Shown: piece after piece, positions 1 to 64,000 of the stretch
Position numbering within the stretch: the first letter of the stretch is position 1
Layout of the letters: each line of letters begins with the position of its first letter
Assembly (NCBI GenBank): GCA_040768135.1
Contig: JAXGNF010000001.1
Coordinates: 16,257-80,256, forward strand
Length of the DNA: 64,000 nucleotides
Reading direction: 5' to 3'
DNA from: Thermoleophilia bacterium
GTDB lineage: Bacteria > Actinomycetota > Thermoleophilia > RBG-16-64-13
Notes under the pieces: model-generated
Told to the model about the DNA's origin: nothing
Seen by the model: only the letters and a program-made list of their open reading frames with translations
Database searches by the model: none
Program-made: the position numbers and the translations under genes

Positions 1-651
1 TCAACCCGGCTCATCCCGTACGACGAGTCTGCGTGTTCTTCGACGGCGTCGGGGCTGATGGGTTGCCAGAAGCTGGGCCAACCGGAGCCCGAATGGAATT
101 TCGTGGCGGAGTCGAAGAGCGGCAGATCGCAGGCGTAGCAGTGATAGACGCCGTCCTGCCAATGGTCATCGTATTCCCCTGAAGACGGGAACTCAGTCCC
201 TTTTTCGCGTAGGATCTTGTACCGGTCGGGCGGCAGAATGGTCTTCCACTCCTGCTCGGTATGTACCACCTTGTCGATCGATGTCACTATCGTCTCCTCC
301 ACGCCATCACGCCCATCACTTTCATCGGTGCATGCTCCTAGGCCGAAGGCCAAAGCGCAACCGGCCGCCGCTGCCACCAATACCATCAACACGGATCTCG
401 TATAGGTACTCAACGTCTCTTCCCCGCTCACTTCTCTCTTGACGTAGCCACCGGTCTACCCTTCTGTAGTTGCGACTATCCTCCGTGAATGGTGTAGAGG
501 GACCGGCACGTTCATTGGCTAGACACCAGTACCACGAATCGGCGGATTCCATTCCTCTTTGGAGCCGGACGGTGCCGCGTTTAGACTATCACCGGCCCTC
601 TCCCGTAGGCGGTTAGTTTAGTCGTGCTTATCTCCTGGTATCTTTCCCGGC

Positions 652-1446
652 ATGGAAGATGTCGTTCCTCGGAGGTTGTCGATGGCGATGGGGTTGTTTG
701 CGGGTGCGCTGGCAGTCGTGGCCGCTCTATTCGCGTTCATGAGCGGTTGTGGGGAGTCGGATGCCCTTGGTACCGGGGGCTCCGGAGAAGGCGACTCCAC
801 GAGCGTCGCGCTTCCCCCGATCGATCTGGCCGCTCCAAGTCACTTTCGTACTGCCTCTTTTGCTCTGGGCTGATTCTGGGGTTCGGAGGCCCAGTTCGGG
901 TGCCTCGAAGGAGTCATAAGGACTCGGGTCGGTTACACGGGAGGGACGAAAGAGGGGCCGACTTATTACAATCTCGGCGATCACTCCGAGACCGTGCAAC
1001 TTGATTTCGACCCCGACGTGATTACGTACGAGAGGCTTCTGGAGGTGTTCTTCGCGAGCCACGACGCTTCGCGTCGTAGTTCATCCCGTCAGTATATGTC
1101 GGCCATCTTCTTCCATAGTGTCGAGCAGGAACACGCTGCTCAGGCAGCCAAGGCGAAGGAGGAGCTGAAGCTGGGGAGGGCCGTGGAGACCCAGATCCTG
1201 AGGGCCGAGGTCTTCTATCCGGCCGAGGATTACCACCAGAAGTACGCGCTTCAAGCCGACTCGGCCCTTCTGGCCGAGTACCGAAGGATGTACCCGGATT
1301 TTGCCGGTCTAGTCGATTCCACCTCGGCCACTCGGGTCAACGCATACCTGTATGGGTGTGGAGACGCGGAGCAGTTGCGGCGTGAGCTGGACAGCCTGGG
1401 TTTGTCGGCGGAGGGCCGGAAGCGGCTGGTCGACAGGGTGGAGTAG
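652..1446 (+). CDS. msrA: Peptide methionine sulfoxide reductase MsrA, lipoprotein-type signal peptide, with an in-frame TGA (871-873) at the catalytic Cys position (candidate selenocysteine)
   Basis: ORFs 652..873 and 994..1446 are in the same frame and separated only by TGA. Read-through gives ...TASFALG-U-FWGSEAQF...GYTGG...PTYY...DFDP..ITYE.LLEVF...AEDYHQKY, matching the MsrA GCFWG/GYTGG/AEDYHQ motifs. The N-terminus has RR, a hydrophobic stretch and an FMSGC lipobox. Confidence 0.6.
886..906 (+). promoter_or_regulatory. SECIS-like stem-loop 12 nt downstream of the in-frame TGA (gaggc cc agttcg gg u gcctc)
   Basis: 5-bp GC-rich stem (886-890/902-906), bulged U at 901, 2 further bp, and an apical loop containing GUU. 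The position relative to the UGA is typical of bacterial SECIS elements. Confidence 0.4.
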
Positions 1447-1462
1447 GGACAGGGTTACTCTG

Positions 1463-1482
1463 CGGCCGGGTAGGACCCGGCA
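1463..1482 (+). terminator. GC-rich hairpin (gccggg-tagga-cccggc) just after the msrA stop, no U-tract
   Basis: 6-bp perfect inverted repeat 17 nt after the TAG stop. Confidence 0.25.
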
Positions 1483-1821
1483 GCCTGTCATCGCTGCAGT
1501 CCATTGGGATCACGCCAATCCAATCGGGAGAACTTAGATGATGAACCCGGCCGTCGTCGTTGCGCCTCGGGTTGAACTCCTTCGAGGCGTCGACTCCGGA
1601 TGACCGCCACTCCTCTGTTCATGCATATCGGTGTCGATCGCGAATGGTTGTAACGCCGCACGGTATCAGCTCGAGCGGAGTGGTTGCCCTCAGAGTGGCC
1701 GCGTTTCGAGTCAGGGCCGCCTGAGGCCCCGCGGTCTCGGGAGCCCCCAAAGGCCGTCCGGCAGGATAATTGCTAGTATGGCTCGGGGTGCGTCGGTTGG
1801 AGTTAAGACGCGGGATAGGTT

Positions 1822-3102
1822 TTGCTGAGAGATTATTATTTGGTCATCTATCTGGTGGTGGCCTTACGGCTCCTGCTGCCGCTACTCATCCCTCGCTGGC
1901 CCCTGTTCGGGATTCTCGTCTGCATGTTCGTGGACTCCGCCGACCAAAGTATCATGCAGGTCTTTGGGTTCGATCCGCCTTGGTATCAGGGTTACGACAA
2001 GGCTCTCGACATCTATTATCTGTCCATCGCCTATTTGGCCACCCTGCGAAACTGGGAGAATGTAGGGGCCTTTCAGATCAGCAGGGTTCTCTATTACCTC
2101 CGCCTCGTGGGAGTGCTTGCGTTCGAGTTGAGCGGAGCGCGCTGGCTGTTGTTCGCTTTTCCTAACGCCTTCGAGGCGTTTTTCGTCTATTACGAGATTG
2201 TTCGGCGTCGCGGGAGTCCGATGCTGCTTACCCGCAACGCTGCGGTGGTCGTGGTGGCTGTTATCTGGTTCCTATTCAAGTTGCCGCATGAGTGGTGGGT
2301 GCATATCGCCGGCCTCGACGCGACTGATTTCATCAAGACGAAGATCTTGGGTGCGACACTCAACACCCCGTTCTGGCGAGCGGTCGTTCAGGCTCCGGCA
2401 GTCACGGGAGCGCTCACCTTCATGGCGGCGCTAGCGGCTTTCAGCCTTTGGCAGTTCAAGAAGAGGAGAAGACGGAAGGCGGCCGAGGCCGAAGCTGCCG
2501 GTGAGGCTCCGAAGAGGCAGAGACGTAGACCGGCCCATTGGGCGCGGCCGGCTAGGGTGGCCGGGTTGCTTCACGCTGCGGATCCCTTGTATCAAGCGCA
2601 GCGGAGGCTTCGCATAGTCATTATGCGGGGCCATACCGCGACTACGGTGCGGCCGTGGGTACTTATAGAGAAGACCGTCTTGGTCAGCATCGTGTCGGTG
2701 GTATTTCAGCAAATTCTGCCCGGTCTGAAAGCCAACGGGATCCAGACCGCCCTGTTCATCGCACTCGCGATAATTGCCACCGACTTCCTGTTACGTTGGG
2801 TGCTTAGGCGCTTCGGAGTACCCAGCTCGCCGGGCGTGGACCTCCTCGTCACTGCGTTACTGAACTTCTCGTTTGTGCTGATCTTCCAGTTGGTCGTTCC
2901 GCTGATCCCACCGCAGTACACCCTGCGCTCGGCCCTCACGTTCGCAGGGTTGATCACCCTGTTCGTCACTCTATACGATCACTATAGGCCCATTTATGAC
3001 GTGCGGGCCCATGATCCAAGCAGGCAGCGAGACGATGTGGGTAGGCGTCTTCTGGAATCGCCGTTGAGCCGGAGCGGGGCCGGAGACCCGCAAGGGTCGT
3101 GA
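1822..3102 (+). CDS. Hypothetical polytopic membrane protein with a polybasic internal segment (KKRRRRKAAEAEAAGEAPKRQRRRP)
   Basis: Long ORF with multiple hydrophobic segments and no recognisable family motif. Confidence 0.45.
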   Translation: MLRDYYLVIYLVVALRLLLPLLIPRWPLFGILVCMFVDSADQSIMQVFGFDPPWYQGYDKALDIYYLSIAYLATLRNWENVGAFQISRVLYYLRLVGVLAFELSGARWLLFAFPNAFEAFFVYYEIVRRRGSPMLLTRNAAVVVVAVIWFLFKLPHEWWVHIAGLDATDFIKTKILGATLNTPFWRAVVQAPAVTGALTFMAALAAFSLWQFKKRRRRKAAEAEAAGEAPKRQRRRPAHWARPARVAGLLHAADPLYQAQRRLRIVIMRGHTATTVRPWVLIEKTVLVSIVSVVFQQILPGLKANGIQTALFIALAIIATDFLLRWVLRRFGVPSSPGVDLLVTALLNFSFVLIFQLVVPLIPPQYTLRSALTFAGLITLFVTLYDHYRPIYDVRAHDPSRQRDDVGRRLLESPLSRSGAGDPQGS

Positions 3103-3105
3103 GAG

Positions 3106-3753
3106 ATGGATCTCGTTCTGGATTATCTCGTCAATGCGAACGTGTATGTCGCCGACCTCGTCGAGACGCTCGGCCCGTGGGCCTATGTGGTGATCTTCAT
3201 GACCATATTCGCGGAGATCGGCCTGGTGGTGCTCACCATCCTGCCCGGAGAGTCGCTTCTGTTAGCAACCGGGACATTGGCCGGTCTCGGTATTCTTAAT
3301 ATCGGTGTTCTGGCCCCCCTACTGTTCGTTGCGGCCTTCGCCGGGATCCTCTCCAATTTCTTCATTGGACGTTTTGCAGGGCGTTGGTTTGTGAGCAGGC
3401 CTCGGCGTCTGCTGGATCCGGAGAACATAGCCCGAGTGCGACGCTTCTACGAAAGATACGGATCTCTTACCATTGCGGTGTCGCGCTTTTTGCCCGTCTT
3501 ACGGACTTTGGCGCCCTTCGTGGCCGGATTAGTTCGCATGGAGGTCCACCGCGTGGCCCCGTTTGCCGCTATTGCTGCCGGTGCTTGGATAGGGGTCTTC
3601 TTAGGCTCGGGCTATGGGTTGGGGACGGCCGACTGGGTGAGGAGGTATTTGGTCGTGGTGCTCGTCGGTATTGTCATCGTGTCCGGAATACCAGGTATCG
3701 GGGGCTACGTAGTGGAGCGCCGGCGGCGGAAGGGCGGGCGCGGGGGTAGTTGA
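3106..3753 (+). CDS. DedA/SNARE-associated family membrane protein
   Basis: Carries the ...VVLTILPGESLLLATG... signature and multiple TM segments; size ~215 aa. Confidence 0.7.
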   Translation: MDLVLDYLVNANVYVADLVETLGPWAYVVIFMTIFAEIGLVVLTILPGESLLLATGTLAGLGILNIGVLAPLLFVAAFAGILSNFFIGRFAGRWFVSRPRRLLDPENIARVRRFYERYGSLTIAVSRFLPVLRTLAPFVAGLVRMEVHRVAPFAAIAAGAWIGVFLGSGYGLGTADWVRRYLVVVLVGIVIVSGIPGIGGYVVERRRRKGGRGGS

Positions 3754-4115
3754 CAAGAGGTGCTGCGCTGATCGATGTAGGAGGCGCTTACCGATAGAGC
3801 GCCGGCGCCTCACTTGGTTCGCGTGTTGTTGCCTGAAGATGCGCTGTTACAGATCGATTGTGGAGAGCAGGTCCGTATCCCAAACCGGTTGCTGGTTTCT
3901 CGCTTTCGTGCATGTCTGGAGACGGACTCTATTCCAACCAGGAGTTTCGTCTAGTGACCGGTCTCGCAGGTCCTCGAAGCCGAACAGGGTAACCCCGCGT
4001 TCAGGGTCCTATTTGTTCCGCCTGCCGGCAGGGATCAAAGTGAAACCAACCTTGCTCCAATGGGGGTGGGGGCGTAGCCGGCAAGGAGGGGGCCAGGTCA
4101 AAGGCCCGGGAAAAG

Positions 4116-4610
4116 TCAGTGCGCGACGTCTTCCTTCTTGGCCGCAACCATATCCAGGGTCCGTTCTACGGCGAATCGAATGTAATTGTTGGTACATCTC
4201 TCTGGGCCGCCACTGGACTGGAACTCATTCCTGTTCGCATCGTCTCGCAGCAATGGATATCCGCTTAAGTCGGCACAGCGCACCGACCCATGTGCCTCTA
4301 CCCAGCCGTCGTAGTACGTCTGGACATCGTCAATGATGAGCTCGCTGATGCAACCTTCAGGCCCGTCTTGAGTTGCTCGGGCCGCACCTATTGCCATAAG
4401 CCCGGCGGCAAAAGCTCCACAGAGTGAACCGTTGCCACCTATCCCGCCTCCGAAGCCGGCGGCGACGAAGCGCAGGCTAGTCCCTTCCAACAGCAAGGCT
4501 TTGCTCAGTATTTCAGCGGTGATCTCGGCGCAGCTGCAATGGGGACCGACATCCAAAGCGGCAAGCGTGTCTGCCAGCACGGCGTTGAAGTCAATACTGT
4601 TGTTGCTCAC
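4116..4610 (-). CDS. C_GCAxxG_C_C family putative redox-active protein
   Basis: N-terminal HCSCAE and central CGAFAAG motifs with a Gly-rich FGGGIGG segment; ~164 aa. Confidence 0.5.
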   Translation of the reverse strand: MSNNSIDFNAVLADTLAALDVGPHCSCAEITAEILSKALLLEGTSLRFVAAGFGGGIGGNGSLCGAFAAGLMAIGAARATQDGPEGCISELIIDDVQTYYDGWVEAHGSVRCADLSGYPLLRDDANRNEFQSSGGPERCTNNYIRFAVERTLDMVAAKKEDVAH

Positions 4611-4709
4611 GCGTGTTCCTCTTCGCTTAGAACTGGTGCCCCTCGAAGAAGGGCATTCCCCACCGACCGGTCAACGTGGCCCGGCCGGTGGGGACTTTGG
4701 CGGTTGGGG

Positions 4710-5999
4710 TTAGCCGATTGGACGCACGGTCACAATCTTGTTGTCTTCTATCTGCATGAGATAGACGGCCGCCTGCAGTTGGCCATTGATCCAACTGAAG
4801 GGAGCTTGGAGTCCCTTGAACTCACGTGAGTTGTTAAGGGCCTCGGCGATTGCCTGTCGTTCTTCCGTTCTCTTGGCCGGATCGCCGGTGATCTTCAGAT
4901 CCTCCATGACACCTGCGATGGCATACATGGCGTTGTAATGGGTGACGGGGGTGTTGATGACGAGGGGCTGACCGTCGTGGGCGGCACTGAAGGCTTCTGC
5001 AAAAGCCACATACTCGGGGTTTGTGTTATTCGGGTCGAAGTTGTTGTAGCCGTAGGCTCCTTCCAGAGTGCCCTGGGCTAGATCCAGCAGGCCGGCACCC
5101 AAAGCGGCGAACGTCATGTATATGCGCCGAGCCTCGGTCATGCCGCGCTTGTTGAGTTCGATGCCGATTTTGGCCATCTCTTCCTGGCGGAGAATACATA
5201 CGTAGCCGTCGGCTTTGGCATCCAGCGCCTGGACCGCCGGAGTGGCTAGGTCGAGCTGGCCGGCCTTGACTTCTATTTCTTTGACGTAGGTCACGCCGGC
5301 TGCTTCAAGCGCCTGCTTGGCAAGTTTGTAGCCGTCGTAAGCGCCCGGGTCGGACGGGTCACCGAAGGCGACTACTTTAGTGATGTCAGGATTCTCCTCG
5401 ATCCAAGCCACCACGGCTAGGTGGTCGGCGTTGTCGGCCATATAGAAGCAGGTGTAGGGAGCCGAACTCTCCCGGATGGCTTTGTTGGACACTGCGCATA
5501 TGGCCGGCACTTTGTTTTCAAAATAGATGGGGGCGCACGCCTCACCGCTAGGTGCGTCCATTGGACCCAGTACCACCAAGGCATCACCGATCGCAGCTGT
5601 GGCGAGCGATACGGCCTTGGCAGTGTCGAAAGCGGTATCGGACAGCTTGAGTTTTACCGGCACACCCCTGATGCCGCCCGCCGCATTGATCTCGTCGACC
5701 GCGCGCTGAGCTCCCCAAGCGGCAGGTTCTCCCGCGAAGGCCACTGGGCCGCTCGTCACACTAAGCTGAGGGATAACCCATTCATTAACCGCCACGGGCG
5801 CCTCCGCAACGGTCGTTTCCGTGGGAGCCGCCGTGGTGTCAGTCGGGGCTGCCGTAGTATCGGTTGGAGCCGCTGTAGTTGCCGTGGGCGCAGCAGTTGT
5901 AGTTGTGGCTTTGTCGTCACCGCACCCCGCGAAGGCGAGCACCATGACGCCCAGCAACAGTGCTGCCAGCAACAGACGGCCATACGTCTTCATCTTCAT
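4710..5999 (-). CDS. Branched-chain amino acid (Liv-type) ABC transporter substrate-binding lipoprotein with a Thr/Ala/Pro-rich linker
   Basis: MKMKTYGRLLLAALLLGVMVLAFAGC lipoprotein signal, a (TTAAPTxT)n linker, and a periplasmic binding fold. GGGAGG RBS upstream of the ATG at 5999. Confidence 0.8.
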   Translation of the reverse strand: MKMKTYGRLLLAALLLGVMVLAFAGCGDDKATTTTAAPTATTAAPTDTTAAPTDTTAAPTETTVAEAPVAVNEWVIPQLSVTSGPVAFAGEPAAWGAQRAVDEINAAGGIRGVPVKLKLSDTAFDTAKAVSLATAAIGDALVVLGPMDAPSGEACAPIYFENKVPAICAVSNKAIRESSAPYTCFYMADNADHLAVVAWIEENPDITKVVAFGDPSDPGAYDGYKLAKQALEAAGVTYVKEIEVKAGQLDLATPAVQALDAKADGYVCILRQEEMAKIGIELNKRGMTEARRIYMTFAALGAGLLDLAQGTLEGAYGYNNFDPNNTNPEYVAFAEAFSAAHDGQPLVINTPVTHYNAMYAIAGVMEDLKITGDPAKRTEERQAIAEALNNSREFKGLQAPFSWINGQLQAAVYLMQIEDNKIVTVRPIG

Positions 6000-6113
6000 C
6001 GTCTTGTTCCTCCCATAACTCCCATAATCATCGTCATCTTGTCTCCTCCACAACCCACGCCCATGTCCAGTCCAAACACCTCCCCTTCCGGCTTTCTGCA
6101 GGCAAGTCTTCGC

Positions 6114-6992
6114 TCACTCCGTCTTGGCGACCCTGCCCCTGTCGTGTCCGAATCGAGCGAATAGACTCCGTACTCGACGCTCGATACCGCGCGTTATGAT
6201 CCCCTCTGGCCTGGAGACCAGGACGATAATAAGTACCGCCCCGTAGATGAAGTTCGTGTACGCCACTGCTTGAGAAGGAAGCCACTGCGGCAGCCCCCAC
6301 AGGATGGGGACCGAGATGAAGGCGCCCCACATCGTGTAACGACCCCCGAGGAAAAGCATGGCTGCCGTCGTCAGCATAACCGAGAAACCAAATGTCTCCG
6401 GCCGCAGAGTTCTCAGATTCACGGCGTATACGGCTCCTGCCAGGCCGCCGATGATTGATGACGCCGTTAAGGCAAATACAGTGAGCCGGCGGATATTCAC
6501 TCCCATCGATCGGGCGAGGTCGGGGTCGGTCCCGATTACCTCTATCGCCCGCCCGATTCGCGAATGATCAAGCCGGTAGATCAGCGCCCCGATGACTACC
6601 ACCAGTGCCCATGTGAAAGGCAGGAGGTAGGTGATCTTGGGTACTCCCCAGAAGCCTTTCGCGCCACCCACGAAGTCGACATTGCCGATGATGGCCTGGA
6701 TTATGAAAATCAGAGCCATGGACGCGACGGCTGTGACTACCCCGGTGGTGCGTGAGAACCCAAGGGCGGGGAAGAACCCGAAGATGCCACCTAGGATCGC
6801 AGAGCCGATGACTGCCACTATGAAGGGGAGGCCCAATTTGGTGACCGCATAGGCAGCGAAGTAGCCGCCTATCGCCATGCAGTAGACGGGACCGTTATAA
6901 AGCTGGCCTGCCCGAAACGGTATGTAGAACGCCCACACAAGCAGGATGTAGGCTCCCGTAAAAACTAGATAGAGGCTGAGGGATGCCGACAT
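6114..6992 (-). CDS. Branched-chain amino acid ABC transporter permease (LivM-like)
   Basis: Polytopic permease. Likely start is the ATG at 6992 with an AGGAGG RBS; the longer ORF extension is not supported. Confidence 0.8.
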   Translation of the reverse strand: MSASLSLYLVFTGAYILLVWAFYIPFRAGQLYNGPVYCMAIGGYFAAYAVTKLGLPFIVAVIGSAILGGIFGFFPALGFSRTTGVVTAVASMALIFIIQAIIGNVDFVGGAKGFWGVPKITYLLPFTWALVVVIGALIYRLDHSRIGRAIEVIGTDPDLARSMGVNIRRLTVFALTASSIIGGLAGAVYAVNLRTLRPETFGFSVMLTTAAMLFLGGRYTMWGAFISVPILWGLPQWLPSQAVAYTNFIYGAVLIIVLVSRPEGIITRGIERRVRSLFARFGHDRGRVAKTE

Positions 6993-7041
6993 GTCTCGTG
7001 ATCCTCCTAACCCGCCTCGTTTGTCTGGCCGAAATGGAGGC

Positions 7042-7917
7042 TCATGTCCGGCTCCCAAACAAGCCCTGAGGTCTCCATAGGATGACCAGCATCAAGACCC
7101 CGAAGAAGACCGCCTGCGACCAGCGGCCGGGCAGATGGAAGATAGCCATGGACTCGGCAATGCCCATAACAACGGCGCTGATCAAGCCTCCTTTGAGATT
7201 GCCCATGCCCGCGAAGAGCACGAGAATCATGCCCTTGACCGCGTACGAATCGCCCAATTCCGCGGAAACCGACCCAACACTCATGGCCATGAGCACTCCG
7301 ATCAGTCCTGCGAGAGCACCGGCTACTGCGAACCCATAAACCCCTGTTCTGCCGAAGGGGATTCCCAGGATCTTGGCAATTTCAGTGTTCTGGGCCATGG
7401 CTCGAACGGCTCGTCCCTGGCGTGTACGATAAAGGAAGTAGATCAGCAAGATCACGGCTACGATGCCGGCGGCGATAACGTAGATGTTCGCAAGGGTGAA
7501 GCTGACGAGACCCAGCTGGACCATGCCCCCTCCGCCGTACAGTGTCTGCGGGAAGCTCATGGGGACGCCCTTGTTGAAAAAGTGCGACACCACGTCTGTG
7601 AGGATGATGGCCACTCCCTGCGCCACTACGACCGTCTCGAGAAAGGATTTGCGGGCGACCAGCCGTCGGAATAGCGGCTCGGTGAGTAGGGTAATCGCGA
7701 TGCCGGCGATAAGAATCACGATGATGCCGGCAGCCAGGTTTCCACCCGTCTTAGTGAGCACAAGCCAGCCGATCGCCATAGAGACCATGACGATGTGTGC
7801 GTAGCCGAAGTGAACGACCTGTCGTACTACAATGAGCAGGTTTGTACCGAGTACTATGAGCGCGTAGACGCTTCCAATAACGATCCCGTTGATTACTTGG
7901 GCCGCGAAGACGCTCAC
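7042..7917 (-). CDS. Branched-chain amino acid ABC transporter permease (LivH-like)
   Basis: N-terminus MSVFAAQVINGIVIGSVYALI is typical of LivH. Confidence 0.85.
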   Translation of the reverse strand: MSVFAAQVINGIVIGSVYALIVLGTNLLIVVRQVVHFGYAHIVMVSMAIGWLVLTKTGGNLAAGIIVILIAGIAITLLTEPLFRRLVARKSFLETVVVAQGVAIILTDVVSHFFNKGVPMSFPQTLYGGGGMVQLGLVSFTLANIYVIAAGIVAVILLIYFLYRTRQGRAVRAMAQNTEIAKILGIPFGRTGVYGFAVAGALAGLIGVLMAMSVGSVSAELGDSYAVKGMILVLFAGMGNLKGGLISAVVMGIAESMAIFHLPGRWSQAVFFGVLMLVILWRPQGLFGSRT

Positions 7918-8699
7918 TGGGCATCTCCTCCCTCCGGCCGACCCTCAGCCGTTTCGTCTTCAACGCCGGCCTCAGTGCCTCCTAGATATGCTCGTTGTAC
8001 GTCCGGATCGCAACTAAGTTCAGCACAGGTGCCTTCGACTGCGTTGGTGCCCAGGTGGAGCACATACCCTCTGTCTGCGTACTGAAGTGCCTTTCTCGCG
8101 TTTTGCTCGGAGAGCAGAATTGTTTGCTTGTTCTGTTTCAGTTCAGCGAGGGTCTCCAGGATTTGGTTGATCACCAGCGGTGCGAGCCCGATGGAAGGCT
8201 CATCGACCAGAAGTAATCTCGGGGAGGAGACCAAAGCGCGGGCTATGGCTAGTAACTGCTGTTGACCGCCGCTTAGAGTGCCGGCGTTCTGGCCACGTCG
8301 CTCCATTAGAAGCGGAAACCGCTCGAGTACGTTGTTTATGTGGGCAGTGGCATTGCGTCTGACGTGGTAGGCGCCCAGCTGGAGGTTCTCCATGACCGTC
8401 ATCCCAGCCAGGATGCCTCTCCCTTCGGGCACCATCGATATGCCGGCAGCCACCAGGCGCTCTGTCTTCTCGCGAGTGATGTCTCGACCTAAATACTCCA
8501 CACGTCCTCTTTGAGCGGGCTGGACACCCAAGATGGCATTCAGAAGGGTCGACTTGCCTGCACCATTGCTCCCGAGCAGGACGACGAACTCGCCCTCGTG
8601 GACTTCGATGCTCACGCCTCGTAATGCCTGGATGTGACCATACGAGACCCAGAGATCGGCGACGCTTAATACCGTACCGGCACCGCTGGTGTCACTCAT
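7914..8699 (-). CDS. ABC transporter ATP-binding protein (LivF-like)
   Basis: Walker A GSNGAGKST, LSGGQQQ signature and Walker B LLLVDEP. Confidence 0.85.
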   Translation of the reverse strand: MSDTSGAGTVLSVADLWVSYGHIQALRGVSIEVHEGEFVVLLGSNGAGKSTLLNAILGVQPAQRGRVEYLGRDITREKTERLVAAGISMVPEGRGILAGMTVMENLQLGAYHVRRNATAHINNVLERFPLLMERRGQNAGTLSGGQQQLLAIARALVSSPRLLLVDEPSIGLAPLVINQILETLAELKQNKQTILLSEQNARKALQYADRGYVLHLGTNAVEGTCAELSCDPDVQRAYLGGTEAGVEDETAEGRPEGGDAQ

Positions 8700-9414
8700 T
8701 ATCAGCCCCCAGGTAGGCTTCGATAACTGCGGGATCCGTCTGGACGTCCGCCGGCCGACCGTCGGCGATTTTCTCGCCGAAGTTGATCACGGTGACGAAG
8801 TCGGCGATGCGATTGACGAGTTTCACATCGTGGGATACCAGCAGGATCGTGACCCCGGAGTCTCGGACCTGCTGGATGATGTTCTGAACAGCAAGAGACT
8901 CAGACTCTCCCATACCGGCCGTAGGCTCGTCTAAGAGGAGAAGCTTGGGCTCAGCGGCTAGAGCGCGGGCGATCTGCAACAGCTGTCGTTGTACCCACAC
9001 CAGATCAGAGGCCGGGCGATCGGCGAATGACGCCAGCCCGACGAATTCAAGCAACTCGTGAGACCGTCCCCGCATATCTCTCTCTTGCTTTGAACGGGTA
9101 AACGGCGGTCGGAAATACGTTCCCAGCAGGTCGGTCTTCGTCCGACAGTAGCGTCCGGCCATGACGTTCTCGAGGCAGGTCATGCGTTCCATGACTCTGG
9201 CCATCTGAAATGTACGAGCTATCCCTAGCTTGGTGATGTCTTTCGCGGGCAACCCTAAAATGTGTGACCCTTGAAAATAGATCTGCCCTGAGGTTGCAGG
9301 TAGAAGGCCTGACACAAGGTTGATGAAGGTCGTCTTGCCCGAGCCATTGGGGCCGATCAGTCCTCGGATGGTTCCTTCTTCAATGGACAGGTCAACACCA
9401 TCGAGAGCGTGCAC
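8692..9414 (-). CDS. ABC transporter ATP-binding protein (LivG-like); true start probably upstream of the annotated GTG
   Basis: Walker A GPNGSGKTT. A conserved LivG-like N-terminal strand (TLETLVTIGLSKHFEG) continues in frame upstream to ~9480 with no ATG/GTG/TTG. Confidence 0.8.
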   Translation of the reverse strand: MHALDGVDLSIEEGTIRGLIGPNGSGKTTFINLVSGLLPATSGQIYFQGSHILGLPAKDITKLGIARTFQMARVMERMTCLENVMAGRYCRTKTDLLGTYFRPPFTRSKQERDMRGRSHELLEFVGLASFADRPASDLVWVQRQLLQIARALAAEPKLLLLDEPTAGMGESESLAVQNIIQQVRDSGVTILLVSHDVKLVNRIADFVTVINFGEKIADGRPADVQTDPAVIEAYLGADNE

Positions 9415-9629
9415 CCCCTCAAAGTGCTTGCTAAGCCCGATTGTGACGAGTGTCTCCAGAGTCTTCCTCTGTGTCTTATGGTAGAATTATCAGGTAAATA
9501 AACCTTTGTTGGCCCAAAGAATAGAGGTCCAGCGGGTCGGTGTCAACTATCCATTGAGCCTGCGCGCGACATGATTCGTTCTTCACATATGCAAGAGGTT
9601 GCTACCTTGGGCTATCGCACCTTACCGCA

Positions 9630-10403
9630 GTGGGGGATGTTGCTTTGAACAGCGAGCTCCAGAATCCCACAGCCTTCATGGTAGATGGACCGATCGCACA
9701 TACCAGAGCCAGTGATACCGCCCGGCAGTTCATCCTGTCGCGCATCTTCACGGGCGAACTCGGCCCCGGCGATAGACTGCCGAACGAGAGAGAATTGTCC
9801 GCCCAGCTCGGCATTTCGCGTCTCACTTTGCGGGAGGCATTGAAGTCCCTCGAGACGGCCGGCTATCTGGTGACCAAAGTGGGGGCACAGGGCGGTACCA
9901 GAGTCAGTGATGCCCAAGCGCTCACTCGGTGTTTTGATGAGTGGTTGCGGGCACAGGGCGAGCGCCTCAAAGATCTGCTGGAAACGCATGGCATCATCGA
10001 GGTGGCGATAGCGTCTCTGGCTGCAGAGAGACGGACCGAGACTGATCTGAGGGCGATGGAGGCGGCGCAGGTCCCCCCCGATGCCCCCAGACGACTTATG
10101 CAAGAACGTCACAGGGCATTCCACGATGCGCTGGCGAAAGCCGCTCACAACGAATTGCTCCGGGCCATCGAAGTGGGAGTCCGAAATGAGATTTTCATCC
10201 CCCTCGACCATCTGTTGTCTGATGAGTTATCCGACCGCTTCAGCAGCGAGATGCACGACTATCATGCCCGGATCCTTGATGCAGTGCGCAATCGGGATCC
10301 GGCCCGGGCAGCAGCCGAAATGCGACGTCACTTGGTCGATCCGCACAATTGGGGCATCTCGCTGGCGGAAAACGTCCGGTGTCCTGACGCATTGATCCGC
10401 TGA
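9630..10403 (+). CDS. GntR family transcriptional regulator (FadR/FCD subfamily)
   Basis: N-terminal wHTH (ARQFILSRIF.GEL.PGDRLPNERELSAQLGISRLTLREALKSL) plus a C-terminal all-helical FCD-like domain. An alternative ATG start lies at 9678. Confidence 0.8.
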   Translation: MGDVALNSELQNPTAFMVDGPIAHTRASDTARQFILSRIFTGELGPGDRLPNERELSAQLGISRLTLREALKSLETAGYLVTKVGAQGGTRVSDAQALTRCFDEWLRAQGERLKDLLETHGIIEVAIASLAAERRTETDLRAMEAAQVPPDAPRRLMQERHRAFHDALAKAAHNELLRAIEVGVRNEIFIPLDHLLSDELSDRFSSEMHDYHARILDAVRNRDPARAAAEMRRHLVDPHNWGISLAENVRCPDALIR

Positions 10404-10577
10404 TCATAGTTGCCCGGTTTCCCGCGCCTTAGATCCTACACTCGCGGGAGTCGTTCATTGCTTTGTGTATCTCCAGGTGGGTTTGGATCTCTCGGCAGAT
10501 CCACTTGAGTAACCTGAGAAGTCCAAGAGCCTCGTGGAGTGGGCAAAGATCAACGACGACCCTCTTGAAGGCCTGCC

Positions 10578-11219
10578 CTACGCGAGTGGAGTGTTGTCAT
10601 CCCCACTGCCGCCGCGCCGGTACTGGGGTGGAAGGGCGCCCCGGCGGTAAGACTTGGTCTGAAACGGTTTGCACAGGACCTCGGTAATGTGCAGGTCATG
10701 GAGCGCCCTGGAAGTCGAAGCGAGGGCTACCACCGCAGTGTCGGCTCCGCGGTGGGTCCCTGATACGGCGATGATCTCCTCGCCTTTGGCCACTAGGCCA
10801 CCGTCGGCGGCCATGAGCACGATCTCCACGCACACCTTCATGCCTTGGCATATGGTCCGCAGTACTATGGCCATCGCTTCGGACGTTCCCGATCCATAGA
10901 GGTTGTCGGTGTGGAAGAGCATGGTGCCAAAATGCACCCGGTGTCCCTGTTGTTGCAGTTCGGCGACCAGATCCTGGGGGAAGCGCTGGCTTCGGGTGAA
11001 CCCGAACTGGTGAGGGATCACGATCAAGGTGATGCCGGTCCCCGCCACCCGTGCCGCCGCCATTTGGGCCGTCTCACCGGTCGTCGAGGCAAGCACGATC
11101 TTGGTGATGCCCCGCTTCTGAGCTTCGCCTACCGCGAGATCGAGCGTGACCTCGGTGTTTTCGTGACCCGGCTCACCGGTCTCGAAGTAGACGATCTTCT
11201 TCTCGATCTTCTTCTCCAT
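10578..11219 (-). CDS. Pyruvate kinase alpha/beta (PK_C)-like domain protein, uncharacterised
   Basis: MEKKIEKKIVYFETGEPGHENT... start with a GGAGG RBS and an alpha/beta-type sequence pattern. The longer upstream extension is rejected. Confidence 0.35.
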   Translation of the reverse strand: MEKKIEKKIVYFETGEPGHENTEVTLDLAVGEAQKRGITKIVLASTTGETAQMAAARVAGTGITLIVIPHQFGFTRSQRFPQDLVAELQQQGHRVHFGTMLFHTDNLYGSGTSEAMAIVLRTICQGMKVCVEIVLMAADGGLVAKGEEIIAVSGTHRGADTAVVALASTSRALHDLHITEVLCKPFQTKSYRRGALPPQYRRGGSGDDNTPLA

Positions 11220-11369
11220 TGAGGCCTCCTTGCCGTTGGAAGTTGGGAGGAAGGCGCGATGGTAGTGACATCGGTAGTCACCGCCGACGCCTTGGCACGG
11301 TCGGGGCCGTACACGGTGCCACAGAGCGGCCCGTATCACCATACCGCCTAGGTTATCGTGGCGCCCTCG

Positions 11370-13004
11370 TCAACGAGTGGTCTCTTCCTCTACCAAGCCC
11401 TCAACGTTATAGCGCCTTCGCAGCGCCGGCTTGTCTATCTTGCCCGTAGCGTTGCGTGGCACCGAGTCGAAGATGATCCGACGCGGACGCTTGTAGCGGG
11501 GGAGTTCGGCGCAGAACTCGAGGATCTCCTCATCCGTGCACTGGTGGTCCGGCTTCAACTGGATGATGGCCGCCGCGATCTCCCCAAGACGTTTGTCGGG
11601 CAGGCCGATTACCGCCACGTCTTTGATGGCCTCGTGACGGTGGAGGAAATCCTCCACCTGTACCGGATAGATGTTCTCACCGCCGCTGATGATCACGTCC
11701 TTCTTGCGGTCGACCAAGTAGATGAAGCCGTCCTCGTCTTCGCGGGCCATGTCGCCCGTGAGCAGCCAGCCGTCTTCGAGCACTTCGGCGGTGGCTTCGG
11801 CGTCGCGGTAGTAGCCTTTCATGACGCCGGGTCCCTTGACGGCCAACTCTCCGACCTCGCCAAAAGTGACCGGCTCTCCGGACTCCAGGACGATCTTCGT
11901 CTCCCACAAATAGCCTGCCTTGCCAATAGCGCCGACCTTGTGGACGTTCTCCACTCCCAAGTGCACGCACCCGGGTCCCACGGATTCGGTGAGTCCGTAG
12001 TCGGTATCGTACTGATGATGTGGGAAGTATTCCAGCCAGCGTCGCACCAGGCTTGGGGGGACGGGCTGGGCCCCGATGTGCATGAGACGCAGCTGACTCA
12101 GCTCGTAGTCCTCCAGCTTGATGTCGCCTCTGTCGAGAGCATCGAGGATGTCCTGCACCCACGGAACCAGCAACCAGACGATCGTGACCTTCTCGTCGGA
12201 GATGGTCTGAAGTATCCATTCAGGTTTGGTGCCTCGCAGGAGCACCCCTCGACTGCCCGAGAACAGGCTACCGAAGTAGTGCATCTTGCCGCCCGTGTGG
12301 TAGAGAGGCGCGATGCACAGGAAGTTGTCATCACGGTCCTGCCCATGATGGGCCTGCTCGACGACCGCCGACGACATGATGCTCCGATGGTCGTGCAGTA
12401 TGGCCTTGGGGAAGCCCGTAGTGCCTGAGGAGAAGTAGATGGCGGCGTCGTCCTCCTCGGAGATCTCGATTTTCGGAGCTCGATGCGAATACCCTTTGAC
12501 TGCTTGTGAAAAGCTCTCAGCAAACGTCGGACAGCTCCCATTTAGGAAGAAACGAGGCTCAACTTCTGGGATGCGGTTGATAATGGCCTCCACGCGACCG
12601 ATGAACTCGGGTCCGAAGACAACAGCATCGACTTCAGCGAGCTTGAGGCAGTACTCGATCTCCTCAGAGGTGTAGCGGTAGTTCATCGGGACCGCTACCG
12701 CACCGGTCTTGAGGATACCGAAGTATATGGGCAGCCACTCAAGGCAGTTCATGAGAAGGATGGCGACCTTGCTGCCCTTTCCGATACCACGACCAAGAAG
12801 AAGGTTGGCGAAGCGGTTGGCGTGTCTGTCGAACTGTCGCCAAGTCATCTCCCGGCGGGAGTGCGCGAAGGGGTTGGTCTCCATGAGCTCGTACTCGTGC
12901 CAGGTGATCTCGCGTCTTTCGGTAACCTCAGGATTGACCCCCACGAGACAAATCTCGTCTCCGTAGAGCGTAGCGTTGCGCGCGAGTACCTCAGTGATCA
13001 GCAT
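11370..13004 (-). CDS. AMP-dependent synthetase/ligase (acyl- or aryl-CoA ligase)
   Basis: AMP-binding motif YFSSGTTGFPKAI and a conserved C-terminal ...GEIAAAII...PRNATGKIDK; 544 aa. Confidence 0.85.
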   Translation of the reverse strand: MLITEVLARNATLYGDEICLVGVNPEVTERREITWHEYELMETNPFAHSRREMTWRQFDRHANRFANLLLGRGIGKGSKVAILLMNCLEWLPIYFGILKTGAVAVPMNYRYTSEEIEYCLKLAEVDAVVFGPEFIGRVEAIINRIPEVEPRFFLNGSCPTFAESFSQAVKGYSHRAPKIEISEEDDAAIYFSSGTTGFPKAILHDHRSIMSSAVVEQAHHGQDRDDNFLCIAPLYHTGGKMHYFGSLFSGSRGVLLRGTKPEWILQTISDEKVTIVWLLVPWVQDILDALDRGDIKLEDYELSQLRLMHIGAQPVPPSLVRRWLEYFPHHQYDTDYGLTESVGPGCVHLGVENVHKVGAIGKAGYLWETKIVLESGEPVTFGEVGELAVKGPGVMKGYYRDAEATAEVLEDGWLLTGDMAREDEDGFIYLVDRKKDVIISGGENIYPVQVEDFLHRHEAIKDVAVIGLPDKRLGEIAAAIIQLKPDHQCTDEEILEFCAELPRYKRPRRIIFDSVPRNATGKIDKPALRRRYNVEGLVEEETTR

Positions 13005-13105
13005 CGATCGAGCCCCTTCCTATCGTCCTGACGGCCGCGTCCATTTTACACGTCCGCTCTATCGCCACACAGGCCGGCCGTTTAGAATGGTATCTGCACA
13101 TCCTG

Positions 13106-14077
13106 GTGACCGGTGGGCGCACCCAGTCGAGGGAGGCCACGCTGAAATCGTCCCGCTATCTGGCGCCGGCGACGCTGGTAGTAATCGCCCTCATATGGGG
13201 ATACGGTTGGGTTCCCTTCAAGATCGGCGTTGGGCACAGCAGTCCGTTCGTGTTTGCCGCACTGCGGACATTCCCGGGTGGGATCCTGATGCTGATGCTG
13301 ATGGCGGCGCTCCGTCAACCGCTTAGGCCGAAGGCCCCCGCCCTTACTGCCCTTCTCGGTCTTCTGCAGACCAGCGGTTTCATGGGTCTGACTATGGGAG
13401 CACTCGTGAGTGGCGGTGCGGGTCGGACCAGTATTCTTGCGAATACGTGGCAGTTCTGGATCCTGTTGATGGCTTGGCCTATCCTCAAGGAGAGACTGCG
13501 CGGGCTGCAGTGGCTCTCCGTCGCTCTAGCGCTCGGAGGATTGGTTCTGATTATCGAGCCTTGGAACCTGCGTGGCGTTACCAGCAGTCTGTTGGCTCTC
13601 GGGGGAGCCGTATCCTGGGCCGGAGGTTCGATTGTCGCCAAGATCCTTCGTCGCCGTCATCAGGTTGACAACTTGTCACTCACTACCTGGCAGATGCTGT
13701 TTGGCTCTCTGCCCCTGGTCCTGCTGGCTGTGTTCCTGGAAGGCGATCTTCCGGATTGGTCGCTTGCCTTCGCATGGTCACTCGCCTTCAGCCTGGTCAT
13801 CATCACCTGCCTGGGATCGTTTCTCTGGCTCTACATCCTTCGAGAACTGCCGGCCGGCATCGCCGGCTTGGGGACTATGGGTACGCCTGTAGTGGGCGTG
13901 CTTTCCTCGTGGGCACAATTAGGGGAGACGCCTACCGTTCTTACAGTCGTGGGTATGGTCATGATCTTGGCTGGGATGGGGCTCTTGTTCGCCAGGGGGA
14001 TGAAAAACAGTGGACAGGCGATTGCGCCTGTAGCGCCGAAAGCAACGCGTTCGCCCAGACCCGTGCCGCTCGACTGA
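13106..14077 (+). CDS. EamA/DMT family transporter
   Basis: Ten hydrophobic segments and duplicated EamA-like halves. Confidence 0.65.
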   Translation: MTGGRTQSREATLKSSRYLAPATLVVIALIWGYGWVPFKIGVGHSSPFVFAALRTFPGGILMLMLMAALRQPLRPKAPALTALLGLLQTSGFMGLTMGALVSGGAGRTSILANTWQFWILLMAWPILKERLRGLQWLSVALALGGLVLIIEPWNLRGVTSSLLALGGAVSWAGGSIVAKILRRRHQVDNLSLTTWQMLFGSLPLVLLAVFLEGDLPDWSLAFAWSLAFSLVIITCLGSFLWLYILRELPAGIAGLGTMGTPVVGVLSSWAQLGETPTVLTVVGMVMILAGMGLLFARGMKNSGQAIAPVAPKATRSPRPVPLD

Positions 14078-14264
14078 GCCGGCGTGTCGAGCCCTCCCGT
14101 CTTATTGAATCGACCGGCGGGCAAGGGGAGTGGTTCCCAGTGCTGCCCTGGCGAAGGTTACCGTTGGTCCTCCACTCGTGGCGAGGAATGCGGGCGATCC
14201 GTTCCCACTTGGCCGATGAAACGTGCCATTATGATCATGGACACGAACTGACGGGGGGCTGCGT

Positions 14265-15470
14265 ATGTCAGGATCACCAGACGATGTCACTCCGGTAAAG
14301 GTCGAACCCCCTCCTCACTCGCTCGGCTATCTCTTCCCGGTGATGTTCTTCTCGGGGATCGTGCTCATCTCTCTGGGGCCGGTCCTAGACCCTATCATCC
14401 GAGACCTTGATGTACCGCTGTCGCAAGGCGGCATTCTGGCGATTGGGTTCGCGGCGGGGCGCGTGTTGGCGCTCTTGGTCTTAAACCTCTTCCTGGCAAG
14501 GGTCCCTTTGAAGTGGTTGGTCGTTGGTGCCGCCCTTATCCAGACGTTGGGATTCGCGGTGCCGGCCTTCTTCGCCAACGGGCTGGGGCTCGTGGTCGGC
14601 GGACTGGTGTTCGTTGGAGCAGCCGCGACCATTCCGATTGTCGTACCGGTGATCTGGATCAGGGCGTACGCGAAACAGACCACGGAACGAGCGATGCTTC
14701 TGACGCTGCTCTTCTTCGCACTTGGTGTGGTGGTGTCACCGATGGCCATCGGGGGAGCCCTCGCCCTCGGTGCCGGTTGGCGTTGGGTGTTCGTGGGTGA
14801 GGCGGCATTCTCCTTGTTCATGGCTGTGGTGCTGGCGATCCTCCCCTTGGCCGACGTGCCCGACAGACAAAACATCCGATTCAGACATCTCCGCGAGGCC
14901 GCGATGCACTCGCCTCGCCTCTTGGCTTTGATGCTTGTGGGAGTGTTCCTCTACATCGGAGCCGAGCATATCCTCAACATCTGGCTGCCGGAGTTTCAGG
15001 TGGAGACGTTTGGTGCGAGCCAAGGGGCCGCCGCAGTAGCCGTGGCCCTGTTCTTCGGAGGCATCATGGTGGGGCGCTTCTTCTCGGCTCGACTGACGCG
15101 CCGGCTGGTGGCCTCGAGGATTCTCGCGATGTCGTGTGCTCTCATGAGCGTCCTCATCGTGGTGACGGCGTTCGCACCATCTTTTGCGGTTTCGGAGTTT
15201 CTCATCTTCCTGGTTGGGCTCGGTGCGTCGGCTTCGTATCCGTTGCTCTCGAGCTACGTGGGCCGGTTCCCTGCTACGTATTCGGGGCTGCTCTTCTCGG
15301 CCGTCACCTTCGTCGCCATTGTGAGTGGAGCGGTGTTTGCTTACGTGGCGGGGCCGATAGCCGATGCTCTCGGCATGCGGACGGCGATCGGGCTTGCGGC
15401 TGTGCCGGCGGCAGCTGTGGTGGCCCTCACCTTCTTGATGCCTAAGAGGGCCTCGGAAGCGGCAGAATAG
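14265..15470 (+). CDS. MFS transporter
   Basis: ~400 aa with ~12 TM segments, Gly-rich loops and MFS-like G..GR motifs. Confidence 0.65.
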   Translation: MSGSPDDVTPVKVEPPPHSLGYLFPVMFFSGIVLISLGPVLDPIIRDLDVPLSQGGILAIGFAAGRVLALLVLNLFLARVPLKWLVVGAALIQTLGFAVPAFFANGLGLVVGGLVFVGAAATIPIVVPVIWIRAYAKQTTERAMLLTLLFFALGVVVSPMAIGGALALGAGWRWVFVGEAAFSLFMAVVLAILPLADVPDRQNIRFRHLREAAMHSPRLLALMLVGVFLYIGAEHILNIWLPEFQVETFGASQGAAAVAVALFFGGIMVGRFFSARLTRRLVASRILAMSCALMSVLIVVTAFAPSFAVSEFLIFLVGLGASASYPLLSSYVGRFPATYSGLLFSAVTFVAIVSGAVFAYVAGPIADALGMRTAIGLAAVPAAAVVALTFLMPKRASEAAE

Positions 15471-15572
15471 GAGTTATCCGCGGGGTCGAGACGGGTTTGG
15501 CCGCTGTCGGACGGGGTCTCGGTCTACCGGTCTATCCGCGCAACGCCAGAAAGACGAGCGCCCACATATCTT

Positions 15573-16094
15573 TTACGACCAGGTGGAAATGACGGCCTCG
15601 GCGTACTCATCATTGCGCGTGGCTGCGAAGGCAAGCACTGCGTCGTATAGCAGCACAATAGCGAAAATGAACATGGCGAGCGCCTCAACGTAATAGAACG
15701 GGACAAGGGGGATGTGCAGTACCGCGGTGACCGAGCCCCTCTGCATGGCCGACTGTGCCTGCAGGATGGCGGCATAGCCGACTGCTCCAGCCGTAGCGGC
15801 CGAGAAAACGCCGGTGAGGGCGTACAGAAACAGAGCGATAGGCCGGGGAAAACGTTTGAGTACCATGCCCATGTTGATATGGCCGTGGCGAGACTGCGTG
15901 TAGGCAAAAGAGGCCATGACTGTGCACAGGAGAAACACTTCAGTGATCTCATACGCGCCTTGGATTGGTTTGGTGAACGTTTTAGTCATTAAGACGTCTG
16001 CCACATTTAGCAGCATGATGGCCAGGACTCCGGCGTAGCTCACCAAACTCACAGCAAAGGTAGCCTTGCCGATTACTTGTCCATATCTCAACAC
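15573..16094 (-). CDS. TRAP transporter small permease (DctQ-like)
   Basis: 173-aa 4-TM protein immediately downstream of DctM. Confidence 0.7.
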   Translation of the reverse strand: MLRYGQVIGKATFAVSLVSYAGVLAIMLLNVADVLMTKTFTKPIQGAYEITEVFLLCTVMASFAYTQSRHGHINMGMVLKRFPRPIALFLYALTGVFSAATAGAVGYAAILQAQSAMQRGSVTAVLHIPLVPFYYVEALAMFIFAIVLLYDAVLAFAATRNDEYAEAVISTWS

Positions 16095-16109
16095 GGATAG
16101 CTCACCCCT

Positions 16110-17408
16110 TTATAGAAGGTTCGGAAGGACGAGGACTATCTGCGGAAAGAAATAAATAAGCACGATGCCGACGAGGATCGTAATGACGAACGGCAACGCT
16201 CCTAGATATATCCTAGCAAGGGGTATGTCCTTAGTGATGCCTTGGATGATGAAGCAGTTCAGACCAACCGGGGGAGCTATCGCGCCCAATTCCATCACCA
16301 GGATGATGTAGATTCCGAACCAAATGAAGTCTACCCCGTAGCTCCGGACGATCGGCAGAAATATGGGGACAGTCAACATGATCATGGGGAGCTCGTCCAT
16401 GAGCATGCCCAAGATGATGTAAATGACGGTCATAATAATGAGGACCACTCCAAACGACACGTCCATCGATTGAAGCGCGTCGGCGAGTGCCAGGGGCATC
16501 TTGGTGACTGCCAAGAAGTTGGCGAACACACTTGCGCCAATGACGATCAGGAACATCATCGAGAACGTGGTGACCGTGTCCCTCATTGCACCCCTGAAAG
16601 AACTCCAGGTGAGCCTCCTGTTGACGACCATGAGGATAAGCGCGAGGAAGGCGCCAACAGCAGCGGCCTGGTTAACAGAGAAAAAGCCCGAAAACATGCC
16701 TCCCAGCACAGCGCCGAACAACACGACGACTCCCCACAGACCTACCAAAGAGGAGAACTTCTCCTTCCAGGTAGAACCCACAGGGGTGGGTGCTATCGAC
16801 GGTTTGAGTTTGACCATGAGTACAATAGTCCCGATACCGAGTAGGGCCACCATTATGCCGGGCAGGATGCCGGCTATGAACTGCTTGCCTATGGACTCCT
16901 CCGCCATGATGCAGTAAATGATCATGGGCGTGCTGGGGGGGATGAGGATACCCAGGGTGCCGCCGAATGCGATGGCCCCCGTGGATAGTCTGTCGGCATA
17001 GCCGTACTTGCGCATCTCGGGGAGGGAGATCGTACCCATGGTTGCGCATGTAGCGGCGCATGACCCGCAGATAGCGCCGAAACCAGCGCTGGCTGCGACA
17101 GTGGCCGCGGCCAGACTCCCCGGCAGCCGGGCAAGCCACGCGTGGCCGGCTCGGTATAGGTTGCCGGACAGCCCCGCTTGGAAGGCGAAATTACCCATCA
17201 TGATGAAGAGGGGTATGACGATCAACGCGTAGGTGCTGGCCTGGGTCGCTGGTACCTTACGAAGCATCCCTATGGCGGCGGCCGGGTCGAGGATAACCGC
17301 GTAACCGACGGCGCCCACCACCAGCAGGGCAAGGCCGATGTTCATGCCCAAGAATATCAGTATCAAGAAAACAACGATGCCTATGATGCCTATGACCGCG
17401 GCCGACAC
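16110..17408 (-). CDS. TRAP transporter large permease (DctM-like)
   Basis: 432 aa with a typical DctM N-terminus MSAAVIGIIGIVVFLILIFLGMNIG. Confidence 0.85.
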   Translation of the reverse strand: MSAAVIGIIGIVVFLILIFLGMNIGLALLVVGAVGYAVILDPAAAIGMLRKVPATQASTYALIVIPLFIMMGNFAFQAGLSGNLYRAGHAWLARLPGSLAAATVAASAGFGAICGSCAATCATMGTISLPEMRKYGYADRLSTGAIAFGGTLGILIPPSTPMIIYCIMAEESIGKQFIAGILPGIMVALLGIGTIVLMVKLKPSIAPTPVGSTWKEKFSSLVGLWGVVVLFGAVLGGMFSGFFSVNQAAAVGAFLALILMVVNRRLTWSSFRGAMRDTVTTFSMMFLIVIGASVFANFLAVTKMPLALADALQSMDVSFGVVLIIMTVIYIILGMLMDELPMIMLTVPIFLPIVRSYGVDFIWFGIYIILVMELGAIAPPVGLNCFIIQGITKDIPLARIYLGALPFVITILVGIVLIYFFPQIVLVLPNLL

Positions 17409-17537
17409 GGAATACCGTTCCTCCCCTACTGCTTCGCGAATAAGTGGGTGATGGTCATATTCGAGGGTTTGCAGAGGGACGAACCCCGGCCGGGCGGGTT
17501 TGTGCCCGGCCGGGGTTCGTCCAAAGATCCCCGCAAC

Positions 17538-18698
17538 TTACTTCTTGTACGTCTGCAAGATCGAGAGTGCGTCCTCCAGGTAGGCGGCAGCGTCAAAGCC
17601 ACTCAGCTTCACAGTGGCGGACCACTTGGCGCCAACGCCTTTGGCTACTTCAGCAAACGCTGCCTTTGCCTCATCGGTCGGAGTGACCCACTCGGCTCCG
17701 GCATCGATGAAGATCTGGTAATTGGTATCCGCTGCGGCCTGCATGTCCGCTGAGGCCGCAAGAGAACCTTCTCGATAGGAGATACTCTCGATGGCGGCCT
17801 GGTACTTCGCCGGCAGCGCGTTCCACTTGTCCCAGTTCATGACGAGACCGAAGACACCGATGTAAATGGGCAGTTCAGTATAGTAATCGGTGACTTCTTC
17901 GAGTTTGAAGTTGTGGATCCCTGCGGGTTCGAAGATGTAACCACTAATGTTGCCCTTCCCCAAAGCTTCGTAGATGTCTCCCGGAGCCATCATGACCGGG
18001 CTTCCACCCATGGCAGCCATGAGGTCGGTGACCAGGCCGGCGGGGCAGCGGAGGGTACGGCCCTTCACGTCATCAGGTGTCAGGATGGGCTTCTTGATGG
18101 TACCGAAGATGGAAGCGGGAATTCCGTACATGTTAAGGAGCTTATAGCGACCCCATTCATTCTGCAGTTCGGGATACTTGTCGTAAAGATCCCAGAGGAC
18201 GTTTGTCGCGAGAGAGCCGTTGTCAAAACCTACCATCGGGATACTCGCGACCTCGGTCAGCGGGAACTGGGCCGGGTAAAACGGAGTGAACAGCCAGCCT
18301 ATGTCTACGCCGCCGGTCTCTACCATCTCACCCACGTCGGGGGCGGCCGCCAACTGGCTGCTCGGGTAGACGACTACTTTGACATGACCGTCGGTGAGTC
18401 TACCGACCTCTTCGGCCCAGCTAATCCAGTGCTTGGTGTTATTGGACTCCAAAGGATCGTGGACCGATAGCGAAAACTCAAAATCGCCCAGATCCGCCTC
18501 CGGCGCCGCTGTGGTTTCGGTTGGTGCCGCTGTGGTTTCGGTTGGTGCCGCTGTGGTTTCGGTTGGCGATGACGTGGTCTGAGTCTGTGCCGCTGTGCTG
18601 GTCGTTTGTGTCGCCGGACCGCCACAGGCAGCCACTACGAAGACCAGTGCCAAACATGCCAAACCAAGGATCACGAGCTGTAGTATCCGCCGTTTCAC
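17538..18698 (-). CDS. TRAP transporter substrate-binding lipoprotein (DctP-like) with a (TETTAAP)3 linker
   Basis: Signal peptide with an AAC lipobox, a T/A/P linker encoded by tandem 24-nt repeats, and a DctP-type binding domain. Confidence 0.8.
   Translation of the reverse strand: MKRRILQLVILGLACLALVFVVAACGGPATQTTSTAAQTQTTSSPTETTAAPTETTAAPTETTAAPEADLGDFEFSLSVHDPLESNNTKHWISWAEEVGRLTDGHVKVVVYPSSQLAAAPDVGEMVETGGVDIGWLFTPFYPAQFPLTEVASIPMVGFDNGSLATNVLWDLYDKYPELQNEWGRYKLLNMYGIPASIFGTIKKPILTPDDVKGRTLRCPAGLVTDLMAAMGGSPVMMAPGDIYEALGKGNISGYIFEPAGIHNFKLEEVTDYYTELPIYIGVFGLVMNWDKWNALPAKYQAAIESISYREGSLAASADMQAAADTNYQIFIDAGAEWVTPTDEAKAAFAEVAKGVGAKWSATVKLSGFDAAAYLEDALSILQTYKK
18502..18575. repeat. Three tandem ~24-nt repeats (gccgctgtggtttcggttggtg...) encoding the TETTAAP linker of DctP
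   Basis: Near-perfect direct repeats are visible in the sequence. Similar Thr/Ala/Pro-encoding imperfect repeats occur at ~5800-5900 and ~52370-52460 in the two Liv-type SBP genes. Confidence 0.8.
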
Positions 18699-18931
18699 AA
18701 CATCATCCTCCTAAACATGGCTTACCCTGCCGCCCCCTCCCCCCACAAGCAGGCGGATGTCCGGCGACATTTTCCAGGAAAGGTCGCTATAAGTCAATGA
18801 AGATCCCCGAGCACACTAACTGATTGACTCCTTTTGGGGGATCGGTGGCCGCTTCGTCAGCGGCCGCTTCCCCTACAGCCCGCAAGTGACCTCCGTGAGC
18901 TCCCCGCCTGGGAGCTCTTTCGATAACAGAC

Positions 18932-20968
18932 TCATAGGTCTCGGGCGATGGCGAACGCCATGCGCGTAGCCTGGTGCACGTTTGTCACACTCAGACAGTC
19001 GCCGATCTGATGGAACTCAGGCGCGCAGAAACGGAGGGTATCGGCCTCGGCGTTGAGTGACTGCATGCCTGTGGCACAGACGACGGTGTCGGCCTCGTAG
19101 AGCTTTCTGCTGCCTACCTCCGCATCGGCTCTGATCGCTTTGCTGAAGCTGCTGGATTGCAACACGGCTGCTTGGACGGTGGGACTGGGCGGGAGCGTAT
19201 ACGCATCGCCCACGTATTTACCAACGACCCCTGTCTGGGCGATCTCCACGGCTTCCGTTGCGGTCAGGACTCGTATCCCATACTTGTGAATCTCGTTCAT
19301 CAAAGCCAGTCCGTGGACAGGATTGCCGCCGTCGCTGAGGGTTTCCATCATCTCCATGATGGTCACCTCGCGTCCCAGGCCGGCCAAGTAGATAGCCAGT
19401 TCGATCCCCGCGGGCCCGCCCCCCAGAATGATCACTCTATGATCCGTCTTCTCCGGGTGGCGGTAGGCCTGCTCCACATCCAGGACATTGCCGTCTTCCA
19501 CTCCCGGAATCTTCGGCACGCGCGGTCGGGAGCCCAAGGCGGCGATTATCACATCGGCACCGGTTTCCGTCGCGTACTCGGGAGTCACTGCGAGGCCGAG
19601 CCGCACGTCGATCGGCGCACGCGAGACCATGCGTGATTGATAGTCTAGATAATTGGCGAGGAGTCTTTTGAAAGGTACTCTCTCCTCACAGCGAAGGATA
19701 CCGCCGAGTTGCCCTTGTCGCTCGCAGAGGATGACGTGGTGTCCGCGCTCCGCAGCGGTGAGTGCCGCCTGCATGCCGGCCACCCCGCCACCGACTACGA
19801 GGACTCTCTTGGGCCGCGCCGCCGGGAGTGCGTGTCTAGAGTCCTGCTCGAAGCCGATCTCAGGGTTCACGGCACATCGGTTCTGGCGTTTGGTGGTGAT
19901 ACCGGCGAAGCACTCGAAACAGCGGATACACGGCCTTATCTCCTCCGCTCTGCCGGCGCGCGCCTTCTTGGGCAGATCGGGGTCGGCGAACAAGGCTCGG
20001 GCCACCTGGACCACGTCGGCCCGGCCGGAGGCTATGATCTCCTCCATCATCTCGGGATCGTTCAGGGCGCCAACGGTCGCGACCGGGGTGTGCACATACT
20101 TCTTGATCTCGGCTGCGTAGACCACGTTCACTCCGTCGGGCAGGAACATGCTGGGGTGGGTCACCGTGAAAACCTCTGCGACCTCATGGCTCCCGGCCGA
20201 CACGTGGATCAGGTCGACTTTGCCGTCGAACTGCTTGGCAATGGCGACGCCCTCGTCTATGTCGTAGCCACCTTCGTAGCCCTCCGATCCACTGATGCGG
20301 ATCTCTATGGGGTATCCCCTGCCGCATTTCTTCCTGATCCGATCGACGATGGCCAGAGCGAAACGACAGCGGTTCTCGACGCTACCTCCCCACTGATCCT
20401 TACGGTTGTTAACCTTCGAAGACAGGAACTGGGCGAGAAGCCAGCCGTGCCCGGCGTGGATGGTCACCAGGCCAAAGCCGCAGAATTTGGCGAAGGCGGC
20501 GGCATTGCCGAAGGCCTCTATTGTCTCTTCGATGGCCTCGTCGGGCATCGCCGGGACGAATTGCCCAAGGGCGTTCTCACCGTCAACAGCGCCGTAGATC
20601 TGATTACCCCGGGCTGCTGAGATGTAGGCGTTCGCTCCGCAGTGTTGCAGTTCAATGGCCGGGATGGCTCCGTGCCGGCTTATTGCCGATGCTAGGCGGT
20701 ATATAGGGGGGAGCGCTGTGGGATCGTCGAGGTAGAGGTTGCTGAGGCCTATTGGGCCGCGTCTGCTGTCGGGGACGGCAGATCCTACACTCACCGTTGC
20801 CGGCCCTCCGATGGCCTTACGTTCATAGAAAGCGAGGGTCTCGTCGAGTGGATAGTTCTGCGACGAGAGGTACTCATAGCCCACCGGCGCGGCGAAGAGG
20901 CGATTCCGGAAGATCGTGTCCCCCAACTTGATGGGAGTGAAGAGGCGCGGGTATCTACACTTGTACAC
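18932..20968 (-). CDS. 2-enoate reductase / 2,4-dienoyl-CoA reductase family flavoprotein (OYE-like TIM barrel with 4Fe-4S, plus FAD/NAD(P)-binding domain)
   Basis: N-terminal OYE-like domain, Cys cluster RPCIRCFECFAG, and a C-terminal GGGVAG...dinucleotide-binding domain; 678 aa. Confidence 0.8.
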   Translation of the reverse strand: MYKCRYPRLFTPIKLGDTIFRNRLFAAPVGYEYLSSQNYPLDETLAFYERKAIGGPATVSVGSAVPDSRRGPIGLSNLYLDDPTALPPIYRLASAISRHGAIPAIELQHCGANAYISAARGNQIYGAVDGENALGQFVPAMPDEAIEETIEAFGNAAAFAKFCGFGLVTIHAGHGWLLAQFLSSKVNNRKDQWGGSVENRCRFALAIVDRIRKKCGRGYPIEIRISGSEGYEGGYDIDEGVAIAKQFDGKVDLIHVSAGSHEVAEVFTVTHPSMFLPDGVNVVYAAEIKKYVHTPVATVGALNDPEMMEEIIASGRADVVQVARALFADPDLPKKARAGRAEEIRPCIRCFECFAGITTKRQNRCAVNPEIGFEQDSRHALPAARPKRVLVVGGGVAGMQAALTAAERGHHVILCERQGQLGGILRCEERVPFKRLLANYLDYQSRMVSRAPIDVRLGLAVTPEYATETGADVIIAALGSRPRVPKIPGVEDGNVLDVEQAYRHPEKTDHRVIILGGGPAGIELAIYLAGLGREVTIMEMMETLSDGGNPVHGLALMNEIHKYGIRVLTATEAVEIAQTGVVGKYVGDAYTLPPSPTVQAAVLQSSSFSKAIRADAEVGSRKLYEADTVVCATGMQSLNAEADTLRFCAPEFHQIGDCLSVTNVHQATRMAFAIARDL

Positions 20969-20977
20969 CTTCAGGTC

Positions 20978-21253
20978 CTACCTCTCTCGCGATTGCGTTT
21001 GGTCCTTGATCCATCCGGCTGCCGACACTCCAGTGGCGGGATCGTACTCACGTTCCCGCTCGAACGCCTCGGGGTAATCCCGCTTCCAGCCGGCCATCTC
21101 TTCGTCGGTGACCTTCTGCACCTCCACCAGGAAGCCGCTCACCACCATCCCGGTGGCTCTTTTGGAGGAGCCGATGTGGGCTGTATGGCCACTTGATGTG
21201 GTGGGGCATGCTATCTGTAATCCCGTGGTTTGCCGCGAAGCAGTCGAGGTCAC
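20978..21253 (-). CDS. Small hypothetical protein (possibly shorter, from the ATG at 21148)
   Basis: ORF only; no convincing RBS. Weak call. Confidence 0.2.
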   Translation of the reverse strand: MTSTASRQTTGLQIACPTTSSGHTAHIGSSKRATGMVVSGFLVEVQKVTDEEMAGWKRDYPEAFEREREYDPATGVSAAGWIKDQTQSRER

Positions 21254-21383
21254 CTCTCAGACCTACTGGCGGTCGTTGGCTATCCTTTCGACCGGCTCAC
21301 ACTGATGAATCCTAGCCGGTGAGTCCCAACAGGCTATCTCTTTGTTTCTCGACCTCGTGACTTCTGGCCGCTTTTTCTATCAC

Positions 21384-22751
21384 TCAGGTCCTCCAAGCCC
21401 GGCCTGTCTCTATCATGGCTTTGAGCGTCTCCGGTTTGGCGTCGTCGACCACCGCGCCGCTCATGAGCATGAAGCCGCCGTCTCCGGCGCACGTATCAAG
21501 CAGCTTGGTTACATATTCCTCGACCTCTTGTGCAGTACCGAGGGCCAGTAGCGAGCTTGGTACGTTGCCGGCTATGCAGGCCCGACCCTCGAGGGCGCGC
21601 TTGGCAGCAGCCATATCTGTCTGATCGAACAGCCAGATGACGCTTCCCGCTGGTATCTCGTCGTCGGCGATCACGTCGAGGCGAGAGTTGTACCCGCCTT
21701 CGGCAAACATGACCGGAACCAGGCCCTGGTCTATCACCCCGTTCATCACGGCCTTCAGGGTCGGCCAGTAGAACGTGCGGAAATCGGCATCGGACATGAA
21801 GCCGTCGGCCCCCTTATGCAGGACGAAGATGATTAGGGGTGCGTCCCCAAGCGCGGCTTGACCGAGAGCCCAATCGATCATGAGTGGGGTGAGGCGCTCC
21901 ACCGCCGCGAGTATCTTCTCTGGTTGTCTAAAGCGGTCCATGGCGATGCCCCTGGTGCCCCGTAGGGTATCGGCAAGAACATCATAGGGGGCCTTTGCAA
22001 GGCCTGCCGCTATGGGTGGGATTCCCAGGCGTGCGGCTGCGTCGGTATTTGCCGCTCCTACTGTTGACAGATAGCGGATACTCTCCTCAGCAGCCTCGGC
22101 AAGCCGACGCACACCATCCAAAACAGCGGGGTCGGCGAACGGCAGGATGTTGACAGGGATCATCGACGCTTCCATGATATTTGCGAACGATTCGAGTCCT
22201 GCCAAGGCGGCGAAGGAAGAGCCGATACGTGGGAGAAATGTCCGTCGGAAATAGTCTGACGGATCGGCGATGAGCGCATCGTACTCATGGGGTTTCATGT
22301 ACTCAGCTTCGAGGTACTGCCACGGTGTGTTGTCATCGACTCCGCGGCCCGGCCACTGTATAAACTGTAGGCCCAGAAGGTCGAAGACGGGCGCGGGGGG
22401 CGCTGGCTGGGACTGGTAATCGGGCCGGAACTCCTCATAGAAGGCGATCTGAGCCGCTGCCAGTCTCTCATAGTCGTACATGGCTTCTCTGTGCGAGAGG
22501 CCGGCGTAACGCACCGGATAGAAGCCCATCATCGGGGACACGGGTACGCGGTCGGGCTTGAGAAGCCGCAGGGCATCGATGAGCAGCTGCACTCGTTCGG
22601 CATACGCTGAGCGGGCTGAGGTGGTTGCGAAGGGGACGTTCTTGGCGCCTATCCAGCGCCGGAGGCGGCGGGCCCGCCGTTCTCGCCACTTCAGCCGATC
22701 CCAACCAGGGATCAGCAGGTCGTTCGGTACCGGCTTGTCGACGTCATTCAT
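21384..22751 (-). CDS. Uroporphyrinogen decarboxylase (URO-D)/MtaA-like family protein (putative methyltransferase)
   Basis: C-terminal ...FAEGGYN...CIAGNVPSSLLALGTAQEVEEYVTKLLDTCAGDGGFMLMSGAVVDDAKPETLKAMIE resembles the URO-D/MtaA family core. Confidence 0.5.
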   Translation of the reverse strand: MNDVDKPVPNDLLIPGWDRLKWRERRARRLRRWIGAKNVPFATTSARSAYAERVQLLIDALRLLKPDRVPVSPMMGFYPVRYAGLSHREAMYDYERLAAAQIAFYEEFRPDYQSQPAPPAPVFDLLGLQFIQWPGRGVDDNTPWQYLEAEYMKPHEYDALIADPSDYFRRTFLPRIGSSFAALAGLESFANIMEASMIPVNILPFADPAVLDGVRRLAEAAEESIRYLSTVGAANTDAAARLGIPPIAAGLAKAPYDVLADTLRGTRGIAMDRFRQPEKILAAVERLTPLMIDWALGQAALGDAPLIIFVLHKGADGFMSDADFRTFYWPTLKAVMNGVIDQGLVPVMFAEGGYNSRLDVIADDEIPAGSVIWLFDQTDMAAAKRALEGRACIAGNVPSSLLALGTAQEVEEYVTKLLDTCAGDGGFMLMSGAVVDDAKPETLKAMIETGRAWRT

Positions 22752-22883
22752 CAGAGCCTCCAGGTTAGACTCCTACGTTCCTCATAGGCCGGGCAGACGC
22801 GCCCCGGTTCTGACCCTTCCAACCTACGCCTCGCCATCTCATTCGGTAAACTCCTCCATAGTCACGAAGCGATTCTGAGGGAG

Positions 22884-23123
22884 TTGTTCTTGGGGAGCGA
22901 AAGCAGACCGACGGTGACGGTAGAGACACTCCCCCCGCGCAGGGGATATCCGGCAAAAGACGTATGCTTGATCCCCGGCATGACACTGGGGGAGCTTATG
23001 GAGATCCTCCAGTTGCCCGGCAACACCGAGGCCGTGATCGTAAACGACGTGTATGTACGGCCCGACTACCGGTTGCAGGCTGGCGACCGAATAAAGGTCA
23101 TCCCGTTCATGTCGGGTGGTTGA
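22884..23123 (+). CDS. MoaD/ThiS-like beta-grasp sulfur-carrier-type protein ending in Gly-Gly
   Basis: 79 aa ending ...DRIKVIPFMSGG. Lies divergent from the AOR operon end. Confidence 0.5.
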   Translation: MFLGSESRPTVTVETLPPRRGYPAKDVCLIPGMTLGELMEILQLPGNTEAVIVNDVYVRPDYRLQAGDRIKVIPFMSGG

Positions 23124-23139
23124 ACGCACGCTTAGCAGG

Positions 23140-24984
23140 TTAGACCAGAAGCTCTGCGACCAGGTCATCCAGGCCGTACTTCTTCAGGGTGTCGGGTAGC
23201 GGTATGCCGGTCTCGACATCCCAGCCCATCTGCTCGTAGTAGTTGTCGCGAATCGTATCCCAGTGCTCTCGTATACCAATGCCCGCAGCGGGTCCGTCGA
23301 GTGGGGTGGAGCTGTAGCGGACCGACGGCGCCTCCATCTCCTTGTTGAGGCCGTGACGGAAGTTGAACATCCGCATCAGGTTGACGATGCGAAGGCCCAT
23401 CTCTTTCGCGCTCTCTATGTCCCAATCCCAGCCGGTAACGGCGTTGATGATCTCCAAGGTGAGAGCCAGACTGGGCGTGCAAAGGCGGCAGATACCTAGA
23501 GAATCCTCGACATTGCGGCCTCCGTTGAGCCAGGCGTTCATGGTTGACATAGCAATTGGGTCGAACCGGTCTTTCACTCGTTCCAAGCCTAGGTTGGGCG
23601 GGGTGAACAAATGACCGCCGGTTTCGATGGTGCCGGTATTGGAAAGGCAGGTATCGATGAATTCCGACCAGTGGCCCCGGTGGTCGTGACCGCGGGGAGT
23701 GGCTCCCTTCATGGTGTAGACGCAACAGTCCTGGGCTTCGCCCCCGACCCTCTCGGCCGACCGCTTGGTGCCCTCGGCAAAGAGATCACCGCAGCCTTCC
23801 CGGTGGGCGATCTTTCTCAAGATGGAGGCGACCGCTTCAGAGTCACCCCAGTTCATCTCGATCCCGTCAAAGTCGTCTGTGGTCAAGTAGCCTTTTTCGT
23901 AGCACTCCATGAACCAGGCGATCATGTAGCCTGATTCGTTGATGTCGAGCCCCAGCCGGTCGACGAGATTGCAGAGATAGAACGTGTCGGCCGGATCAGT
24001 CATGCCGATCAGGGGTCCCATCTCGGCCGTTCCCTCGTATTCGGGTTCTTCGCCGACGAAACCGGCGTACCGCCCCTCCGGCAACTGCGAGATACGGCAA
24101 TGGGCGATAGAGCACATCCAACAGGCAGAGGGTTTGTTCGGAAAATGCTCGCGCATGTATTCTGGTGTGTACTTGTTGCCCTCGGGCCAGACATTGGTTG
24201 TGTAATTGCGCATGGGGACTGCGCCCATGGCGGCGAGCGGGACCAATCCAGCGTTGGTGCCGAACTTGACCAGACCGGGGTCGACTTCCTCGGTGAACTT
24301 GGCCAGCTCCTTCGCCTTGGCCACCAGGAGCTCGGGATTCTCCACCCGGGGCTTCACATTGCCTTTGACTGCCGAGAAGCACTTGAGCTTCTTCGAACCC
24401 ATGACCGCGCCTACCCCGTTATGAGCGGCCACGTGGCCACGGTCGCCTACGATCGCTGAAAAACGAACGAGATGTTCGCCTGCGGGACCAATACTGTAGA
24501 CGCTGCACCTACCTTTGGTCTCAGCTTTGACGGCATCTTCGGTCTCCCAGGTGTCCAGTCCTACCAGATGCTCGGCGTCAAGCAGATGGACCGTGCCGTC
24601 CTGGATGTGAAGGCGCGTCCACTTGTCTGCAGCTCCCTGGACGATGACGCCGTCAATGCCGTTCGTCCGCATGAAAGCGCCCATGAACCCGTTGGCCTGA
24701 GCCGTCCCGGCCATGCCGGTGCAGGCCCCGAGAGTGGTGACGGAGAAGGTCCCCGATCCACAAACCCTTGTCCCTGCCAGAGGGCCGGTGAAGAAGGTCA
24801 GCCGGTTTTCAGGATCCGACCACTTCACGCCGGCGGGAACCTCGTCCCAGAGATATTTGGTGGCGAGGCCGGTGCCGCCTACGTACTTAGCGGTAGTCTC
24901 TCCATCGATGATTTCTTCGGTGATCTCGCCGCTTCCGAGGTCGACCCGCAGAATGCGTAATGTGTATGGTCCTTCTCCTGACAT
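23140..24984 (-). CDS. Aldehyde:ferredoxin oxidoreductase family tungsten enzyme (AOR paralog 1)
   Basis: N-terminal ...ILRVDLGSGEI... AOR domain with conserved AOR core motifs. The ATG at 24984 has an AAGGAG RBS. Confidence 0.85.
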   Translation of the reverse strand: MSGEGPYTLRILRVDLGSGEITEEIIDGETTAKYVGGTGLATKYLWDEVPAGVKWSDPENRLTFFTGPLAGTRVCGSGTFSVTTLGACTGMAGTAQANGFMGAFMRTNGIDGVIVQGAADKWTRLHIQDGTVHLLDAEHLVGLDTWETEDAVKAETKGRCSVYSIGPAGEHLVRFSAIVGDRGHVAAHNGVGAVMGSKKLKCFSAVKGNVKPRVENPELLVAKAKELAKFTEEVDPGLVKFGTNAGLVPLAAMGAVPMRNYTTNVWPEGNKYTPEYMREHFPNKPSACWMCSIAHCRISQLPEGRYAGFVGEEPEYEGTAEMGPLIGMTDPADTFYLCNLVDRLGLDINESGYMIAWFMECYEKGYLTTDDFDGIEMNWGDSEAVASILRKIAHREGCGDLFAEGTKRSAERVGGEAQDCCVYTMKGATPRGHDHRGHWSEFIDTCLSNTGTIETGGHLFTPPNLGLERVKDRFDPIAMSTMNAWLNGGRNVEDSLGICRLCTPSLALTLEIINAVTGWDWDIESAKEMGLRIVNLMRMFNFRHGLNKEMEAPSVRYSSTPLDGPAAGIGIREHWDTIRDNYYEQMGWDVETGIPLPDTLKKYGLDDLVAELLV

Positions 24985-25037
24985 GGGAACGTTCTCCTTC
25001 TGTAGTCCCACAGTAGTCCGACACAGGCAGCCTTTCG

Positions 25038-25889
25038 TCAGCCGGCGCCTCCCGACAGGTTGATGTCTTCTCCAGTGATGTACTTTGCCCGGTCGGACAC
25101 CAAGAACGACACTAGGTCGGCGATGTCCTGTGGGGTGCCCAGGCGGCCTAGAGGGATGGGAGGAGGGCCGGCCTGACCCGTGGGGCCTGTCGTACCGGCC
25201 TTCAGCGATTCCTCGACACTGACGCCTCGTTCCGCCGCCTGTCTGGCAACGCTATCGTCGCGGAAATTGGTGTCGAACCCGCCGGGATTGATGGCGTTGA
25301 CGTTAATCTTGTAGGGGGCGAGCTCCATGGCAAGGGTTTTCATGAGACCCAGCAGGCCGTGTTTTGAGGCGGCATAACCGGCTCCTCCCGGGTAGGGCCC
25401 GACGCCGGCCATGGAGGAGACCAAGACGATCTTCTTGCCTTCGGGGTTGGGGATCATGGTCTTGGCCACCTCTTTGCAGACCAAGAAGGCGCCGGTGAGG
25501 TTGATGTCGAGGAGCATCCCCCAGGTCTCCTCATCAAGATCGACTACCGGCACAGGGACCGGGCCGCGTATCCCCACGCAGTGCACCAAGATGTCGATCT
25601 TACCGCACTCTTCGAGGGCCCAGGCCACTAGGGCCTCGACGTCGGCGCTCTTGCTGACGTCGCAGGTCAAGGGAACGCCCTTGCGACCCAGGGCTCGTAT
25701 TTCGGCTACGACGTCGTCCAAGCCCTGCCACCCCTGGTCCTCGGCCCAGATAGTCTTCGGCACGGCGAACTTGTCGGCTACCACCACATCGGCGCCATCT
25801 TTGGCCAATTGCACCGCGATGGCACGGCCCATACTCCGCTTGGCCGCTGCTCCGGTCACCAGGGCGACTTTGCCGGTCAACCCGCTCAT
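25038..25889 (-). CDS. SDR family oxidoreductase
   Basis: TGAAAKRSMG Rossmann motif with a catalytic Y...K. Confidence 0.8.
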   Translation of the reverse strand: MSGLTGKVALVTGAAAKRSMGRAIAVQLAKDGADVVVADKFAVPKTIWAEDQGWQGLDDVVAEIRALGRKGVPLTCDVSKSADVEALVAWALEECGKIDILVHCVGIRGPVPVPVVDLDEETWGMLLDINLTGAFLVCKEVAKTMIPNPEGKKIVLVSSMAGVGPYPGGAGYAASKHGLLGLMKTLAMELAPYKINVNAINPGGFDTNFRDDSVARQAAERGVSVEESLKAGTTGPTGQAGPPPIPLGRLGTPQDIADLVSFLVSDRAKYITGEDINLSGGAG

Positions 25890-26728
25890 AGTAGACCTCG
25901 CTCTCTCAGGTACCCTTCGATGTTGAAGGTGGCCTGTTGGGACAGGACGGGCTGGCCTCCTGCGACGCAGAGAGTCTGCCCGGTCACGAAGTCGGACAGT
26001 TCGGACGCGAAGAATAGGGCAGCCCCCGCGATGTCTTTGGGGGTCCCCATCCTGCCCAGCGGCACCTCGTGTTTTGACACGGCTGCGAAGAACGCGTCTC
26101 TTTCCGGTCCGGGCGGCATCAGGGAATCCCAGAAGGGGGTCTCGATCGGGCCAGGGACGATGGTGTTGACGCAGATATTGAAGGGAGCAAGCTCGAAGGC
26201 GAGGTTCAGGGCGAGCCCCAACACTCCCGCCTTGGCCGCATGGTAGTGGAGGACCGAGACCACCGGAGACACGGCTCCCATTGACGAGACGAAGACGACC
26301 TTACCGGACTGCTTCTGTTTCATGGTGGGAAGGACGCGTTCAGTGACCAGCCAGGGGCCTTTGAGGTTAATGGCAAGTATCCGATCCCACTCGACTTCGT
26401 CAAAGGTGCCGGTCGCTCCGCTTGCGTGGGTGCCGGGGACGCCGCCTGCGTTGTTAATGAGGATGTCGATGGTCCCGAACTCCTCGAGGGTCGTCGCCAC
26501 CATCGTCGCCACCTCGGCACTATTGGTGATGTCGGCTTTGACGGCGAGGGCCTTGCCACCTTGGGCCGCCACCTCAGCGGCCACGTTCTGGGCGCCGTCG
26601 AGGTCAAGGTCGCACAACACTACTCCTGCTCCCTCTTCAGCGAACTTCAAGGCTATGCCTTTGCCCATGCCTTTTGCTCCGCCGGTCACGATTGCCACTT
26701 TGTCTTTGAGCAACATGTTCTGCTCCAT
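25886..26728 (-). CDS. SDR family oxidoreductase
   Basis: VTGGAKGMGKGIA motif; 4-nt overlap with the downstream SDR gene. Confidence 0.8.
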   Translation of the reverse strand: MEQNMLLKDKVAIVTGGAKGMGKGIALKFAEEGAGVVLCDLDLDGAQNVAAEVAAQGGKALAVKADITNSAEVATMVATTLEEFGTIDILINNAGGVPGTHASGATGTFDEVEWDRILAINLKGPWLVTERVLPTMKQKQSGKVVFVSSMGAVSPVVSVLHYHAAKAGVLGLALNLAFELAPFNICVNTIVPGPIETPFWDSLMPPGPERDAFFAAVSKHEVPLGRMGTPKDIAGAALFFASELSDFVTGQTLCVAGGQPVLSQQATFNIEGYLRERGLL

Positions 26729-26753
26729 GTCCGAGGGAGCCGTATAGCGCTCC

Positions 26754-28649
26754 CTATTCTGTTGATAGGACGTCTTCTAGACCGAGGGCGGTGATGCGCT
26801 CTTTCGCTATGGCCCCCGTCTCAAAATCGAAACCCATGGCTTCATAGAACTGTCGTTTGAGACCCTCGGAGTCGATAGTCACGCCCTTGAGGGTTCCTGT
26901 TTGCAATGGAGGGTTGCCCCTAGCGCGTTCGGGCAGCTTGAAGTCGCCGGGTGTGAAGCCCTCGCGTAAGTTGAAGGCGTGGAGGAGGGTGGTGATCCTG
27001 TAGCCCGTCTCCACTATCTCGTCGTAGTCGAGGCCCCAGCCGGTAATCGCGTTCATGCATCCCAGAAAATCCAGGGGCATGCTGTCGATGCCGAAGAGGC
27101 AGGCGCCCGATGTATTGACCCAGTGCTGCCACCCTGCCAGTATGGCATGGTACTTGCCCTTGTCGGTGGGATCATACGGGTCCATTTGGAAGGGGACTCC
27201 CATGCCCGCATACGCCCTTTCGTTGACTCCGCCGTGCTCCGCGAAGGCCGTGCCGCCCCGGGTATGTCTGCCGGGCGTCGAGTCAGAGATATAGGTGGCC
27301 CCCCAACCGGGGAAACAGCGGGGATCATGCATGGCAAGCATCTCGCCTCCCGCGTGCATGGCGAACTGTTCCGCACCCCCACCGATCTTCTCGGCCGCCC
27401 ACTTGGCGCCGTCGGCAAGGATATCGCCGATGCCCTCACGTCGACACATCTTTTCGAGCACTCCCACATGGGCGTCGCTGTTGCCCCAAGTGAGCTCCAG
27501 ACCGTCGGTATCGGCCCTGGTGATGATGCCGTTCTCGTAGCATTCGATGGCGAACGCCACGGTGGCGCCTGCCGAGATGGTGTCGAGCCCGTAGAGGTTG
27601 CAAAGCTCGTTCGCCCAGATGAGCGACTCCATGTCATCGTTGAGACACATGGGCCCAAAGGCAGCCAGCGTCTCGTATTCAGGCTTATGTGTGTCGCTCA
27701 CCGGATATCGACCGTCTTCGACGGTGAGGACTGAGCCACAGGCCACCGGACAGGTCGCACACGCATACTTCTTTTTTACATACTTGGCCATGCCGTTCCA
27801 GGCCACCGAGTCCCACCTGGGCTCGGGGAAGTCTTCGATGTTGTTGCCGCTCCAGTTCTTAATAGGAACGTCGTGATCGTGCATGTGCATGATCATGGCT
27901 CCCGGAGTGCCACCGTGAGTGAGACCGAAGAACATCCCCGAAGGGTTCTCCTTAGTCTCTCGGATCATCTCCTTCATCATGGCTTTGATGGCCGGTCTAT
28001 CGAGGACTTCAGGACGCATGCTTCCTGTGCAGGCGACCGCTTTGAGATTCTTGGAGCCCATGACCGCGCCCAGGCCGGACCGGGCTGCCGCTCTACCCCG
28101 GTCGTTCATCACGGCGGCGATCCGAGCCAGGCGCTCCCCGCCCGGACCGATGACCGCCACCTTCAAGCTCCTATCGCCGTTCTCCTCCCGGATCATCTCC
28201 TCGGCGACGGCGGTGTCCTTACCCCAGAGGTGGCGGGCGTCTTTGAGCTCCGCGGTGCCATCTCGAATAAGCAAGTAGACCGGCTGCTCGGCCTTTCCTT
28301 CGAAGAAGACCAAGTCATAGCCGCCCGCTTTGAAGGCGTTGGCGAAATCGCCCCCGCAGTTCGCGTCGCCCCAGTAGCCGGTCAGGGGCGACTTACCCAT
28401 GGTGGCAAAGCGGCAGGTAGAGTAGACGCCGGAAAGGGTCAATGGGCCTGTGCCTATGCCAAAGATGTTGTCTGGTCCGAGGGGGTCTACACCGGGCCTC
28501 ATGCGCTCCATGATGACCCGGGCGCCGATGCCGTAGCCGCCGACGAACCGCCGGGCGGTCTCCTCCGAGAGCTCCTCTTCGTGGAAGGTCCTGTTTGTCA
28601 GGTCGACGAAAAGGAGCCTCCCCATATATCCGTATCCAGCTCGTGCCAT
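26754..28649 (-). CDS. Aldehyde:ferredoxin oxidoreductase family tungsten enzyme (AOR paralog 2)
   Basis: 631 aa with an AOR N- and C-domain pattern paralogous to 23140..24984. Confidence 0.85.
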   Translation of the reverse strand: MARAGYGYMGRLLFVDLTNRTFHEEELSEETARRFVGGYGIGARVIMERMRPGVDPLGPDNIFGIGTGPLTLSGVYSTCRFATMGKSPLTGYWGDANCGGDFANAFKAGGYDLVFFEGKAEQPVYLLIRDGTAELKDARHLWGKDTAVAEEMIREENGDRSLKVAVIGPGGERLARIAAVMNDRGRAAARSGLGAVMGSKNLKAVACTGSMRPEVLDRPAIKAMMKEMIRETKENPSGMFFGLTHGGTPGAMIMHMHDHDVPIKNWSGNNIEDFPEPRWDSVAWNGMAKYVKKKYACATCPVACGSVLTVEDGRYPVSDTHKPEYETLAAFGPMCLNDDMESLIWANELCNLYGLDTISAGATVAFAIECYENGIITRADTDGLELTWGNSDAHVGVLEKMCRREGIGDILADGAKWAAEKIGGGAEQFAMHAGGEMLAMHDPRCFPGWGATYISDSTPGRHTRGGTAFAEHGGVNERAYAGMGVPFQMDPYDPTDKGKYHAILAGWQHWVNTSGACLFGIDSMPLDFLGCMNAITGWGLDYDEIVETGYRITTLLHAFNLREGFTPGDFKLPERARGNPPLQTGTLKGVTIDSEGLKRQFYEAMGFDFETGAIAKERITALGLEDVLSTE

Positions 28650-28658
28650 GCCGACCTC

Positions 28659-30761
28659 CTACACGTTCATGGCAGTCCGGAGCCCTGTGCCCACCGCGTC
28701 GGCTATGAGTCCGGGTTGAGCGCAGTCGCCTACCGTGTAAATCTCGGGAACTCGGCCCTCGAGCTTGGCTCTGAGGTCTTCTTTGGCGGTCAAGGGCAGC
28801 GCTGAGACGAAGGTGTCGGCCTGGAGGGTTCTCATCTGGCCTTCCTTGGTGATGATGGTGAGGCCCTCGTCGGTGATTTCTACGTACTCCTTCACTCCCG
28901 AGATCATCTCGACGCCCTTCTTCTTGAACCAGATGGTGAGGTAGCCGAGAAGGGCGGGGACCATGCCCTCACCCAACGTTTCCGCGGTGTCGACGATGGT
29001 CACCTTCCTGCCTCGCTTGACCAAGAACTCGGCCAGCTCACAGCCTTGGAGCGCACCGCCGATCACCACCACGTTTTTGCCTATGCCCGGCATATAGAAT
29101 CGAGTCAGTGATCGTAGGGTGTAGGGCGTAAAGAAGCGTGAGTAGAACTTGAGCTGTTTGTGGAGGTCACCTCCGCTCACTACATTCGGTCCATCGATCC
29201 CTTTGATGGCAGGGACGGTCGGCGAAGCGCCCGTGGCAAGAAAGACCACGTCGGGCTTGAGTTCTTCCACAGTCGAGACATCGGCTTCTTTGCCCAAAAC
29301 CACTTTGACGCCGAGTTTCTTCATCTGCCCTCGCAGGTACTTGACGATCAAAGGCACATCCTCAGGATGCGGTCCTTTGACCATGGCTGCGATCGGAAGC
29401 AGCCCGCCCAGTATGGGGGCTTTTTCATAGAGGGTCACGTCATGGCCTCGCAGAGCCGAGACCCGGGCGGCCTCCATGCCGGCAGGGCCGCCTCCGATAA
29501 CAAGCACCTTCTTCTTGATCTCCGCGTCACGGATGGTGTTGACGGGCAGCCCCATGAGCGCATTGATACGACAGCGCCTGCTGCCGAGGCAGTTGTCGCA
29601 GCCGGTACACGGAGCTATATCGTCCAGCCGGCCCTCTTTGATCTTGTTGACATACTCGGGATCGGCGTGGAGCCGTCTGGTCATACCGATGAAGTCGGCC
29701 ATACCCTGCTCTAGGATCTTCTCACCTAGGTCGCAATCCAGCCTACCCACCACAATGACGGGGATGGAGACCTTTTCTTTGATCCCTGCGGCGAGGAGCA
29801 TGTTGGCACCCGCTCCCTTGCCCTTCGTGTAGTACTCCTTGGGGAAGTTCTTCAGGGGGATAGGTGCATCGGGATAGAAGAGTGCGTCGCACAGGTAGGC
29901 GGCTTCATGGTATCCGATCCAATGGCTGCGCACCATGATGCCATCGGCGCCCGCCTTTTCTATGTACCGAGCGTGTTCCTGGGCCACTTCTGCTGGGATG
30001 CAGGAGCCGTCATCGATGTCGCAGATCTGGCCGACCTCGAGGCCGTTTATGCAGACCGTGACTGGGAAGTCTGAGCCGCACAGCCTCTTGATCTCAGTGA
30101 CGACCTGACAGACGAAGCGGCTACGGTTCTCGGCGTTACCCCCGTATTCGTCCGTGCGTCTGTTCCAGAATGGCGAGAGGAAGTTGTGGAGGAGGTGGCT
30201 GCTCGAAGCATTGATGTCCACCCCGTCGAAGCCCGCCTTCTTTGCCCGAAGGGCACACTGGGCGAACTTCTCCACAACGGCTTCGATTTCGGGGATGGTC
30301 AGCGGGTGGGGGACCTCGTTGTGGAAGTCGGTCTCGCAGGGTACTGTCACGGTTGAGGCGGCGTAGGGCAGGCCGGAGTACGGCGGGTTTGGTACGAAGG
30401 GTAGGTGTACCTGCCAAGTACCGTCATGGTTCATCTGCATGAAGGTCGGGCAACCGTGTTTGTGGATCACGTCAGCGATCTGCGCCATTCCCGGGATGTA
30501 CTTATCGTCATCGAGCCGGTAACGGTCGCGCCAGCGACAGCCTGCCGGGTAGTCGACGGTGGGGGATTCGACGATTATCAGTCCAGTGCCACCTCGCGCC
30601 ATCGCCTCGTAGAAGGCTAGGACCTCGTCTCTCATGACCACGTCGTCTTCATGCCACATCATCACTCCGGCCCCGGTCTTGATGATGCGGTTACGGGTGG
30701 TGACGGGCCCGATGCGGCCCGGTTCGAGCAGCTTCACGTACTTATGGTTACTGTTGGTCAA
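28659..30761 (-). CDS. 2-enoate reductase family flavoprotein (OYE-like + 4Fe-4S + FAD/NAD(P) domain), paralog 2
   Basis: 700 aa; Cys motif CTGCDNCLGSRRC; C-terminal GGGPAG dinucleotide-binding domain. Confidence 0.8.
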   Translation of the reverse strand: MTNSNHKYVKLLEPGRIGPVTTRNRIIKTGAGVMMWHEDDVVMRDEVLAFYEAMARGGTGLIIVESPTVDYPAGCRWRDRYRLDDDKYIPGMAQIADVIHKHGCPTFMQMNHDGTWQVHLPFVPNPPYSGLPYAASTVTVPCETDFHNEVPHPLTIPEIEAVVEKFAQCALRAKKAGFDGVDINASSSHLLHNFLSPFWNRRTDEYGGNAENRSRFVCQVVTEIKRLCGSDFPVTVCINGLEVGQICDIDDGSCIPAEVAQEHARYIEKAGADGIMVRSHWIGYHEAAYLCDALFYPDAPIPLKNFPKEYYTKGKGAGANMLLAAGIKEKVSIPVIVVGRLDCDLGEKILEQGMADFIGMTRRLHADPEYVNKIKEGRLDDIAPCTGCDNCLGSRRCRINALMGLPVNTIRDAEIKKKVLVIGGGPAGMEAARVSALRGHDVTLYEKAPILGGLLPIAAMVKGPHPEDVPLIVKYLRGQMKKLGVKVVLGKEADVSTVEELKPDVVFLATGASPTVPAIKGIDGPNVVSGGDLHKQLKFYSRFFTPYTLRSLTRFYMPGIGKNVVVIGGALQGCELAEFLVKRGRKVTIVDTAETLGEGMVPALLGYLTIWFKKKGVEMISGVKEYVEITDEGLTIITKEGQMRTLQADTFVSALPLTAKEDLRAKLEGRVPEIYTVGDCAQPGLIADAVGTGLRTAMNV

Positions 30762-30794
30762 CGAACGCCTCCCTTGCGTCTCCTAGGGCCCCTG

Positions 30795-31274
30795 TCACTT
30801 GTTCCACCGCGACTTGTCCACTGTATAGGCCTCGGCCTCCACTTCGGGGGGCGAGGCTTCCCAGAAGAAGCGGATCGTATCTATTTTGAGCGCGCCGCTA
30901 TCATCGAGCGAGAGCTCGTATAACGGCAGATAGTCTTTCTCCACCTTCACCAGATCGGTGGACGTCTCATAGATCGTGGCCCGAACGAAGGCCACCGCCA
31001 CCATCCGTTTCTCGTCGACGAAGATGTCGTGGACCACGAATCGCTCGTAGTCCTCTGGGTGGCCCGTCAGCATGTTATAGAAATCCTCGCGGCTCTTGAT
31101 GGCGTTTTGAGGCCCGCCGAACAAGTACATGTAGGGGATGAAGGTGAGGTTGGGTGCAAAATACTTGTCCATGGCGTGGACGGTCTTGGCGTCTTGGGCG
31201 CTGGCGTTGTATTCAGCGAAGTAGTCCTTCATCCACTGAACGATCTCGTCATATGTCGGCTTCATGCTCTTCAT
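30795..31274 (-). CDS. NTF2-like (SnoaL/ketosteroid-isomerase-like fold) small protein, paralog B
   Basis: 159 aa, PTYDEIVQWMKDYF...; clear paralog of the adjacent 31320..31832 gene. Confidence 0.45.
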   Translation of the reverse strand: MKSMKPTYDEIVQWMKDYFAEYNASAQDAKTVHAMDKYFAPNLTFIPYMYLFGGPQNAIKSREDFYNMLTGHPEDYERFVVHDIFVDEKRMVAVAFVRATIYETSTDLVKVEKDYLPLYELSLDDSGALKIDTIRFFWEASPPEVEAEAYTVDKSRWNK

Positions 31275-31319
31275 CCTCTGATGATTTGCCGGGCCTCTCG
31301 TCCGAGGTCCGGGGGCGGG

Positions 31320-31832
31320 TTATGCGTACTTACGTTGAGGTCCCTCCGGGTTGTTCTTCCAATCGCGTTCAAACACGTCGTCGATCTCGAGTGCTCCGGC
31401 CGGCAGGATCTCCCAGAAAAAGTCGAGACGCTCGATCTTGATGGTCCCGTCTTCCTCCACCAGTGGATAGCGGCACAGATAGCGCTTGGTAAGCAGCAAC
31501 TCCTGGGTGTCGCGGTCGATGATGTCGGTCCTTATTTGGGCTACGAAGACCAGCCGCCGCTCGTCGATGACCAGATGTTCGGGTGTCAACCGCTCAATTC
31601 CCGAGGGATGCGAGGTCAGCACCTTGTACCAGTTGTCTCGACCCTCTACCTTGCCCACGTAGGCGATGAAAGGGTTGTACACGACATCTTTCGAGAAATA
31701 CTTGTCCATACGGTGGATCTCGGCTGGGTCCTGGCCGTATTTGTTGAACTCGTCGAAGTATTCGTCGATCCAGGCGGCAAGTTCGTCATAAGTCGGTTGC
31801 ACGGTTGCGTCCTCCCGGTTGCGGGATGCCAT
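31320..31832 (-). CDS. NTF2-like small protein, paralog A
   Basis: 170 aa, PTYDELAAWIDEYF...; start overlaps the stop of the upstream cupin gene by 1 nt. Confidence 0.45.
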   Translation of the reverse strand: MASRNREDATVQPTYDELAAWIDEYFDEFNKYGQDPAEIHRMDKYFSKDVVYNPFIAYVGKVEGRDNWYKVLTSHPSGIERLTPEHLVIDERRLVFVAQIRTDIIDRDTQELLLTKRYLCRYPLVEEDGTIKIERLDFFWEILPAGALEIDDVFERDWKNNPEGPQRKYA

Positions 31833-32311
31833 CAGAAGTTCTTTACGTAGTTCGGATCGTTGGCCGCTTCGAACATGAAGATAGGGGTGTCGATCCTCTT
31901 GATCGTGATGGGACAGTGCTCCACTCCTTTGGGGACGAAGATGAGGCAGGTCTTGGTGACCGTGTGTTTCTCTCCGCCTATGTTGACCTCGATCTCTCCG
32001 CCCAGATCGCGTGGATAATTGCGGTTGGTACCCCCGAAGCCGATGACTTCATCGAAGTCGTGGGTGTGCGGTATTTCGATGTCGACCGGCTTGCCTCCAG
32101 GCAGCCCCCACAGTATCTCGCACCCCACGAAGAGCGGACATCCGGGAACGATGGAGTCCATGATCCCCAAGAGCATCGTCCTGTCGAGGATCTTTCCCTC
32201 CTTGGCCTGGTCTTCCATGGCCTTGACCATGGCCTCAGGCATGGGAGGCATCCGGTCCTCGGTAAGGAAGTACTTTCCGTACTTGGATTCGGTCCTCTCC
32301 GGTTCGGTCAT
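31832..32311 (-). CDS. Cupin-fold metal-binding protein, paralog B
   Basis: Cupin motif 1 PHTHDFDEVIGFGG and motif 2 PKGVEHCP. Confidence 0.55.
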   Translation of the reverse strand: MTEPERTESKYGKYFLTEDRMPPMPEAMVKAMEDQAKEGKILDRTMLLGIMDSIVPGCPLFVGCEILWGLPGGKPVDIEIPHTHDFDEVIGFGGTNRNYPRDLGGEIEVNIGGEKHTVTKTCLIFVPKGVEHCPITIKRIDTPIFMFEAANDPNYVKNF

Positions 32312-32775
32312 CTTGTTTCTCCTTGTTCCATTTTTTCCCGATGGCCACCCGGGTCGGCTTCGGCAAGGCTGCCGGCTCCGATCATCACCGTCATCTCCAG
32401 ATGGGGTCTCGTGAACCTTTTCCAGGTTAGCGGCCCGTGTTTCACTCCTTTGGGGACAAAGACCGAGGAGGTCTTGTTGATGATGAGGGCCTTGCCGTCG
32501 ACCATGAATTCGATCTCCGCTCCCAAGTCTTCTTGATCTTCGGGGTCGATGCCCACATGCATCACGATCTCGTCGTAGTCATGGACGTGTTCCCCGATGT
32601 GTGGATTGGGATCCGGCATCGCTTTTATCCAGCCGACCTCCACGTACATGTTCGTTCCGGGGACGAGGTTGTTGCTCATAAGGGTCATTGCCGGTATACG
32701 TCCTGCCACCTCGAAGGCTGGGATCACCTCATAGGCCGGGCTGCGCACGAAATATCTCTCAGCGTCGAGTGCCAT
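32308..32775 (-). CDS. Cupin-fold metal-binding protein, paralog A
   Basis: EHVHDYDEIVMHVG and PKGVKHGP; 4-nt overlap with paralog B. Confidence 0.55.
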   Translation of the reverse strand: MALDAERYFVRSPAYEVIPAFEVAGRIPAMTLMSNNLVPGTNMYVEVGWIKAMPDPNPHIGEHVHDYDEIVMHVGIDPEDQEDLGAEIEFMVDGKALIINKTSSVFVPKGVKHGPLTWKRFTRPHLEMTVMIGAGSLAEADPGGHREKMEQGETR

Positions 32776-34204
32776 AGTGCTCCGTCCTTTCTAGTAGCTC
32801 GCCCGTCTTCCCGGGGTGGTTCAGTTGCTGCCCGTCACAGGCGACTACATATTTCTGCATGAGTCGCAGCGCTTTTGCCGGTTCACTCTGGGCCAAGAGG
32901 CCCAAGGCGAAAAGCACGTAATCAGCGTCGAGCATGAACTGGGGTGCCTTGGGCTTGAGTAGCAGGGGGTACGCTGTATCGAACACCGCCCCTGCCAACA
33001 CCTCGGCCGGGTCGGCCGAAAACGACACCGGTCCACCGGCCCCCACCACCCATCGTAACTGGGTGAGGTCTTTGCCTCTTTGTACAACGACCTCCCCGTC
33101 GGGGGTCACGATGTGTTTCAGCGAACCTACGTGTCTATCGACCGCGGAGCGTACGGCCACCTTGGCAAGGAGTAGATGGCAGGCGGTCTGCTCATCCCCG
33201 CTGGGGACGCTGTTTTCCCGACACATGACGGCCACCAAGTCGTCGAAGTTGTCGGGTAATTGCTCCATCTCCGCTATCGTCTGCAGGGTATCGAGGTTAT
33301 GGAACAGACCCAAGTCGCCCTCCACAGTGCGCTTGGCGTACGGCTCGGCCAAGCCGAGGAAACGTACGGTACCGGAGGTGGGTGCCCCCGTGGCGACGGA
33401 GTAGACATCAGTTGTGGCCCCACCAACATCGACCAGAAGCAGTTCACCTATGCCCTGGTGGCCGTCGGTGCCGTCGGCCAGAAGCTTCGCGGCTTCGAGC
33501 ACTGCGGCCGGGGTAGGCATGATGACATCGGCTATGAGGCTCCGGGCCCGGCTGATGCCCTTCGCTTCAGTGATCCGGGCGATGAAGAGATCTCTGATCT
33601 TATGGTTGGCCGCGTCAACTTCCAAGATGCCGATCTCAGGCATGACGTTGGTAGTGAAGAGGACGTTTTTGCCCGAGCCGGCGAATAAGGCCTCGACGTC
33701 GTCATAGGCCGACTTGTTGCCGGCGACGATGATGTTGGTGATGCGGGAGCCCGCTCGAGCCAGCAACGTTGCGTTGTGAGTAATGACTTTCTTATTGCCG
33801 CCGTCGGTGCCCCCCGTAAGGAGGACTATGTCGGGAGCGATCTCTTCGATCTCTCGCAGTTCGCGTTCTGACAATTCGAAAGAGTACGAAGCCACTATCT
33901 TGGCCCCGGCTCCTAGAGCGGCTCTGCGACCGGCCTCGGTGGTGTAATCAGGCACCAAACCTACGCACACGACCCGGAGTCCGCCGGCCGCGCTACTGCA
34001 AGCCACGGTCTGTCGTCGTTCGGTCTCTCCGAAAGGAACTTTCTCGGCGAGGAGCGCGAAAGCCTCTTCGAGGGCGATCGTCACATCTCGGTCGACACTG
34101 GAAGGCACCTGCACCCGACCGATGAGCTCCTCGGCCTCCAGGTCGAATGCCACCAATTTGGTGAAAGTACTGCCGAAATCGACGAAGAGCCGTGTGCTTG
34201 TCAC
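32759..34204 (-). CDS. glmL: MutL/GlmL family protein (glutamate mutase accessory ASKHA-type ATPase, putative reactivase/chaperone)
   Basis: N-terminal VDFGSTFTKLVAFD signature; ~480 aa; sits immediately downstream of glmS. Confidence 0.65.
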   Translation of the reverse strand: MTSTRLFVDFGSTFTKLVAFDLEAEELIGRVQVPSSVDRDVTIALEEAFALLAEKVPFGETERRQTVACSSAAGGLRVVCVGLVPDYTTEAGRRAALGAGAKIVASYSFELSERELREIEEIAPDIVLLTGGTDGGNKKVITHNATLLARAGSRITNIIVAGNKSAYDDVEALFAGSGKNVLFTTNVMPEIGILEVDAANHKIRDLFIARITEAKGISRARSLIADVIMPTPAAVLEAAKLLADGTDGHQGIGELLLVDVGGATTDVYSVATGAPTSGTVRFLGLAEPYAKRTVEGDLGLFHNLDTLQTIAEMEQLPDNFDDLVAVMCRENSVPSGDEQTACHLLLAKVAVRSAVDRHVGSLKHIVTPDGEVVVQRGKDLTQLRWVVGAGGPVSFSADPAEVLAGAVFDTAYPLLLKPKAPQFMLDADYVLFALGLLAQSEPAKALRLMQKYVVACDGQQLNHPGKTGELLERTEHYGTRR

Positions 34205-34235
34205 TACGGTCTACCTGTCGACGAGGGCCATCAGT

Positions 34236-34673
34236 CTATAGTTCACGGACGCCGGTCCGTCTACGACCGAGGTCGGCTTTCAGGTCTTCGATGGCCAACC
34301 TCACATCGGTCTCAGGGGGATAAACACGGTCGAAACCCATCCGCCTGAATTTGGCCTCGTCTTCGGGAAAGTTGCGTCTGGACACACCCAGAATGCCCCC
34401 GATATAAAGGATGATGTCCTCCAGGCCGGCCTCGGTGCATTTATCGCGGAAACCCTCGAGGTCCAACTCGGCCATGCCGTAGAGCGAACTGATCATCATG
34501 GCGTCGGCCGCCGTCTCTTGGGCAGCCATGATGAACTCTTCCGGCGGAGTCTGAGCACCTAACTCCACCACCTTGAACCCTGCCTCCCGGAGGGCTCGGG
34601 AGACGATCTTAGTCCCGATGACGTGGGCATCGACTCCGACGGTCCCTGTGATGACGCAGCCTATATGGTCCAT
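34236..34673 (-). CDS. glmS: Glutamate mutase sigma subunit (methylaspartate mutase S chain), cobalamin-binding Rossmann domain
   Basis: DxHxxG motif (GVDAHVIG) and ...SSLYGMAELDLEGFRDKCTEAGL...GG...FRRMGFDRVYPPET... closely match clostridial GlmS/MutS (recalled from memory). Confidence 0.8.
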   Translation of the reverse strand: MDHIGCVITGTVGVDAHVIGTKIVSRALREAGFKVVELGAQTPPEEFIMAAQETAADAMMISSLYGMAELDLEGFRDKCTEAGLEDIILYIGGILGVSRRNFPEDEAKFRRMGFDRVYPPETDVRLAIEDLKADLGRRRTGVREL

Positions 34674-34707
34674 CGTTCTTTCGTCCTCGCTCTCGGACTA
34701 GGATTTG

Positions 34708-35619
34708 TCAAACCGCGACCTCACAGGGGAGACCGCGGGCTTCTACGATATTGCAGGCGGCCTGCATGAATGCCGGTGACGGCGTTTCGGCGGTCGCCAG
34801 TTCATAGTCGAGTCCCAGCATGTCGTACTTCTGCTGACCATAACGGTGGTAGGGGAGGAGGTGTACCGTCGCTCGGGGAGCGTGGGTGGCCACCATCTCG
34901 GTGATATCGGAAATGGCATCGCTTGTGTCGTTGAAACCCGGGACTACCGGTATGCGCACTACCAGGGATACGTCGCTCGCTGCCACCTCGTCAAAATTAC
35001 GTAGGATGGCTTCGTTTGAGCAGCCGGCTTGGATCCGGTGGATTTTTGGATCGATGTGTTTGATGTCGAAGTAGAAGAGATCAGTGTAGGGGATGATCCG
35101 CCGCAGTGCTTCAAGGCTACCTTGTCCCGAGGTGTCGACGCATGTGTGGAAACCCGCCTCGCGACACCTCTTGAGGAGAGCCACGGCGAATTCGGGCTGC
35201 ATAAGGACCTCTCCACCCGACAAGGTGATACCTCCACCTGAGTCCTCATAGAAGTCGGCGTCGCGTTCGAGGACGGCGAACACCTCGGCATCCGTCATCT
35301 CCTTGCCTGTGATACGCATGGCGTCATGAGGACAGGCATCGACGCAATCCCCGCATACAGTGCAGGCGTCGCGGTCGATCACAATACCGTCTGAGCCTAC
35401 CGTGATGGCGCCCCCGGGACAGGCGGTCACACACCGATAGCACCGTTTACAGAGGGAGTCGCGGTGCATGAGTTCGGGAATGATACTCTGGGACTCTGGG
35501 TTCGAACACCACACGCAACTCAGAGGGCAGCCCTTGAAAAAAACCGTAGTCCGGATACCCGGACCATCGTCGATGCTGTACCTCTGGATGTTAAACACGA
35601 TCCCCGTCACCGTTGCCAC
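34708..35619 (-). CDS. Glycyl radical enzyme activating enzyme (radical SAM) with a two-[4Fe-4S] ferredoxin-like insert
   Basis: CPLSCVWC radical-SAM motif (CxxxCxxC variant) plus CKRCYRCVTACP and CTVCGDCVDACP clusters, the glycerol-dehydratase/BSS-type activase architecture. Confidence 0.85.
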   Translation of the reverse strand: MATVTGIVFNIQRYSIDDGPGIRTTVFFKGCPLSCVWCSNPESQSIIPELMHRDSLCKRCYRCVTACPGGAITVGSDGIVIDRDACTVCGDCVDACPHDAMRITGKEMTDAEVFAVLERDADFYEDSGGGITLSGGEVLMQPEFAVALLKRCREAGFHTCVDTSGQGSLEALRRIIPYTDLFYFDIKHIDPKIHRIQAGCSNEAILRNFDEVAASDVSLVVRIPVVPGFNDTSDAISDITEMVATHAPRATVHLLPYHRYGQQKYDMLGLDYELATAETPSPAFMQAACNIVEARGLPCEVAV

Positions 35620-35702
35620 TGCTGCTCACTCCTCGACGTCATCATGGGGGAAGCGGACGCGCCGCCCATGCGGGCGGCGCGTCCGCGTAGAATAATCCCG
35701 TA

Positions 35703-38258
35703 CTAACCTACCTCATGCATGGTCCGCTCAACGATCTCGTCCTGCAGCTCGGGCGGTAGGTCGACGAAGTAAGCGCTGTAGCCCCCTACACGGACCAGTA
35801 GGTCCTTATGGGCTGCCGGTTCTTTGCGCGCCTCCACGAGTTCTTCGACACTGTGGATGTTGAACTGGATGTGCCAGCCCCCACGTTTGGTAAAAGTCTT
35901 GATGAGAGAAGACACTTTGCTCAACTTCTCCGGACTGTTAAGCACGGCCTTGGAGAACTTCATGTTGTGGGCTACTCCGGCGCACTCGTACGGGGTCGGG
36001 TACTTGGTGGCCGAGAGGATCAGGGCGGTTGGGCCGTTGACGTCGCCGCCCGGCATGGCTGAGGTGCCGCCATCGTAGATGGGGGTACCGGCATAGCGCC
36101 CGTTGGGCATCGCACCCACGGCTTTTCCCTGTGTCACATGGCCGGCCGCCGCACCCTTGAACAACATGGGTTTCTCGCCGGTGATGGGGTCGGGACGGCT
36201 TTGCAGGATCCCCTGAGTATCCCGGGATAGCCGGACGTACCAGTCGTCCACATAGTCGTCATCGTTGCCGTATTTGGGGGCTTTGAGGCACATCTGACGG
36301 ATATCCTCATGGCCCTCCCAGTTGGCGTCCATGGCGTCCAACAACTGGGCCATGGTGATCTTTTTCTCGTCGAACACCAGGTATTGGACGGCCGCCATGT
36401 AGTCGGCGCAGTCGCAAATGCCTTTGTCGCCCACCCAGGAGGCCTTGCCGATAGGGTAGCGGCAGCCGCCTTCGCGTGAGGCCAACCCGGCCGGGATACA
36501 GTCACGGAAGAGCATGCCGGCGCGTAACCCGCTCATCGGGCTGTTGGCGATCTCGCTGGTCCACCAGATGAAGTAGTGGTCACGCATCTTTTCCGCGAAG
36601 TAATCCTCCTGCTTGAGAAAGGCTTCGTAGAGCTGTTCGATGGATGTGAACGTTCTCGGGTCGCCGGTGTGCAGGCCCACTTGCTTGCCCGTGCGGGGGT
36701 CGAAACCGTCGTGGAGCGTGACTTCCATGACTTTGGCCTGAACAAGGTTGAAGGCTCCAGCCATGTGTTCGGCGCATTCCAAATGGTAGCCGAGGCACCC
36801 GCTTGCACTCCAGTTGCAGGCATCCTCTATGGGCACACCTCGGTCAAGGTAGCGGCGGGTCCCCAACTCGTCGTTCAAGAAGGCAGGATTACCCCCACCG
36901 AACTCGCGGTTGCATTCGAGCGCATGGATGATGAAGTTCTCGTCCTGCTCGTCGTGATAGCGGACGTAAACGGCCGGCTCCGATAGGTGGACCTGAGCCA
37001 TAACCTCGAGGATCATCCAAGAGAGCTCATTGGTGAGATCGTTGCCGTCTTTGTCTCGGCCGCATAGAGTGACGTTGGGCAGTTGGCTACCGGGAGCGGC
37101 GCGGTGCTCGCGCTTGATGGTGACCAAGTTCTCGACTTCGCGGATCTTCAGCCACATGGCGCCTATCAGCTCAGCTGCCTGCTGGCGGGTAAGGTTCCCG
37201 CTCTCGATATCGGCCTTGTAGTACGGGTACCAGAATTGGTCGATCCGTCCGATCCCCACCTCAGCTCTTTCGGGGCTCTCTTTCCAGGCGGCCAGATGCA
37301 TGAAGCGCACCGATTGGACGGCTTCCCAGAAGTTGCGAGGCGGCTCAGCGGGTACATGTTCACATACGTCCGCGATCTTCTCGAGCTCGGCCTTGCGGAC
37401 CGGGTCAGTCGTTGTGGCGGCCATCTCACGGGCCAGAGCGGCATGTCGCTTGGCAAAATTGATTACGGCCTCGAACATGATGACGATGGACTTGAGTAGG
37501 TACCACTTGCGGAGGGCGTTGACGCTCGAGCGGTCCTCCAACGCGCCTTCAGCCTTCATCTTCTCCATCTCGGCCTTGGCCAGACCGATGACGTGCCTGA
37601 AGCCGAGCCTCAACACCTCGCCGGAAAGCATGATCACGCCGCCGCCCATAGCGCCGTAACCCTGGAAGAGGCCCCGGTCGGGGTTCTCACGCACGCCGCG
37701 GCCCTCGAGGATCATCGCGTGGTCGAAGAGGAGGTCGAAGTGCTCTTTGCCGAGCTCTTCTTCAAGGGCCACGTTCACATAGTTGACCGGGTTCATGTGT
37801 TCGACCCAGTATTCGGCGTCGGCTGTAAGCTTCTCCAGATCTTCGGGGTCGATGACCGTCGAGGAGATATCACTCAGCTTGCGGTCGAAACGGCCACTTT
37901 TGCACATGGCCAAGATCTCACGGGGCTTCACAGCGCAAAGGGTGTTGTTGCCGCGGATGAACTTCGTTGACGAGCCTACGATGATCTCGTCGTCGCGAAT
38001 CAGGATGGGACAGTTCTCCATCCTCTTCTCGAACGCCTTGGCCCAGCGGAAGTCGACCGGCATCTGCTCGGTCTCTTTCCAGGATTCGGTGAACAGCAGT
38101 GTGTCGTCTACATAAACCTGTGGAGCGGCGTCTTCCCACTCCTTCTTCAGCTTATTGAGACGATCGGTCATGACGACTACCGATTTGATCTCTTTTGCGG
38201 CGTCCGGGTGGATGGTGCCTTGGATCACGGGGGTGATGTTCGAGGATTCCACTGCCAT
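35703..38258 (-). CDS. Glycyl radical enzyme (pyruvate formate-lyase superfamily) of unknown specificity
   Basis: 851 aa with a C-terminal glycyl-radical motif RVGGYSAYFVDL...Q.EIVERT and a Cys loop ...EDACNWSASGCLGY.... Confidence 0.9.
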   Translation of the reverse strand: MAVESSNITPVIQGTIHPDAAKEIKSVVVMTDRLNKLKKEWEDAAPQVYVDDTLLFTESWKETEQMPVDFRWAKAFEKRMENCPILIRDDEIIVGSSTKFIRGNNTLCAVKPREILAMCKSGRFDRKLSDISSTVIDPEDLEKLTADAEYWVEHMNPVNYVNVALEEELGKEHFDLLFDHAMILEGRGVRENPDRGLFQGYGAMGGGVIMLSGEVLRLGFRHVIGLAKAEMEKMKAEGALEDRSSVNALRKWYLLKSIVIMFEAVINFAKRHAALAREMAATTTDPVRKAELEKIADVCEHVPAEPPRNFWEAVQSVRFMHLAAWKESPERAEVGIGRIDQFWYPYYKADIESGNLTRQQAAELIGAMWLKIREVENLVTIKREHRAAPGSQLPNVTLCGRDKDGNDLTNELSWMILEVMAQVHLSEPAVYVRYHDEQDENFIIHALECNREFGGGNPAFLNDELGTRRYLDRGVPIEDACNWSASGCLGYHLECAEHMAGAFNLVQAKVMEVTLHDGFDPRTGKQVGLHTGDPRTFTSIEQLYEAFLKQEDYFAEKMRDHYFIWWTSEIANSPMSGLRAGMLFRDCIPAGLASREGGCRYPIGKASWVGDKGICDCADYMAAVQYLVFDEKKITMAQLLDAMDANWEGHEDIRQMCLKAPKYGNDDDYVDDWYVRLSRDTQGILQSRPDPITGEKPMLFKGAAAGHVTQGKAVGAMPNGRYAGTPIYDGGTSAMPGGDVNGPTALILSATKYPTPYECAGVAHNMKFSKAVLNSPEKLSKVSSLIKTFTKRGGWHIQFNIHSVEELVEARKEPAAHKDLLVRVGGYSAYFVDLPPELQDEIVERTMHEVG

Positions 38259-38310
38259 TCTGTCTCCCTTCCCGACTGCGGCCCCGAGTGGCTTGGATAT
38301 ATTACCTAAT

Positions 38311-38326
38311 GTTCCGTATACGGAAC
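38311..38326. promoter_or_regulatory. 16-bp perfect palindrome GTTCCGTATACGGAAC in the GRE operon promoter region (candidate operator)
   Basis: Perfect inverted repeat ~55 nt upstream of the GRE start codon, flanked by an AT-rich TAATAT -10-like element and a partial repeat (gttctgtat). Confidence 0.45.
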
Positions 38327-38492
38327 AGTGTTCTGTATTCTGCCGTAACTATTCTTGCGGATTCCCAGAAGGTTGTCAAGCCAAACCCGCACAGCAGCAG
38401 CCTGAACGGCTTGGTGGGGGCCTCCGCCGTCCCCATCATCCTTTGTGCGAAAGGGAGACGCCAGTCGGCTATGAAGTGTGTGATTGATTGGG

Positions 38493-38771
38493 CTAGCCGC
38501 TACTGTGAAAGCGCGTCAGCAGCAACTCCCCGCCATTCTCTATCAGCCTCTCTTCGTCGTCGGGCCATTGGAGGCGATGGCCGTTCGTCATGAGCACCAC
38601 TGCGTAGTGCATCCTTCCCTGCTGATCAAAAAGCTCTTTGCCAAGGCGGGGATGGAGCCGGGCAAGTTCTCTAAGAGTTGAGGAGAGGGTCTGGCTGCCG
38701 CCCTCGATGTTGACGAGTTCGGAATCGACGAACCGGCGGAGATCGCCAATAAGCCTGACTCGTATAGCCAC
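38493..38771 (-). CDS. MoaD/ThiS-like beta-grasp family small protein
   Basis: 92 aa, MAIRVRLIGDLRRF...VVLMTNGHRL..., matching the MoaD-like pattern. It does not end in GG. Confidence 0.4.
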   Translation of the reverse strand: MAIRVRLIGDLRRFVDSELVNIEGGSQTLSSTLRELARLHPRLGKELFDQQGRMHYAVVLMTNGHRLQWPDDEERLIENGGELLLTRFHSSG

Positions 38772-38780
38772 CCGTGCCTC

Positions 38781-39620
38781 CTACGGCTGCCCTTCCGGGG
38801 GGCAGAGGCGTTCGTCGGCAAGCCGGTTGATTGCGGCCGCAGAGACATCAACTACTGCGGCTCCGCCATCGACGGGAATGCAGGCCGCCGTCAGAAAGCC
38901 CGCGTCGTCACCGGCGAGGAAGCTGCAGAGGCCCGCCATCTCCCGGGGACTAGACACTCGGCGCAGGGGAATATCGTGTGAGAAGGCTCGGAAAACCTCC
39001 TCCACGTCGATGTTACAGGCTTCCGCGAACGGTGTCATGCCGCTGACAAACATCTCGGTCTTGGTGGCGCCCGGGCACACCACATTGCAGCGTATGTTGT
39101 TCAATCCGAAATCGACGGCCACTTGTTTCGTGAGGCTTATAAGTCCGCCCTTCGACGCACAGTAGGCCGGCAGACCGGGGACTCCTAGCAGCCCGGCCAA
39201 CGAGGAGATATTGATGATGGAGCCTCCCCCAGCTTCGATCATGTGAGGGATGACCGCTTTCATCATCAGGAAGGGCCCGGTGAGGTTTGCGGCCATGACC
39301 CGGTCCCACACAACGGGGTCGAGGTCGACCACGGTGTTCATGGGTTGTTCCATCCCGGCGTTGTTGACAAGGATGTGGAGGCCCTCTCCGAACGACAGAG
39401 CGGTCTCAACCACACGGTCTACGCCACCTGGGTCGGTCACGTCGGCCGCACAGGTCTTAATCTGTTCGACCGGAAGGGCGCCTGCCGTCGCCGCCAGCAT
39501 CTCGGGTCTACGACCTGTGATGCAGACTCTGGCTCCGTCTGATACAAAACGAGCGGCGATGGCTCTCCCGATACCGGTGCCCCCTCCGGTGATGATCGCC
39601 ACCTTGCCGCTCAGACCCAC
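38781..39620 (-). CDS. SDR family oxidoreductase
   Basis: ITGGGTGIGRAIA motif with YxxxK. Confidence 0.8.
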   Translation of the reverse strand: MGLSGKVAIITGGGTGIGRAIAARFVSDGARVCITGRRPEMLAATAGALPVEQIKTCAADVTDPGGVDRVVETALSFGEGLHILVNNAGMEQPMNTVVDLDPVVWDRVMAANLTGPFLMMKAVIPHMIEAGGGSIINISSLAGLLGVPGLPAYCASKGGLISLTKQVAVDFGLNNIRCNVVCPGATKTEMFVSGMTPFAEACNIDVEEVFRAFSHDIPLRRVSSPREMAGLCSFLAGDDAGFLTAACIPVDGGAAVVDVSAAAINRLADERLCPPEGQP

Positions 39621-39708
39621 GCCTTTGCCTCCCGGTTCTCGACCGGTCGAGTCTTCATTGGGTAGCGGGCTTCACGTCTAGACCGGACGGTAATGGTTGT
39701 GGACGGTC

Positions 39709-39984
39709 TCACGAACGCCGTTCGACATGCTCTATATACAAGTCTCCGCCGCGTTGCACTACACGTAGGGTGTCGGGATATAACTTACGCACAGTATTGC
39801 GAAAGCTTGTAAGAGCCGACTTCAGGCTCACGTCTCCCAGTTCGATCTTCACTGCTTTGGTATCCTTATGTTCTTGCAGGAAGAGGTATATCGCCTCAAC
39901 GGTGGCCGTATATTTACTCTTCTTGAGACCCCGTGTTGCCTCCGGAACAATTGCCGGTACGAAGTCAAATGGCTCAGCTGCCAT
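39709..39984 (-). CDS. Hypothetical small protein in a locally lower-GC segment
   Basis: 91-aa ORF; GC is visibly lower across ~39700-40210. Confidence 0.3.
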   Translation of the reverse strand: MAAEPFDFVPAIVPEATRGLKKSKYTATVEAIYLFLQEHKDTKAVKIELGDVSLKSALTSFRNTVRKLYPDTLRVVQRGGDLYIEHVERRS

Positions 39985-40216
39985 TCCTCTCAGCTCCTTT
40001 CGATTGGTCTCCGAGGATCAACTAGATATTCACCTTATTCTATCACTCAGCATGTATCGATATCCGGTCTTAACGACCTACCACCGTGTACGCGACCAGA
40101 TTCTATGATTGCTCTGAGCCATCGGTGAACAGAGGTTAGCCTAGGCTAGACCCAGGCTTACAAACCCCTCGTGCTAAGAGGGCAGGGTAGGGGTGTCGCG
40201 CGGGGGAGACGTTATG

Positions 40217-41668
40217 CTACTTACCCATGTATGCGAGCGCGCTCCTACCGGCGATCCGCCCGGAGTTGAGGGCGAAAGCCGAAGCCAGACCCGAAGAACC
40301 TTTGATCGGATAGCTGTCACCGTACATGCCCCCGACATCGAATCCTCCTGCGTACAAACCGGGGATGACGTCGTCCTTTTTGTCGAGTACTTCCAGCCTA
40401 CCGGTGACTCTTAGGCCGCCCATAGTGCCTAGGAAAACGGTGCGGGCCCGAGTTGCGTAGAACTGGGGGCCGGTCAATGGTCGCAGGTATCGGGGATCCT
40501 TCGCGAAAAGCTCGTCATACCCTTGAGCGCAGTACCGGTTGTATTCGTCCACTGTGGCTGTGAGTGTAGCCGGGTCGATCTCCAGCTGTGAGGCGAGTTC
40601 CGCGAGCGAGTCGGCTGCAAACACCTCGGTGCTCTTGTTGTCTAGCGCCGCCTGTATCTCTCGGCGCAGCTCTGTCAACTTGAAGCCCGGAGGGAAGTCC
40701 ATCCCCACCCCTCTGTCCAAACCTCGCTCCTCCAGACGGTCTATGATCGAATCGTCGAAGATACTGTAGGTGTAGCCGTCGCTCTTGTAACGGCCCTGCG
40801 CGTTGCCGACGGGGGTGTCCCAGAAGGTGATGGCCTCGTCGCAAAACCTTTTGCCGCGGGATGTGACCCACAGGTCGGGTTGCGCTGAGGCCTGCTCCAG
40901 TTGGCAGCCCATGGCGAACTCATCCCCGACCGGAGCAACCCGGAACATTTCGATGGTGCCGACTCCCTCTTCGGCTGCCCCAAGTTCCCAGGCCATCCGC
41001 AGGCCGTCACCGGTCTTGCCGGTGTTACCGACCGGGAAAAGATTGACTCCGAGCTCGTAACCCGTGTAGCGCTTCACCCACTCTTTGTTGTTCGCATATC
41101 CGCCGCTGGCGATCACCACGGCCTTGACGGCCACGTCCATCTCTTCGTCATCGGAGTTGACGATGACGCCGGAGATACGCCCGCCTTCTCTTAAGAGGGC
41201 GACGACCGGCGTCCCCGGCATGAATACCACGCCCTTACTCTTAGCCTTGTCGACCAAAGCCTTCACGACCGCCTCGCCTTTGCCCTTGATGACATGGTAG
41301 GTGAGCGGTGAGTCGGGCATGTTGATCGTGGCGTCGGTGAAGACCACCCCTTGATCCTGCAGCCAGCGGATAGTGGGACCGGACTCGTTGATGATCGCTC
41401 TTACCAAATGAGGGTTAGCCCGCCAGTGGCTGGAGTCCATCGTGGCCTTGAAGCATTGGTCACGGGTATAGTCGACGTAGCGTGCGCGTTGCATGTCGCT
41501 CTCGACGGCGAAGGTACCCTGGAAGAAATTGGAGGTGCCTCCCAGAGATCGCTGTTTCTCAAATACAACGACTTTCGCTCCGCCTTCGGCCAAAGTGAGG
41601 GCGGCCGCCAGACCGGTAGCGCCGGAACCGACGACAGCAACATCGGCGTCTGCAGGTACTTCGCTCAT
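40217..41668 (-). CDS. FAD-dependent oxidoreductase, fumarate reductase/KstD-like flavoprotein family (FAD_binding_2)
   Basis: N-terminal VAVVGSGATGLAAALTLAEGG...E dinucleotide fold and a C-terminal flavoprotein domain; 483 aa. Confidence 0.7.
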   Translation of the reverse strand: MSEVPADADVAVVGSGATGLAAALTLAEGGAKVVVFEKQRSLGGTSNFFQGTFAVESDMQRARYVDYTRDQCFKATMDSSHWRANPHLVRAIINESGPTIRWLQDQGVVFTDATINMPDSPLTYHVIKGKGEAVVKALVDKAKSKGVVFMPGTPVVALLREGGRISGVIVNSDDEEMDVAVKAVVIASGGYANNKEWVKRYTGYELGVNLFPVGNTGKTGDGLRMAWELGAAEEGVGTIEMFRVAPVGDEFAMGCQLEQASAQPDLWVTSRGKRFCDEAITFWDTPVGNAQGRYKSDGYTYSIFDDSIIDRLEERGLDRGVGMDFPPGFKLTELRREIQAALDNKSTEVFAADSLAELASQLEIDPATLTATVDEYNRYCAQGYDELFAKDPRYLRPLTGPQFYATRARTVFLGTMGGLRVTGRLEVLDKKDDVIPGLYAGGFDVGGMYGDSYPIKGSSGLASAFALNSGRIAGRSALAYMGK

Positions 41669-41681
41669 CTAGGCCCCTTTC

Positions 41682-43796
41682 TCAGTAGCTGCCCCAGAAC
41701 TTGACGGTCTTGATTTTGAGCCGTAGGTCGCATTGTAGACAGCGGGCCGACTCGTAGACCGCAGTTTCTTCATCCATACCCAAGACGACCTCGCAGAAGC
41801 CGCCCAAACGCTCTTCGGGCGGTACGCATGTCTCCTGAGCCCGTCTCAAAGCGGCAAAATCCTCATCCGGCCCGAGCCAGGGGTCTGGCTCCGCCTGCGG
41901 GGTCGGCCGCCTGTCGATGCGGCCGCTGCCTCCCAAGAATTTGTCCACCGCTATCGCCGCCTGTCTTCCCGAAGCGATCGCCTTGATCGCCGACGCGGTG
42001 CCCGACACCGCGTCTCCCGCGGCGAACACTCCCTCTCGGCTCGTTGACCCGGTGAAGGGGTCCACCTCGAGAAGACCGCCGTCCGTCTTGTCCAGGTCGA
42101 AGTCAACGGGTGCATCCGGTCGCTGGCCCACGGCGAAGATGACGGTGTCGGCGGCAACGACATGGGTCGAATCCTCGACCGTAGTGATCTGCGGCAGGCC
42201 ATCGTCGTCGAAGCAGAAGTTCTCCACATTGAGGAACTCCACGCCGGAGACCCTGCCGTCGTTGGTCAGGATGCGCGTAGAGGTATGCGATGGCGCAATG
42301 GATATTCCCTCGTCTTCACCTTGCTCGATCTCGTCGGCGCCGGCGGGCATGTCAGGCCTGCATTCGAGACAAGCAATGAGCACTTCTTTCGCTCCCAAGC
42401 GGCGGGCTACACGGGCGCAATCGAAGGCCACGTTGCCACCGCCAAGAACGACGACCCGCTCTCCCACATCAGGATGGTCGCCCATGTTCACCGCTCGCAG
42501 GAGGTCTACACCGACGAGGGTTCCCTTGCTGTTCGCACCGGGGATGCGCAGCTTCTGACCTTTGTGTGCTCCGATGGCGACAACTACTGCGTCGTAGCCG
42601 TCCCGGAAAAGCCCGTCGATCGAGTCCACCGGAGTCCCGGTTCTTATGATTACCCCGGCGGCCTCGATGTCATCGATCTCAGTCTCGAGCACGGCTCGTG
42701 GAAGCCGGTACTCAGGAACACCGTAGCGTAGCATCCCTCCCGCTTCGGGGAGAGGCTCGAAAACGGTCACGGCGTGGCCTTGGAGACAGAGGTAATAGGC
42801 GGCGCTGAGCCCCGCCGGTCCAGAGCCGAGCACGGCCACCTTCTTCTCCGAAGGAGGTGCGGGGGTTGCGCTCTCTCTCCATGTGCCGGTTGAATCGTGC
42901 TCAGCAGCGAAGCGTTTGAGTTCTCGGATAGATATCGGATCATTTATTTCGCCTCGGCGGCACACCGTTTCACAGGGATGGTCGCAGATATAGCCGAGCA
43001 CTCCGGGGAAGGGGACCTTCTCGCGGATTACGGCGACGGCCCTGGCGTAATCGCCCTCCTTGACGGCGCGGATGTATCGAGGGACGTCGATTTCGGCTGG
43101 GCAGGTGCTCCTGCAGGGCACGAGAACGGCTTTGCGGTTCTGGTTCTGTAGCAACTCCTCTTTGTCTTGGATGGCGCCGGTGGGGCACACTTCGGCGCAG
43201 GCCCCGCAAAAACGGCATCCTGAGTCGGCCAGCGCTTCATTCTCAGGCGTCGAGATATACATCTCGCCTTGTCGTTTCTTGTAATAGAGGACACCCACCC
43301 CGCGCAGGTCAGAGCAGGCTCGGACGCAACGCCCGCAGAGTACGCACTTGTTAGGGTCATAGACAAAGAGCGGATCACTGCTCCTTAAGGGAAGGAGCCT
43401 CGGGTGTCGCTTGACGCGCAGCTCTTCTACGCCGAGGTACTGCTTCAGCGACTGGAGTTCGCAGTTGAGATACTTCTGGCAACTCCCGCACTCGGGCGGG
43501 TGTCCGACAAGGAGCAGTTCCATGGCGAGCCGCCGCAGCCGCGTGATTTGGTCCGATTGGGTGCGAACCACCATCCCCTCGGCTACCAGTGTGGCGCACG
43601 ACGCGGTCACGCCTTTGACGCCGTCGACCTCCACTATGCACAACCGGCAGCCACCCCCGGGAGGCAGATCCGGATGGTGGCAGAGGTGGGGCACGTAGAT
43701 CCCGGCTTCCAGGGCCGCGTCGAGGATGCTCGTGCCGGCCGGGACGGTCAGGTCATTGCCGTCGATGGCGAAGGTGATGGTGCTCGAGTCGGTCAT
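41682..43796 (-). CDS. Fe-S flavoprotein: [2Fe-2S]/[4Fe-4S] HydA/NuoG-N-terminus-like domains fused to a GltD-like (glutamate synthase small chain/NfnB-like) FAD/NAD(P)H oxidoreductase
   Basis: Has CHHPDLPPGGGCRLC and the 4Fe-4S motifs CVLCGRCVRAC and CRFCGACAEVCP. The GltD-like Fe-S region is followed by a VAVLGSGPAG...AAGD Rossmann domain. Confidence 0.75.
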   Translation of the reverse strand: MTDSSTITFAIDGNDLTVPAGTSILDAALEAGIYVPHLCHHPDLPPGGGCRLCIVEVDGVKGVTASCATLVAEGMVVRTQSDQITRLRRLAMELLLVGHPPECGSCQKYLNCELQSLKQYLGVEELRVKRHPRLLPLRSSDPLFVYDPNKCVLCGRCVRACSDLRGVGVLYYKKRQGEMYISTPENEALADSGCRFCGACAEVCPTGAIQDKEELLQNQNRKAVLVPCRSTCPAEIDVPRYIRAVKEGDYARAVAVIREKVPFPGVLGYICDHPCETVCRRGEINDPISIRELKRFAAEHDSTGTWRESATPAPPSEKKVAVLGSGPAGLSAAYYLCLQGHAVTVFEPLPEAGGMLRYGVPEYRLPRAVLETEIDDIEAAGVIIRTGTPVDSIDGLFRDGYDAVVVAIGAHKGQKLRIPGANSKGTLVGVDLLRAVNMGDHPDVGERVVVLGGGNVAFDCARVARRLGAKEVLIACLECRPDMPAGADEIEQGEDEGISIAPSHTSTRILTNDGRVSGVEFLNVENFCFDDDGLPQITTVEDSTHVVAADTVIFAVGQRPDAPVDFDLDKTDGGLLEVDPFTGSTSREGVFAAGDAVSGTASAIKAIASGRQAAIAVDKFLGGSGRIDRRPTPQAEPDPWLGPDEDFAALRRAQETCVPPEERLGGFCEVVLGMDEETAVYESARCLQCDLRLKIKTVKFWGSY

Positions 43797-44962
43797 GCGC
43801 CTCCCTCCGCATGTGGTCCACCCTCGACATCAGGGCGGAAGTCCTCTGGGAACAGCTTGAGAGCGCTCAACACCGGGATGGAGGCATTCCGTCCTATACC
43901 ACAGATACTGCTCATCAGCATGGCTTCGGCAAGCTCTTGCAGCAATTCGAATTGTTCGTCGGTCGCGTCTCTTTCGGCCAAGTCCTTCAAAACCTCAAGC
44001 AGTTGCCTGGATCCTTCGCGACAGAAAACACACACACCGCACGACTGGTCGTGTAAGTACGCGGTTGCGCGCATAGCCATGTCGAGGGCAGATCGGTGCC
44101 CCCGAAAGACTTGAAGACCCCAGGAGCCGACGGCAGGTGCTCCTTGGTCGTGGTCCTCGTAGGAGATGGGGAGATGGAGGTCCTCTCCGCTCAAGAAGGG
44201 ACCTGAGGCACCGCCGGATTGCACCGCTTTGAGGTCTAAGTCGCCCACCGGCCGGCCTTCTGCCTGCTCGAGTACGGAGGCGATGGTAGTTCCCAATGGC
44301 ACTTCTAGGATGCACGGGTGGGCTACGTCCCCGTGGACCGCGACGATCCTGGTCATCCCGCGTGTGGTGGATTCTCCTGAGGGATGGTCTCCAAAGATCT
44401 CCCCTAAAGCGGCTACCGTCTCGATGCTCACAACGAGAGTAGGTGCTCCATGGACTCCTCGCACGTCTGCGTCGTCGCGGAGGTAGGGGAGTGGTTGTCT
44501 GTTCTCCAGCGAGCGGATGAGGGCGGTGTCTTCGGCGGCCACGAGGGAAGTAGGAACCCTCTGCGTCGAGAGGCTGCAGTCGAACCGTGCCTCGTTTCCT
44601 TCACTCCAAGAAAAGCCGTGTCGCCGCCTCTGTTCAAACGCGCGGTCAAGAGCCGCTATCTCGTCCGTATACTCGGTGTTCACGCACACGGAGCACTGGG
44701 TGGCACCCATCGCGTAGGCGGCAAGGAACAATCCGTCCAACACCATCTCGGGTCGACTGTTGAGCAGGAATTTAGCGATGGGTACCCGCCTGTCACCATC
44801 CACTGCGTTGCAGACGAGATGCTTGGTTTGTCCTTCGGCCTCGCGGCAGCTCTGCAATCGGGATACGAGTGAGCGACCGGCGCCTCTCCCTGCTAATGGC
44901 TCAACCTCACGCAATCGTATGATGATGTCCTCTGGACTCAGCTTCAAAGCACGTCCGTTCAC
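43793..44962 (-). CDS. NuoF-like (complex I 51 kDa family) protein with divergent nucleotide/FMN motifs
   Basis: Conserved C-terminal [4Fe-4S] motif SCGVCVFCREG....SICGIG. The N-terminal GRGAGRS loop is diverged from the canonical Gly-rich NADH motif (canonical sequence recalled from memory). Confidence 0.65.
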   Translation of the reverse strand: MNGRALKLSPEDIIIRLREVEPLAGRGAGRSLVSRLQSCREAEGQTKHLVCNAVDGDRRVPIAKFLLNSRPEMVLDGLFLAAYAMGATQCSVCVNTEYTDEIAALDRAFEQRRRHGFSWSEGNEARFDCSLSTQRVPTSLVAAEDTALIRSLENRQPLPYLRDDADVRGVHGAPTLVVSIETVAALGEIFGDHPSGESTTRGMTRIVAVHGDVAHPCILEVPLGTTIASVLEQAEGRPVGDLDLKAVQSGGASGPFLSGEDLHLPISYEDHDQGAPAVGSWGLQVFRGHRSALDMAMRATAYLHDQSCGVCVFCREGSRQLLEVLKDLAERDATDEQFELLQELAEAMLMSSICGIGRNASIPVLSALKLFPEDFRPDVEGGPHAEGGA

Positions 44963-46350
44963 AACTGCGGCTTAGGGGCCAAGCGGGGTATCTTCTCTAC
45001 GTCGACTTGGTCGTTGCGTTCGACTTGAAGGTAGGGGAAGCGGGCTACTGTTGCACGGATCTCCTTTTGCCGCCACCCGGGAGTACCCCAGACTACGACA
45101 ATCTCGGTGCCGATTCGGGCCAGATCCCTCTCAACGAAACCAAGGGAGATCATGCGCCGGTAGGTCTGACTCACGGCGCGGCCCGACGAGAAGCCTACCT
45201 CGCGGTCGTTCTTCATCACCTTGTCCGCATGGTAGGTGAAGGCGCGGATCTCGCCGGTCTTCTGATCAAGAGTGCCCGGGTCGTAGCGGATGTCGTTGGG
45301 CCGGTCGGAGATAGGCTCATACGGTTCCTCGTCACGGAACTGCGAAGCGTATACGTCGGCTACGTCTTCGGTGTTCCATTCGAGGGTGACGACCGTGCGC
45401 CGCGGTGCCTTAGCCATCTCTTGGAGGGCCTCTTTGCCGACGAAATCATGGTCCCATTTGATGCGGTTCTCCCAGCCCGTATCGAACGGGGTGACGTATC
45501 GTGCCTGGATGTCGTCACCCATGCTCCCAAAGAGACGCGGCCGGTAATGCATCCAGCCGGCACCAGGGCGGGCGTCTAAGTACGCTGCGAAGCCGGCGTC
45601 TTCGTACCAGGGATACGGGAAGTGGTAGTTGGCCTGGGGGAAGCCGTCTTCCGTGTGGTTGAGCATATACGCGATTTGGCCCAGCTTCTGCAAACCGTAG
45701 CTCCGGCCCGCATCCCAGATGGCGTTGTAGACGCTTTGGCCGTCGGCGACGTCACCGTGCACCTCGTAGGCGAGCGACCCGGCCATACCTAAACGGAAGA
45801 TTCGCACCGTGGCGCTTCCGATCCTCGCCGGGCGGTGGCGTCCGAACGCGATGTCGTGAAGATCGGCGTCTGCCGCCCGCTCCAAGATCTCCAAAGAACG
45901 GGGTCCCGCTACCTGGAATAGAAAACGTTTGCCTGTCAGGTCTTCGCCCGCCGCGTCGTAGGAGCCCATAGAGAGTGCATAGTCAACGTATTGTCCGAGC
46001 CAGCAAGTGTAGAACTCGTCCTCGGCAAACCGCATTATCACACCGTCGATCATGATTCGGCCCAGCGTATCGCAGGCAATACCATGCCGGAACCCGCCCA
46101 CCGGCATGTTGGAGAAGTCATTGACGAAGTGCTCGCTGAAGAAGCGTTCAGCGTCGGGGCCTCTCACCACGTACATGGGGCCCCACGTTATTGCCGCTCC
46201 GAGATAGGCGCTGTTCTTCCACGATTGTGACTCAACGCGCCAGCCATCGAACTCCATGGGTCCCAGCAAAGGTCCCAGCATAGCGAAGCCGGTGACGTCA
46301 CCGTGGTAGGGGATGGCCGGGTTGAAGGGGAGCAGAGTGGGCTCATTCAT
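44959..46350 (-). CDS. Aminomethyltransferase (GcvT) family folate-binding protein (LigM/DmdA-like tetrahydrofolate-dependent demethylase family)
   Basis: 463 aa with a GcvT-like domain pattern; 4-nt overlap with the NuoF-like gene. Confidence 0.55.
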   Translation of the reverse strand: MNEPTLLPFNPAIPYHGDVTGFAMLGPLLGPMEFDGWRVESQSWKNSAYLGAAITWGPMYVVRGPDAERFFSEHFVNDFSNMPVGGFRHGIACDTLGRIMIDGVIMRFAEDEFYTCWLGQYVDYALSMGSYDAAGEDLTGKRFLFQVAGPRSLEILERAADADLHDIAFGRHRPARIGSATVRIFRLGMAGSLAYEVHGDVADGQSVYNAIWDAGRSYGLQKLGQIAYMLNHTEDGFPQANYHFPYPWYEDAGFAAYLDARPGAGWMHYRPRLFGSMGDDIQARYVTPFDTGWENRIKWDHDFVGKEALQEMAKAPRRTVVTLEWNTEDVADVYASQFRDEEPYEPISDRPNDIRYDPGTLDQKTGEIRAFTYHADKVMKNDREVGFSSGRAVSQTYRRMISLGFVERDLARIGTEIVVVWGTPGWRQKEIRATVARFPYLQVERNDQVDVEKIPRLAPKPQL

Positions 46351-46399
46351 GGCGCGCCTCCTTGTTCGTTCTCGTCTCCATCATCACGACGCTCCCACC

Positions 46400-46687
46400 C
46401 TACAGGGCCTGCACCCATTTGCCGATGTCCCCCGGCACGGCCATCAGAGGGTCGATCGCCGCTTCGAGAGTGCGGAAGTGGTCGGTTGAGAGGTGGTAGT
46501 CGAAAGCTTTCTCATCTTCGTAGCGCTCATAGAAGATGAACGTGTCGGGATCGTCTATTGACCGATGCAGGCTATACTCGATCGCCCCCGGGTCCCGCAT
46601 GACCTGAGGTTTCATGACTCGTACGGCCTCAAGAAACTCCTCGACCTTGTCGGCCTGTATTTTGACCTTAGCTGTGACTATCACCAT
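46400..46687 (-). CDS. Antibiotic biosynthesis monooxygenase (ABM) fold protein
   Basis: 95 aa ferredoxin-like ABM pattern (VIVTAKVKIQADKVEEFLEA...FIFYERYEDEKAFDYHLSTDHF). Confidence 0.55.
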   Translation of the reverse strand: MVIVTAKVKIQADKVEEFLEAVRVMKPQVMRDPGAIEYSLHRSIDDPDTFIFYERYEDEKAFDYHLSTDHFRTLEAAIDPLMAVPGDIGKWVQAL

Positions 46688-46755
46688 GGTGCTTCATACT
46701 CCTTGGGTAATGCGCGCCGTCTTCCCATAGGCCCGGATGGTGCGCGCTGGCGGAA

Positions 46756-47757
46756 CTACTTAAAATCGATACCGTAGCCCCTTGCATAGAACATGGTGGG
46801 GGCGGGCGTGAGCATCCGCCATACCTCGTCGCATGCTTCTAGGTCCCCAGCGCTTAGGGTCATATCAAGGGAACCGAGGTTCTCTTCCAGTTGGGCGACC
46901 GAGGAGACTCCACAGACGATAGAACTCACCAAAGGATTGGCCAGCATCCAGGCCAGCGAAAACTGAGAGAGACTTCTCTTACCGGCTATCTCTTGCAAGC
47001 GGCTTACTGCCTGGAAGTATCGGGGCTGCCACGTGGACGGATATGGCCTTACCCCCTCTGGCGGCGGTTCGCCTGGGTCGTACGCCAGGTATCGGCCCGA
47101 CAGCATCCCGCCCGCCAACGCTCCCCATACGTTGATGCCGACCCCCTCGGCCTCGCATAGCCTAGTCATCTCTAACTCGGCGTCGCGGGCTACGAGGTTG
47201 TAGACTATCTGGACGCAGTCGATACCCGCTAGGCCCTTTTTGTCTGCATACCACAAAGCTTTGCAGACCTGCCAGGCGTAGTAGTTGGAGAGACCGACAT
47301 AGAGGACCTTGCCCTGCCGGACCAGGTCATCGAGAGCCTCCAACGATTCTTCGAGCGGTGTCTCATAGTCGGGCTCGTGGAGGTAGTAGATGTCTATGTA
47401 GTCGGTCTGCAGACGACGCAGACTCTCATGGATTCCCTCGAAGATATGCTTGCGGCTCAAGCCGCGGTCGTTGGCGCCCGGTCCGGTAATGGCTGCCACT
47501 TTGCTCGCTAGGACGACCGAGGAGCGCCGTCCCCGGAGAGACCGTCCCACTATCTCCTCGGCGGGTCCTCTTTCTGGAGTGTCCCAGCGTTCTTTGCCGT
47601 AGATGTCGGCGGTGTCAATGCAGTTGATGCCGGCAGCAAGGGCTCTGTCGATGATCTTGGCGGCCGTGGGTTCATCCACCTTGTTGCCAAACCACAAGGT
47701 GCCGAGTGTGAGCGCCGACACTTTGAGACCCGACCTGCCCATCCTTCTGTACTGCAT
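46756..47757 (-). CDS. Aldo/keto reductase
   Basis: Starts MQYRRMGRSGLKVSALTLGTLWFG...DTADIYG. Confidence 0.85.
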   Translation of the reverse strand: MQYRRMGRSGLKVSALTLGTLWFGNKVDEPTAAKIIDRALAAGINCIDTADIYGKERWDTPERGPAEEIVGRSLRGRRSSVVLASKVAAITGPGANDRGLSRKHIFEGIHESLRRLQTDYIDIYYLHEPDYETPLEESLEALDDLVRQGKVLYVGLSNYYAWQVCKALWYADKKGLAGIDCVQIVYNLVARDAELEMTRLCEAEGVGINVWGALAGGMLSGRYLAYDPGEPPPEGVRPYPSTWQPRYFQAVSRLQEIAGKRSLSQFSLAWMLANPLVSSIVCGVSSVAQLEENLGSLDMTLSAGDLEACDEVWRMLTPAPTMFYARGYGIDFK

Positions 47758-47813
47758 CTTCTACCTCACCATGTCCCATGCACGCGGCGACGTTGGTCCC
47801 GGCACCGCTTCCC

Positions 47814-48533
47814 TCACCCTCCCAGATATGCTTTTTTGACGATCTCACTGCATCGCAGGGTCTCCACATCTCCGGCCTGCACTACTCGGCCTACCTCGAG
47901 CACGTAGCCGTGGTCGGCGACACCCAAAGCCAGGTGGGCGTTCTGCTCCACCAAGAGGACACTTATGCCCTCTTTGTTGATCTCGCGGATGACTTCGCCC
48001 ACCTGCTCCACTACGATGGGAGCCAATCCCACTGATGGCTCATCCAGACACAGGATCCGAGGGCGGGCCATCAGTCCTCGTCCGATGGCCACCATCTGTT
48101 GCTCTCCACCCGAGAGGGTGCCGGCGTTCTGCTTCTGGCGCTCTTTGAGACGGGGGAAGAGGGTGTACACGTATTCAAGAGATTGGGCGATTCCCGCTTT
48201 GTCGTTTCGGACAGTGGCCCCCAACTTGAGGTTGGTAAGCACGGAGAGATAAGGGAAGAGTTGACGGCCCTCGGGGACCAATACGATGCCCCTGCGCACG
48301 CGGGCGTAGGTCTCCAGGTGGTCGACGGATTCTCCTTGAAAACGGATCGTACCCGCCTGGATAGGGATCAGACCGGCCAGGGCCCTCAGCACCGTACTCT
48401 TGCCCGCGCCGTTGGCCCCGATCATAGTGACGATTCCGCCCTCGGGCACCTGCAAGGAGACCTCGCTGATCGCCAGCGACTTGCCGTAGTAAACGGTGAT
48501 GTTATCGATCTCAACAAACATAGTCGGTCCCAA
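47814..48533 (-). CDS. ABC transporter ATP-binding protein (LivF-like)
   Basis: Walker A GANGAGKST and LSGGEQQ. Confidence 0.85.
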   Translation of the reverse strand: MGPTMFVEIDNITVYYGKSLAISEVSLQVPEGGIVTMIGANGAGKSTVLRALAGLIPIQAGTIRFQGESVDHLETYARVRRGIVLVPEGRQLFPYLSVLTNLKLGATVRNDKAGIAQSLEYVYTLFPRLKERQKQNAGTLSGGEQQMVAIGRGLMARPRILCLDEPSVGLAPIVVEQVGEVIREINKEGISVLLVEQNAHLALGVADHGYVLEVGRVVQAGDVETLRCSEIVKKAYLGG

Positions 48534-49272
48534 AGTAAGCCGAGATGACCTCAGTATTGGCTCGTACCTCCTCCGGAGGGCCTTCTGTGATTTTCTTGCC
48601 GAAGCTGATCACTACCACCCGGTCGCAGAGGCTGAGAATCTGCATGTTGTGCTCTACGATAAGCACTGTGATGCCGTTGTCCCGCATGCCTCGGATGGCA
48701 TCCAAACTGTATTGGATCTCTCCGGGGTTCATCCCCGCCAGGGGCTCATCCAGGAGCAGCAGGCGGGGTTTGGTGGCCAGAGCCCGAGCGACACCCAGCA
48801 TCTTCTGGTGGCCGTGGGCTAGGTTCTTGGCCAGTTCGGCGGCCTCGTTCGACAGCCCTACCATCGCAAGTATCTCGCGCGCCCTTTCCAGTATGAAGGC
48901 CTCGTTGTGGCGGTACCTCCGGGTGTTGAAGAAGACATCAAAGAAACTAGAGTGTGGATGGAGCTCAAATGATGAGGTCACGTTCTCGAGCACAGTGAAC
49001 TCGTGAAACAAAGGGTTGAGCTGGAAGGTGCGGCCGATACCTAATCTCGCCACTTGGTCGGGCACCTTGCGTGTGATGTCATGACCATCGAACACAACCT
49101 TGCCCTGGGAGGCCGGAAGGACCCCTGTAATAAGGTTGAAGACTGTGCTTTTGCCGGCGCCATTTGGCCCGATGAGGCCTACGATCTCACCCTCAGCCAC
49201 CTGGAGGTCAAAATCGTTCACGGCGGTGAGGCCGCCGAAGTTCTTGGTGAGATGCTCAATCTCCAGAAGCAC
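48511..49272 (-). CDS. ABC transporter ATP-binding protein (LivG-like)
   Basis: N-terminus LLEIEHLTKNFGGLTAVNDFDLQV and Walker A GPNGAGKST. Confidence 0.85.
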   Translation of the reverse strand: MLLEIEHLTKNFGGLTAVNDFDLQVAEGEIVGLIGPNGAGKSTVFNLITGVLPASQGKVVFDGHDITRKVPDQVARLGIGRTFQLNPLFHEFTVLENVTSSFELHPHSSFFDVFFNTRRYRHNEAFILERAREILAMVGLSNEAAELAKNLAHGHQKMLGVARALATKPRLLLLDEPLAGMNPGEIQYSLDAIRGMRDNGITVLIVEHNMQILSLCDRVVVISFGKKITEGPPEEVRANTEVISAYFGTDYVC

Positions 49273-50293
49273 CGGGACTCACCCCTCTCCTACTCAGACC
49301 CGCAATGGCCCGATCTCGGATGAGCTTCACCAAACCCACTATGCCCTCAGGCATGGTGAACGCGATTATCAGCAATATGGCGGCAGTGACATACGGGAGG
49401 TCACCCTTCAAATCCCGGAAGAAGAACTCCGGGATGACGAAAAGAATCCCAACACCCACAGTGGGTCCCCAGAATCCGTTGATCCCTCCCACAAGGACGT
49501 ACATGATTATCCAGAGAGTCGCGCCCAGGCCGTAACTACTCGGAGACGCGACTCCTTGGTAGTGGCAGTAGACGGCGCCCATGAGCCCCGCGAAGAAGCT
49601 CCCGAACGCTACCGCCAGGATGCGGTTGCGTCTTTCTCCGATACCGACACTGGCGGCCACCTCGTGTGATTGTGCCACCGCCTTCATTCTGACGCCTATC
49701 CTACTGAACTCGAACCTGTGCATGCAGATCATGCTGATGATTGTCAGGCCGAGAGCCAGGTAGTAGTAGTACTTGCGATCGCTGAACAGCGGTTCTACTC
49801 CACCAAGCCCTGTACTCATGCCGGTTGTCTTCCCGCCCGCCGTAATAAGATTGATGACCACATAGCCCAGGAAAAGTGTCCCCATCGCATAGTAGATCGT
49901 CCGCAAACGTGCGAATGGGAAAGCCAACGCGGCACCCAGAACCGTTGCGGCAACGGCACCCAGTGGGATGGTCACCCACGGCGACCAATGTAGCCAAACA
50001 GAGGGTATCGCAGCTGTGTAGGCGCCAATACCCATGAAGGCGCCAATGGCTATGTTGAATTGCCCCGATATCGAAACTACCCGCCACGAGCTTGAGATGG
50101 TGACGTAAACGAACGTGAGGATCAAGACGTGCATGTAGTACGAACCAGATATGCCCAACGGGAGCAGTGCGAGCACGATGACCAAGGCTCCCAATACGCT
50201 CAGGCCTGGCCAGTTGCGGGACTTCGCCCGGGGTGTCTCTTCGGCCGTCACGTGTGCCTCGGACGCCGGCCGGGTTTTGATAACCTCATTCAT
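49256..50293 (-). CDS. Branched-chain amino acid ABC transporter permease (LivM-like)
   Basis: Polytopic permease with a LivM-like pattern. Confidence 0.8.
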   Translation of the reverse strand: MNEVIKTRPASEAHVTAEETPRAKSRNWPGLSVLGALVIVLALLPLGISGSYYMHVLILTFVYVTISSSWRVVSISGQFNIAIGAFMGIGAYTAAIPSVWLHWSPWVTIPLGAVAATVLGAALAFPFARLRTIYYAMGTLFLGYVVINLITAGGKTTGMSTGLGGVEPLFSDRKYYYYLALGLTIISMICMHRFEFSRIGVRMKAVAQSHEVAASVGIGERRNRILAVAFGSFFAGLMGAVYCHYQGVASPSSYGLGATLWIIMYVLVGGINGFWGPTVGVGILFVIPEFFFRDLKGDLPYVTAAILLIIAFTMPEGIVGLVKLIRDRAIAGLSRRGVSPGASGD

Positions 50294-51152
50294 GGCCGAA
50301 GAACCCCTGGGGCCGGATAATCAGTAGAGCGAGGACCATGATCGAGGCCAAAGCGTCGACTACCGCTCCATTGAGGACGACCGGTAGTGCCCCATAGAGC
50401 ACGCCCAGCAGACCTCCCACATAGAAGATGCCGTTGAAACTACCCAGTCCTGCCAGAATCACCAACATCAACACCTTGATGAGCGTAACGTCGCCAACGA
50501 ACGGTGTCAGGTTATACAGCGTGCCCATGAACACCCCGCCAATAGCGGCCAGCCCAAAACCGACGGCAACGGCGACGGCCGCGATCTGGCCGAAGCGTAT
50601 GCCCTGCAGGGCCGCGCCCTCCCTATTCTGAGTGACCGCCTGCATCCTGGCTCCCCATCGGGAGCGGTCGACGAACAAAATGATCGCGATGAGAATTACT
50701 ATGCCTATACAGAAGGCCAGGATTCGGTCGGTCTCGACTTTGTAGGGACCGATACCGGTTGTCCCCGGGATAAAGGGTGGTATGGAGAGCGCTCGGGTGC
50801 CCATGAATCGGTTGAAGGTGGTCACCAAGATGGTCGAGAGGGCGATACAGATCATGATGGTGCGATTGAAATCGGCCTTCATAGGTCTGAACAGGAACCT
50901 TTCCACGAGGACTCCGAACGCAGCGGCTGCTAGGACGGTCAGGGGAAAGGCTACGAAACCAGGTAGGCCGAGCTTGACCACCATTAGGTAGCAGCCATAA
51001 GCGGCTGATACGAAAATGGCGCCGTGGGCCAGGTTGAATATGCCCAGCAAGTTGAGGATGAACGCGAATCCCATGCCCATGAGGATGTAGACCACCCCTA
51101 GCAGGACCACGTTGATCACTGTCTGAACTGCAGTTTCCACACTTCCAACCAA
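50286..51152 (-). CDS. Branched-chain amino acid ABC transporter permease (LivH-like)
   Basis: Starts MVGSVETAVQTVINVVLLGVVYIL.... Confidence 0.85.
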   Translation of the reverse strand: MVGSVETAVQTVINVVLLGVVYILMGMGFAFILNLLGIFNLAHGAIFVSAAYGCYLMVVKLGLPGFVAFPLTVLAAAAFGVLVERFLFRPMKADFNRTIMICIALSTILVTTFNRFMGTRALSIPPFIPGTTGIGPYKVETDRILAFCIGIVILIAIILFVDRSRWGARMQAVTQNREGAALQGIRFGQIAAVAVAVGFGLAAIGGVFMGTLYNLTPFVGDVTLIKVLMLVILAGLGSFNGIFYVGGLLGVLYGALPVVLNGAVVDALASIMVLALLIIRPQGFFGHE

Positions 51153-51271
51153 TCAGCTCGATTGTTATTTAATTGAGAGCAAGGAGCCGGCCGGCGTGGT
51201 GCGGGAGCATCCTGCCCCCCCCAGCCGGCTCCTTATGCGTTGTCAAGCGGCCATCGATCGATTGCTCGCGA

Positions 51272-52567
51272 TCACGGGGTTACATCTGGAACGATCCAGG
51301 GCTTGTACTCAACCTGTCCGTCGTTGACTAGGGCGACTGGGATCGGATGACCCCACGCATGGTTTGTCAGGCCGAACAGCTCACTGCCACTTGGGAACCC
51401 TTCGCCATAGAGCGTCGGGATGCTGGTCATCGTCTCCCAATGGTCTCTGACTTCGGTCGGATCTAGACTGTCGGCAGCCTGGATGGCGTGCACCAGAATG
51501 TAGAAGGCATTCGAAGCCAGGCCGAACACGTGTCGGTTGACGTCGCCCATCTCCAGCAGCCTCTTCATCGTGGCAGGCATGTGCGGGTCAGTGACCTGCT
51601 TACTGAGCACTCCAACGATGCCGGTAGCTGAATCACCGAGAGCCCCTGTCAGCGAGGGAGCGTCAATCGGGAAGCTGAGGGGGCCTTCGTACCCCAGTGT
51701 TCGTAGGCCCTTGGTAATGCCGAAATACGAGGGGTCGATGGCAACAGGCATCCAGACGGCATCCGGGTTCTGGGCCTTGATTTTGGAGGCCACCGGGTTG
51801 TAGTCCTCAGCATTGGTGGCGAATAGAACCGGGGGGCCGGAGAGGGTGAGGCCAAGCCTGTCGATGAGGGCCTTGAAATGTGGCTCGAAGGCCGGGTAGG
51901 TTGCATCCTCGGTCGCCAAGCAGATAGTCTTGACATCCGGGTAGTAGAGCATAAGGGACTTCAGTTCGGCATTGCCCTGCGTGATAGGGTCGAGACCCAG
52001 GAACGCGTATCTCGTGTCTTTATTCATTTCGGCAGGGTTGAGGCCGTTGTAGTTCGCTACGTGAAGGACTTTGTTCTGCTCGAAAATCGGAGTAGTGGCT
52101 AGGTTGAAGAAGGCCCCAGGGCCGACGACAAACGAGAGCTTCTCGTCCAATACGAGTTTAGTGGCGGCTGCGGTGTTGCCATCGAGAGAGCTCTTGCCAT
52201 CCTCTATGACCAGTTCGATTTTGTAGTTCTTGCCTTGGACCTTGATGCCGCCATCATCGTTGATCATCTGCACTGTGTACTCGAGATCGACTTTGTCGGC
52301 TGCATCTACGACCGAGTACCAATCGGACAACGACAGAATCGCACCTATTTTGAGCGTTTCTGTTGGAGCCGGACCCTCGGTGGTGGCCGGACCCTCGGTG
52401 GTGGCCGGTCCGGCAGTTGGAGCCGGACCCTCGGTGGTGGCCGGACCCTCGGTGGCCGGAGGGGCAGTAGTAGTGGTCTCCTTCTCAGCGCATGCTGCCA
52501 GCAACGGCAGCAGGCCGAGCGCCAGCACCAGCAGCGCGAGACCAATGATCGTCTTGGTTTTTCTCAT
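51272..52567 (-). CDS. Liv-type ABC transporter substrate-binding lipoprotein with a TEGPA-repeat linker
   Basis: Start MRKTKTIIGLALLVLALGLLPLLAAC (ATG at 52567, GGGAGA RBS) followed by a (PATTEGPA)n linker. Confidence 0.8.
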   Translation of the reverse strand: MRKTKTIIGLALLVLALGLLPLLAACAEKETTTTAPPATEGPATTEGPAPTAGPATTEGPATTEGPAPTETLKIGAILSLSDWYSVVDAADKVDLEYTVQMINDDGGIKVQGKNYKIELVIEDGKSSLDGNTAAATKLVLDEKLSFVVGPGAFFNLATTPIFEQNKVLHVANYNGLNPAEMNKDTRYAFLGLDPITQGNAELKSLMLYYPDVKTICLATEDATYPAFEPHFKALIDRLGLTLSGPPVLFATNAEDYNPVASKIKAQNPDAVWMPVAIDPSYFGITKGLRTLGYEGPLSFPIDAPSLTGALGDSATGIVGVLSKQVTDPHMPATMKRLLEMGDVNRHVFGLASNAFYILVHAIQAADSLDPTEVRDHWETMTSIPTLYGEGFPSGSELFGLTNHAWGHPIPVALVNDGQVEYKPWIVPDVTP

Positions 52568-52764
52568 CTCTCTCCCTTTCTTTGAAAAACTCTCGTGGTG
52601 AATTTCGGCCGTCACAACGTTGCTGATCATAACGTCCACTTTCCCCGCTCCCTGATACCCCCTTTCACCTGTCCATACGGGGTGACTTGTCCGGTTCCCC
52701 TGTCTATTGTGCGAGGTCCATATCTATGTGCGAACATCCACATGCCGGGCAAGAGCATCTCGTC

Positions 52765-54225
52765 CTAATCCGGTAGGCCCTTCAACCGCCCCCGACTGAT
52801 ACCCCAGAAGTCTTCGATGGAGGCGTAGTAATCGAGCGTACGCCCCTCGGCCTTCTCCCTTTCGGCCACCTTCTGCCGATGGAAGTCCTTGATCTCTTCA
52901 GGAATGGGCAGGTTCCCGAAATCGAGGTAGCGGCAGGCTCCTGTGTTGTCGCGGATGCCGAGCACTTTGTCCTGAGCATGGATATTGATCGACATGGGCG
53001 AGTCGAGTACGCCTGCTTCCACCGCCTTGACGGTGCCGACGGCGAGATCCCCATCGCCGAGCTCCAAGACTCTGTCAAGGATGGCGTTCACTTCGGCTGT
53101 GGTCACCGCCTCTTCCTCGTCGATGATGGCGTTGTCGATGTCGAGCTGCTGCCCTTCCATCACCCCGAGGATCCACTTGGCCGCCAGATAGCTCTGGCGG
53201 TGAGAGTCCTGCGTGGGTACGCCCGCGGCCTCATCCACAGTCTTGACTGAGACGGCGTCACAGCCTCCAAGGGCAGCCGTTACCGCCGTATAACCGATGT
53301 AACCGAAAGCGCTCCCCATCTCTTGCGGGAAGGGGAACAGGGGGGACTGGCTTCCAAAGACGCCGGGGATGATGACGTCGGTGTGGCCGAACTTATCGAG
53401 GTACTCCCGCATCAGCTTGGGCAGCGTGCGCATATCGGCAAGGTCTTGGAATAGGTTCCCCTGCATGTTCACCTGCGGGAAGACGCTTTTCACCCCTTGT
53501 GTGGCCGAAACCAGCGCTTCGATGATCTGAGTGGCCATGTTGACGCTCATGGGGATTACGAAGTTGGGCAACCAACCGTGGCAATCGGTGGTGATGATGA
53601 CTCCGTGGTCGGCGTAGTAGCCGATAAGCCGCCCCGTGTACTGGGCCGTCTCAATGCACTCTTCGACGGTGGCCTTCTTGTCGTAGCCCGCGATCCATCC
53701 GAAGAAACTGTTGGGGAACGCGTTCATGCCTGAGGCGAAGGCGATCTCGGCTACCATGCTCTGCCCGATACGGGAGGAGCGTGGGTCGAGGGCTCCGTCG
53801 CACGCTTCGACCACTCTTCGGTTGGTCTTGACCCCATGATTGATGATCGGGTAACCATTGAGAGCAGGTTTGCCGGTCCTGATGCTCTCCTGGAGGCCCT
53901 TCTCGACCTTGTCCAGCTGTAGGTTGCGGGTGTAGCTATCGGTTGTGAACGGGAGCAAATGGATGTCGAGCTCGTTCAAAGAGCGGATGAGCGCGATCTC
54001 GTCCTCGACCAGAGGAGTGCCCTGCCGGGGGAAGAGCGAGATACGGCCCTCGTCATGGTACTTCTGCAGGATCTTGTGGAAACGTTTGCTGTCGGGCAGA
54101 GCCTTCTGATACGCGACGGCCTCTTCGAGGTCCACCTCTTTGCCGGTCGGCCAGACGGCAAGCACTTCTTTGCGCTTCTCCATGAACACATCTTCGTCGA
54201 TGCGTTGCTGCTTGACCTTGATCAA
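52765..54225 (-). CDS. glmE: Glutamate mutase epsilon subunit (methylaspartate mutase E chain)
   Basis: EVLAVWPTGKEVDLEEAV... and a C-terminal FGNLPIPEEIKDFHRQKVAEREKAEGR... closely parallel clostridial GlmE (recalled from memory); 486 aa. Confidence 0.7.
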   Translation of the reverse strand: MIKVKQQRIDEDVFMEKRKEVLAVWPTGKEVDLEEAVAYQKALPDSKRFHKILQKYHDEGRISLFPRQGTPLVEDEIALIRSLNELDIHLLPFTTDSYTRNLQLDKVEKGLQESIRTGKPALNGYPIINHGVKTNRRVVEACDGALDPRSSRIGQSMVAEIAFASGMNAFPNSFFGWIAGYDKKATVEECIETAQYTGRLIGYYADHGVIITTDCHGWLPNFVIPMSVNMATQIIEALVSATQGVKSVFPQVNMQGNLFQDLADMRTLPKLMREYLDKFGHTDVIIPGVFGSQSPLFPFPQEMGSAFGYIGYTAVTAALGGCDAVSVKTVDEAAGVPTQDSHRQSYLAAKWILGVMEGQQLDIDNAIIDEEEAVTTAEVNAILDRVLELGDGDLAVGTVKAVEAGVLDSPMSINIHAQDKVLGIRDNTGACRYLDFGNLPIPEEIKDFHRQKVAEREKAEGRTLDYYASIEDFWGISRGRLKGLPD

Positions 54226-54379
54226 CGTTCTTCCTCCAGTCTTACGCCGGCCTATCTGCCCGCCGTCTGGGCCATGTTGTTATTAGTCTCGGCGCTGCCG
54301 TCTTCGGCCTTCGCGCTCTACCATATTTGTGTGTCGTACTCTGCTGGCGTGTGCCACTCTCGCTTGCCCTGGACCATTT

Positions 54380-56272
54380 TCAGTCGTAGATGTAGAGTTC
54401 TTCGACCCGTTCGGGGGTCGGTATTCCTTCGTGATCCCAGCCCATCAACGTGTAGTAGTACCTCTTGGCTTTCTCCATCTTGTCTCGATCGAGTCCGGCA
54501 ACGAACGGCCCGTCGGTCTTGTCTTCGTAGAATCGGGGAGGGAGCCGGTCGTCATCGGCGGTCAGACCCTGTTTGAGGTTAAACAGCCGGGCGGCGGTCA
54601 GGATGCGTTCGGCGGTACGGATAAGCTCGGCCGAACCAACGTCCCAGCCGGCGACTGCGTTCAATATCTCGGCAGGTTGCTTATAGGTGACACCCACATA
54701 CGCCAGGTGACAGGTGAGTAGCACGTCGTTTAGAAACTCTCGGATATGACCTACCTTGAACAAGGCGACCTTACGGGGGCCGATGTCGAGGGCCGGAACC
54801 GTGTCGTAGAAGCCGAGTTGGTGGAAGTCCTTGATACCATGCTCGGCGGCTAGGATGTCGTCGTGGACATTCGCGCAGTGGTCGGCTCCATTGGGGTTGA
54901 CCATGAATCCGAGGGCGAACGCAGGGTTGAGACGCGGCTCGTGCATGCCCGGATGGACGCCTTTGACCTCGATGGAGATTCTGTCGGATCCGCGGCCGAT
55001 CTTCTTGGCTGCCTCGGCTGAACCAAGGGATAGGAGGGCGCCGACACCTTCTCGTCGTCCGATGAGTTCCACGCATTTGACGAGGGCTGCTCCATTGCCG
55101 AAGCGGAGTTCTAGGCCCTCCGTGTCCTCGAGGGTAAGAAGGCCCTTTTCAAAACACTCCATGGCGAACGAGATAGTGTTGCCGGTCGAAATCACGTCGA
55201 GAGAATAGGCATTACACATCTCGTTGGCTTTGACCATAGCCTCCGGGTCGTCTACCTCTACGTTGGTCCCCAATGCGCACATCGCCTCGTACTCGGGGCC
55301 CCCATAATCGGGGTCGACGAAGAAAGGAGCGCCGGATTGCAGCCGTTTCTTGCAACGTAGCGGACATCCGAAGCAGCCCTCCTGAGGAAGGCCCATCCTC
55401 TCCTTGAGGGCCCCGCCGTGGACGTTCTTGACCCCGTCGGCGAACGGAGCCCCTCTCCAGTTGTGCACGGGCAGGTGCCCGACGGCTTCCATGCCCTCCA
55501 TCTCGGGCCCCCCGGTGCCGAACTCAGGGAGGACCTGCTGTATCCAAAAATGACTCCAGTGTTCTTTGGTCAGCCAGTTGTTGAAGGCTCTGACGGCTTC
55601 CCGGTCGAACACACGGGCCCGGCCGGTGCCACGCACGCCGACGGCTTTGAGATTCTTTGATCCCATGACTGCGCCTAGGCCGCCCCGCCCCGCAGCATCG
55701 AAGGGCCCATGCATGATGCAGGCGAAGGGCACGAGGTTTTCTCCGCCCGGCCCGATCATGGCCACGCGTACCCGGGGGTCGCTCAGTTCTTCACGTATGG
55801 CCGCTTGGGTGTCCTTCGTAAGTAGGCCCCACAAAGCGGCTGCGTCGCGGATGGTGACATCGCCGTCCTTGATAGAGAGATATACGGGTCTCTCCGCCCT
55901 GCCTTCCACGATGAGAACGTCGTAGCCGGCCTTTTTGAGCTCCACTCCCCAGTGTTCACCGGCCTGGCAGAGGGCGATTCCGCCGCTTAATGGTGACTTG
56001 GCGCCCACCCCATGACGTCCGGTGGCGTAGACTGCCGTCCCGGTGACCGGGCTGAGTGCGAACACCAGTTTGTTTTCAGGACCCAGTGCGTCCGCCCCGG
56101 CCGGCACCTCGGTGAGCAGTATTTGGGTGATCAGCCCCGAGCCGCCCAGCCATTTGCGGTAGTAGCGCTCGTCTCTTTCTTCAGTGGTAATCGAGCCGGT
56201 GGTTAGATCCACCCGCAGGATCCTACAGGTCATGCCGCCCCAGGGCTGTTCGCCTGCTTTGTTGTCACTCAT
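54380..56272 (-). CDS. Aldehyde:ferredoxin oxidoreductase family tungsten enzyme (AOR paralog 3)
   Basis: 630 aa with ...CRILRVDLTTGSITTEE... and the conserved AOR core. Confidence 0.85.
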   Translation of the reverse strand: MSDNKAGEQPWGGMTCRILRVDLTTGSITTEERDERYYRKWLGGSGLITQILLTEVPAGADALGPENKLVFALSPVTGTAVYATGRHGVGAKSPLSGGIALCQAGEHWGVELKKAGYDVLIVEGRAERPVYLSIKDGDVTIRDAAALWGLLTKDTQAAIREELSDPRVRVAMIGPGGENLVPFACIMHGPFDAAGRGGLGAVMGSKNLKAVGVRGTGRARVFDREAVRAFNNWLTKEHWSHFWIQQVLPEFGTGGPEMEGMEAVGHLPVHNWRGAPFADGVKNVHGGALKERMGLPQEGCFGCPLRCKKRLQSGAPFFVDPDYGGPEYEAMCALGTNVEVDDPEAMVKANEMCNAYSLDVISTGNTISFAMECFEKGLLTLEDTEGLELRFGNGAALVKCVELIGRREGVGALLSLGSAEAAKKIGRGSDRISIEVKGVHPGMHEPRLNPAFALGFMVNPNGADHCANVHDDILAAEHGIKDFHQLGFYDTVPALDIGPRKVALFKVGHIREFLNDVLLTCHLAYVGVTYKQPAEILNAVAGWDVGSAELIRTAERILTAARLFNLKQGLTADDDRLPPRFYEDKTDGPFVAGLDRDKMEKAKRYYYTLMGWDHEGIPTPERVEELYIYD

Positions 56273-56371
56273 GCCGCCGCACCCTTCGCGTATGTCTATC
56301 TTTCACAATGTGTACCCCGACCTGTTTTGGGATGTCCGCGCCCACGAAAGCTCATTTGTCATATCCGACGG

Positions 56372-57163
56372 CTAGCGTTGTACAGGCAGCGGGAGGCCGC
56401 CGGTGACCGGCAGCACTATTCCGGTGACATAAGACGACATCTCCGAAGCCAGGAAGAGGGCCGGACCGGCCATCTCTTCGGGCCGTCCCATGCGTCCCAG
56501 GGGCGCGTTGCCACCAACCATGGTGAAGAAGGCCTCCGCCTCCTCGTCGGTCTTGTCCTCCACGATCTCGCCAAAGAATGGCGTGCGGAAGGGCCCCGGC
56601 ATGATCGCGTTGACGTAGATGTTGTCTTTGGCCAGTTCGGCGGCCATGTCATACGTCAAACCGAGCACACCGGCCTTGGCTGCGTGGTAGTGCGGATGCG
56701 GCGAAGGAGGGCTGATCGCGCCGAGCGATGACATGTTGACGATCTTGCCGTAACCGTTGGCCTTCATGTAGGGCACCGCCTCCCGGCTGCATAGAAAGAC
56801 CCCTTTGAGATTCAGGTCGATGACCCGGTTCCAAGCATCCTCGTCGAGGGCAGTGAGGTTGGTTGGTTTGCCGTGAGCGCCGACAACCGCACCGGCGTTG
56901 TTCACCAAGATGTCGAGCTTGCCGAAGGCGGCGACCGTAGTCTCCACCATCTCTTTTGCCTGAACCCCGTCGGTGACGTCACACCTGACGGCCAGACCTT
57001 CGCCGCCGCCCGCTCGAATGGCTTCCACCGTCGCTTCCGCCTCCGCCATGTCGATGTCGGCCACAGTGACCTTGGCCCCCTCAATGGCGAATCGTTCTGC
57101 GATAGCCCGACCCATCCCTTTGGCCCCGCCCGTGACGATGGCCACCCGGTCTTTCAGAAGCAT
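56372..57163 (-). CDS. SDR family oxidoreductase
   Basis: MLLKDRVAIVTGGAKGMGRAIAERF. The ATG at 57163 has an AGGAGA RBS; the 127-codon upstream extension of the ORF is rejected. Confidence 0.8.
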   Translation of the reverse strand: MLLKDRVAIVTGGAKGMGRAIAERFAIEGAKVTVADIDMAEAEATVEAIRAGGGEGLAVRCDVTDGVQAKEMVETTVAAFGKLDILVNNAGAVVGAHGKPTNLTALDEDAWNRVIDLNLKGVFLCSREAVPYMKANGYGKIVNMSSLGAISPPSPHPHYHAAKAGVLGLTYDMAAELAKDNIYVNAIMPGPFRTPFFGEIVEDKTDEEAEAFFTMVGGNAPLGRMGRPEEMAGPALFLASEMSSYVTGIVLPVTGGLPLPVQR

Positions 57164-57231
57164 CCCATTCTCCTTCTCTCTGGCGGACATGTGGTGATCG
57201 GCAGCATTCCTTTGCGTGCGCTCACTTCTTG

Positions 57232-59556
57232 TCACAGTCTGAGTTCGATGTCCCATAGATAGTCGTGGTCTACGCGGGCGATCTCCGTCGCCAGACGGGC
57301 TCCGCAACGAGGACAGAAGAACTCTCTGAAGCACATCCTCATCATCATCTCCTCGTCGAAAGACGCATATCCAGGACCGAGGGAGTCGACGGAGTCTTGA
57401 TTCACCGTGCAGGAATCCTTGAAATTGGCGCTCCCCGGCCCGAGATCCTGGCCGCATCTGCACAGATAGCGGCTCCCGGCGGTTGTCCGAGCCAGACTCA
57501 AATTGTCGTTGATGCTTATGAGGGTGCGCCCGTTGGCACATGGGGAGTCGGTTATGGTGGCTACGTCGTCCCGTGCGGAGCGTCCGCCGATGCGTGCGAG
57601 CCTACGTGTGGCTCGTTCGGCGTGGGTCGCCTGTTCATCCACCGTACCGGCATCGTCAACGAGGGCTCCATAGACGGTGAAGGCCTGTTCTGCTGTGAGG
57701 GTGCCTTCGAAGAGATCGCGGTTGACAAGCACGGGGTCCCGGTCCAGCGGATCGCCGTAACCTGCGAAGTTAGGCAGGTTGAGCGTCCACACGGAGGTCT
57801 GGTCAAGCCGGACAGGCGTTCCCTTCCAGAAGAGCGGGATCTCTTCGCCCGATATCGCATCAAAGTCCTGCGGGATGGTCCCCGCCGACATTTGCGCGGC
57901 GACATCAGTGTCTCGCTTGAGTCGAAAGAAAGCTCGTCCTCCGGGATTGCCCCCCAGCAGCCCCTGGCATTTGGCAAAACTCTCGTTGTTGTAGACCTGC
58001 GTATCGAGGGTATCGGTGCCGTGGATTAGCCAGGCCTCTTCGGCTGCGACCCCACTCCGGTACTTACCGGCACCGGCTGCGTCTGCGCGGTTCTGCCGCC
58101 GGTACAGGGTGAGGATTGGCCATGAAGTTTCGTTGTCTTCGACATTCGACGCTTCCATGCCCGGCACCCAGTAGATGCCCCCAGTATCGATACCGTCACG
58201 ATTCGGTGAAGCGGGGACGGCTCCCGGAGCCATCCCGGAGTGCATGGCCATGAAGAACTGCCCGTGCTGGTTGATGCCGTTGAAGATCCAACCTCCGTAG
58301 GCGTGCACGTCTGCGATACCGATGGCTTTGTCCCGCAAGGGAGGGTCGGCGCACGCGACCATCTTGGCTGTCGCTCCGGTGGCGGTCGCAACCACCATGG
58401 GCATGTTGCAGACGCCTGCGCCGCTCACGGGCGCCGGATAGTCGGCACAGGTTATGGTCCCGGGGACTGGACGGAACTTGACCCGGCGGGCCACTCCACC
58501 GCAAACGCCTCCTAGATCGTAGGCGAGCATGAGGGTGAGTGGAGCAAGGACCGCCCCTACGAAGCCGGCGTAGGTGTTGTTGATCGCACCTATCTGGGGC
58601 GAGGTCCCTTCGTTATCCACATAGAGGTAGTCACCGTCTTTGACGATGTTCACCTGGCTGACGTAAATGCCTCGGTCGCCCGGCACGGCCGCTTCGGTGT
58701 AGATGCGCTCCGACCAGCGTCCATCTGGGATCATCCGGAGCTTCTCCAGAAACGCACGCTCACTGGCGTCAAGGGTTCTCTTCATGACCGCCTTCACCGT
58801 TCTTGCCCCATAACGCTCGAGGAGTCTGAGGATACGTTGCCGGGAGACGGCGAGGCCGGCAAGAGCTGCATGGAGGTCCATTGCCACCGTCGCAGGTACC
58901 CGAGATTGACGTAGGTAGAGTTGCTCCATGTCTGCCCGCAGGGTGCCGCGCTCGACAAGCTTCATGGGAGGGAAGAGCGGTGGATCTTCCCAGATGGTCC
59001 ACGAACCCAGGCAGAAGCTCCCGGGGGCCGGCCCCCCTACGTCGCTGTAGTGGACCGAGTTGGCCACCCAGCAGAAAAGCTCGTCTTCCCAGAACACGGG
59101 CGAAGTCAGTTCCGTGTCCTGCTGATGGGAGGTTCCCACATACGGATCGCTACACAGGAAGACGTCCCCATCGTCGATACCGGGATTGTCGCTGCGGTTC
59201 TCGAGGACCCACTTGGTCATGATGCCGAGCGTGTTCGCTAGGTACATGAGATAGGGCCCCATGAACATGACGTCCCCCGTCTCCGTGAGGATCGCGCACT
59301 GGAAGTCGCGGTTGATCATGGTAATGGGGGAGATGCTCAGCTTCTGAATGGTATGGCCGTTCTCCAGGTTGATGTTCTGTAGGCTGTTGCGGATTACTTC
59401 GTACGAGACGGGATCCACCACGGGCTCCTCCGCAGTCTGGAGCCGTAGCCGCGGGCTTATAGAGAGCACCTCGGGCGGGGCATAGCCACGGAGTCGTCCG
59501 TCCCAGAGGATGTCGGCTTCGCCGTGAGTGGTGTGGGATGGATCCGGGGCGCTCAT
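57232..59556 (-). CDS. Hydantoinase B/oxoprolinase family protein (acetone-carboxylase alpha-like) with a C-terminal Cys-rich (Zn-ribbon-like) tail
   Basis: 774 aa with a HyuB-type core and a C-terminal CxxC...CxxC motif. Confidence 0.75.
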   Translation of the reverse strand: MSAPDPSHTTHGEADILWDGRLRGYAPPEVLSISPRLRLQTAEEPVVDPVSYEVIRNSLQNINLENGHTIQKLSISPITMINRDFQCAILTETGDVMFMGPYLMYLANTLGIMTKWVLENRSDNPGIDDGDVFLCSDPYVGTSHQQDTELTSPVFWEDELFCWVANSVHYSDVGGPAPGSFCLGSWTIWEDPPLFPPMKLVERGTLRADMEQLYLRQSRVPATVAMDLHAALAGLAVSRQRILRLLERYGARTVKAVMKRTLDASERAFLEKLRMIPDGRWSERIYTEAAVPGDRGIYVSQVNIVKDGDYLYVDNEGTSPQIGAINNTYAGFVGAVLAPLTLMLAYDLGGVCGGVARRVKFRPVPGTITCADYPAPVSGAGVCNMPMVVATATGATAKMVACADPPLRDKAIGIADVHAYGGWIFNGINQHGQFFMAMHSGMAPGAVPASPNRDGIDTGGIYWVPGMEASNVEDNETSWPILTLYRRQNRADAAGAGKYRSGVAAEEAWLIHGTDTLDTQVYNNESFAKCQGLLGGNPGGRAFFRLKRDTDVAAQMSAGTIPQDFDAISGEEIPLFWKGTPVRLDQTSVWTLNLPNFAGYGDPLDRDPVLVNRDLFEGTLTAEQAFTVYGALVDDAGTVDEQATHAERATRRLARIGGRSARDDVATITDSPCANGRTLISINDNLSLARTTAGSRYLCRCGQDLGPGSANFKDSCTVNQDSVDSLGPGYASFDEEMMMRMCFREFFCPRCGARLATEIARVDHDYLWDIELRL

Positions 59557-61730
59557 CGGATGTACTCGCGCTGTCGAGAGTGTGTCGGTTCATGAACTGC
59601 CGCTGATTGCGCTGCGTACTTTCCCGGCTCTTCGAGTCGGAGCACGAAATTCCCGAAGGCGTCGCAGTCAAGAGTCTGTCCACCTCCTACCGCAATTGAA
59701 GTGTAGGGGAGCTCGATCACTGCGGGGCCCACGATACGATTGCCGTGACGGAGTTTCCGTCCGTCGAAGATGTCACTCGGCAGACGCTCCATTCGGTCGG
59801 GCCAGAAGATCGTGCGGGTCCCCAGATATCCGGCGGCGGCCACCGGTGTTGTCGACGCCCTCTCCAGCGCTTGTCGCGGACGTTCTAGTCTAACGAAGGC
59901 GTGGATGCGCAAGGTAATGAGTTCGACGCCCTGGGAGACCACTCCGGCTCCCTGTCCGTACAGACCGTCATATCTCTCGCGAAAGTCGTCGACAACCCGA
60001 TTGAGCTCGGCTTGAGTGAGTGTCCCGGAGGGGATGCGTACCAACAGGCTGTGCAACCACTGCCCGCTGTAACGCATGAGGCCGTAACGTTCGATCTCCA
60101 CGTTTTCGGCCCGCTCACCCATGACGCGCATCGACTCCAGCGCCTGCTCCTCGAGACCGGCAATCAGGTCGTTAAGTCCTTTCACCGGGAACGGGGCGAA
60201 GAAAAGCTGTTCCTGTTCAAGGTTGAGCACGAGGTTCGAGGTCGAGCAGCCGTAGGCTGAGAGTGTGGAGGCTCCATTGCCCAACGGGATCACAACGCTT
60301 CTGACCCCCAACTCTTGGGCGAAGGCGAACGCATGGAGCGGACCGGCCCCTCCGTAGGCGTAGACCACAAAGTCCCGCGGATCGTATCCGCGGACCACGG
60401 TCTGTTGTCGGATGAGCTCCGCCGCCCGGGCGTTGTTGATGCGGATGATACCGGCGGCTGTTTCTTCTGGCCCCAAGCCGACCTGGTTGCCGAGGTGAGC
60501 GATTGCGGCCAGGGCTGCTTCCCGGTCAAGGGGCATGCGGCCTCCCAGAAAACCTTCTGCCGAAAGCAGTCCAAGTACCAGGTCGGCGTCAGTCACAGTA
60601 GGTTCGGTACCGCCCCGCCCGTAGCAAACCGGTCCGGGAGACGCCCCCGCACTCTCCGGCCCCACTCGGATAGACCGGCTGAAGGGGTCGAGTCGAGCGA
60701 TGGTGCCTCCCCCGCACGCGATGGAGTTGGTCTCGATTCGAGGGAGTTTGTATCGGTACTGGTCGATAATGTTCTCATCGCCCACCAGGGGCTCGCCGTC
60801 AATGAGAAGGCCCACTTCAAAGGATGTGCCCCCCATGTCGGTGGCAATGATGTTCTTGTGTCCGAGCTGTCCAGCCAGTGAGAGCGACCCTATCAGTCCG
60901 CCGACTGGGCCGGAGCCCAGGGAGGTCAGTGGGATCTCGACGGCTTTGGCGGCCGGCAGCACTCCACCCGACACCTGCATGATGAGAAGAGGGTTCTTCA
61001 AACCCGAATCGCGCAAGGTGGAGGAGGCGCGACGGAAGTAGGACCGTACAGACGGGGCTATGTAACTGTTGATGACCGTTGCGACCGTGCGTTCGTATTC
61101 GCCCATCCGCGGTGCCACCCGGTGCGAGCAGCACACGTAAACGTCTGGAGCGACTCGGCGGATTATGTCCTCGGCCTGCAGTTCGTGAGCGGGGTTCTTG
61201 AACGAGAAAAGGAAGGCAACGGCGATAGCCTTCACCCCCGCTGCAACCAGGTCTTCGGCGGCCGCTTCGACTGCTGCCTCGTCAAGAGGAACGATCTCAT
61301 CCCCGCAAAAGTCGATACGCTCGTCGATCTCCCTTATGAGTGCTCGAGGGACTAAAGGACGAGGTTTTTGGGTGGCCTGCGGGTGGAACAGCATGTCCAA
61401 CTCAAGCCCTGCCGTGCGACCCGTGCCTCGCATGATGAGAATTGAGTCGCCATGACCGGCGGTGGCAAGTAGGCCGGTCTTAGCACCGTGCCGCTCGACC
61501 AAGAGGTTCGTACCAACGGTGGTCCCCAGACTGAAGCGCTCCGTGGACGCGATGAGTTCGGGGACGGTCGTGTCGCAATCCTCGGCCAGGGCGGAGAGAG
61601 CATTGAACATGCCGACTGCAAAATCATCCTTGGTGGTGGCGGCTTTGGCGTAGTATAGGTGGCCGCCCTCATCCATGGCCGTGCAGTCGGTGAAGGTACC
61701 TCCTCCGTCGACTCCGATGTAGTAACGCAA
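59553..61730 (-). CDS. Hydantoinase A/oxoprolinase family protein (acetone-carboxylase beta-like)
   Basis: 725 aa; N-terminus YIGVDGGGTFTDC typical of the HyuA/ASKHA fold; 4-nt overlap with the HyuB gene. Confidence 0.8.
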   Translation of the reverse strand: MRYYIGVDGGGTFTDCTAMDEGGHLYYAKAATTKDDFAVGMFNALSALAEDCDTTVPELIASTERFSLGTTVGTNLLVERHGAKTGLLATAGHGDSILIMRGTGRTAGLELDMLFHPQATQKPRPLVPRALIREIDERIDFCGDEIVPLDEAAVEAAAEDLVAAGVKAIAVAFLFSFKNPAHELQAEDIIRRVAPDVYVCCSHRVAPRMGEYERTVATVINSYIAPSVRSYFRRASSTLRDSGLKNPLLIMQVSGGVLPAAKAVEIPLTSLGSGPVGGLIGSLSLAGQLGHKNIIATDMGGTSFEVGLLIDGEPLVGDENIIDQYRYKLPRIETNSIACGGGTIARLDPFSRSIRVGPESAGASPGPVCYGRGGTEPTVTDADLVLGLLSAEGFLGGRMPLDREAALAAIAHLGNQVGLGPEETAAGIIRINNARAAELIRQQTVVRGYDPRDFVVYAYGGAGPLHAFAFAQELGVRSVVIPLGNGASTLSAYGCSTSNLVLNLEQEQLFFAPFPVKGLNDLIAGLEEQALESMRVMGERAENVEIERYGLMRYSGQWLHSLLVRIPSGTLTQAELNRVVDDFRERYDGLYGQGAGVVSQGVELITLRIHAFVRLERPRQALERASTTPVAAAGYLGTRTIFWPDRMERLPSDIFDGRKLRHGNRIVGPAVIELPYTSIAVGGGQTLDCDAFGNFVLRLEEPGKYAAQSAAVHEPTHSRQREYIR

Positions 61731-61750
61731 CCGCCCGGCTCCTTCGCGCG

Positions 61751-63169
61751 TCAGCTCGCGAGACTTGTTAGGTCGCGTACGTCATCCAGCGTTTCGAGCT
61801 GAGCGATGGCATCGACTAGGCGTCGGGCGTTGGCCGGAGAGATCGGGTGGCCCGCGTGGGCCAGGCAATCGTCATACTTACGTTCGATATCTGCGAACGA
61901 GAGGGGCCGCGACGGCGTACCGGTGGGTAGGTCGACCTGCTCCGTGAAGGTGATGCCGCCGGTGGTGGTAACGCTCACCCTAGCCGGTTCGATGCCCACG
62001 TCACCACGATTGAGCGTCGGGTCGATTCGCACTGTGGTCTTGGCTGTCAGCCCCAGGACATCAGGATTTTTGATGGCTTCCTCGCTGAAGTCGTCGAGGG
62101 TCGCACGACGTCGAACCAGCGCCGTCGCTACCCCCCAAATGATGCTGAACTGAGCGTCAACATAGGTTTGAGGACGGGCTTTGGTCTCAAACGGGGTGGC
62201 AAGGAGAAAATTGGTCCCCTCGCCGCATTCGATGAGGATGCTCTCGATATCGTCCGGACGGAGGTCGTTGTTGGAGGCCAGCGCGAGGCCTGCATCGATG
62301 AACGGATGAACGCCCCGGCAGCACGGGTAGGGTTTGATGGAGACATTGACGCCTTCGAACCGAGTGCCCAGCTCTCCGACCAGGATGTCGCGGGAGTACG
62401 AGCCTCCATGATAGACCTGGTACATGCCCGACCTGCCCTCGAAGGTGTTCCGTGCACCGGTGATGCCGCGTTTTGCCATGAGGGCGGAAGCTATGCCTCC
62501 CCTAACGGCCATTCCCGGGCCCATGCGTTTGGTCAGTGCTCCGTCCTTCACACACTGGCCGTTCCCCGACGACTGGTGGTAGCCAATGCCGATGGCGTTG
62601 CTGATGCCATCCTCATCCAGGCCCATAAGACGGGCGGCTACTGCACCGGCGGTCATATAGCCGAAGAGGGTGGTGAGGTGCCAGCCGTATTGGTGGATGT
62701 TTTCCCCCGGTCTGGTGGCCAGGCCCAGACGGCAGATGAAGTCGGTACCGAGGGCGATAGACGCGATGAACTCCTGACCACTCAGCCCACCTCTATAGTC
62801 GGCCATGGCCAGAGCAGTAGGGATGGTGATCACCCCTGGATGCATGATGGCGTCCTCATGAACGTCGTCAAAATCAAGAGAATGAGCCATGATGGCATTC
62901 ACTTGGGCTGCGTTTGGCGCGGGAAGCGCATCTCCCCAGCGGAGCGTACGGCTTTGCTTGGCTCCGCCCCATTCCAGCATCAGATCCCGCATCTCATCCA
63001 CCCCGGTCTCGGCGGACCCGCCGAGGGCGACCCCGAAGAAGTCCAAGACTTGGTCTTTTGTAATCTTGACTACTTCGGGAGGCAAGTCGTCATACCTGAT
63101 CCTCCAGAAGTTGGTCACGAACAACGCCGCTGCGTCGGTACCCGCGTCAGGGAGGCTGGATTGGGTCAT
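61751..63169 (-). CDS. MmgE/PrpD family protein
   Basis: 472 aa with a PrpD-like pattern. Confidence 0.7.
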   Translation of the reverse strand: MTQSSLPDAGTDAAALFVTNFWRIRYDDLPPEVVKITKDQVLDFFGVALGGSAETGVDEMRDLMLEWGGAKQSRTLRWGDALPAPNAAQVNAIMAHSLDFDDVHEDAIMHPGVITIPTALAMADYRGGLSGQEFIASIALGTDFICRLGLATRPGENIHQYGWHLTTLFGYMTAGAVAARLMGLDEDGISNAIGIGYHQSSGNGQCVKDGALTKRMGPGMAVRGGIASALMAKRGITGARNTFEGRSGMYQVYHGGSYSRDILVGELGTRFEGVNVSIKPYPCCRGVHPFIDAGLALASNNDLRPDDIESILIECGEGTNFLLATPFETKARPQTYVDAQFSIIWGVATALVRRRATLDDFSEEAIKNPDVLGLTAKTTVRIDPTLNRGDVGIEPARVSVTTTGGITFTEQVDLPTGTPSRPLSFADIERKYDDCLAHAGHPISPANARRLVDAIAQLETLDDVRDLTSLAS

Positions 63170-63204
63170 GTCCGAGGTCCTTTCTGCCCAAGAGGTAGCG
63201 TTCG

Positions 63205-64000
63205 TTAGGTCAGCAGAGGCCGCGTAGTGGAGAAATGTAGGTTGACAGCGCGTAGGAGAGGACCGAGGTCTTGGCTCATCTTGGTAGCTACTTGGACCAT
63301 CTCGAGACCGATCTCATGAGCTCGTTCGGGAGTGAACGAACCCACAGTGACCAGGCATCCGGCAACGTGTTGACCGTCAGGGATATCTACAGACTCCACA
63401 GTGAGCACGGTGCTGACGGCATTCAGCCCCGACCAGGTCGTGCCGAGGCTCACGCCGTATCCCAGCCGCCGGGCGTCTTCGACCTGTGCCCGCAAAACGT
63501 CCCGCTCGATGTGGTCACGGTCAGTCTCACCGGCCTGAAGTAACGTACTCTGAGTCAAACGCCGCTCGAACTCCTCGGGAGGGAGGGCTGCAAGATAAGC
63601 TCGCCCGTGAGCGCCCCAGGTCACGGGGTAGCGGTGCCCTACGTCGATGGCGATGTAGGAGCCACCCGGAGCGTGTCGCCGGGCGACGACAAAAAGCGTT
63701 TCCCCGGACACTGCCCCTAGATGAACACTACACCCTGTGAATGCGGCCAGTTCCTCCAGATAAGGGATCGCCGCCCTGGCTATATCTGTGGTGTTCATGA
63801 ACGCACGGCTCAGCAGGAGAATGTTTGGCCCCAGTGAGTAGTTCTTGGTGCGTTCGTCGCGGGTGACCAACCCGGCGCTGCGAAGCGTGTTCAAGATGGC
63901 AAGACCCTTGCTCTTGCTGATACCTACCTGTTTGGAAAGGTCGGTCAGCGAGGCCTCCCCACCTACGGTGTTGGCCAGTGAGAAGAGGAGGCGGATGGAC
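63205..64000 (-). CDS. IclR family transcriptional regulator (5' end runs off the window)
   Basis: HTH ...LSKQVGISKSKGLAILNTLRSAGLV... plus an IclR effector domain. The reading frame stays open to the window edge. Confidence 0.8.
   Translation of the reverse strand, partial: SIRLLFSLANTVGGEASLTDLSKQVGISKSKGLAILNTLRSAGLVTRDERTKNYSLGPNILLLSRAFMNTTDIARAAIPYLEELAAFTGCSVHLGAVSGETLFVVARRHAPGGSYIAIDVGHRYPVTWGAHGRAYLAALPPEEFERRLTQSTLLQAGETDRDHIERDVLRAQVEDARRLGYGVSLGTTWSGLNAVSTVLTVESVDIPDGQHVAGCLVTVGSFTPERAHEIGLEMVQVATKMSQDLGPLLRAVNLHFSTTRPLLT

Follow-up and report, generated by a model that had tools for sequence, protein, structure and literature searches.

Genes for a three-protein, glutamate-mutase-like system lie at two distant sites in a 64,000-nucleotide stretch of Thermoleophilia DNA (the window), raising the questions of whether they encode one enzyme and whether glutamate is its substrate. 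The S-, L-, and E-type genes are all on the minus strand, as are all features located below, and their reading frames have the positions given in an initial annotation. One unit begins with a gene for a glycyl-radical enzyme (GRE) of an uncharacterized family (35703..38258, 851 aa, PFL-like and Gly_radical domains), followed by genes for its radical-SAM activating enzyme (activase; 34708..35619, 303 aa, TIGR02494), the GlmS-like B12-binding S protein (34236..34673, 145 aa) and the GlmL/MutL-family accessory L protein (32759..34204, 481 aa). A 92-aa ORF upstream of the GRE gene resembles MoaD/ThiS. Beyond L are two metal-binding cupin paralogues (31832-32775, motif HxHDxDE...PxGxxH) and two NTF2/SnoaL-like paralogues (30795-31832), small paralogous pairs with weak Pfam matches that recur beside the module. 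The unit closes with AOR paralogue 2 (26754-28649), preceded by an Fe-S flavoenzyme of OYE/enoate-reductase type (28659-30761); loci L087-L093, L100, L140, and L163 show the same order.

The sole GlmE-like gene of the window (52765..54225, 486 aa; TTG start with GGAGG 7 nt upstream), encoding the predicted catalytic E subunit, lies about 18 kb upstream of the GRE-S-L unit. Its own unit is headed by a gene for an IclR-type regulator (63205..64000, IclR_C domain), whose reading frame is open through base 64000, the end of the window. Next come an MmgE/PrpD-family gene (61751..63169, 472 aa, MmgE_PrpD_N and _C domains), a hydantoinase A/B-type ATP-dependent pair (57232..61730; caprolactamase/acetophenone-carboxylase-like, with an acetone-carboxylase gamma domain on the B subunit), an SDR gene (56372-57163), AOR paralogue 3 directly upstream of E (54380-56272), E itself, and a Liv-type ABC transporter directly downstream (47814..52639; binding protein, two permeases, and two ATPases). 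Gene calls bore out the earlier placement of S and L inside a GRE operon and of E 18 kb away, downstream of an SDR and AOR paralogue 3, except that the 389-aa SDR reading frame proposed then was too long, the SDR gene annotated on identical contigs having 263 aa.

S scored 182.7 on NF002612 and 154.9 on TIGR01501, above their cut-offs of 110 and 135.8, and its translation carries DAHVIG (matching DxHxxG), SSLYG, and MGFDRVYPP. L, which contains DFGSTFTK, matched PF13941 at 506 bits and NF040745 at 517 (cut-off 475), in agreement with its first assignment to the MutL/GlmL family. E scored 486 bits on PF06368 and 406.3 on TIGR01503 (cut-off 390.1). The initial annotation had described S as matching GlmS closely; the motifs and profiles agree, but identity to Clostridium GlmS is 50%, which is not close. 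In P. thermopropionicum, the product of an S gene adjoining an E of this type is 75% identical to the window S, and the C-terminal domain of E-S fusion proteins is 72% identical to it. L is 63% identical to the product of an L gene adjoining such a fusion and 45% to canonical MutL, and E is 63-67% identical to the Pelotomaculum E and the E-S fusion P0101 (OW818648) and 39% to canonical GlmE, with one canonical S-L-E operon serving as the reference for all three proteins. Divergence of the subunits is thus parallel, at 63-75% identity to variant counterparts in other phyla versus 39-50% to classical proteins. Because each subunit is nearer to counterparts that adjoin or are fused to this type of E than to classical glutamate mutase, we conclude that S, L, and E are cognate parts of one enzyme system. 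E-S fusions are common in the E clade (about 640 aa, B12 domain C-terminal), showing that E and S are partners.

An orphan E functionally unrelated to S and L, which would instead serve the GRE as, for example, a corrinoid carrier or repair system, is consistent with the contiguity of S-L with GRE and activase 18 kb from E in the window, and with a close relative (L091) carrying GRE-activase-S without L. The common E-S fusions, the parallel divergence of the three subunits, and the location of E between activase and S in other phyla argue against this explanation, and we know of no E-independent role for a GlmS-type domain. We consider it very improbable.

Among 1.84 billion representatives searched, scores fell from 662 and 513 bits to no more than 351, a gap that sets this type of E apart as a separate clade, a widely conserved variant of GlmES-like enzymes. 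All database sources name the clade methylaspartate mutase E, and E clears the NCBI equivalog cut-off for that family by 16 bits (406 versus 390). R66, R100, and R149, the arginine claw of glutamate mutase, are kept in 120/120 nearest homologues, as is Y181. K326 and E330, presumed contacts of the adenosyl ribose in glutamate mutase, are retained in E and in the 120 homologues as well. The loop beginning at Glu171, the residue that holds the amino group of glutamate according to structural and mutagenesis work on the C. cochlearium enzyme, is changed from E171-G-G-G to P-N-S-F, with P171, S173, F174, and F175 in all 120 homologues. When 31 divergent canonical clusters were compared with 40 variant sequences, the two groups shared 43 conserved positions, K326 and E330 among them, and 19 were differentially conserved, including E171P, G172N, G173S, Y177W, P180G, E214D, and F216H; the E of the window has the first four of these changes. 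Glu171 and the EGGG loop are conserved throughout the canonical clusters, which share just 29-39% identity with the query. At position 152, 117/120 clade members have Arg, and Arg/Lys is new there. Loss of the glutamate-binding arginines had been proposed as diagnostic of another substrate, yet these are all kept, and it is the amino-group-binding loop that has changed.

The neighborhood of E likewise differs from that of glutamate mutase genes. A domain scan of window ORFs of at least 140 aa contained no methylaspartate ammonia-lyase (methylaspartase), and tblastn with a genuine methylaspartase gave no match in the window or in 170 other loci, confirming the earlier report that the window lacks this gene. 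The sole match was the source of the query itself, control locus L171, where a canonical GlmE with the E171 motif lies in the order S-L-E-methylaspartase. Since the whole clade lacks Glu171 and the EGGG loop and never adjoins methylaspartase, the original label of glutamate mutase is not supported. An ordinary glutamate mutase with genes scattered by rearrangement, making or consuming 3-methylaspartate and with methylaspartase elsewhere in the genome, is favored by the retained claw, Y181, K326, and E330, and by scores of all three subunits above NCBIfam equivalog cut-offs. However, the margin of E is only 16 bits, Glu171/EGGG is replaced in every one of the 120 clade members, no methylaspartase lies inside 10 kb in the 170 related loci although it is adjacent in the canonical control, and instead of glutamate-fermentation genes, the mutase has a GRE and a PrpD-like protein as its conserved partners. 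We therefore regard an ordinary glutamate mutase as unlikely.

These partners became evident in 80 E-centered genome loci from Actinomycetota, Bacillota, Desulfobacterota, and MAGs labeled Acidobacteria, Spirochaetes, and Bacteroides. S was present in 56/80 loci, L in 40/80, the activase in 35/80, where it follows GRE, a GRE with 61-69% identity to that of the window in 33/80, and PrpD with 55-78% identity in 28/80. Of the 44 loci extending 6 kb or more in both directions, 22 had GRE within 10 kb of E. Metagenome loci centered on GRE again recovered E, S, and L, and the activase follows GRE in 45/80 GRE-centered loci. Outside the Actinomycetota lineage of the window, the usual order is GRE, activase, E (or an E-S fusion), S, and L, often with a PrpD-like gene next. 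The hydantoinase-type pair adjoins E in 12-16/80 loci, including some from Bacillota, and OYE-type enoate reductase, Fe-ADH, SDR, and AOR genes recur next to the module; only the Actinomycetota lineage conserves the AOR-SDR arrangement directly upstream of E. In several phyla the module is flanked by TRAP and MFS transporters, which favors a carboxylate substrate. The coupling to GRE is not absolute: E(S)-L occurs alone amid housekeeping genes in a rumen/termite Oscillospiraceae subclade, and many termite-gut contigs have GRE-activase and no E inside 10 kb. GRE, its activase, and the PrpD-like protein are conserved partners of the mutase across phyla, and AOR/SDR neighbors are largely lineage specific, which is the main point that the initial annotation missed. 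Its two suggestions are each partly true. Rearrangement is real, given GRE-activase-E-S-L or fused orders elsewhere and only 8.4 kb between E and the downstream GRE in a close relative. A different substrate is partly supported by the lost Glu171/EGGG loop and the 170 loci without methylaspartase.

The two units of the window appear to be joined by regulation. Upstream of the GRE gene are a promoter-like site (TTGACA-17-AAGAAT, 38379-38351), which scored best as a promoter over 19.5 kb, and a perfect palindrome of 18 bp, TGTTCCGTATACGGAACA (38310-38327), which occurs once in the window with 0 copies expected by chance. The palindrome is kept upstream of GRE in 10 related loci and occurs with two to three mismatches just upstream of iclR in three of the six testable relatives (L018, L022, and L081). 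IclR-PrpD is the conserved start of the E unit in relatives, and this second copy is known from them, as the window ends inside iclR. With both units apparently under a common operator, the E unit and the GRE-S-L unit appear to form one regulon, and we infer their co-regulation in this genome.

The GRE offers further indications of the pathway. Its NCBIfam scores fall below all equivalog and subfamily cut-offs (PFL2 subfamily, 477 versus 678), and the activase scored 354 on TIGR02494 (cut-off 174). The Gly loop of the GRE (RVGGYSAYF) and its Cys loop (ASGC488LGY), which lacks the Glu of the CXE motif, are conserved in 27 homologues. CXE is kept in all GRE eliminases and isomerases and in the decarboxylases HPAD and IAD (PMC13450708). 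The best sequence matches were 1,2-eliminases/isomerases (360-384 bits).

An enzyme resembling 2-methyleneglutarate mutase would act on a substrate whose C2 is an sp2 carbon (methylene, carboxymethylidene, or oxo) instead of CH-NH3+, giving a beta,gamma-unsaturated or beta-keto product for decarboxylation or cleavage by the GRE and reduction by the OYE enoate reductase. Loop 170-177 loses its acidic residue and gains hydrophobic and planar ones, OYE-type reductases, Fe-ADH, SDR, and AOR recur as neighbors, and the hydantoinase-type enzyme could open a lactam in the manner of the enamidase of nicotinate fermentation. The fusions of about 640 aa also recall, in architecture, the single-chain Eubacterium barkeri enzyme. 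Nevertheless, no relative is named 2-methyleneglutarate mutase in any source, the recurrent annotated neighbor families include no molybdenum hydroxylase, enamidase, PrpF-type methylitaconate isomerase, or dimethylmalate lyase, and the window GRE lacks the CXE found in the known GRE decarboxylases, HPAD and IAD. We hold this substrate class to be doubtful, if somewhat less so than glutamate.

A free-acid counterpart of the alkylsuccinate route is another candidate, about as improbable as an ordinary glutamate mutase. The mutase would interconvert a substituted glutarate and succinate, such as butane-1,2,4-tricarboxylate and (1-carboxyethyl)succinate, the CXE-less GRE would catalyze addition to fumarate or its reverse (releasing, for example, fumarate and propionate), and the PrpD/iminodisuccinate (IDS)-epimerase-like protein would epimerize a polycarboxylate. 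This scheme fits a GRE without the general-base Glu that eliminases need, the precedent in alkane activation of a GRE followed by an AdoCbl mutase with a downstream epimerase, and methylaspartate/glutamate already being a substituted succinate/glutarate pair. Arg152 in 117/120 members together with the loss of Glu171 would suit a third carboxylate, and some GRE loci have a gene of the isocitrate/isopropylmalate-dehydrogenase family nearby. The PrpD family acts on tri- and tetracarboxylates, and the nearest solved structures to the window PrpD are iminodisuccinate epimerase and IRG1/cis-aconitate decarboxylase (CAD); no chain named 2-methylcitrate dehydratase was among its solved-structure matches at E <= 1e-10. 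Still, the scheme comes purely from chemical reasoning, the GRE is nearer to eliminases (HpzG, 384 bits) than to MasD (287) or TutD (260), BSS-type beta/gamma subunits are absent with the upstream 92-aa ORF being MoaD/ThiS-like, and a natural source of such tricarboxylates is not demonstrated.

We favor, with a probability of roughly 60%, a model where S, L, and E form one AdoCbl-dependent carbon-skeleton mutase with a MutL-type accessory protein that is not glutamate mutase, encoded by a rearranged, co-regulated module and acting on a non-amino di- or tricarboxylate. Loss of the amino-group-holding residue and an uncharacterized GRE as traveling partner make an organic acid other than glutamate, in an anaerobic pathway, the probable substrate. 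From its conserved core, S would bind AdoCbl base-off/His-on via DxHxxG, E would hold the carboxylate substrate with the arginine claw and Y181, and K326 and E330 would place the adenosyl ribose. Co-C homolysis would then lead to a 1,2-shift between substituted forms of the glutarate and methylsuccinate skeletons. Because the ammonium-holding loop E171-G-G-G...Y177 is remade as P-N-S-F-F-G-W, with a new Arg/Lys at 152, a glycyl unit is probably not what migrates; a carbon substituent is likelier, and the substrate would then be a non-amino di- or tricarboxylate. The mutase probably shares one catabolic pathway with the GRE, its activase, and the PrpD/IDS-epimerase-like protein, which probably handles a polycarboxylate. 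In the Actinomycetota lineage of the window, the module has been split, with E placed in an iclR-prpD-hydAB-SDR-AOR-E-transporter unit, S-L remaining behind GRE-activase, and transporter and redox genes inserted between the two; a Liv-type transporter block separates E from the GRE unit in L098 as well.

Several known systems resemble parts of this module. The GRE 1,2-eliminases/isomerases (HpzG 8IOF, CutC, HpsG, IslA, HypD, and glycerol dehydratase) share the Gly-loop fingerprint and activase type of the window GRE, but keep the CXE glutamate where the window GRE and its homologues have C-L-G-Y. In anaerobic alkane degradation, a GRE, alkylsuccinate synthase, is followed by a methylmalonyl-CoA-mutase-type carbon-skeleton rearrangement. 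That activation pathway includes an epimerase step (PMC13450708). It thus resembles the module in combining a GRE, an AdoCbl mutase, and an epimerase step in one pathway on substituted succinates, but its mutase is an acyl-CoA mutase rather than of GlmE type, and its GRE belongs to the X-succinate synthases and has small subunits, whereas the window GRE is nearer to the PFL2/eliminase branch and has no such subunits. The 2-methyleneglutarate mutase of E. barkeri nicotinate fermentation (EC 5.4.99.4) is to our knowledge the only other AdoCbl mutase whose substrate is a free dicarboxylate and whose migrating group is non-amino. With 614 aa in one chain and a C-terminal B12 domain, it resembles the E-S fusions, but none of its pathway's neighbor genes was seen around the module and that pathway has no GRE. 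Closest is the glutamate mutase GlmS/GlmE with MutL/GlmL of Clostridium cochlearium and C. tetanomorphum (EC 5.4.99.1; PDB 1CCW, 1I9C, and 6H9E), which shares with the window the three-protein set, the folds as judged by sequence (PF06368, PF02310 with DxHxxG, and PF13941), 39-50% identity, the residues R66/R100/R149, Y181, K326, and E330, and presumably an AdoCbl radical 1,2-shift with a free carboxylic acid as substrate. Glutamate mutase has Glu171 and an EGGG-SYNP loop and the gene order S-L-E with methylaspartase adjacent, whereas the variant clade, beyond a large score gap, replaces this residue and loop among its 19 differential positions, has E-S-L or an E-S fusion never beside methylaspartase, and shows linkage to genes for a GRE, the GRE activase, and a PrpD-like protein.

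The window holds a single gene for each of the S, L, and E proteins of the glutamate mutase type, and every gene between 25 and 64 kb lies on the minus strand. The S gene (34236-34673, minus strand) encodes a GlmS-type B12-binding protein of 145 aa that scores 183 against the NF002612 cut-off of 110 and carries the motifs DAHVIG, SSLYG, and MGFDRVYPP, the first of which is the DxHxxG motif of base-off/His-on B12 subunits, as in the small subunit of GlmES enzymes. The adjoining L gene (32759-34204, minus strand) encodes a 481-aa member of the GlmL/MutL family (506 bits to PF13941; 517 against 475 for NF040745; 381 against a cut-off of 204 for TIGR01319). Both genes are preceded by those for a glycyl-radical enzyme (GRE; 35703-38258, minus strand) and its radical-SAM activase (34708-35619, minus strand). 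The E gene (52765-54225, minus strand), preceded by SDR and AOR genes, encodes a 486-aa MutE homolog that matches PF06368 with 486 bits and exceeds the NCBI TIGR01503 equivalog cut-off of 390.1 only marginally, by 16 bits (406.3). The initial annotation of separate S-L and E locations is thus borne out by gene calls and domain profiles. Its observation that methylaspartase (methylaspartate ammonia-lyase) is missing from the window also holds, as neither Pfam scans of the window ORFs nor tblastn with a genuine methylaspartase as the query gave a match there. The accompanying description of a close match to GlmS/MutS was correct in family and motifs but generous in degree, because identity to the Clostridium proteins is 50% for GlmS and 39% for GlmE.

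We ruled out pseudogenization, since no ORF is disrupted and several assemblies carry copies that are identical or highly conserved; MAGs GCA_964447185.1, GCA_040771365.1, and GCA_040770985.1 have identical genes. A mechanical ORF listing extends the SDR to 389 aa (56372-57541), overlapping the 3' end of the hydantoinase B gene; in identical contigs, the SDR is called as 263 aa (approximately 56372-57163). A scan of the whole window with Rfam at gathering thresholds returned zero matches, so that RNAs offer no clue to B12 or another ligand.

Comparisons with related proteins show that the window S, L, and E proteins belong to one system. The S protein is 75% identical to the S protein adjoining a homologous E protein in Pelotomaculum thermopropionicum, 72% identical to the C-terminal domain in proteins where E and S are fused, and 50% identical to canonical GlmS. 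Likewise, the L protein shares 63% identity with an L protein encoded beside an E-S fusion and 45% with canonical MutL, and the E protein shares 63 to 67% identity with E proteins of its own clade and 39% with canonical GlmE. This parallel divergence, together with the occurrence of E-S fusion proteins within the E clade, makes the three proteins a cognate set despite their 18-kb separation.

To compare active sites, we aligned the window E protein with Clostridium cochlearium GlmE (6H9E), whose residue numbering is used here; the alignment is gap-free around the active site. R66, R100, R149, and Y181 are kept, the position of H150 is occupied by Ser, and the canonical loop W-T-S-N-E171-G-G-G-I-S-Y-N-V-P is replaced by M-N-A-F-P-N-S-F-F-G-W-I-A-G. 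The 120 best database matches, with identity down to 63%, come from Actinomycetota MAGs, Pelotomaculum, and MAGs labeled Clostridiales/Clostridia, including Family XIII. The arginine claw (R66/R100/R149) and Y181 are invariant across the window protein and these 120 homologs, but E171P, G172N, G173S, G174F, Y177W, and P180G are found in all 120, so that the Glu171/EGGG..SYNPY signature is lost throughout, and residue 152 is Arg in 117 of them. The canonical E171 loop motif is kept in 31 divergent canonical clusters, which are only 29 to 39% identical to the query. In a comparison of these clusters with 40 clade members, 43 conserved positions are common to the two groups, the claw, K326, and E330 among them, and another 19 are differently conserved, such as E171P, G172N, G173S, Y177W, P180G, R213T, E214D, and F216H. 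A filter-free search of 1.84 billion representatives further separated the clade, which forms two clusters at 662 and 513 bits, from the next match, at no more than 351 bits and 42% identity.

Structural and mutagenesis studies of the Clostridium enzyme assign Glu171 to the substrate amino group, the arginines and Y181 to carboxylate binding, and K326 and E330 to contacts with the adenosyl ribose. On that reading, the E clade would have retained the radical machinery and carboxylate binding with a rebuilt site for the ammonium group. The initial annotation had proposed loss of the glutamate-binding arginines as the sign of a different substrate; the arginines are all retained, and it is the changed E171 loop that instead fits the different-substrate alternative. 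A residual glutamate mutase activity is one candidate function that would fit the data, and we regard it as speculative. The substrate is likely a non-amino di- or tricarboxylate, and the enzyme is probably misannotated as glutamate mutase.

The same naming extends beyond the clade. Every database entry that we saw for the clade is called methylaspartate mutase, as are many PF06368 clusters with noncanonical active sites, and ten representative PF06368 clusters bear either this name or none. The PF06368 "MutE" family contains many further clusters (P0123 to P0203 among our homologs) that are 30 to 42% identical to the window protein and whose aligned active-site residues match neither canonical glutamate mutase nor the E clade; every named cluster among them, including archaeal (Nitrososphaeria) and Chloroflexota examples, is a methylaspartate mutase by name. 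No relative is named 2-methyleneglutarate mutase in the database names of the homologs. Metabolic reconstructions of glutamate fermentation or the methylaspartate cycle from genes of this clade are probably wrong.

We fetched 80 genome loci around clade members and scored each for homologs of the window genes. An S gene, separate or fused, was present in 56 of the 80 E-centered loci, L in 40, an SDR in about 40, the GRE activase in 35, a GRE 61 to 69% identical to that of the window in 33, and a PrpD/MmgE-like protein with 55 to 78% identity to the window copy (61751-63169) in 28. Less frequent neighbors were AOR (15 to 18 loci), Fe-ADH (14), hydantoinase A/B (12 to 16), OYE-type reductase (11 to 13), nitroreductase (11), and a PucR-type regulator (11), and TRAP, MFS, or Liv-type transporters recur beside E. 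Outside the window lineage, the typical order is GRE-activase-E(S)-L(-PrpD), as in Sporobacter termitidis DSM 10068, a Syntrophomonas MAG, and MAGs labeled Desulfobacteraceae, Acidobacteria, and Spirochaetes. Where E was flanked by at least 6 kb in each direction (44 loci), the GRE lies within 10 kb of E in 22, and approximately 12 more are of the split type of the window, with the GRE beyond the fetched range. Reciprocally, a set of 80 GRE-centered metagenome loci again yielded S-L or E-S-L beside the GRE. A canonical GlmE retaining the E171 motif served as the control and was found in a textbook S-L-E-methylaspartase operon, adjacent to methylaspartase; with this methylaspartase as the tblastn query, we detected no match in 170 other loci. 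The association with methylaspartase that marks GlmES is thus absent from the window and 170 related loci. Taken together, these analyses firmly support an enzyme of the adenosylcobalamin (AdoCbl) mutase type whose clade is separate from glutamate mutase and whose genes are coupled to those of a novel GRE and a PrpD-like protein.

Two groups of loci argue against strict coupling. Many termite-gut contigs carry the GRE and activase with Fe-ADH, SDR, or PucR genes and no E within 10 kb, and a rumen/termite Oscillospiraceae subclade (57 to 62% identity) encodes an E-S fusion and L with no GRE within 10 kb (L055 to L057, L060, L062, L064, L065, L068 to L070, L072 to L075, and L086 in our set). In the three of these GRE-less loci whose surroundings were scanned (L068, L075, and L086), the neighbors are housekeeping-type genes for a glycosyltransferase, a polysaccharide pyruvyl transferase, CysS, and DnaB. 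The mutase of this subclade may have a GRE-independent and possibly anabolic role.

Other loci show further variation. One contig of an Actinomycetes MAG (CAVQNN010000007.1; loci L012 and L013) contains two paralogous E genes approximately 18 kb apart in opposite orientation, with products 87 to 88% identical to that of the window, each with its own SDR, transporter, and redox neighbors. The locus of Pelotomaculum thermopropionicum SI, a cultured syntrophic propionate oxidizer (AP009389.1, 2518921-2540390), has the order activase-E-S-PrpD with a nitroreductase and an MFS transporter and contains no GRE or L; with transposase, integrase, and group II intron reverse-transcriptase genes all around, it looks like a decaying copy of the GRE-mutase module. 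In metagenome contig LSQX01287733.1, which encodes a GRE 93% identical to that of the window, the order GRE-activase-S runs directly into a cupin gene, with no L detected between them.

The Actinomycetota lineage of the window organizes these genes as two units, iclR-prpD-hydA-hydB-SDR-AOR-E followed by ABC transporter and redox genes, and GRE-activase-S-L-cupins-NTF2-OYE-AOR-SDRs. The distance from E to the GRE is 8.4 kb in a relative with E upstream (L098) and 14.5 kb in the window, where AKR, ABM, LigM-like, and NuoF/NuoG-GltD-like genes have been added, indicating that the split arose by local, variable insertion and rearrangement within a co-directional array. The rearrangement into two units that the initial annotation had offered as one explanation is therefore real, but it is specific to this lineage, and what was rearranged is a conserved module of a GRE and a B12 mutase, probably not glutamate mutase genes.

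Relatives also point to common control of the two units. Of all promoter-like matches in the region, the best lies in the 234-bp gap before the GRE gene, together with a perfect 18-bp palindrome, TGTTCCGTATACGGAACA (38310-38327). The core of the palindrome, GTTCCG-N4-CGGAAC, is exactly preserved upstream of the GRE gene in ten related loci, and in further relatives the full 18-mer at this place differs at no more than three positions. Copies with two or three mismatches also occur 16 to 104 bp upstream of iclR in two relatives (L018 and L081) and, in a third (L022), where the iclR ORF region begins, making three of the six relatives for which that region was available. By our own estimate, an 18-mer with no more than three mismatches has a chance frequency of about 3.4e-7 per position, which amounts to approximately 0.2 expected matches over all loci scanned. 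There is no second copy inside the window, which ends within iclR so that the upstream region falls beyond base 64000. Because relatives have the palindrome at both units, we infer that the two share one regulon.

The GRE has the hallmarks of its superfamily, with a PFL-like barrel, the Gly loop RVGGYSAYF, catalytic C488, and an adjacent activase, but its Cys loop, A-S-G-C488-L-G-Y, which is conserved in 27 homologs, does not contain the CXE motif. Since the CXE glutamate is present in GRE eliminases, isomerases, and the decarboxylases HPAD and IAD (PMC13450708), the enzyme falls outside these classes. It scores 260 to 287 bits against TutD/MasD and 384 bits against the eliminase HpzG (8IOF) and reaches no NCBIfam cut-off. 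These scores and the lack of small Cys-rich Fe-S subunits beside the gene also set it apart from X-succinate synthases, with their alpha-beta-gamma architecture and close similarity to BssA/MasD; two upstream ORFs of 92 and 91 aa were rejected as BSS-type subunits, being not Cys-rich. The 92-aa ORF (38493-38771, minus strand), just upstream of the GRE promoter region, appears by eye to encode a MoaD/ThiS-type ubiquitin fold and may be linked to the tungsten/molybdenum cofactor of the three AORs. We considered whether the GRE could be a B12-independent isoenzyme of the mutase, which is unlikely given that the two share operons in many phyla and are not divided by a B12 riboswitch. A 2026 review of GREs contains no case of a GRE paired with a B12 mutase (PMC13450708), and our searches found no paper linking a GRE to a glutamate-mutase-type B12 enzyme. 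As far as the searchable literature shows, the module is previously undescribed.

The PrpD-like protein has no NCBIfam match at E <= 1e-10, does not qualify as the 2-methylcitrate dehydratase PrpD, and is placed only in the MmgE/PrpD superfamily. Its best solved relatives, at 83 to 121 bits, are iminodisuccinate epimerase and IRG1/cis-aconitate decarboxylase, which act on tri- and tetracarboxylates, and the TRAP transporters beside the module in several phyla likewise point to a carboxylate substrate. Two speculative schemes would connect the partners. The mutase could shift an sp2-substituted glutarate as 2-methyleneglutarate mutase does, followed by decarboxylation or cleavage by the GRE and enoate reduction. 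Alternatively, in a free-acid analog of the alkylsuccinate route, the mutase would interchange a substituted glutarate with a substituted succinate, and the GRE would carry out addition to fumarate or its release. A third carboxylate would be compatible with the missing Glu171 and the new R152, and polycarboxylates are substrates of PrpD-family enzymes.

The surrounding island encodes a homolog of LigM/DesA-like tetrahydrofolate O-demethylases, a vinylphenol-reductase-like flavoprotein, a URO-D/MtaA-like protein, three AORs, two OYE enzymes, and TRAP and ABC transporters. Within 40217-46350 (minus strand), after the LigM/DesA-like aryl O-demethylase homolog (score 172, cut-off 580) come NuoF-like and NuoG/GltD-fusion proteins and the flavoprotein (score 358, cut-off 600), and these could form an electron-bifurcating reductase module for lignin-derived phenolics. 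The 455-aa URO-D/MtaA-like protein, of the methyltransferase family of anaerobic O-demethylases, adjoins a TRAP transporter (DctPQM), the second OYE-type reductase, and the first AOR paralog (21384-22751 and 15573-18698, minus strand). Four small ORFs after the L gene (30795-32775, minus strand) form two paralog pairs, two metal-binding cupins (HxHDxDE...PxGxxH) and two of the NTF2/SnoaL-like type. Members of the cupin family turn up next to the module in several phyla; in Sporobacter-type loci, the family is represented by a two-domain protein of approximately 287 aa. Cupins in two MAGs labeled Acidobacteria/Acidobacteriota (L045 and L085) are 82 to 83% identical to that of the window, a similarity that suggests recent transfer. 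A single-sequence structure model of the cupin ORF reached a pLDDT of 38, too low for use, and a PDB profile search gave weak generic cupin matches. The compact module also occurs in cultured organisms, among them Sporobacter termitidis, which grows on methoxylated aromatics. A tie between the module and lignin-derived compounds is a plausible candidate link.

The boldest reading, to which we give roughly a one-in-five chance, combines the variant GlmES mutase with the GRE and the PrpD/epimerase-like protein in a previously unrecognized pathway that uses two radical enzymes on a polycarboxylic acid from plants or lignin. In such a pathway, the B12 enzyme would reshape the skeleton of a free, non-amino acid and thereby enable C-C cleavage or formation by a new type of GRE, for example retro-fumarate addition. 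Direct testing is possible in Sporobacter termitidis DSM 10068, which is cultured and carries the compact module. The clade, with sources in termite guts, rumen, digesters, and soils, extends over Actinomycetota, Bacillota, Desulfobacterota, and MAGs labeled Acidobacteria, Spirochaetes, and Bacteroides.

The partnership with a GRE lacking CXE points to a GRE reaction type beyond the classes of the 2026 review and to an unrecognized, possibly lignin-linked route of anaerobic organic-acid breakdown. If the reading is true, the GRE would be neither an eliminase nor a classical decarboxylase, and the mutase would define a third substrate class for the Glm/Mgm type (glutamate mutase and 2-methyleneglutarate mutase). 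To our knowledge, these two are the only AdoCbl mutases characterized as acting on free carboxylic acids, a short list that a third specificity would lengthen.

Follow-up and report, generated by a model that had tools for sequence, protein, structure and literature searches.

A glycyl radical enzyme family with glycine at the CXE glutamate position is chromosomally linked to a glutamate-mutase-like AdoCbl enzyme across six bacterial phyla

Introduction

Which reaction would be catalysed by a glycyl radical enzyme (GRE) whose thiyl cysteine is followed, two residues on, by a glycine instead of the glutamate of the 1,2-eliminases? The question is raised by a gene in the 64-kb stretch of DNA analysed here, which is referred to at its full length as the window. 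GREs are oxygen-sensitive radical enzymes and carry out hard anaerobic chemistry that is relevant to gut health, to sulfur and nitrogen cycling and to hydrocarbon degradation, and entire clades of them are still without an assigned function (2026 review). The operon described below also encodes a B12-dependent mutase; both enzymes can be assayed together, and the operon therefore gives a concrete route to the substrate, with a cultured host at hand (Sporobacter termitidis DSM 10068). Identification of the substrate would extend the GRE superfamily by a reaction class and the glutamate-mutase family by a substrate.

The GRE, its fold and its activase

The features of the GRE and of its immediate neighbours are the following:

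35703-38258, minus strand: GRE of 851 aa, uncharacterised family (translation, Pfam, NCBIfam, PDB matches, AF2/Foldseek)
35724-35792, minus strand: glycyl radical fingerprint RVGGYSAYFVDLPPELQDEIVER, radical site Gly826 (exact fit to the published fingerprint)
36765-36803, minus strand: Cys loop SGCLGYHLECAEH, residues 486-498, with thiyl Cys488, Gly490, His492 and Glu497-His498 (alignments)
36138-36173, minus strand: family-specific strand KPMLFKGAAAGH, residues 696-707 (alignments, invariant columns)
34708-35619, minus strand: GRE activating enzyme, radical SAM, directly downstream of the GRE (Pfam; TIGR02494, 354 bits against a cut-off of 174)
38493-38771, minus strand: Cys-free ORF of 92 aa between an SDR gene and the GRE (ORF, synteny)

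The GRE is read from the minus strand, which the preliminary description had left unstated, the plus-strand translation of the same interval having stops throughout, and its product matches the PFL-like domain PF02901 (E 5e-162) and the Gly_radical domain PF01228 (E 9e-26). Its C-terminal region follows the published fingerprint RVxG[FWY]x6-8[FL]x4Qx2[IV]x2R through R823-V-G-G826-Y...L834...Q839..I842..R845. The ORF, the domains and this exact fit confirm the preliminary description of a GRE with a C-terminal radical motif in this interval, and the Cys-loop and C-terminal strings that it quoted are both present in the translation, the stretch EDACNWSASGCLGY corresponding to residues 478-491. 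An aminoacyl radical enzyme would have Ala, Ser or Thr at the radical position, which is Gly826 here. The AF2 model has a pTM of 0.86 and a Foldseek TM of about 0.8 against GRE structures, in agreement with the ten-stranded barrel of the superfamily, in which the catalytic Cys sits on a finger loop; its confidence is low at residues 378-392, 703-705 and 825-835, which in the model are probably active-site loops. The product is an intact and apparently functional GRE that belongs to a distinct, widespread and uncharacterised family.

The activase carries CX3CX2C at residue 31 and auxiliary CX2CX2CX3C clusters at 57 and 86, and its top scores are against eliminase activases; the two extra ferredoxin-type clusters bear out the ferredoxin-insert type proposed earlier. 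No Cys-rich small ORF was found flanking the GRE, in agreement with the earlier claim that small subunits of the BSS type are absent. The sole small conserved ORF is the Cys-free one of 92 aa, which is kept only in close Actinomycetota relatives and is therefore not a BSS-type Fe-S subunit.

Gly490 stands at the position of the CXE glutamate

The loop reads SGC488-L-G490-YHLECAEH, with the codons of Cys488 at 36795-36797 and of Gly490 at 36789-36791, and Cys488 aligns with the catalytic cysteine of five solved GREs. HMMER pairwise alignments with HpzG (8IOF), CutC (9F3W), HpsG (6LON) and IslA (7KQ3) place Gly490 opposite the glutamate in a gapless loop; in the alignment with HypD (6VXC) the HypD glutamate falls in an insertion. 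Ten family members aligned with five PDB-derived sequences by MAFFT L-INS-i again show Gly490 at the glutamate position. The glycine proposed earlier at Cys+2 is thus confirmed, and a conserved glutamate at Cys+2, including through the ECAEH segment, was found in no alignment. A second C-A-E (C495-A496-E497) does begin seven residues past Cys488, as had been remarked, and it is no alternative catalytic Cys-x-Glu, because among homologues Cys495 varies (C/S/R/I/T), as does Glu494 (D/E/S/A/G/N).

The replacement loop is conserved across the family, which comprises at least 120 clusters at 90% identity and for which the strand motif KPMLFKGAAAGH served as the search pattern. SGCL[GA]Y[HN] occurs in 119 of 120 homologues (identity of at least 59%), SGCLGYH[LM]xxxEH being the near-invariant form. 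An alignment of 30 sequences shows no variation at Cys488, Leu489, Tyr491, Leu493, Glu497 or His498, and conservation of 90% or more at Gly490 and His492. CLGYH and CLAYN co-vary, residues 490 and 492 changing together; these two positions share one face, since DSSP on the AF2 model has 490-493 in a strand. The near-invariance of the loop, together with many other invariant family-specific columns, indicates strong purifying selection. The hypothesis of a degenerate or inactive eliminase, a relic or non-catalytic paralogue deprived of its base, has the missing glutamate as the sole point in its favour. It is hardly credible in view of the intact ORF, the perfect fingerprint, the dedicated activase and a loop that is near-invariant in at least 120 clusters from six bacterial phyla and one archaeal MAG.

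In the eliminases, the CXE glutamate is hydrogen-bonded to the substrate hydroxyl, and it is essential in CutC and IslA mutants (2026 review); every eliminase and isomerase characterised so far has kept it. For an eliminase-type mechanism to work without this glutamate would be unprecedented, because the residue is essential where mutated and conserved throughout these characterised enzymes. The loss of the glutamate alone is not rare, since under half of the 150 closest GRE representatives of 50%-identity clusters (about 65) have Glu at Cys+2, the others having N, Q, H, D, G, S and further residues. The preliminary description was accordingly right that the glutamate is absent here and overstated how exceptional this is.

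Placement relative to known GRE classes

All NCBIfam equivalog scores of the GRE fall below half of the respective cut-offs: HpsG-type 481/1000, HypD 454/1100, IAD 405/1100, CutC 397/1050, HpfG 377/1000, HPAD 305/1150 and PFL (TIGR01255) 88/994. The broad PFL2-3 subfamily model gives 477 for a cut-off of 678. Identity to solved GREs is 21-36% (32-36% over aligned regions in MAFFT, 21-29% in Foldseek alignments), and at 50% clustering the family is covered by about three representatives (48-52% identity), beyond which identity falls to 41%. No fit was found to any of the seven classes of the GRE superfamily review of June 2026, nor was a description of this GRE family or of its mutase link found in the literature searched. 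The assignment to an uncharacterised class, made earlier from the sequence, is upheld by the missed cut-offs and the low identities, and clustering inside a characterised family was seen neither in NCBIfam, nor in identity to solved GREs, nor among the review classes.

The features that mark the known classes were also compared. A 1,2-eliminase by motif would have the CXE glutamate, where Gly490 stands, and no eliminase model reached its cut-off; the GRE isomerases (HplG, YbiW, PflD) keep CXE as well. A formate-lyase (PFL, TdcE) is excluded by a G-C-L-G loop without the adjacent Cys-Cys pair and by the TIGR01255 score. The motif speaks against an X-succinate synthase (XSS), Cys+15, judged by offset, being Phe503 (family consensus His) with no Arg in 499-510, and the scores speak against a decarboxylase, the IAD and HPAD models each covering only part of the protein.

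In sequence and fold the closest enzymes are the eliminases (GDH, HypD, PD, HpzG, CutC; TM about 0.8), before MASS, BSS and HPAD. The eliminases compared were glycerol dehydratase 1R8W, propanediol dehydratase 5I2G, HypD 6VXC, HpzG 8IOF, CutC 5FAU, IslA 7KQ3 and HpsG 6LON; they are the best matches (phmmer E of about 1e-106 to 1e-114, 28-36% identity), and they share with the GRE a similar size, the lack of small subunits and an activase with two auxiliary clusters. Alcohol and aldehyde dehydrogenases neighbour eliminases in the dha, pdu, grp and sulfonate clusters, and such genes also neighbour the GRE described here. Besides the exchange of the CXE glutamate for Gly490, the GRE differs from the eliminases by a one-residue insertion in its KPxLFxGAAAGH strand and by a Gly loop reading RVGGY, not RVAGY. 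At eliminase binding positions (IslA R678/V680/F682, HypD T645/S334/D278) it has Leu, Gly and Ala, Leu699/Gly702/Ala704 aligning with the three IslA residues and with HypD T645.

The linked mutase lacks the amine-binding glutamate

Three genes of the window encode the components of a glutamate-mutase-like AdoCbl enzyme:

34236-34673, minus strand: GlmS-like B12-binding subunit with DxHxxG (DAHVIG) (NF002612, 183 bits against 110)
32759-34204, minus strand: GlmL-type mutase accessory protein, reactivase/chaperone (Pfam MutL; NF040745, 517 bits against 475)
52765-54225, minus strand: GlmE-like catalytic subunit of the AdoCbl mutase (tblastn, Pfam; TIGR01503, 406 against 390, only just over the cut-off)

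Compared with glutamate mutase (GlmES/GlmL; 1CCW, 6H9E), this system has the same DxHxxG subunit and GlmL partner, and alignment to 6H9E/1CCW indicates that the GlmE-like subunit retains the equivalents of Arg66, Arg100 and Arg149, i.e. the arginine claw, and of Tyr181. It differs in the substitutions Glu171 to Pro, His150 to Ser and Tyr177 to Trp, and in a conserved MPNSFFGW that replaces NEGGGISY in the linked subfamily; the proline at the Glu171 position is found in the window GlmE and in more than 100 subfamily members. In glutamate mutase, E171 binds the glycyl amine, that is the amino group of the substrate (PMC10947579). From its sequence, then, the linked mutase is an enzyme that keeps the claw for two carboxylates and lacks the amine-binding Glu171. 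Genes for methylaspartase, mesaconase or citramalate lyase were not found near it, and glutamate is an improbable substrate because of this absence, the proline at Glu171 and the altered pocket. Where GlmE and GlmS are fused (GlmE::GlmS), the protein of about 620-650 aa resembles 2-methyleneglutarate mutase in architecture.

Distribution and conserved neighbourhood

The family is found in Actinomycetota, Bacillota, Bacteroidota, Desulfobacterota, Spirochaetota and Acidobacteriota, as well as in one Dehalococcoidales MAG and one Bathyarchaeia MAG, with source names that suggest an origin from termite guts, the human gut, rumen, digesters, soil and sediment. Sporobacter termitidis (DSM 10068), a specialist on methoxylated aromatics, is the single cultured host that was found. 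Among 51 GRE loci with at least 5 kb downstream, GlmE/S lies within 10 kb of the GRE in 32, from six bacterial phyla. The commonest order is GRE-AE-GlmE-GlmS-GlmL, and the link survives fusions and rearrangements; in three large genomes the minimal operon is GRE-AE-GlmE::GlmS. In the reverse direction, a search with the mutase recovered the GRE in two of three genomes; the third has the operon in two parts, Fe-ADH-GRE-AE and Fe-ADH-GlmES-GlmL-...-OYE-SDR. The mutase is absent nearby in about a third of the loci, often second copies within one genome.

Further genes of the window recur with the GRE:

61751-63169, minus strand: MmgE/PrpD-family protein (Pfam, PDB, synteny)
38781-39620, minus strand: SDR oxidoreductase, upstream of the GRE (Pfam, synteny)
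28659-30761, minus strand: OYE + Pyr_redox Fe-S flavoenzyme with BaiCD / 2,4-dienoyl-CoA-reductase architecture (Pfam, NCBIfam)
26754-28649, minus strand: aldehyde:ferredoxin oxidoreductase, AOR (Pfam, tblastn)
40217-41668, minus strand: FAD_binding_2 flavoprotein, VprA/KstD/fumarate-reductase-like (Pfam, NCBIfam)
41682-43796, minus strand: NuoG/GltD-like partner of this flavoprotein (Pfam, NCBIfam)
43793-44962, minus strand: NuoF-like partner of this flavoprotein (Pfam, NCBIfam)

Aldehyde-handling genes (Fe-ADH, ALDH, AOR or SDR) flank the GRE in most lineages examined. An Fe-ADH lies immediately upstream in 15 loci, and in Oscillospiraceae the position of the SDR is held by one or two Fe-ADH genes. 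AOR neighbours are 53-86% identical across phyla; the orthologues adjoining GlmL/GRE have 66-67% identity in Bacteroidota and Desulfobacterota MAGs and 53% in the Bathyarchaeia MAG. The PrpD-like protein, nearest to IDS-epimerase and to IRG1/cis-aconitate decarboxylase with IDS-epimerase 2HP0 as its closest solved relative, recurs next to the GRE in other phyla. The OYE + Pyr_redox flavoenzyme recurs in 19 of the 51 loci, the flavoprotein trio (40217-44962) is seen near the GRE at several other loci, and organic-acid transporters of the MFS, TRAP or ABC type adjoin GRE loci. The family is therefore chromosomally linked to a GlmE/GlmS/GlmL homologue across six bacterial phyla; this link, which the preliminary description did not mention, is the most informative feature of the GRE. 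Its other chromosomal partners are a PrpD-family protein and Fe-ADH, ALDH, AOR or SDR. The literature searched yielded no description of a GRE, its activase and a B12 carbon-skeleton mutase in one operon, and the pairing suggests an undescribed anaerobic breakdown pathway.

Proposed reaction and alternatives

We tentatively propose, as a possibility that falls short of being probable, that the GRE works as a radical lyase or dehydratase on an oxygenated carboxylic acid, the aldehyde product of which is oxidised to a dicarboxylate and rearranged by the mutase. Import of the acid would be through the MFS, TRAP or ABC transporters. A hydrogen of the carbinol carbon would go to the thiyl radical at Cys488, and the substrate radical would then undergo beta-elimination or beta-scission. 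Another group would have to replace the glutamate: the leading candidate in sequence and model is His492, which shares a strand face with residue 490 and changes together with it; Glu497/His498 or a carboxylate of the substrate itself might serve instead. The neighbouring ADH/ALDH/AOR enzymes would then oxidise or reduce the carbonyl or aldehyde formed by the GRE, giving a C5-type dicarboxylate that bears a neutral substituent at position 2 (2-hydroxyglutarate/3-methylmalate-like or 2-methyleneglutarate-like, for instance), which the B12 mutase would rearrange and hand to the PrpD-like enzyme. Taken alone, the neighbourhood would fit the ADH/ALDH/AOR acting before or after the GRE alike, and GRE and mutase steps that are consecutive or not.

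The absence of an acid/base at Cys+2 is a feature shared with the XSS (BSS 4PKF/5BWE, MASS 9O8U), the loci of which likewise encode a mutase and an epimerase-like protein. A hydroalkylase of this kind would use an unsaturated dicarboxylate as the acceptor of a C-H substrate or, as a C-C lyase in reverse, split a substituted succinate or glutarate. In such a CoA-free analogue of the alkylsuccinate route (synthase, epimerase, mutase), epimerisation would fall to the PrpD-like protein and rearrangement of the carbon skeleton to the Glm-like mutase. For alkanes, a carbon-skeleton mutase step following fumarate addition is established. The XSS bind one carboxylate of fumarate in a Cys-loop oxyanion hole, which a glycine at Cys+2 would favour, the GAAAG strand and Gly490 suggest from the sequence a large, possibly two-substrate cavity, 2HP0 epimerises a substituted succinate, and the fumarate-reductase-like flavoprotein recurs near the GRE. 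However, the Arg at Cys+15 that binds the distal fumarate carboxylate in XSS (R508 in BSS, R492 in MASS) is missing at or near this position, as are the beta/gamma Fe-S subunits common to all characterised XSS and the delta subunit known from MASS. MASS and BSS are also less similar in sequence (24-26% identity) and fold than the eliminases, and the mutase is of the glutamate-mutase type for free dicarboxylates, not of the methylmalonyl-CoA-mutase type. The hosts are for the most part fermenters from gut, rumen and termites, not hydrocarbon degraders, and the close ADH/ALDH/AOR pairing would be left unexplained; we consider a hydroalkylase distinctly unlikely.

PAD (PhdB), which has a Gln (Gln484) at Cys+2, shows that a GRE can be active with a residue other than Glu there, and AAD shows that it can do so with no accessory subunit. 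If the GRE were a decarboxylase like PAD or AAD, with a di- or tricarboxylate or an arylacetate-like acid as its substrate, this would also agree with the adjoining organic-acid transporters, with the LigM/DesA-like and VprA-like phenolic-acid genes in the window and with Sporobacter termitidis as the only cultured host found. Against this, close sequence kinship is lacking: the decarboxylase models for IAD and HPAD score far under their cut-offs with partial coverage, HPAD is the most distant solved GRE (21% identity) and AAD 7E7L ranks 50th in Foldseek. The conserved aldehyde-handling enzymes would not be accounted for either, and this reading appears very unlikely.

The GRE fits no known class, and Cys+2 is highly diverse in the nearest sequence space, so that a different chemistry can be envisaged: an isomerase passing through an allyl or captodative radical (with methylitaconate-type or hydroxy-acid intermediates, for instance), or a C-C cleavage that releases formate or CO2 from a product of the mutase such as 3-methylmalate. 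The mutase pocket would, by its sequence, suit neutral 2-substituents such as OH or =CH2, and the minimal GRE-AE-GlmE::GlmS operon suggests that both radical enzymes may act on consecutive intermediates. Such a chemistry is nonetheless unlikely; it is inferred throughout, known GRE isomerases retain CXE, and no diagnostic residue or neighbouring gene singles out one reaction.

The broader hypothesis that the GRE and the altered mutase form one pathway on consecutive small-dicarboxylate intermediates, with a GRE reaction type new to the superfamily, is rather unlikely. The GRE might then form or cleave a C-C bond on a C5 dicarboxylate outside hydrocarbon metabolism, or carry out a formate- or CO2-releasing scission of a 3-methylmalate-like mutase product, and the mutase would have a new substrate class (2-hydroxyglutarate- or 2-methyleneglutarate-type). 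Were it true, the two enzymes would establish an eighth functional class of GRE together with a new anaerobic route, one that might serve for acids of plant origin in soils, sediments, rumen and termite guts.

Other genes of the window

Two paralogous ORF pairs lie between the mutase accessory gene and the OYE + Pyr_redox flavoenzyme:

32308-32775 and 31832-32311, minus strand: pair of paralogous cupin-like ORFs (Pfam, pairwise BLAST)
31320-31832 and 30795-31274, minus strand: pair of paralogous SnoaL/NTF2-like ORFs (Pfam, pairwise BLAST)

The window also holds LigM/DesA-like and VprA-like genes for phenolic acids. The cupin pair corresponds to a fused bicupin beside the GRE/Glm operons of Oscillospiraceae.

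The gene product and its family

The span 35703-38258 holds, on the minus strand, an open reading frame of 851 codons, the plus-strand frame of the same span being full of stops. Pfam recognises in its product a PFL-like domain at residues 30-691 (E 5e-162) and, at 731-832 (E 9e-26), a Gly_radical domain, and the C-terminus, RVGGYSAYFVDLPPELQDEIVER, is an exact match to the published fingerprint of glycyl radical enzymes (GREs), with the radical site at Gly826. Residues 478-491 read EDACNWSASGCLGY; the codons of Cys488 and Gly490 lie at 36795-36797 and 36789-36791, and C495-A496-E497 is located seven residues downstream of Cys488. The activase follows directly downstream of the gene:

34708-35619, minus strand, radical SAM activating enzyme, with a CX3CX2C radical-SAM motif and two CX2CX2CX3C ferredoxin-type motifs

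These motifs bear out the ferredoxin-insert type assigned to the activase in the preliminary description, and all the GRE sequence strings quoted there are found in the translated frame. The product of 35703-38258 is a genuine GRE whose family is uncharacterised; the earlier observation and its cautious interpretation both hold.

Homologues form at least 120 clusters at 59-92% identity, all labelled 'pyruvate formate-lyase' or 'formate C-acetyltransferase', and a scan of one genome per species gave 80 GRE loci. The closest relatives (87-93% identity) belong to Gaiellales, Thermoleophilia and other Actinomycetota MAGs; the G+C content of the window is 59.4%. At 53-70% identity the family is found in Oscillospiraceae, where many MAG isolate names look like those of a termite-gut survey, with rumen and sheep gut in addition, in Sporobacter termitidis DSM 10068 (the sole isolate found) and Papillibacter, in Peptococcaceae, Desulfotomaculum, Moorellales and Syntrophomonas, in Desulfobacteraceae, Spirochaetes, Bacteroidota and Acidobacteriota, and in Coriobacteriia from the human gut, Dehalococcoidales and one Bathyarchaeia MAG. 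A literature search found nothing describing this GRE family or its linkage to a mutase.

Glycine at the position of the catalytic glutamate

The preliminary description had placed a Gly two residues after the thiyl Cys, where eliminases carry the Glu of their Cys-x-Glu (CXE) motif. HMMER pairwise alignments of the GRE with four substrate-bound eliminase structures (HpzG 8IOF, CutC 9F3W, HpsG 6LON and IslA 7KQ3) run without a gap across the Cys loop, and in all four SGC-L-G pairs with xGC-[VTI]-E. The same pairing was obtained with MAFFT L-INS-i from ten family members and five PDB-derived sequences, and in the HMMER alignment with HypD the 'ET' of HypD falls in an insertion, with no Glu of the GRE opposite. 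The placement of Gly490 is thus upheld by both methods. The ECAEH segment, considered as a substitute CXE, cannot restore the motif because many homologues have S, R, I or T in place of Cys495, and Glu494 is variable too, so that no conserved Glu at Cys+2 is gained through it; Cys488 is invariant. The pattern SGCL[GA]Y[HN][LM]xxxEH occurs in 119 of the 120 homologous clusters, and on these sequences the replacement loop is strongly constrained. That the protein is a dead enzyme is highly improbable.

Loss of this Glu is not a singular event. When 1.84 billion cluster representatives were searched exhaustively with HMMER, 7560 GRE-like proteins came out, of which the family accounts for about three representatives at 48-52% identity before a fall to 41%. 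Glu stands at Cys+2 in about 65 of the 150 nearest representatives (clusters P0241-P0390), the others having N, Q, H, D, G, S, A and more, and the nearest outgroups of the family read CLA-YHL, CLG-IHV, CLG-YQV, CLS-YSL and CLN-YHI at the loop. The loss recurs across uncharacterised GRE sequence space, where Cys+2 varies to an extreme degree, and this makes the bare observation less surprising. As Glu occurs in under half of these 150 neighbours, the CXE rule is a property of the studied enzymes and not of the GRE superfamily, and the missing Glu alone would be a moderately interesting marker of one among many unassigned GRE clades.

Linkage to a coenzyme-B12 mutase

Interest in the family is raised by a conserved operon with a substrate-altered coenzyme-B12 mutase, which also offers a direct experimental handle. 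The genes of this glutamate-mutase-like enzyme in the window, together with that of a recurrent PrpD-like neighbour, are:

34236-34673, minus strand, GlmS-type B12-binding subunit, after the activase, with the DxHxxG motif
32759-34204, minus strand, accessory protein GlmL, after GlmS
52765-54225, minus strand, catalytic subunit GlmE, 15 kb upstream of GlmS/GlmL
61751-63169, minus strand, MmgE/PrpD-family protein, with iminodisuccinate epimerase (4e-34) and IRG1/cis-aconitate decarboxylase as best solved relatives and no matching NCBIfam model

Three or four small ORFs after GlmL (155 + 159 + 170 aa, about the length of GlmE) were considered as a split GlmE and rejected, since they are two cupin and two SnoaL-like paralogues and GlmE itself lies at 52765-54225. 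These tandem cupin and tandem SnoaL/NTF2-like paralogues occupy 30795-32775 (minus strand) and match nothing in PDB or NCBIfam. In Oscillospiraceae both cupins form one bicupin near the GRE/Glm operon (locus L059, 18764-19615; locus L045, 13446-14522); neither the bicupin nor the SnoaL-like protein had a match when searched by sequence against PDB.

Outside the window, a Bacillota locus (L001) has the order MFS-MFS-GRE-activase-GlmE-GlmS-GlmL-PrpD, three large genomes have a minimal operon of GRE, activase and a GlmE::GlmS fusion, and in Oscillospiraceae a divergent PucR regulator is followed by two Fe-ADH genes, GRE, activase, GlmE::GlmS and GlmL, often with bicupin, SDR and OYE/Pyr_redox flavoenzyme genes thereafter. 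In a tblastn survey of the 51 GRE loci having at least 5 kb downstream, GlmE or GlmS lay within 10 kb of the GRE in 32, while 27 had GlmL and 11 had PrpD; several loci without a mutase are second copies, the other copy in the genome having one. Starting from the mutase, the GRE operon was met again in two of three genomes, and the third is split into Fe-ADH-GRE-activase-MFS and Fe-ADH-GlmES-GlmL-PNPOx-(281 aa)-OYE-SDR, each module with its own Fe-ADH. In Pelotomaculum thermopropionicum SI (L087, AP009389), a cultured syntroph, positions 6571-13441 carry nitroreductase-MFS-activase-GlmE-GlmS-PrpD with no GRE there and with transposase/integrase genes flanking the cluster, which resembles an operon copy that has decayed. 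The chance of a glutamate mutase gene within 10 kb of a given gene is well under 1%. Because of this, and because the linkage survives fusions, inversions and transfer between phyla, we consider it functional. In Rfam no family reached its gathering score over the whole window (1-64000), and no cobalamin riboswitch was found near the B12-dependent genes.

Enzymes of alcohol and aldehyde metabolism (Fe-ADH, ALDHs, AOR, SDRs) adjoin the GRE in most lineages examined. An Fe-ADH lies immediately upstream in 15 loci, with intergenic gaps down to 16 bp, and one paralogous context reads PrpD-ZnADH-lactonase-GRE-ALDH-ALDH-ALDH. Cupins or bicupins, OYE/Pyr_redox flavoenzymes, nitroreductase-family proteins, type III CoA-transferases, a fumarate-reductase/VprA-like flavoprotein with NuoF/GltD-like partners, and MFS, TRAP or ABC transporters also recur.

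An altered mutase pocket

The GlmE of the window passes the equivalog model narrowly (406 versus 390 bits). Compared with the Clostridium cochlearium enzyme (6H9E/1CCW), it keeps Arg66, Arg100, Arg149 and Tyr181, and has Pro for Glu171, Ser for His150 and Trp for Tyr177, the segment GGWTSNEGGGISYNVPY becoming SGMNAFPNSFFGWIAGY. In glutamate mutase, R66, R149 and E171 grip the migrating glycyl moiety, with E171 touching the amine, and R100 and Y177 grip the acrylate part (PMC10947579). The window enzyme should therefore still bind a 1,5/1,4-dicarboxylate, and an ammonium group as its 2-substituent is unlikely, since the amine-binding Glu171 is Pro while the arginines are kept; the obvious candidate would be a neutral substituent such as OH, oxo or methylene. 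Near the mutase genes there is no methylaspartase, mesaconase or citramalate lyase gene. Glutamate mutase itself turns 2-hydroxyglutarate slowly into 3-methylmalate, and the fused GlmE::GlmS has what we take to be the architecture of 2-methyleneglutarate mutase. The motif [TN]A[MF]PNSFF[GA]W is common to more than 100 members, and the Pro171/MPNSFFGW mutases constitute a large subfamily (>100 clusters, many of them fused) that is probably distinct from glutamate mutase.

Relation to known classes and proposed reaction

The GRE superfamily is divided into seven classes in a review of June 2026 (PMC13450708), according to which CXE is kept in all eliminases and isomerases, two cysteines occur in PFL and TdcE only, and PAD has Gln484 two residues past the Cys. 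Against the curated NCBIfam models, including the broad PFL2-3 subfamily, the GRE scores below every cut-off. By sequence, the PDB entries that match it best are eliminases without exception (E about 1e-106 to 1e-114), followed more remotely by MASS (2e-84), BSS (4e-76), HPAD (3e-58) and PFL (8e-23). An AlphaFold2 model based on an alignment of 30 family sequences (mean pLDDT 79.6, pTM 0.86; low confidence at 378-392, 703-705 and 825-835) superposes on GRE structures in Foldseek with TM about 0.8, at 28-29% identity for GDH, HypD, PD, HpzG and CutC, 24-26% for MASS and BSS and 21% for HPAD. With every family cut-off missed and PDB identity low, no clustering inside a characterised family is seen, in agreement with the earlier suspicion. 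A PAD-like decarboxylase is distinctly unlikely.

In X-succinate synthases (XSS) fumarate is held by the oxyanion hole of the Cys loop together with an Arg at Cys+15, and small subunits are present. The GRE, in contrast, has Phe503 at Cys+15 with no Arg within five residues, and no Cys-containing small ORF lies nearby, which confirms that BSS-like subunits are absent. Two candidates for such a subunit were rejected: the 92-aa ORF at 38493-38771 has no Cys and no Pfam match and is kept only in close relatives, and a 161-aa ORF upstream of the GRE in two outside loci (L003/L086) is unrelated to the window ORFs and confined to those loci. An XSS-like hydroalkylase or C-C lyase, attractive for its synthase-epimerase-mutase analogy, is unlikely, lacking both Arg and small subunits; addition of methane or small alkanes to fumarate, followed by a methylsuccinate-to-glutarate rearrangement, is very unlikely on chemical reasoning and with all XSS hallmarks absent. 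Without CXE, two cysteines, the Cys+15 Arg, small subunits or a sufficient family-model score, the protein misses a defining feature of every described class, yet is unmistakably a GRE. Other new chemistry, for instance isomerisation or formate-releasing scission, has a modest chance.

Sequence alignments with IslA and HypD served to map the active-site positions. Leu699, Gly702 and Ala704, in the invariant KPxLFxGAAAGH strand, stand opposite IslA R678, V680 and F682 and HypD T645, which line the active site in those enzymes. Ala387 and Leu393, just past the invariant Arg383 and Arg386, match HypD S334 and F340, and Ala332, which has the invariant Arg331 and Glu333 on either side, matches HypD D278. 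Residues this small point to a pocket roomier than that of the eliminases, with Arg331, Arg383 and Arg386 as candidates for carboxylate binding. Position 492 is His, at least 90% conserved, and since DSSP on the model puts residues 490-493 in the Cys hairpin's descending strand, it is predicted to share a side with position 490. Rare variant loops read CLAYN instead of CLGYH, which would be consistent with functional coupling of the two positions.

Linkage of the GRE with both an altered AdoCbl mutase and aldehyde/alcohol oxidoreductases is established; the reaction it catalyses is inferred. We tentatively favour an eliminase-type reaction, because its closest relatives by sequence, by fold and by activase are eliminases, and because no other genomic context is shared as widely as the aldehyde-handling one. 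The GRE would catalyse elimination or scission of an oxygenated carboxylic acid, giving a carbonyl product that would be processed by ADH/ALDH/AOR to a dicarboxylate, the substrate of the mutase. The chief objection is that the CXE Glu, absent here, is kept in all known eliminases and essential where mutated (CutC, IslA); its role would have to be taken by His492, by Glu497/His498 or by a substrate carboxylate.

Other contents of the window

Three paralogous tungsten-type AORs are encoded on the minus strand (54380-56272, 26754-28649 and 23140-25011). One of them is 66-67% identical to AORs of Bacteroidota and Desulfobacterota and 53% to that of Bathyarchaeia; its orthologues are neighbours of GRE/GlmL in MAGs of Bacteroidota and of Desulfobacterota, suggesting module transfer between phyla. 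The block 56372-63169 (minus strand) comprises the PrpD-like protein, hydantoinase/acetophenone-carboxylase-like proteins A and B, B with an Acetone_carb_G domain, and an SDR, and could be an ATP-dependent ketone carboxylase or lactamase; the same block adjoins GRE/Glm genes in another Actinomycetes MAG (L015, 13076-20820).

Within 40217-46350 (minus strand), a GCV_T-family protein shows a below-cut-off resemblance (E about 1e-50) to LigM/DesA, which are THF-dependent aryl O-demethylases. Next to it are NuoF-like and NuoG/GltD-like proteins, together with a flavoprotein of vinylphenol-reductase type (358 bits against a cut-off of 600); the region may be a module by which an anaerobic actinobacterium metabolises phenolics derived from lignin. 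A 455-aa protein (21384-22751, minus strand) with a URO-D-like domain in its C-terminal half only and no NCBIfam match may be the methyltransferase of a corrinoid-dependent demethylase system. The LigM/DesA-like and VprA-like proteins, the three AORs and the acetophenone-carboxylase-like pair, whose genes are not conserved across lineages, and the one cultured host, Sporobacter termitidis, a specialist on methoxylated aromatic acids, hint at a link to acids from plants, phenolic or otherwise. Uptake is represented by two complete ABC systems of the Liv type and a single TRAP transporter (4710-9414, 47814-52639 and 15573-18698, minus strand), which are of types that serve aromatic and other organic acids in some anaerobes. 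The window as a whole is a dense catabolic island with many oxidoreductases and nearly all genes on one strand.

Follow-up and report, generated by a model that had tools for sequence, protein, structure and literature searches.

Four ORFs, all on the minus strand and named P1 to P4, lie exactly at positions 40217-46350 of the 64-kb window (the whole stretch of DNA analysed here). These genes and their neighbours are listed below from upstream to downstream.

47814-52639, minus strand: LIV-type ABC transporter (binding protein, two permeases, two ATPases; Pfam)
46756-47757, minus strand: aldo/keto reductase, 333 aa (Pfam Aldo_ket_red, 243 bits)
46400-46687, minus strand: ABM-domain protein, 95 aa (Pfam ABM, 76 bits)
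44959-46350, minus strand: P1, 463 aa, GcvT-family protein; putative THF-dependent aryl-ether C1 transferase, SesA/BrdA/LigM-like
43793-44962, minus strand: P2, 389 aa, vestigial NuoF/HydB-core protein
41682-43796, minus strand: P3, 704 aa, HydA/NuoG-type Fe-S and GltD/NfnA-type fusion; proposed electron-input subunit
40217-41668, minus strand: P4, 483 aa, soluble fumarate-reductase-type FAD flavoprotein; proposed catalytic (substrate-reducing) subunit
38781-39620, minus strand: SDR (Pfam), downstream pathway gene recurring with the module
35703-38258, minus strand: glycyl radical enzyme (Pfam), downstream pathway gene recurring with the module
34708-35619, minus strand: glycyl radical enzyme activase (Pfam), downstream pathway gene recurring with the module

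The ORF calls and Pfam searches confirmed the four genes and the domain content proposed in the first-pass annotation. That annotation described 4-nt overlaps throughout, which holds for P1/P2 (GTGA) and P2/P3 (ATGA) but not for P3/P4, where a 13-nt spacer contains the ribosome-binding site GAAAGGGG. The overlaps and close spacing suggest that the four genes are co-transcribed.

In most related loci the ABM gene directly precedes the module (the position is kept in six) and adjoins an FAD_binding_2 gene in a further one. The aldo/keto reductase gene is kept upstream of ABM in eight loci, and the LIV-type ABC transporter, the probable uptake system for the cluster, is syntenic in nine. The glycyl radical enzyme, for which no NCBIfam model reached its cut-off, occurs together with the module in six loci. 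The source organism is apparently a strict anaerobe and has several further ene-reductase-type genes.

P2, P3 and P4 were found together in nine other loci and on a JGI contig, in MAGs labelled Actinomycetota, Dehalococcoidia, Spirochaetes and Syntrophorhabdaceae, the records carrying the labels of four different phyla. At least six of these ten lack an adjoining GcvT gene. Elsewhere the position of the GcvT gene varies: it precedes the aldo/keto reductase and ABM genes in L001, is separated from the trio by an SDR gene in L093 and lies 8-10 kb from it in a Syntrophorhabdaceae contig. An FAD_binding_2 gene, often duplicated, is found directly 3' of P3 or one SDR gene apart in every locus examined except L083, where a NuoF-like gene is paired with a HydN-only protein and there is no same-strand FAD_binding_2 gene. 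The conserved unit is the three genes P2, P3 and P4. P1 is most likely not a subunit; its gene would have been drawn into the cluster in some lineages as an accessory to the reductase module.

P1 contains a GCV_T domain (99 bits). Among NCBIfam models it scores highest with LigM (172 bits) and DesA (171 bits), both aligned over the full length, although these scores are far below the respective cut-offs of 580 and 800. The GcvT models give just 33-57 bits, and grouping with the true glycine-cleavage T protein, which the first-pass annotation had named as an outcome that would count against it, is ruled out (TIGR00528, 33 bits against a cut-off of 236). The best PDB match is LigM (5x1i/5tl4, E = 2e-36), and the LigM-like size noted earlier is apt, as the LigM chains in the PDB have 474-475 residues; the alignment spans residues 24-425. 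Over its full length P1 shares ~45% identity with BrdA1 (Sphingobium BD3100) and ~44% with SesA, both values being lower bounds from reference sequences recovered by OCR. All eight SesA residues listed in PMC5547118 have aligned counterparts in P1. By sequence, P1 falls in the aryl-ether SesA/BrdA/LigM group, which carries out non-redox C1 transfer, and outside the amine-oxidase-coupled group. It is most likely a separate folate-dependent C1 transferase acting on plant aromatic ethers (methyl or methylene). Homologues of P1 are also found in unrelated anaerobes beside three FAD_binding_2 genes (L015), beside an OYE/Pyr_redox_2 gene and ABM (Acetobacterium malicum, L089) and near ene-reductase-type genes (Syntrophorhabdaceae contig, L016/L092).

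P2 has the Pfam domains Complex1_51K, SLBB and NADH_4Fe-4S, the last scoring 82 bits and Complex1_51K only 62. The divergence of its glycine-rich motif and the lack of Cys/Gly in a second canonical NuoF motif, both pointed out in the first-pass annotation, were borne out: GRGAGRS is present with one residue deleted relative to GRGGAGF, and the stretch aligned with GAGAFVCGEE reads VPTSLVAAED. In addition, NADEGDPG is replaced by NAVDGDRR and NNVET by VSIET. At least seven FMN/NADH contact positions are altered, including the Gly-loop deletion, and all four cysteines of the N3 cluster are kept. The AF2 model (pLDDT 83) superposes on the HydB/NfnB/StnB cores with a TM-score of 0.87, and the Gly loop (residues 23-27) has a pLDDT below 50. 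P2 evolves faster than its neighbours (41-49% identity in relatives, compared with 61-83% for the adjoining genes), and within its clade the former FMN domain is 53% conserved and the Fe-S domain 69%, whereas canonical HydB-type proteins show little difference between the two (63% and 61%). The gene is missing from L041 and lies in two frames in L001. Judged by its motifs, P2 has probably lost FMN and NADH binding. FMN may still be bound by relatives of ~550 aa, which retain GRGGGGY, GEETAL and NNxET. The absence of a NuoE-like partner was upheld, as tblastn of the 64-kb window with NuoE/HydB-type thioredoxin-like 2Fe-2S domains returned none (best E = 0.4) and the NuoE-type domain appeared in none of the Pfam scans. 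Because its motifs are eroded, NuoE and the extra Fe-S domains are absent, it evolves faster and it is missing in one relative, P2 falls outside the Bfu definition and was rejected as a bifurcating member of that family.

The Pfam domains of P3 are, in order, Fer2_4, NADH-G_4Fe-4S_3 and two Fer4, followed by Fer4_20 and Pyr_redox_2. On the Pfam and NCBIfam matches, residues 1-215 form a HydA/NuoG-type N-terminal Fe-S domain and residues 225-690 a GltD/NfnA-type FAD and NAD(P)H domain. The top PDB matches are NfnA 9bov_A (444 bits), StnC 8oh5_C and NfnA 9n5u_A. The ligands invariant among eight orthologues fit one [2Fe-2S] and five [4Fe-4S] clusters, and every Fe-S ligand and the GxGxxG motifs for FAD and NAD(P)H are intact and invariant. 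More than 120 clusters of P3-like proteins of ~701-704 aa were found at 61-75% identity; in the JGI annotation, P3 homologues are called 'formate dehydrogenase (NADP+) beta subunit'.

P4 is an FAD_binding_2 protein (Pfam, 186 bits) in which no N-terminal signal sequence was found. Its top NCBIfam model is the vinyl phenol reductase VprA, aligned over 8-478 of 481 positions at 358 bits, well short of the cut-off of 600. Secondary matches are to TcuA, KstD and cyclohexanecarboxylate desaturases, and the PDB matches are flavocytochrome c3 and UrdA. The arginine that corresponds to the catalytic Arg (R274) is invariant among 17 homologues, and no basic residue occupies the positions aligned with the fumarate-binding H365, H504 and R545 of flavocytochrome c3.

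Soluble FAD_binding_2 reductases require a separate NADH-oxidising input module (bioRxiv 10.1101/2023.03.04.531086), and plant phenolics are reduced by fumarate-reductase-like enzymes such as VprA and Ber. With moderate confidence, the sequences point to P2, P3 and P4 as a cytoplasmic three-subunit Fe-S flavoenzyme that would reduce an organic substrate with NAD(P)H, and to P1 as a separate THF-dependent aryl-ether C1 transferase; the best reading of the trio is a reductase of plant phenolics whose electron-input module would be of a new kind. By homology, the FAD in the GltD/NfnA-like half of P3 would oxidise NAD(P)H and release the electrons one at a time to the two GltD-type [4Fe-4S] clusters. 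From there they would follow the HydA/NuoG-type chain, in which two ferredoxin-type [4Fe-4S] clusters are joined by a His-ligated [4Fe-4S] and a [2Fe-2S] cluster; this chain would hand them to the P4 FAD as FrdB does for FrdA. In P4, a hydride from FAD and a proton from the conserved Arg274 would be transferred to the substrate, most likely a C=C bond or benzylic ether in a plant-derived phenolic without a fumarate-like carboxylate pair. P2 would be the remnant of a NuoF/BfuB subunit from an Nfn/Stn-type ancestor, retaining the fold and one [4Fe-4S] cluster and serving as a scaffold or side relay that one lineage has dispensed with. P1 would act on the same substrate class as the trio, exposing a catechol by THF-dependent cleavage of a methyl ether or methylenedioxy group. 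Of the functions raised in the first-pass annotation, an enoate-type reductase coupled to pyridine nucleotides is favoured.

The first-pass annotation had also offered a THF-dependent demethylating oxidoreductase. As an enzyme of all four proteins, analogous to dimethylglycine dehydrogenase or sarcosine oxidase but anaerobic, it would work by oxidation of N- or O-methyl groups at P4, transfer of the C1 unit to THF by P1 and onward passage of the electrons through P2/P3 to NAD(P)+. The translational coupling of P1 and P2 by their 4-nt overlap in the window lineage, weak matches of the P1 GCV_T domain to SoxA, DMGDH and TMAO demethylase, and the proximity of GcvT-like and FAD_binding_2 genes in L015 and L016 fit this arrangement. 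It is nonetheless very unlikely, as at least six other loci keep the trio but have no P1 beside it, the position of the GcvT gene varies and P1, with its SesA-type residue set, is 44-45% identical to the non-redox SesA and BrdA. Moreover, the known folate-coupled oxidases rely on flavoproteins of the DAO family and not on FAD_binding_2 proteins, and reducing NAD(P)+ by C-H oxidation at an FAD_binding_2-type flavin is thermodynamically unfavourable. It is also highly improbable that P2 and P3 act alone, as an Nfn/Stn-like transhydrogenase or NADPH:ferredoxin oxidoreductase, with P4 just a neighbour. Their top PDB matches are transhydrogenases and the gene pair of L083 agrees with independence from P4, but an FAD_binding_2 gene accompanies P3 in all other loci examined, and P2 has no credible NADH/FMN site, so the second nucleotide site for transhydrogenation is missing.

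Thermodynamics also suggests that P4 works in the reductive direction. An oxidative P4, working as a desaturase or dehydrogenase in the manner of 3-ketosteroid dehydrogenase or TcuA and giving up its electrons to P2/P3, is in line with the secondary matches of P4 and with the SDR, SnoaL and 3-beta-HSD-type genes that adjoin the module in some loci, yet seems quite unlikely: the sole pyridine-nucleotide site would use the low-potential NAD(P)+/NAD(P)H couple, a poor acceptor for C-C desaturation, the top match VprA is a reductase that outscores the KstD-type models by ~200 bits, and the apparently strictly anaerobic host has its other ene-reductase-type genes. Between NAD(P)H and an enoate-type acceptor the potential drops by ~300 mV, and other anaerobic enzymes conserve such energy through bifurcation. 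In flavin-based electron bifurcation, NAD(P)H would feed electrons both to exergonic substrate reduction at P4 and, via the extra Fe-S clusters, to the endergonic reduction of ferredoxin; the seven predicted clusters surpass the needs of a simple wire and leave room for a branched or bifurcating path, and the nearest solved relatives of P2 and P3 are the bifurcating Nfn/Stn/Hyd complexes. According to PMC12018979, the bifurcating site of NfnSL is a GltD-type FAD. The 'possibly bifurcating' module of the first-pass annotation is, however, unlikely, as the cofactors that define Bfu and the BfuBC core are missing (no BfuC/NuoE, B2-B5 clusters or C-terminal ferredoxin domain; eroded FMN motifs), the GltD part of P3 scores higher against the NADPH-input domain of NfnA/StnC (399-444 bits), which does not bifurcate, than against NfnL (230 bits), and no ferredoxin gene is conserved in the cluster.

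The proposed NAD(P)H-dependent reductase resembles several known systems. For both P2 and P3 the best matches in sequence and fold are NfnABC (PDB 9bov, 9n5u) and StnABC (8oh5), Bfu-type electron-bifurcating transhydrogenases that likewise pair a NuoF/HydB-like subunit with one in which HydA/NuoG-type Fe-S domains and a GltD-type FAD/NAD(P)H domain are joined. Unlike these complexes, the locus lacks NuoE/BfuC and has an additional FAD_binding_2 catalytic subunit (P4); P2 is a ~390-aa core without the N-terminal 2Fe-2S or C-terminal 2 x [4Fe-4S] domains and with eroded FMN/NADH motifs, and P3 has the opposite domain order, with Fe-S first and GltD second.

P1 is only ~30% identical to LigM which, with DesA, is its best curated-family and PDB match; both are THF-dependent O-demethylases, of vanillate and syringate. 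The catalytic Tyr of LigM aligns with an invariant Tyr, but LigM lacks the Arg/His set common to P1 and SesA. R81, H82, D95, R100, R179, E189, Y221 and H225 of SesA correspond to R87, H88, D101, R106, R185, E195, Y227 and H231 of P1. SesA is the sesamin demethylenase of Sinomonas, and BrdA1/BrdA2 are berberine demethylenases of Sphingobium BD3100; their hosts are aerobes, whereas P1 lies in a catabolic cluster of an apparently strict anaerobe.

P4 was compared with 2-enoate and related reductases of the soluble FAD_binding_2 type: the Lactiplantibacillus enzymes VprA and HcrB, the NADH:fumarate reductase of Klebsiella, the acrylate and cinnamate reductases of Vibrio, flavocytochrome c3 and UrdA of Shewanella, and Eggerthella Ber. 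It shares their catalytic flavoprotein fold and conserved active-site Arg. The substrates that these enzymes reduce, some of them plant phenolics, have activated C=C bonds or benzylic ethers. P4 differs in scoring under the VprA cut-off and in lacking the fumarate-binding residues. Electrons reach the known enzymes through fused FMN_bind and OYE-like, FAD_binding_6 or NADH:flavin domains, or haems, whereas the proposed input to P4 is a separate Fe-S/GltD subunit (P3) with a NuoF remnant (P2). A mechanistic analogy may be drawn with FrdAB/SdhAB, where an FAD_binding_2 flavoprotein is fed by a subunit that begins with a 2Fe-2S ferredoxin fold and continues with [4Fe-4S] clusters, although P3 and FrdB are not homologues, membrane anchor and quinone are absent and the donor would be NAD(P)H.

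The four minus-strand genes fill exactly the interval 40217-46350, where the first-pass annotation had placed a four-gene operon, and the domain content claimed for them agrees with Pfam and NCBIfam:

44959-46350, minus: P1, GcvT-family protein of 463 aa (GCV_T)
43793-44962, minus: P2, NuoF-like protein of 389 aa (Complex1_51K, SLBB and NADH_4Fe-4S)
41682-43796, minus: P3, HydA-N/GltD fusion of 704 aa (Fer2_4, NADH-G_4Fe-4S_3 and two ferredoxin-type motifs, then Fer4_20 and Pyr_redox_2)
40217-41668, minus: P4, flavoprotein of 483 aa (FAD_binding_2)

The junctions had all been described as 4-nt overlaps. This holds for P1/P2 (GTGA) and P2/P3 (ATGA), but P3 and P4 are separated by a 13-nt spacer, which carries the ribosome-binding site GAAAGGGG. 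The G+C content is ~59-60% across the entire window. The promoter and terminator scan gave results indistinguishable from those for shuffled sequence and yielded no operon boundaries. In the gap of ~600 nt between P4 and an SDR gene (39621-40216) there is a minus-strand ORF (39709-39984; 91 aa) with a strong ribosome-binding site and no Pfam match. The GenBank contig JAXGIE010000004.1 (assembly GCA_040770985.1) is 99.85% identical to the window. In that contig 2 nt are missing within the P1 gene, corresponding to window positions 45127-45128, which gives a frameshifted 458-aa product; the window version, unlike this one, retains the conserved C-terminus of P1. Close relatives are labelled as Actinomycetes, Actinomycetota or Thermoleophilia MAGs.

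A profile of P1 homologues was searched against one genome per species and 80 loci were kept, among which the complete P1-P4 set was found in only four close relatives. Searches from P2 and P3 revealed a recurrent gene order: a NuoF-like gene, a ~703-aa HydN/GltD fusion and a ~482-aa FAD_binding_2 gene, the last sometimes in two or three copies. This trio, equivalent to P2-P3-P4, is well conserved in MAGs of uncultured anaerobes carrying four phylum labels (Actinomycetota, Dehalococcoidia, Spirochaetes and Syntrophorhabdaceae). Its settings in related loci (L-numbers), where AKR is an aldo/keto reductase and ABM an ABM-domain protein, are as follows:

L081, L082 and L084: trio after ABC transporter, AKR and ABM genes, without the GcvT gene
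JGI contig: trio, then SDR, SnoaL and OYE genes
L086/L087: trio present, GcvT gene absent in L086
L091 (Spirochaetes MAG): trio present, GcvT gene absent
L092 (Syntrophorhabdaceae MAG): trio present, on the same contig as L016 (overlapping loci)
L093 (Actinobacteria RBG_16_64_13): trio present, with an SDR gene between the GcvT gene and the trio

The GcvT gene precedes the AKR-ABM pair in L001 and lies 8-10 kb from the trio on the Syntrophorhabdaceae contig (L016/L092). Because the trio recurs while the GcvT gene varies in both presence and position, the trio and not the four-gene set is the unit under selection. P1 is a pathway neighbour that was recruited more than once, and this repeated recruitment argues for a functional link to the trio. 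In a Dehalococcoidales MAG (L015) the P1 homologue adjoins three tandem FAD_binding_2 genes, and in Acetobacterium malicum (L089) it adjoins an OYE/Pyr_redox_2 gene, with ABM and URO-D genes nearby.

Several related loci hold further genes. Directly upstream of the P1 homologue and the three FAD_binding_2 genes of L015 is an ammonium-transporter-family gene (8353-9783). In L083 (Dehalococcoidales CP070800.1, 8001-10546) the gene for a 554-aa NuoF-like protein precedes one for a HydN-type Fe-S protein of 301 aa that lacks the GltD domain; this variant pair is divergent from an operon that encodes two CoA-transferases, a small ferredoxin and a flavoprotein containing Succ_DH_flav_C. In L084 (1516-1794) and L093 (12931-13209) an extra FAD_binding_2 paralogue is followed by a conserved ORF of 92 aa without a Pfam match, which in L082 (1473-1751) comes after an SDR gene.

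P1 is not a true glycine-cleavage T protein: it scores 33 bits against TIGR00528 (cut-off 236) and 57 bits against PRK00389 (cut-off 300), and neither gcvH nor gcvP was found among the scanned ORFs of the window. The grouping with bona fide GcvT that might have overturned the initial assignment was therefore not seen. Nor is P1 an equivalog of LigM (172 bits, cut-off 580) or DesA (171 bits, cut-off 800), although it aligns with both over its full length; LigM is its best solved relative (full-length alignment, E = 2e-36, roughly 30% identity). Higher identities were obtained by BLASTP with BrdA1 (~45%) and BrdA2 (40%) of Sphingobium BD3100 and with SesA (44%), and the value for BrdA of Rhodococcus BD7100 was 34%; the SesA and BrdA sequences were recovered by OCR from a supplementary alignment (PMC5547118) and are noisy, so these identities are lower bounds. 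In SesA the proton-donor residues are R81, H82, R100, R179 and H225, and D95, E189 and Y221 bind THF (PMC5547118). All eight correspond, ungapped and at an offset of +6, to P1 R87, H88, D101, R106, R185, E195, Y227 and H231. H88, R185, E195 and Y227 are invariant in 27 homologues and H231 is nearly so. LigM, whose catalytic Tyr is presumably Tyr247, lacks the Arg/His set that P1 has in common with SesA. Based on the SesA/BrdA identity above that to LigM and on the eight matched residues, P1 is best placed as a putative THF-dependent aryl-ether C1 transferase of the SesA/BrdA clan, the C1 transferases of which carry out non-redox chemistry.

P2 has the NuoF/HydB core fold (Complex1_51K, SLBB and NADH_4Fe-4S), and fold and sequence searches led to the HydB, NfnB and StnB cores (AF2 pLDDT 83, TM 0.87). 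The four cysteines of its [4Fe-4S] cluster are invariant in 26/26 aligned sequences. The Gly-rich and FMN motifs had been described as diverged, correctly according to the motif alignments: the Gly loop is shortened by a deletion, and NAVDGDRR, VPTSLVAAED and VSIET stand in place of NADEGDPG, GAGAFVCGEE and NNVET, respectively. The altered FMN/NADH positions also vary inside the clade of P2. The reported lack of a NuoE-like partner was likewise borne out, as the best tblastn match in the 64-kb window had E = 0.4 and the Pfam scan gave no match; a BfuC/NuoE-like (IPR002023) subunit was not found in the Pfam-scanned neighbours or the examined related loci.

The module had also been called possibly bifurcating. 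As published, a Bfu-type enzyme has a BfuB subunit with five Fe-S clusters, among them an N-terminal [2Fe-2S] and those of a C-terminal ferredoxin domain (2 x [4Fe-4S]), a conserved FMN/NAD(H) site in BfuB, and a NuoE-like BfuC subunit (IPR002023) (PMC9304861). P2 consists of the core only, with the N3/B1 four-Cys site alone; both terminal BfuB domains are missing from the alignment, and P2 gave no Pfam match to Fer4 or 2Fe-2S_thioredx. With the terminal Fe-S domains, BfuC and the conserved FMN site absent, identity as a Bfu-type complex is ruled out by the published definition (PMC9304861).

An alignment of P2 relatives shows the motifs being lost by degrees. Members of ~550 aa keep GRGGGGY, GEETAL and NNxET, have already replaced NADEGDPGAF and GAGAFVC, and have an N-terminal domain without its cysteines. 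In the ~390-aa clade that includes P2, the Gly loop and the second Glu are variable and NNVET is replaced by ETAET or VSIET. Conservation within the P2 clade is lower in the former FMN domain (53%) than in the Fe-S domain (69%), whereas canonical HydB-type proteins show nearly the same value for both (63% and 61%, respectively). Identity to the window proteins in related genomes is 41-49% for P2, 61-75% for P3 and 63-83% for P4. L041 (9995-13554) has no NuoF-like gene between the GcvT and HydN/GltD genes, which abut, and in L001 (12797-14126) the NuoF-like gene is split across two frames. The frameshift in L001, a long-read MAG, may be an assembly error; such an error is unlikely to account for the deletion in L041, also a long-read MAG. 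From these comparisons P2 keeps one predicted [4Fe-4S] cluster and has probably lost FMN and NADH binding. The series of NuoF-like states, from ~550 aa with most FMN motifs through ~390 aa and eroded to complete loss in one genome, is a natural experiment in the re-use and then decay of complex-I-type and bifurcating enzyme modules.

P3 combines two modules. Residues 1-215 form a HydA/NuoG-type N-terminal Fe-S domain (Fer2_4, NADH-G_4Fe-4S_3, Fer4_7), with predicted ligands for a [2Fe-2S] cluster (C39/50/53/67), a His-ligated [4Fe-4S] cluster (H99/C103/106/112) and two ferredoxin-type [4Fe-4S] sites (C151/154/157/161 and C194/197/200/204), all invariant in eight orthologues. Residues 225-690 form a GltD/NfnA-type module (Fer4_20, 68 bits; Pyr_redox_2, 102 bits), and P3 scores 463 bits against NCBIfam PRK12771 (cut-off 516). 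The GltD half contributes a further eight cysteines that are invariant, and its FAD (GSGPAG) and NAD(P)H (GGGNVA) motifs are intact. Among solved structures this half is most like NfnA (9bov_A, 444 bits; 9n5u_A) and StnC (8oh5_C), both NADPH-oxidising subunits, while NfnL gave 230 bits. In NfnA and StnC the Fe-S domain follows the GltD part, whereas in P3 it comes before. The P3 family comprises more than 120 clusters with 61-75% identity, nearly all of 698-727 aa, and many homologues carry the JGI label 'formate dehydrogenase (NADP+) beta subunit'. P3 has the sole credible pyridine-nucleotide site within the trio.

The closest curated family to P4 is the vinyl phenol reductase VprA (NCBIfam NF053717; 358 bits, aligned over 8-478 of 481), with far lower scores for the flavocytochrome c, TcuA and KstD models. 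The VprA score is below the curated cut-off of 600, so P4 is not a VprA equivalog. Matches in the PDB were flavocytochrome c3 fumarate reductases and urocanate reductase. P4 R274, in a G-x-R-F motif, aligns with the catalytic acid Arg of flavocytochrome c3, which we take to be R402, and does not vary among 17 homologues. Where flavocytochrome c3 has its fumarate-carboxylate ligands (presumably H365, H504 and R545), the P4 family has conserved A/G, F/L and non-basic residues. With these ligands gone and the Arg as the sole match, P4 is not a fumarate reductase. No signal peptide was found in P4, and it is therefore cytoplasmic. The substrates reduced by known soluble enzymes of this kind are fumarate, acrylate, cinnamates, urocanate and vinylphenols and, for Ber, pinoresinol at its benzylic ethers.

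By homology, the FAD of P3 would oxidise NAD(P)H and pass electrons to the two GltD-type [4Fe-4S] clusters of P3, from which they would travel down its HydA/NuoG-type chain to the FAD of P4, where the substrate would be reduced by hydride transfer and protonation by Arg274. The N-terminal half of P3 would thus serve P4 as FrdB serves FrdA, and P2 may be a scaffold or a side relay. The reductive direction is favoured by the ~300 mV that separate NAD(P)H from enoate-type acceptors, and by the relationship to VprA.

Of the earlier functional proposals, the enoate/acrylate-type reductase is favoured, which leaves the initial interpretation partly supported. The other, in which P1-P4 together are one THF-dependent demethylating oxidoreductase of four subunits, conflicts both with the changing presence and placement of P1 and with its membership of a non-redox clan. 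Oxidative operation of the trio, or P2-P3 as a stand-alone transhydrogenase, is disfavoured, each having thermodynamics, the best family match or gene linkage against it. A further reading makes the trio a flavin-based electron-bifurcating reductase of a new class, which would have lost the BfuBC core of its Nfn/Stn-type ancestor. The NfnSL-like GltD-type FAD would then split electrons from NAD(P)H between exergonic plant-phenolic reduction at P4 and reduction of ferredoxin, the latter via the surplus Fe-S clusters, including that of the NuoF remnant. The many clusters and the large driving force are in its favour, but every defining feature of the Bfu type is missing, and we consider it improbable. 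If true, strict anaerobes would conserve energy from lignin- or lignan-derived compounds in this way, beside a corrinoid-independent, THF-dependent ether cleavage.

The trio is accompanied by genes for a LIV-type ABC transporter, AKR, ABM, SDRs, OYE/Pyr_redox_2 enzymes, a glycyl radical enzyme and its activase, joined in some lineages by P1, the SesA/BrdA-like THF enzyme gene. Such a set suggests an anaerobic pathway of several steps for a plant aromatic that is methoxylated or methylenedioxy-substituted and has a side chain open to reduction; our guess as to the substrates is phenylpropanoids and lignans. The trio may mark an undescribed anaerobic route for such aromatics, with ether cleavage that is folate-dependent rather than corrinoid-dependent.

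The window also contains the following genes:

18932-20968 and 28659-30761: two OYE/Pyr_redox_2 enoate-reductase-like genes
21384-22751, minus: URO-D protein, 455 aa, with the domain in the C-terminal half only
23140-25011, 26754-28649 and 54380-56272: three paralogous tungsten-type aldehyde:ferredoxin oxidoreductase genes
32759-34204, minus: MutL, glutamate-mutase-like component
34236-34673, minus: MutS-like B12-binding protein, glutamate-mutase-like component
34708-35619: activase of the glycyl radical enzyme
35703-38258: glycyl radical enzyme, 851 aa
52765-54225, minus: MutE, E subunit of a glutamate-mutase-like B12 enzyme
57232-61730, minus: acetone-carboxylase/hydantoinase-like A and B pair
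63205-63894: IclR-type regulator

The best NCBIfam matches of the glycyl radical enzyme are sulfopropanediol dehydratase, HypD and indoleacetate decarboxylase, each at about half its cut-off. The enzyme and its activase recur with the module in Actinomycetota MAGs (L084, L093), and a glycyl radical enzyme lies near the reductase module in the Spirochaetes MAG (L091). The glutamate-mutase-like genes are split, with ~18 kb of catabolic cluster between the E and the S/L components, and L041 and L080 have the same flanks. The URO-D domain is typical of methyltransferases of corrinoid-dependent O-demethylation; URO-D genes are also found close to the L086 module and to the P1 homologue of A. malicum. 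Four consecutive minus-strand ORFs of 155-170 aa (30795-32775) gave no Pfam match at E <= 1e-5 and form two paralogous pairs (o1/o2, 37% identity; o3/o4, 36%), of which o1/o2 have HxH..E motifs and a cupin-like look. There are at least five SDR genes in the window. Also in the minus-strand interval 56372-63169 are genes for a MmgE/PrpD-family protein and for an SDR of 389 aa that is extended at its N-terminus and whose ORF overlaps the preceding gene. For the binding protein of the LIV transporter, for which a CouP-like, aromatic-acid-binding identity was considered, the PDB search gave only weak matches, to proteins that bind urea or branched-chain amino acids.

Many compounds of dietary or plant origin are reduced by soluble fumarate-reductase-like flavoproteins, and the chemistry of the trio is probably conventional. 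The new part appears to be the electron-input module of an FAD_binding_2 reductase, descended from Nfn/Stn-type enzymes and accompanied by a NuoF subunit in decay; no description of the three-subunit P2-P3-P4 architecture was found in the literature searched. The known soluble FAD_binding_2 reductases all require a separate electron-input module (bioRxiv 10.1101/2023.03.04.531086). All characterised soluble fumarate-reductase-like flavoproteins have a fused flavin or haem input, whereas P4 apparently relies on a separate Fe-S/GltD subunit.
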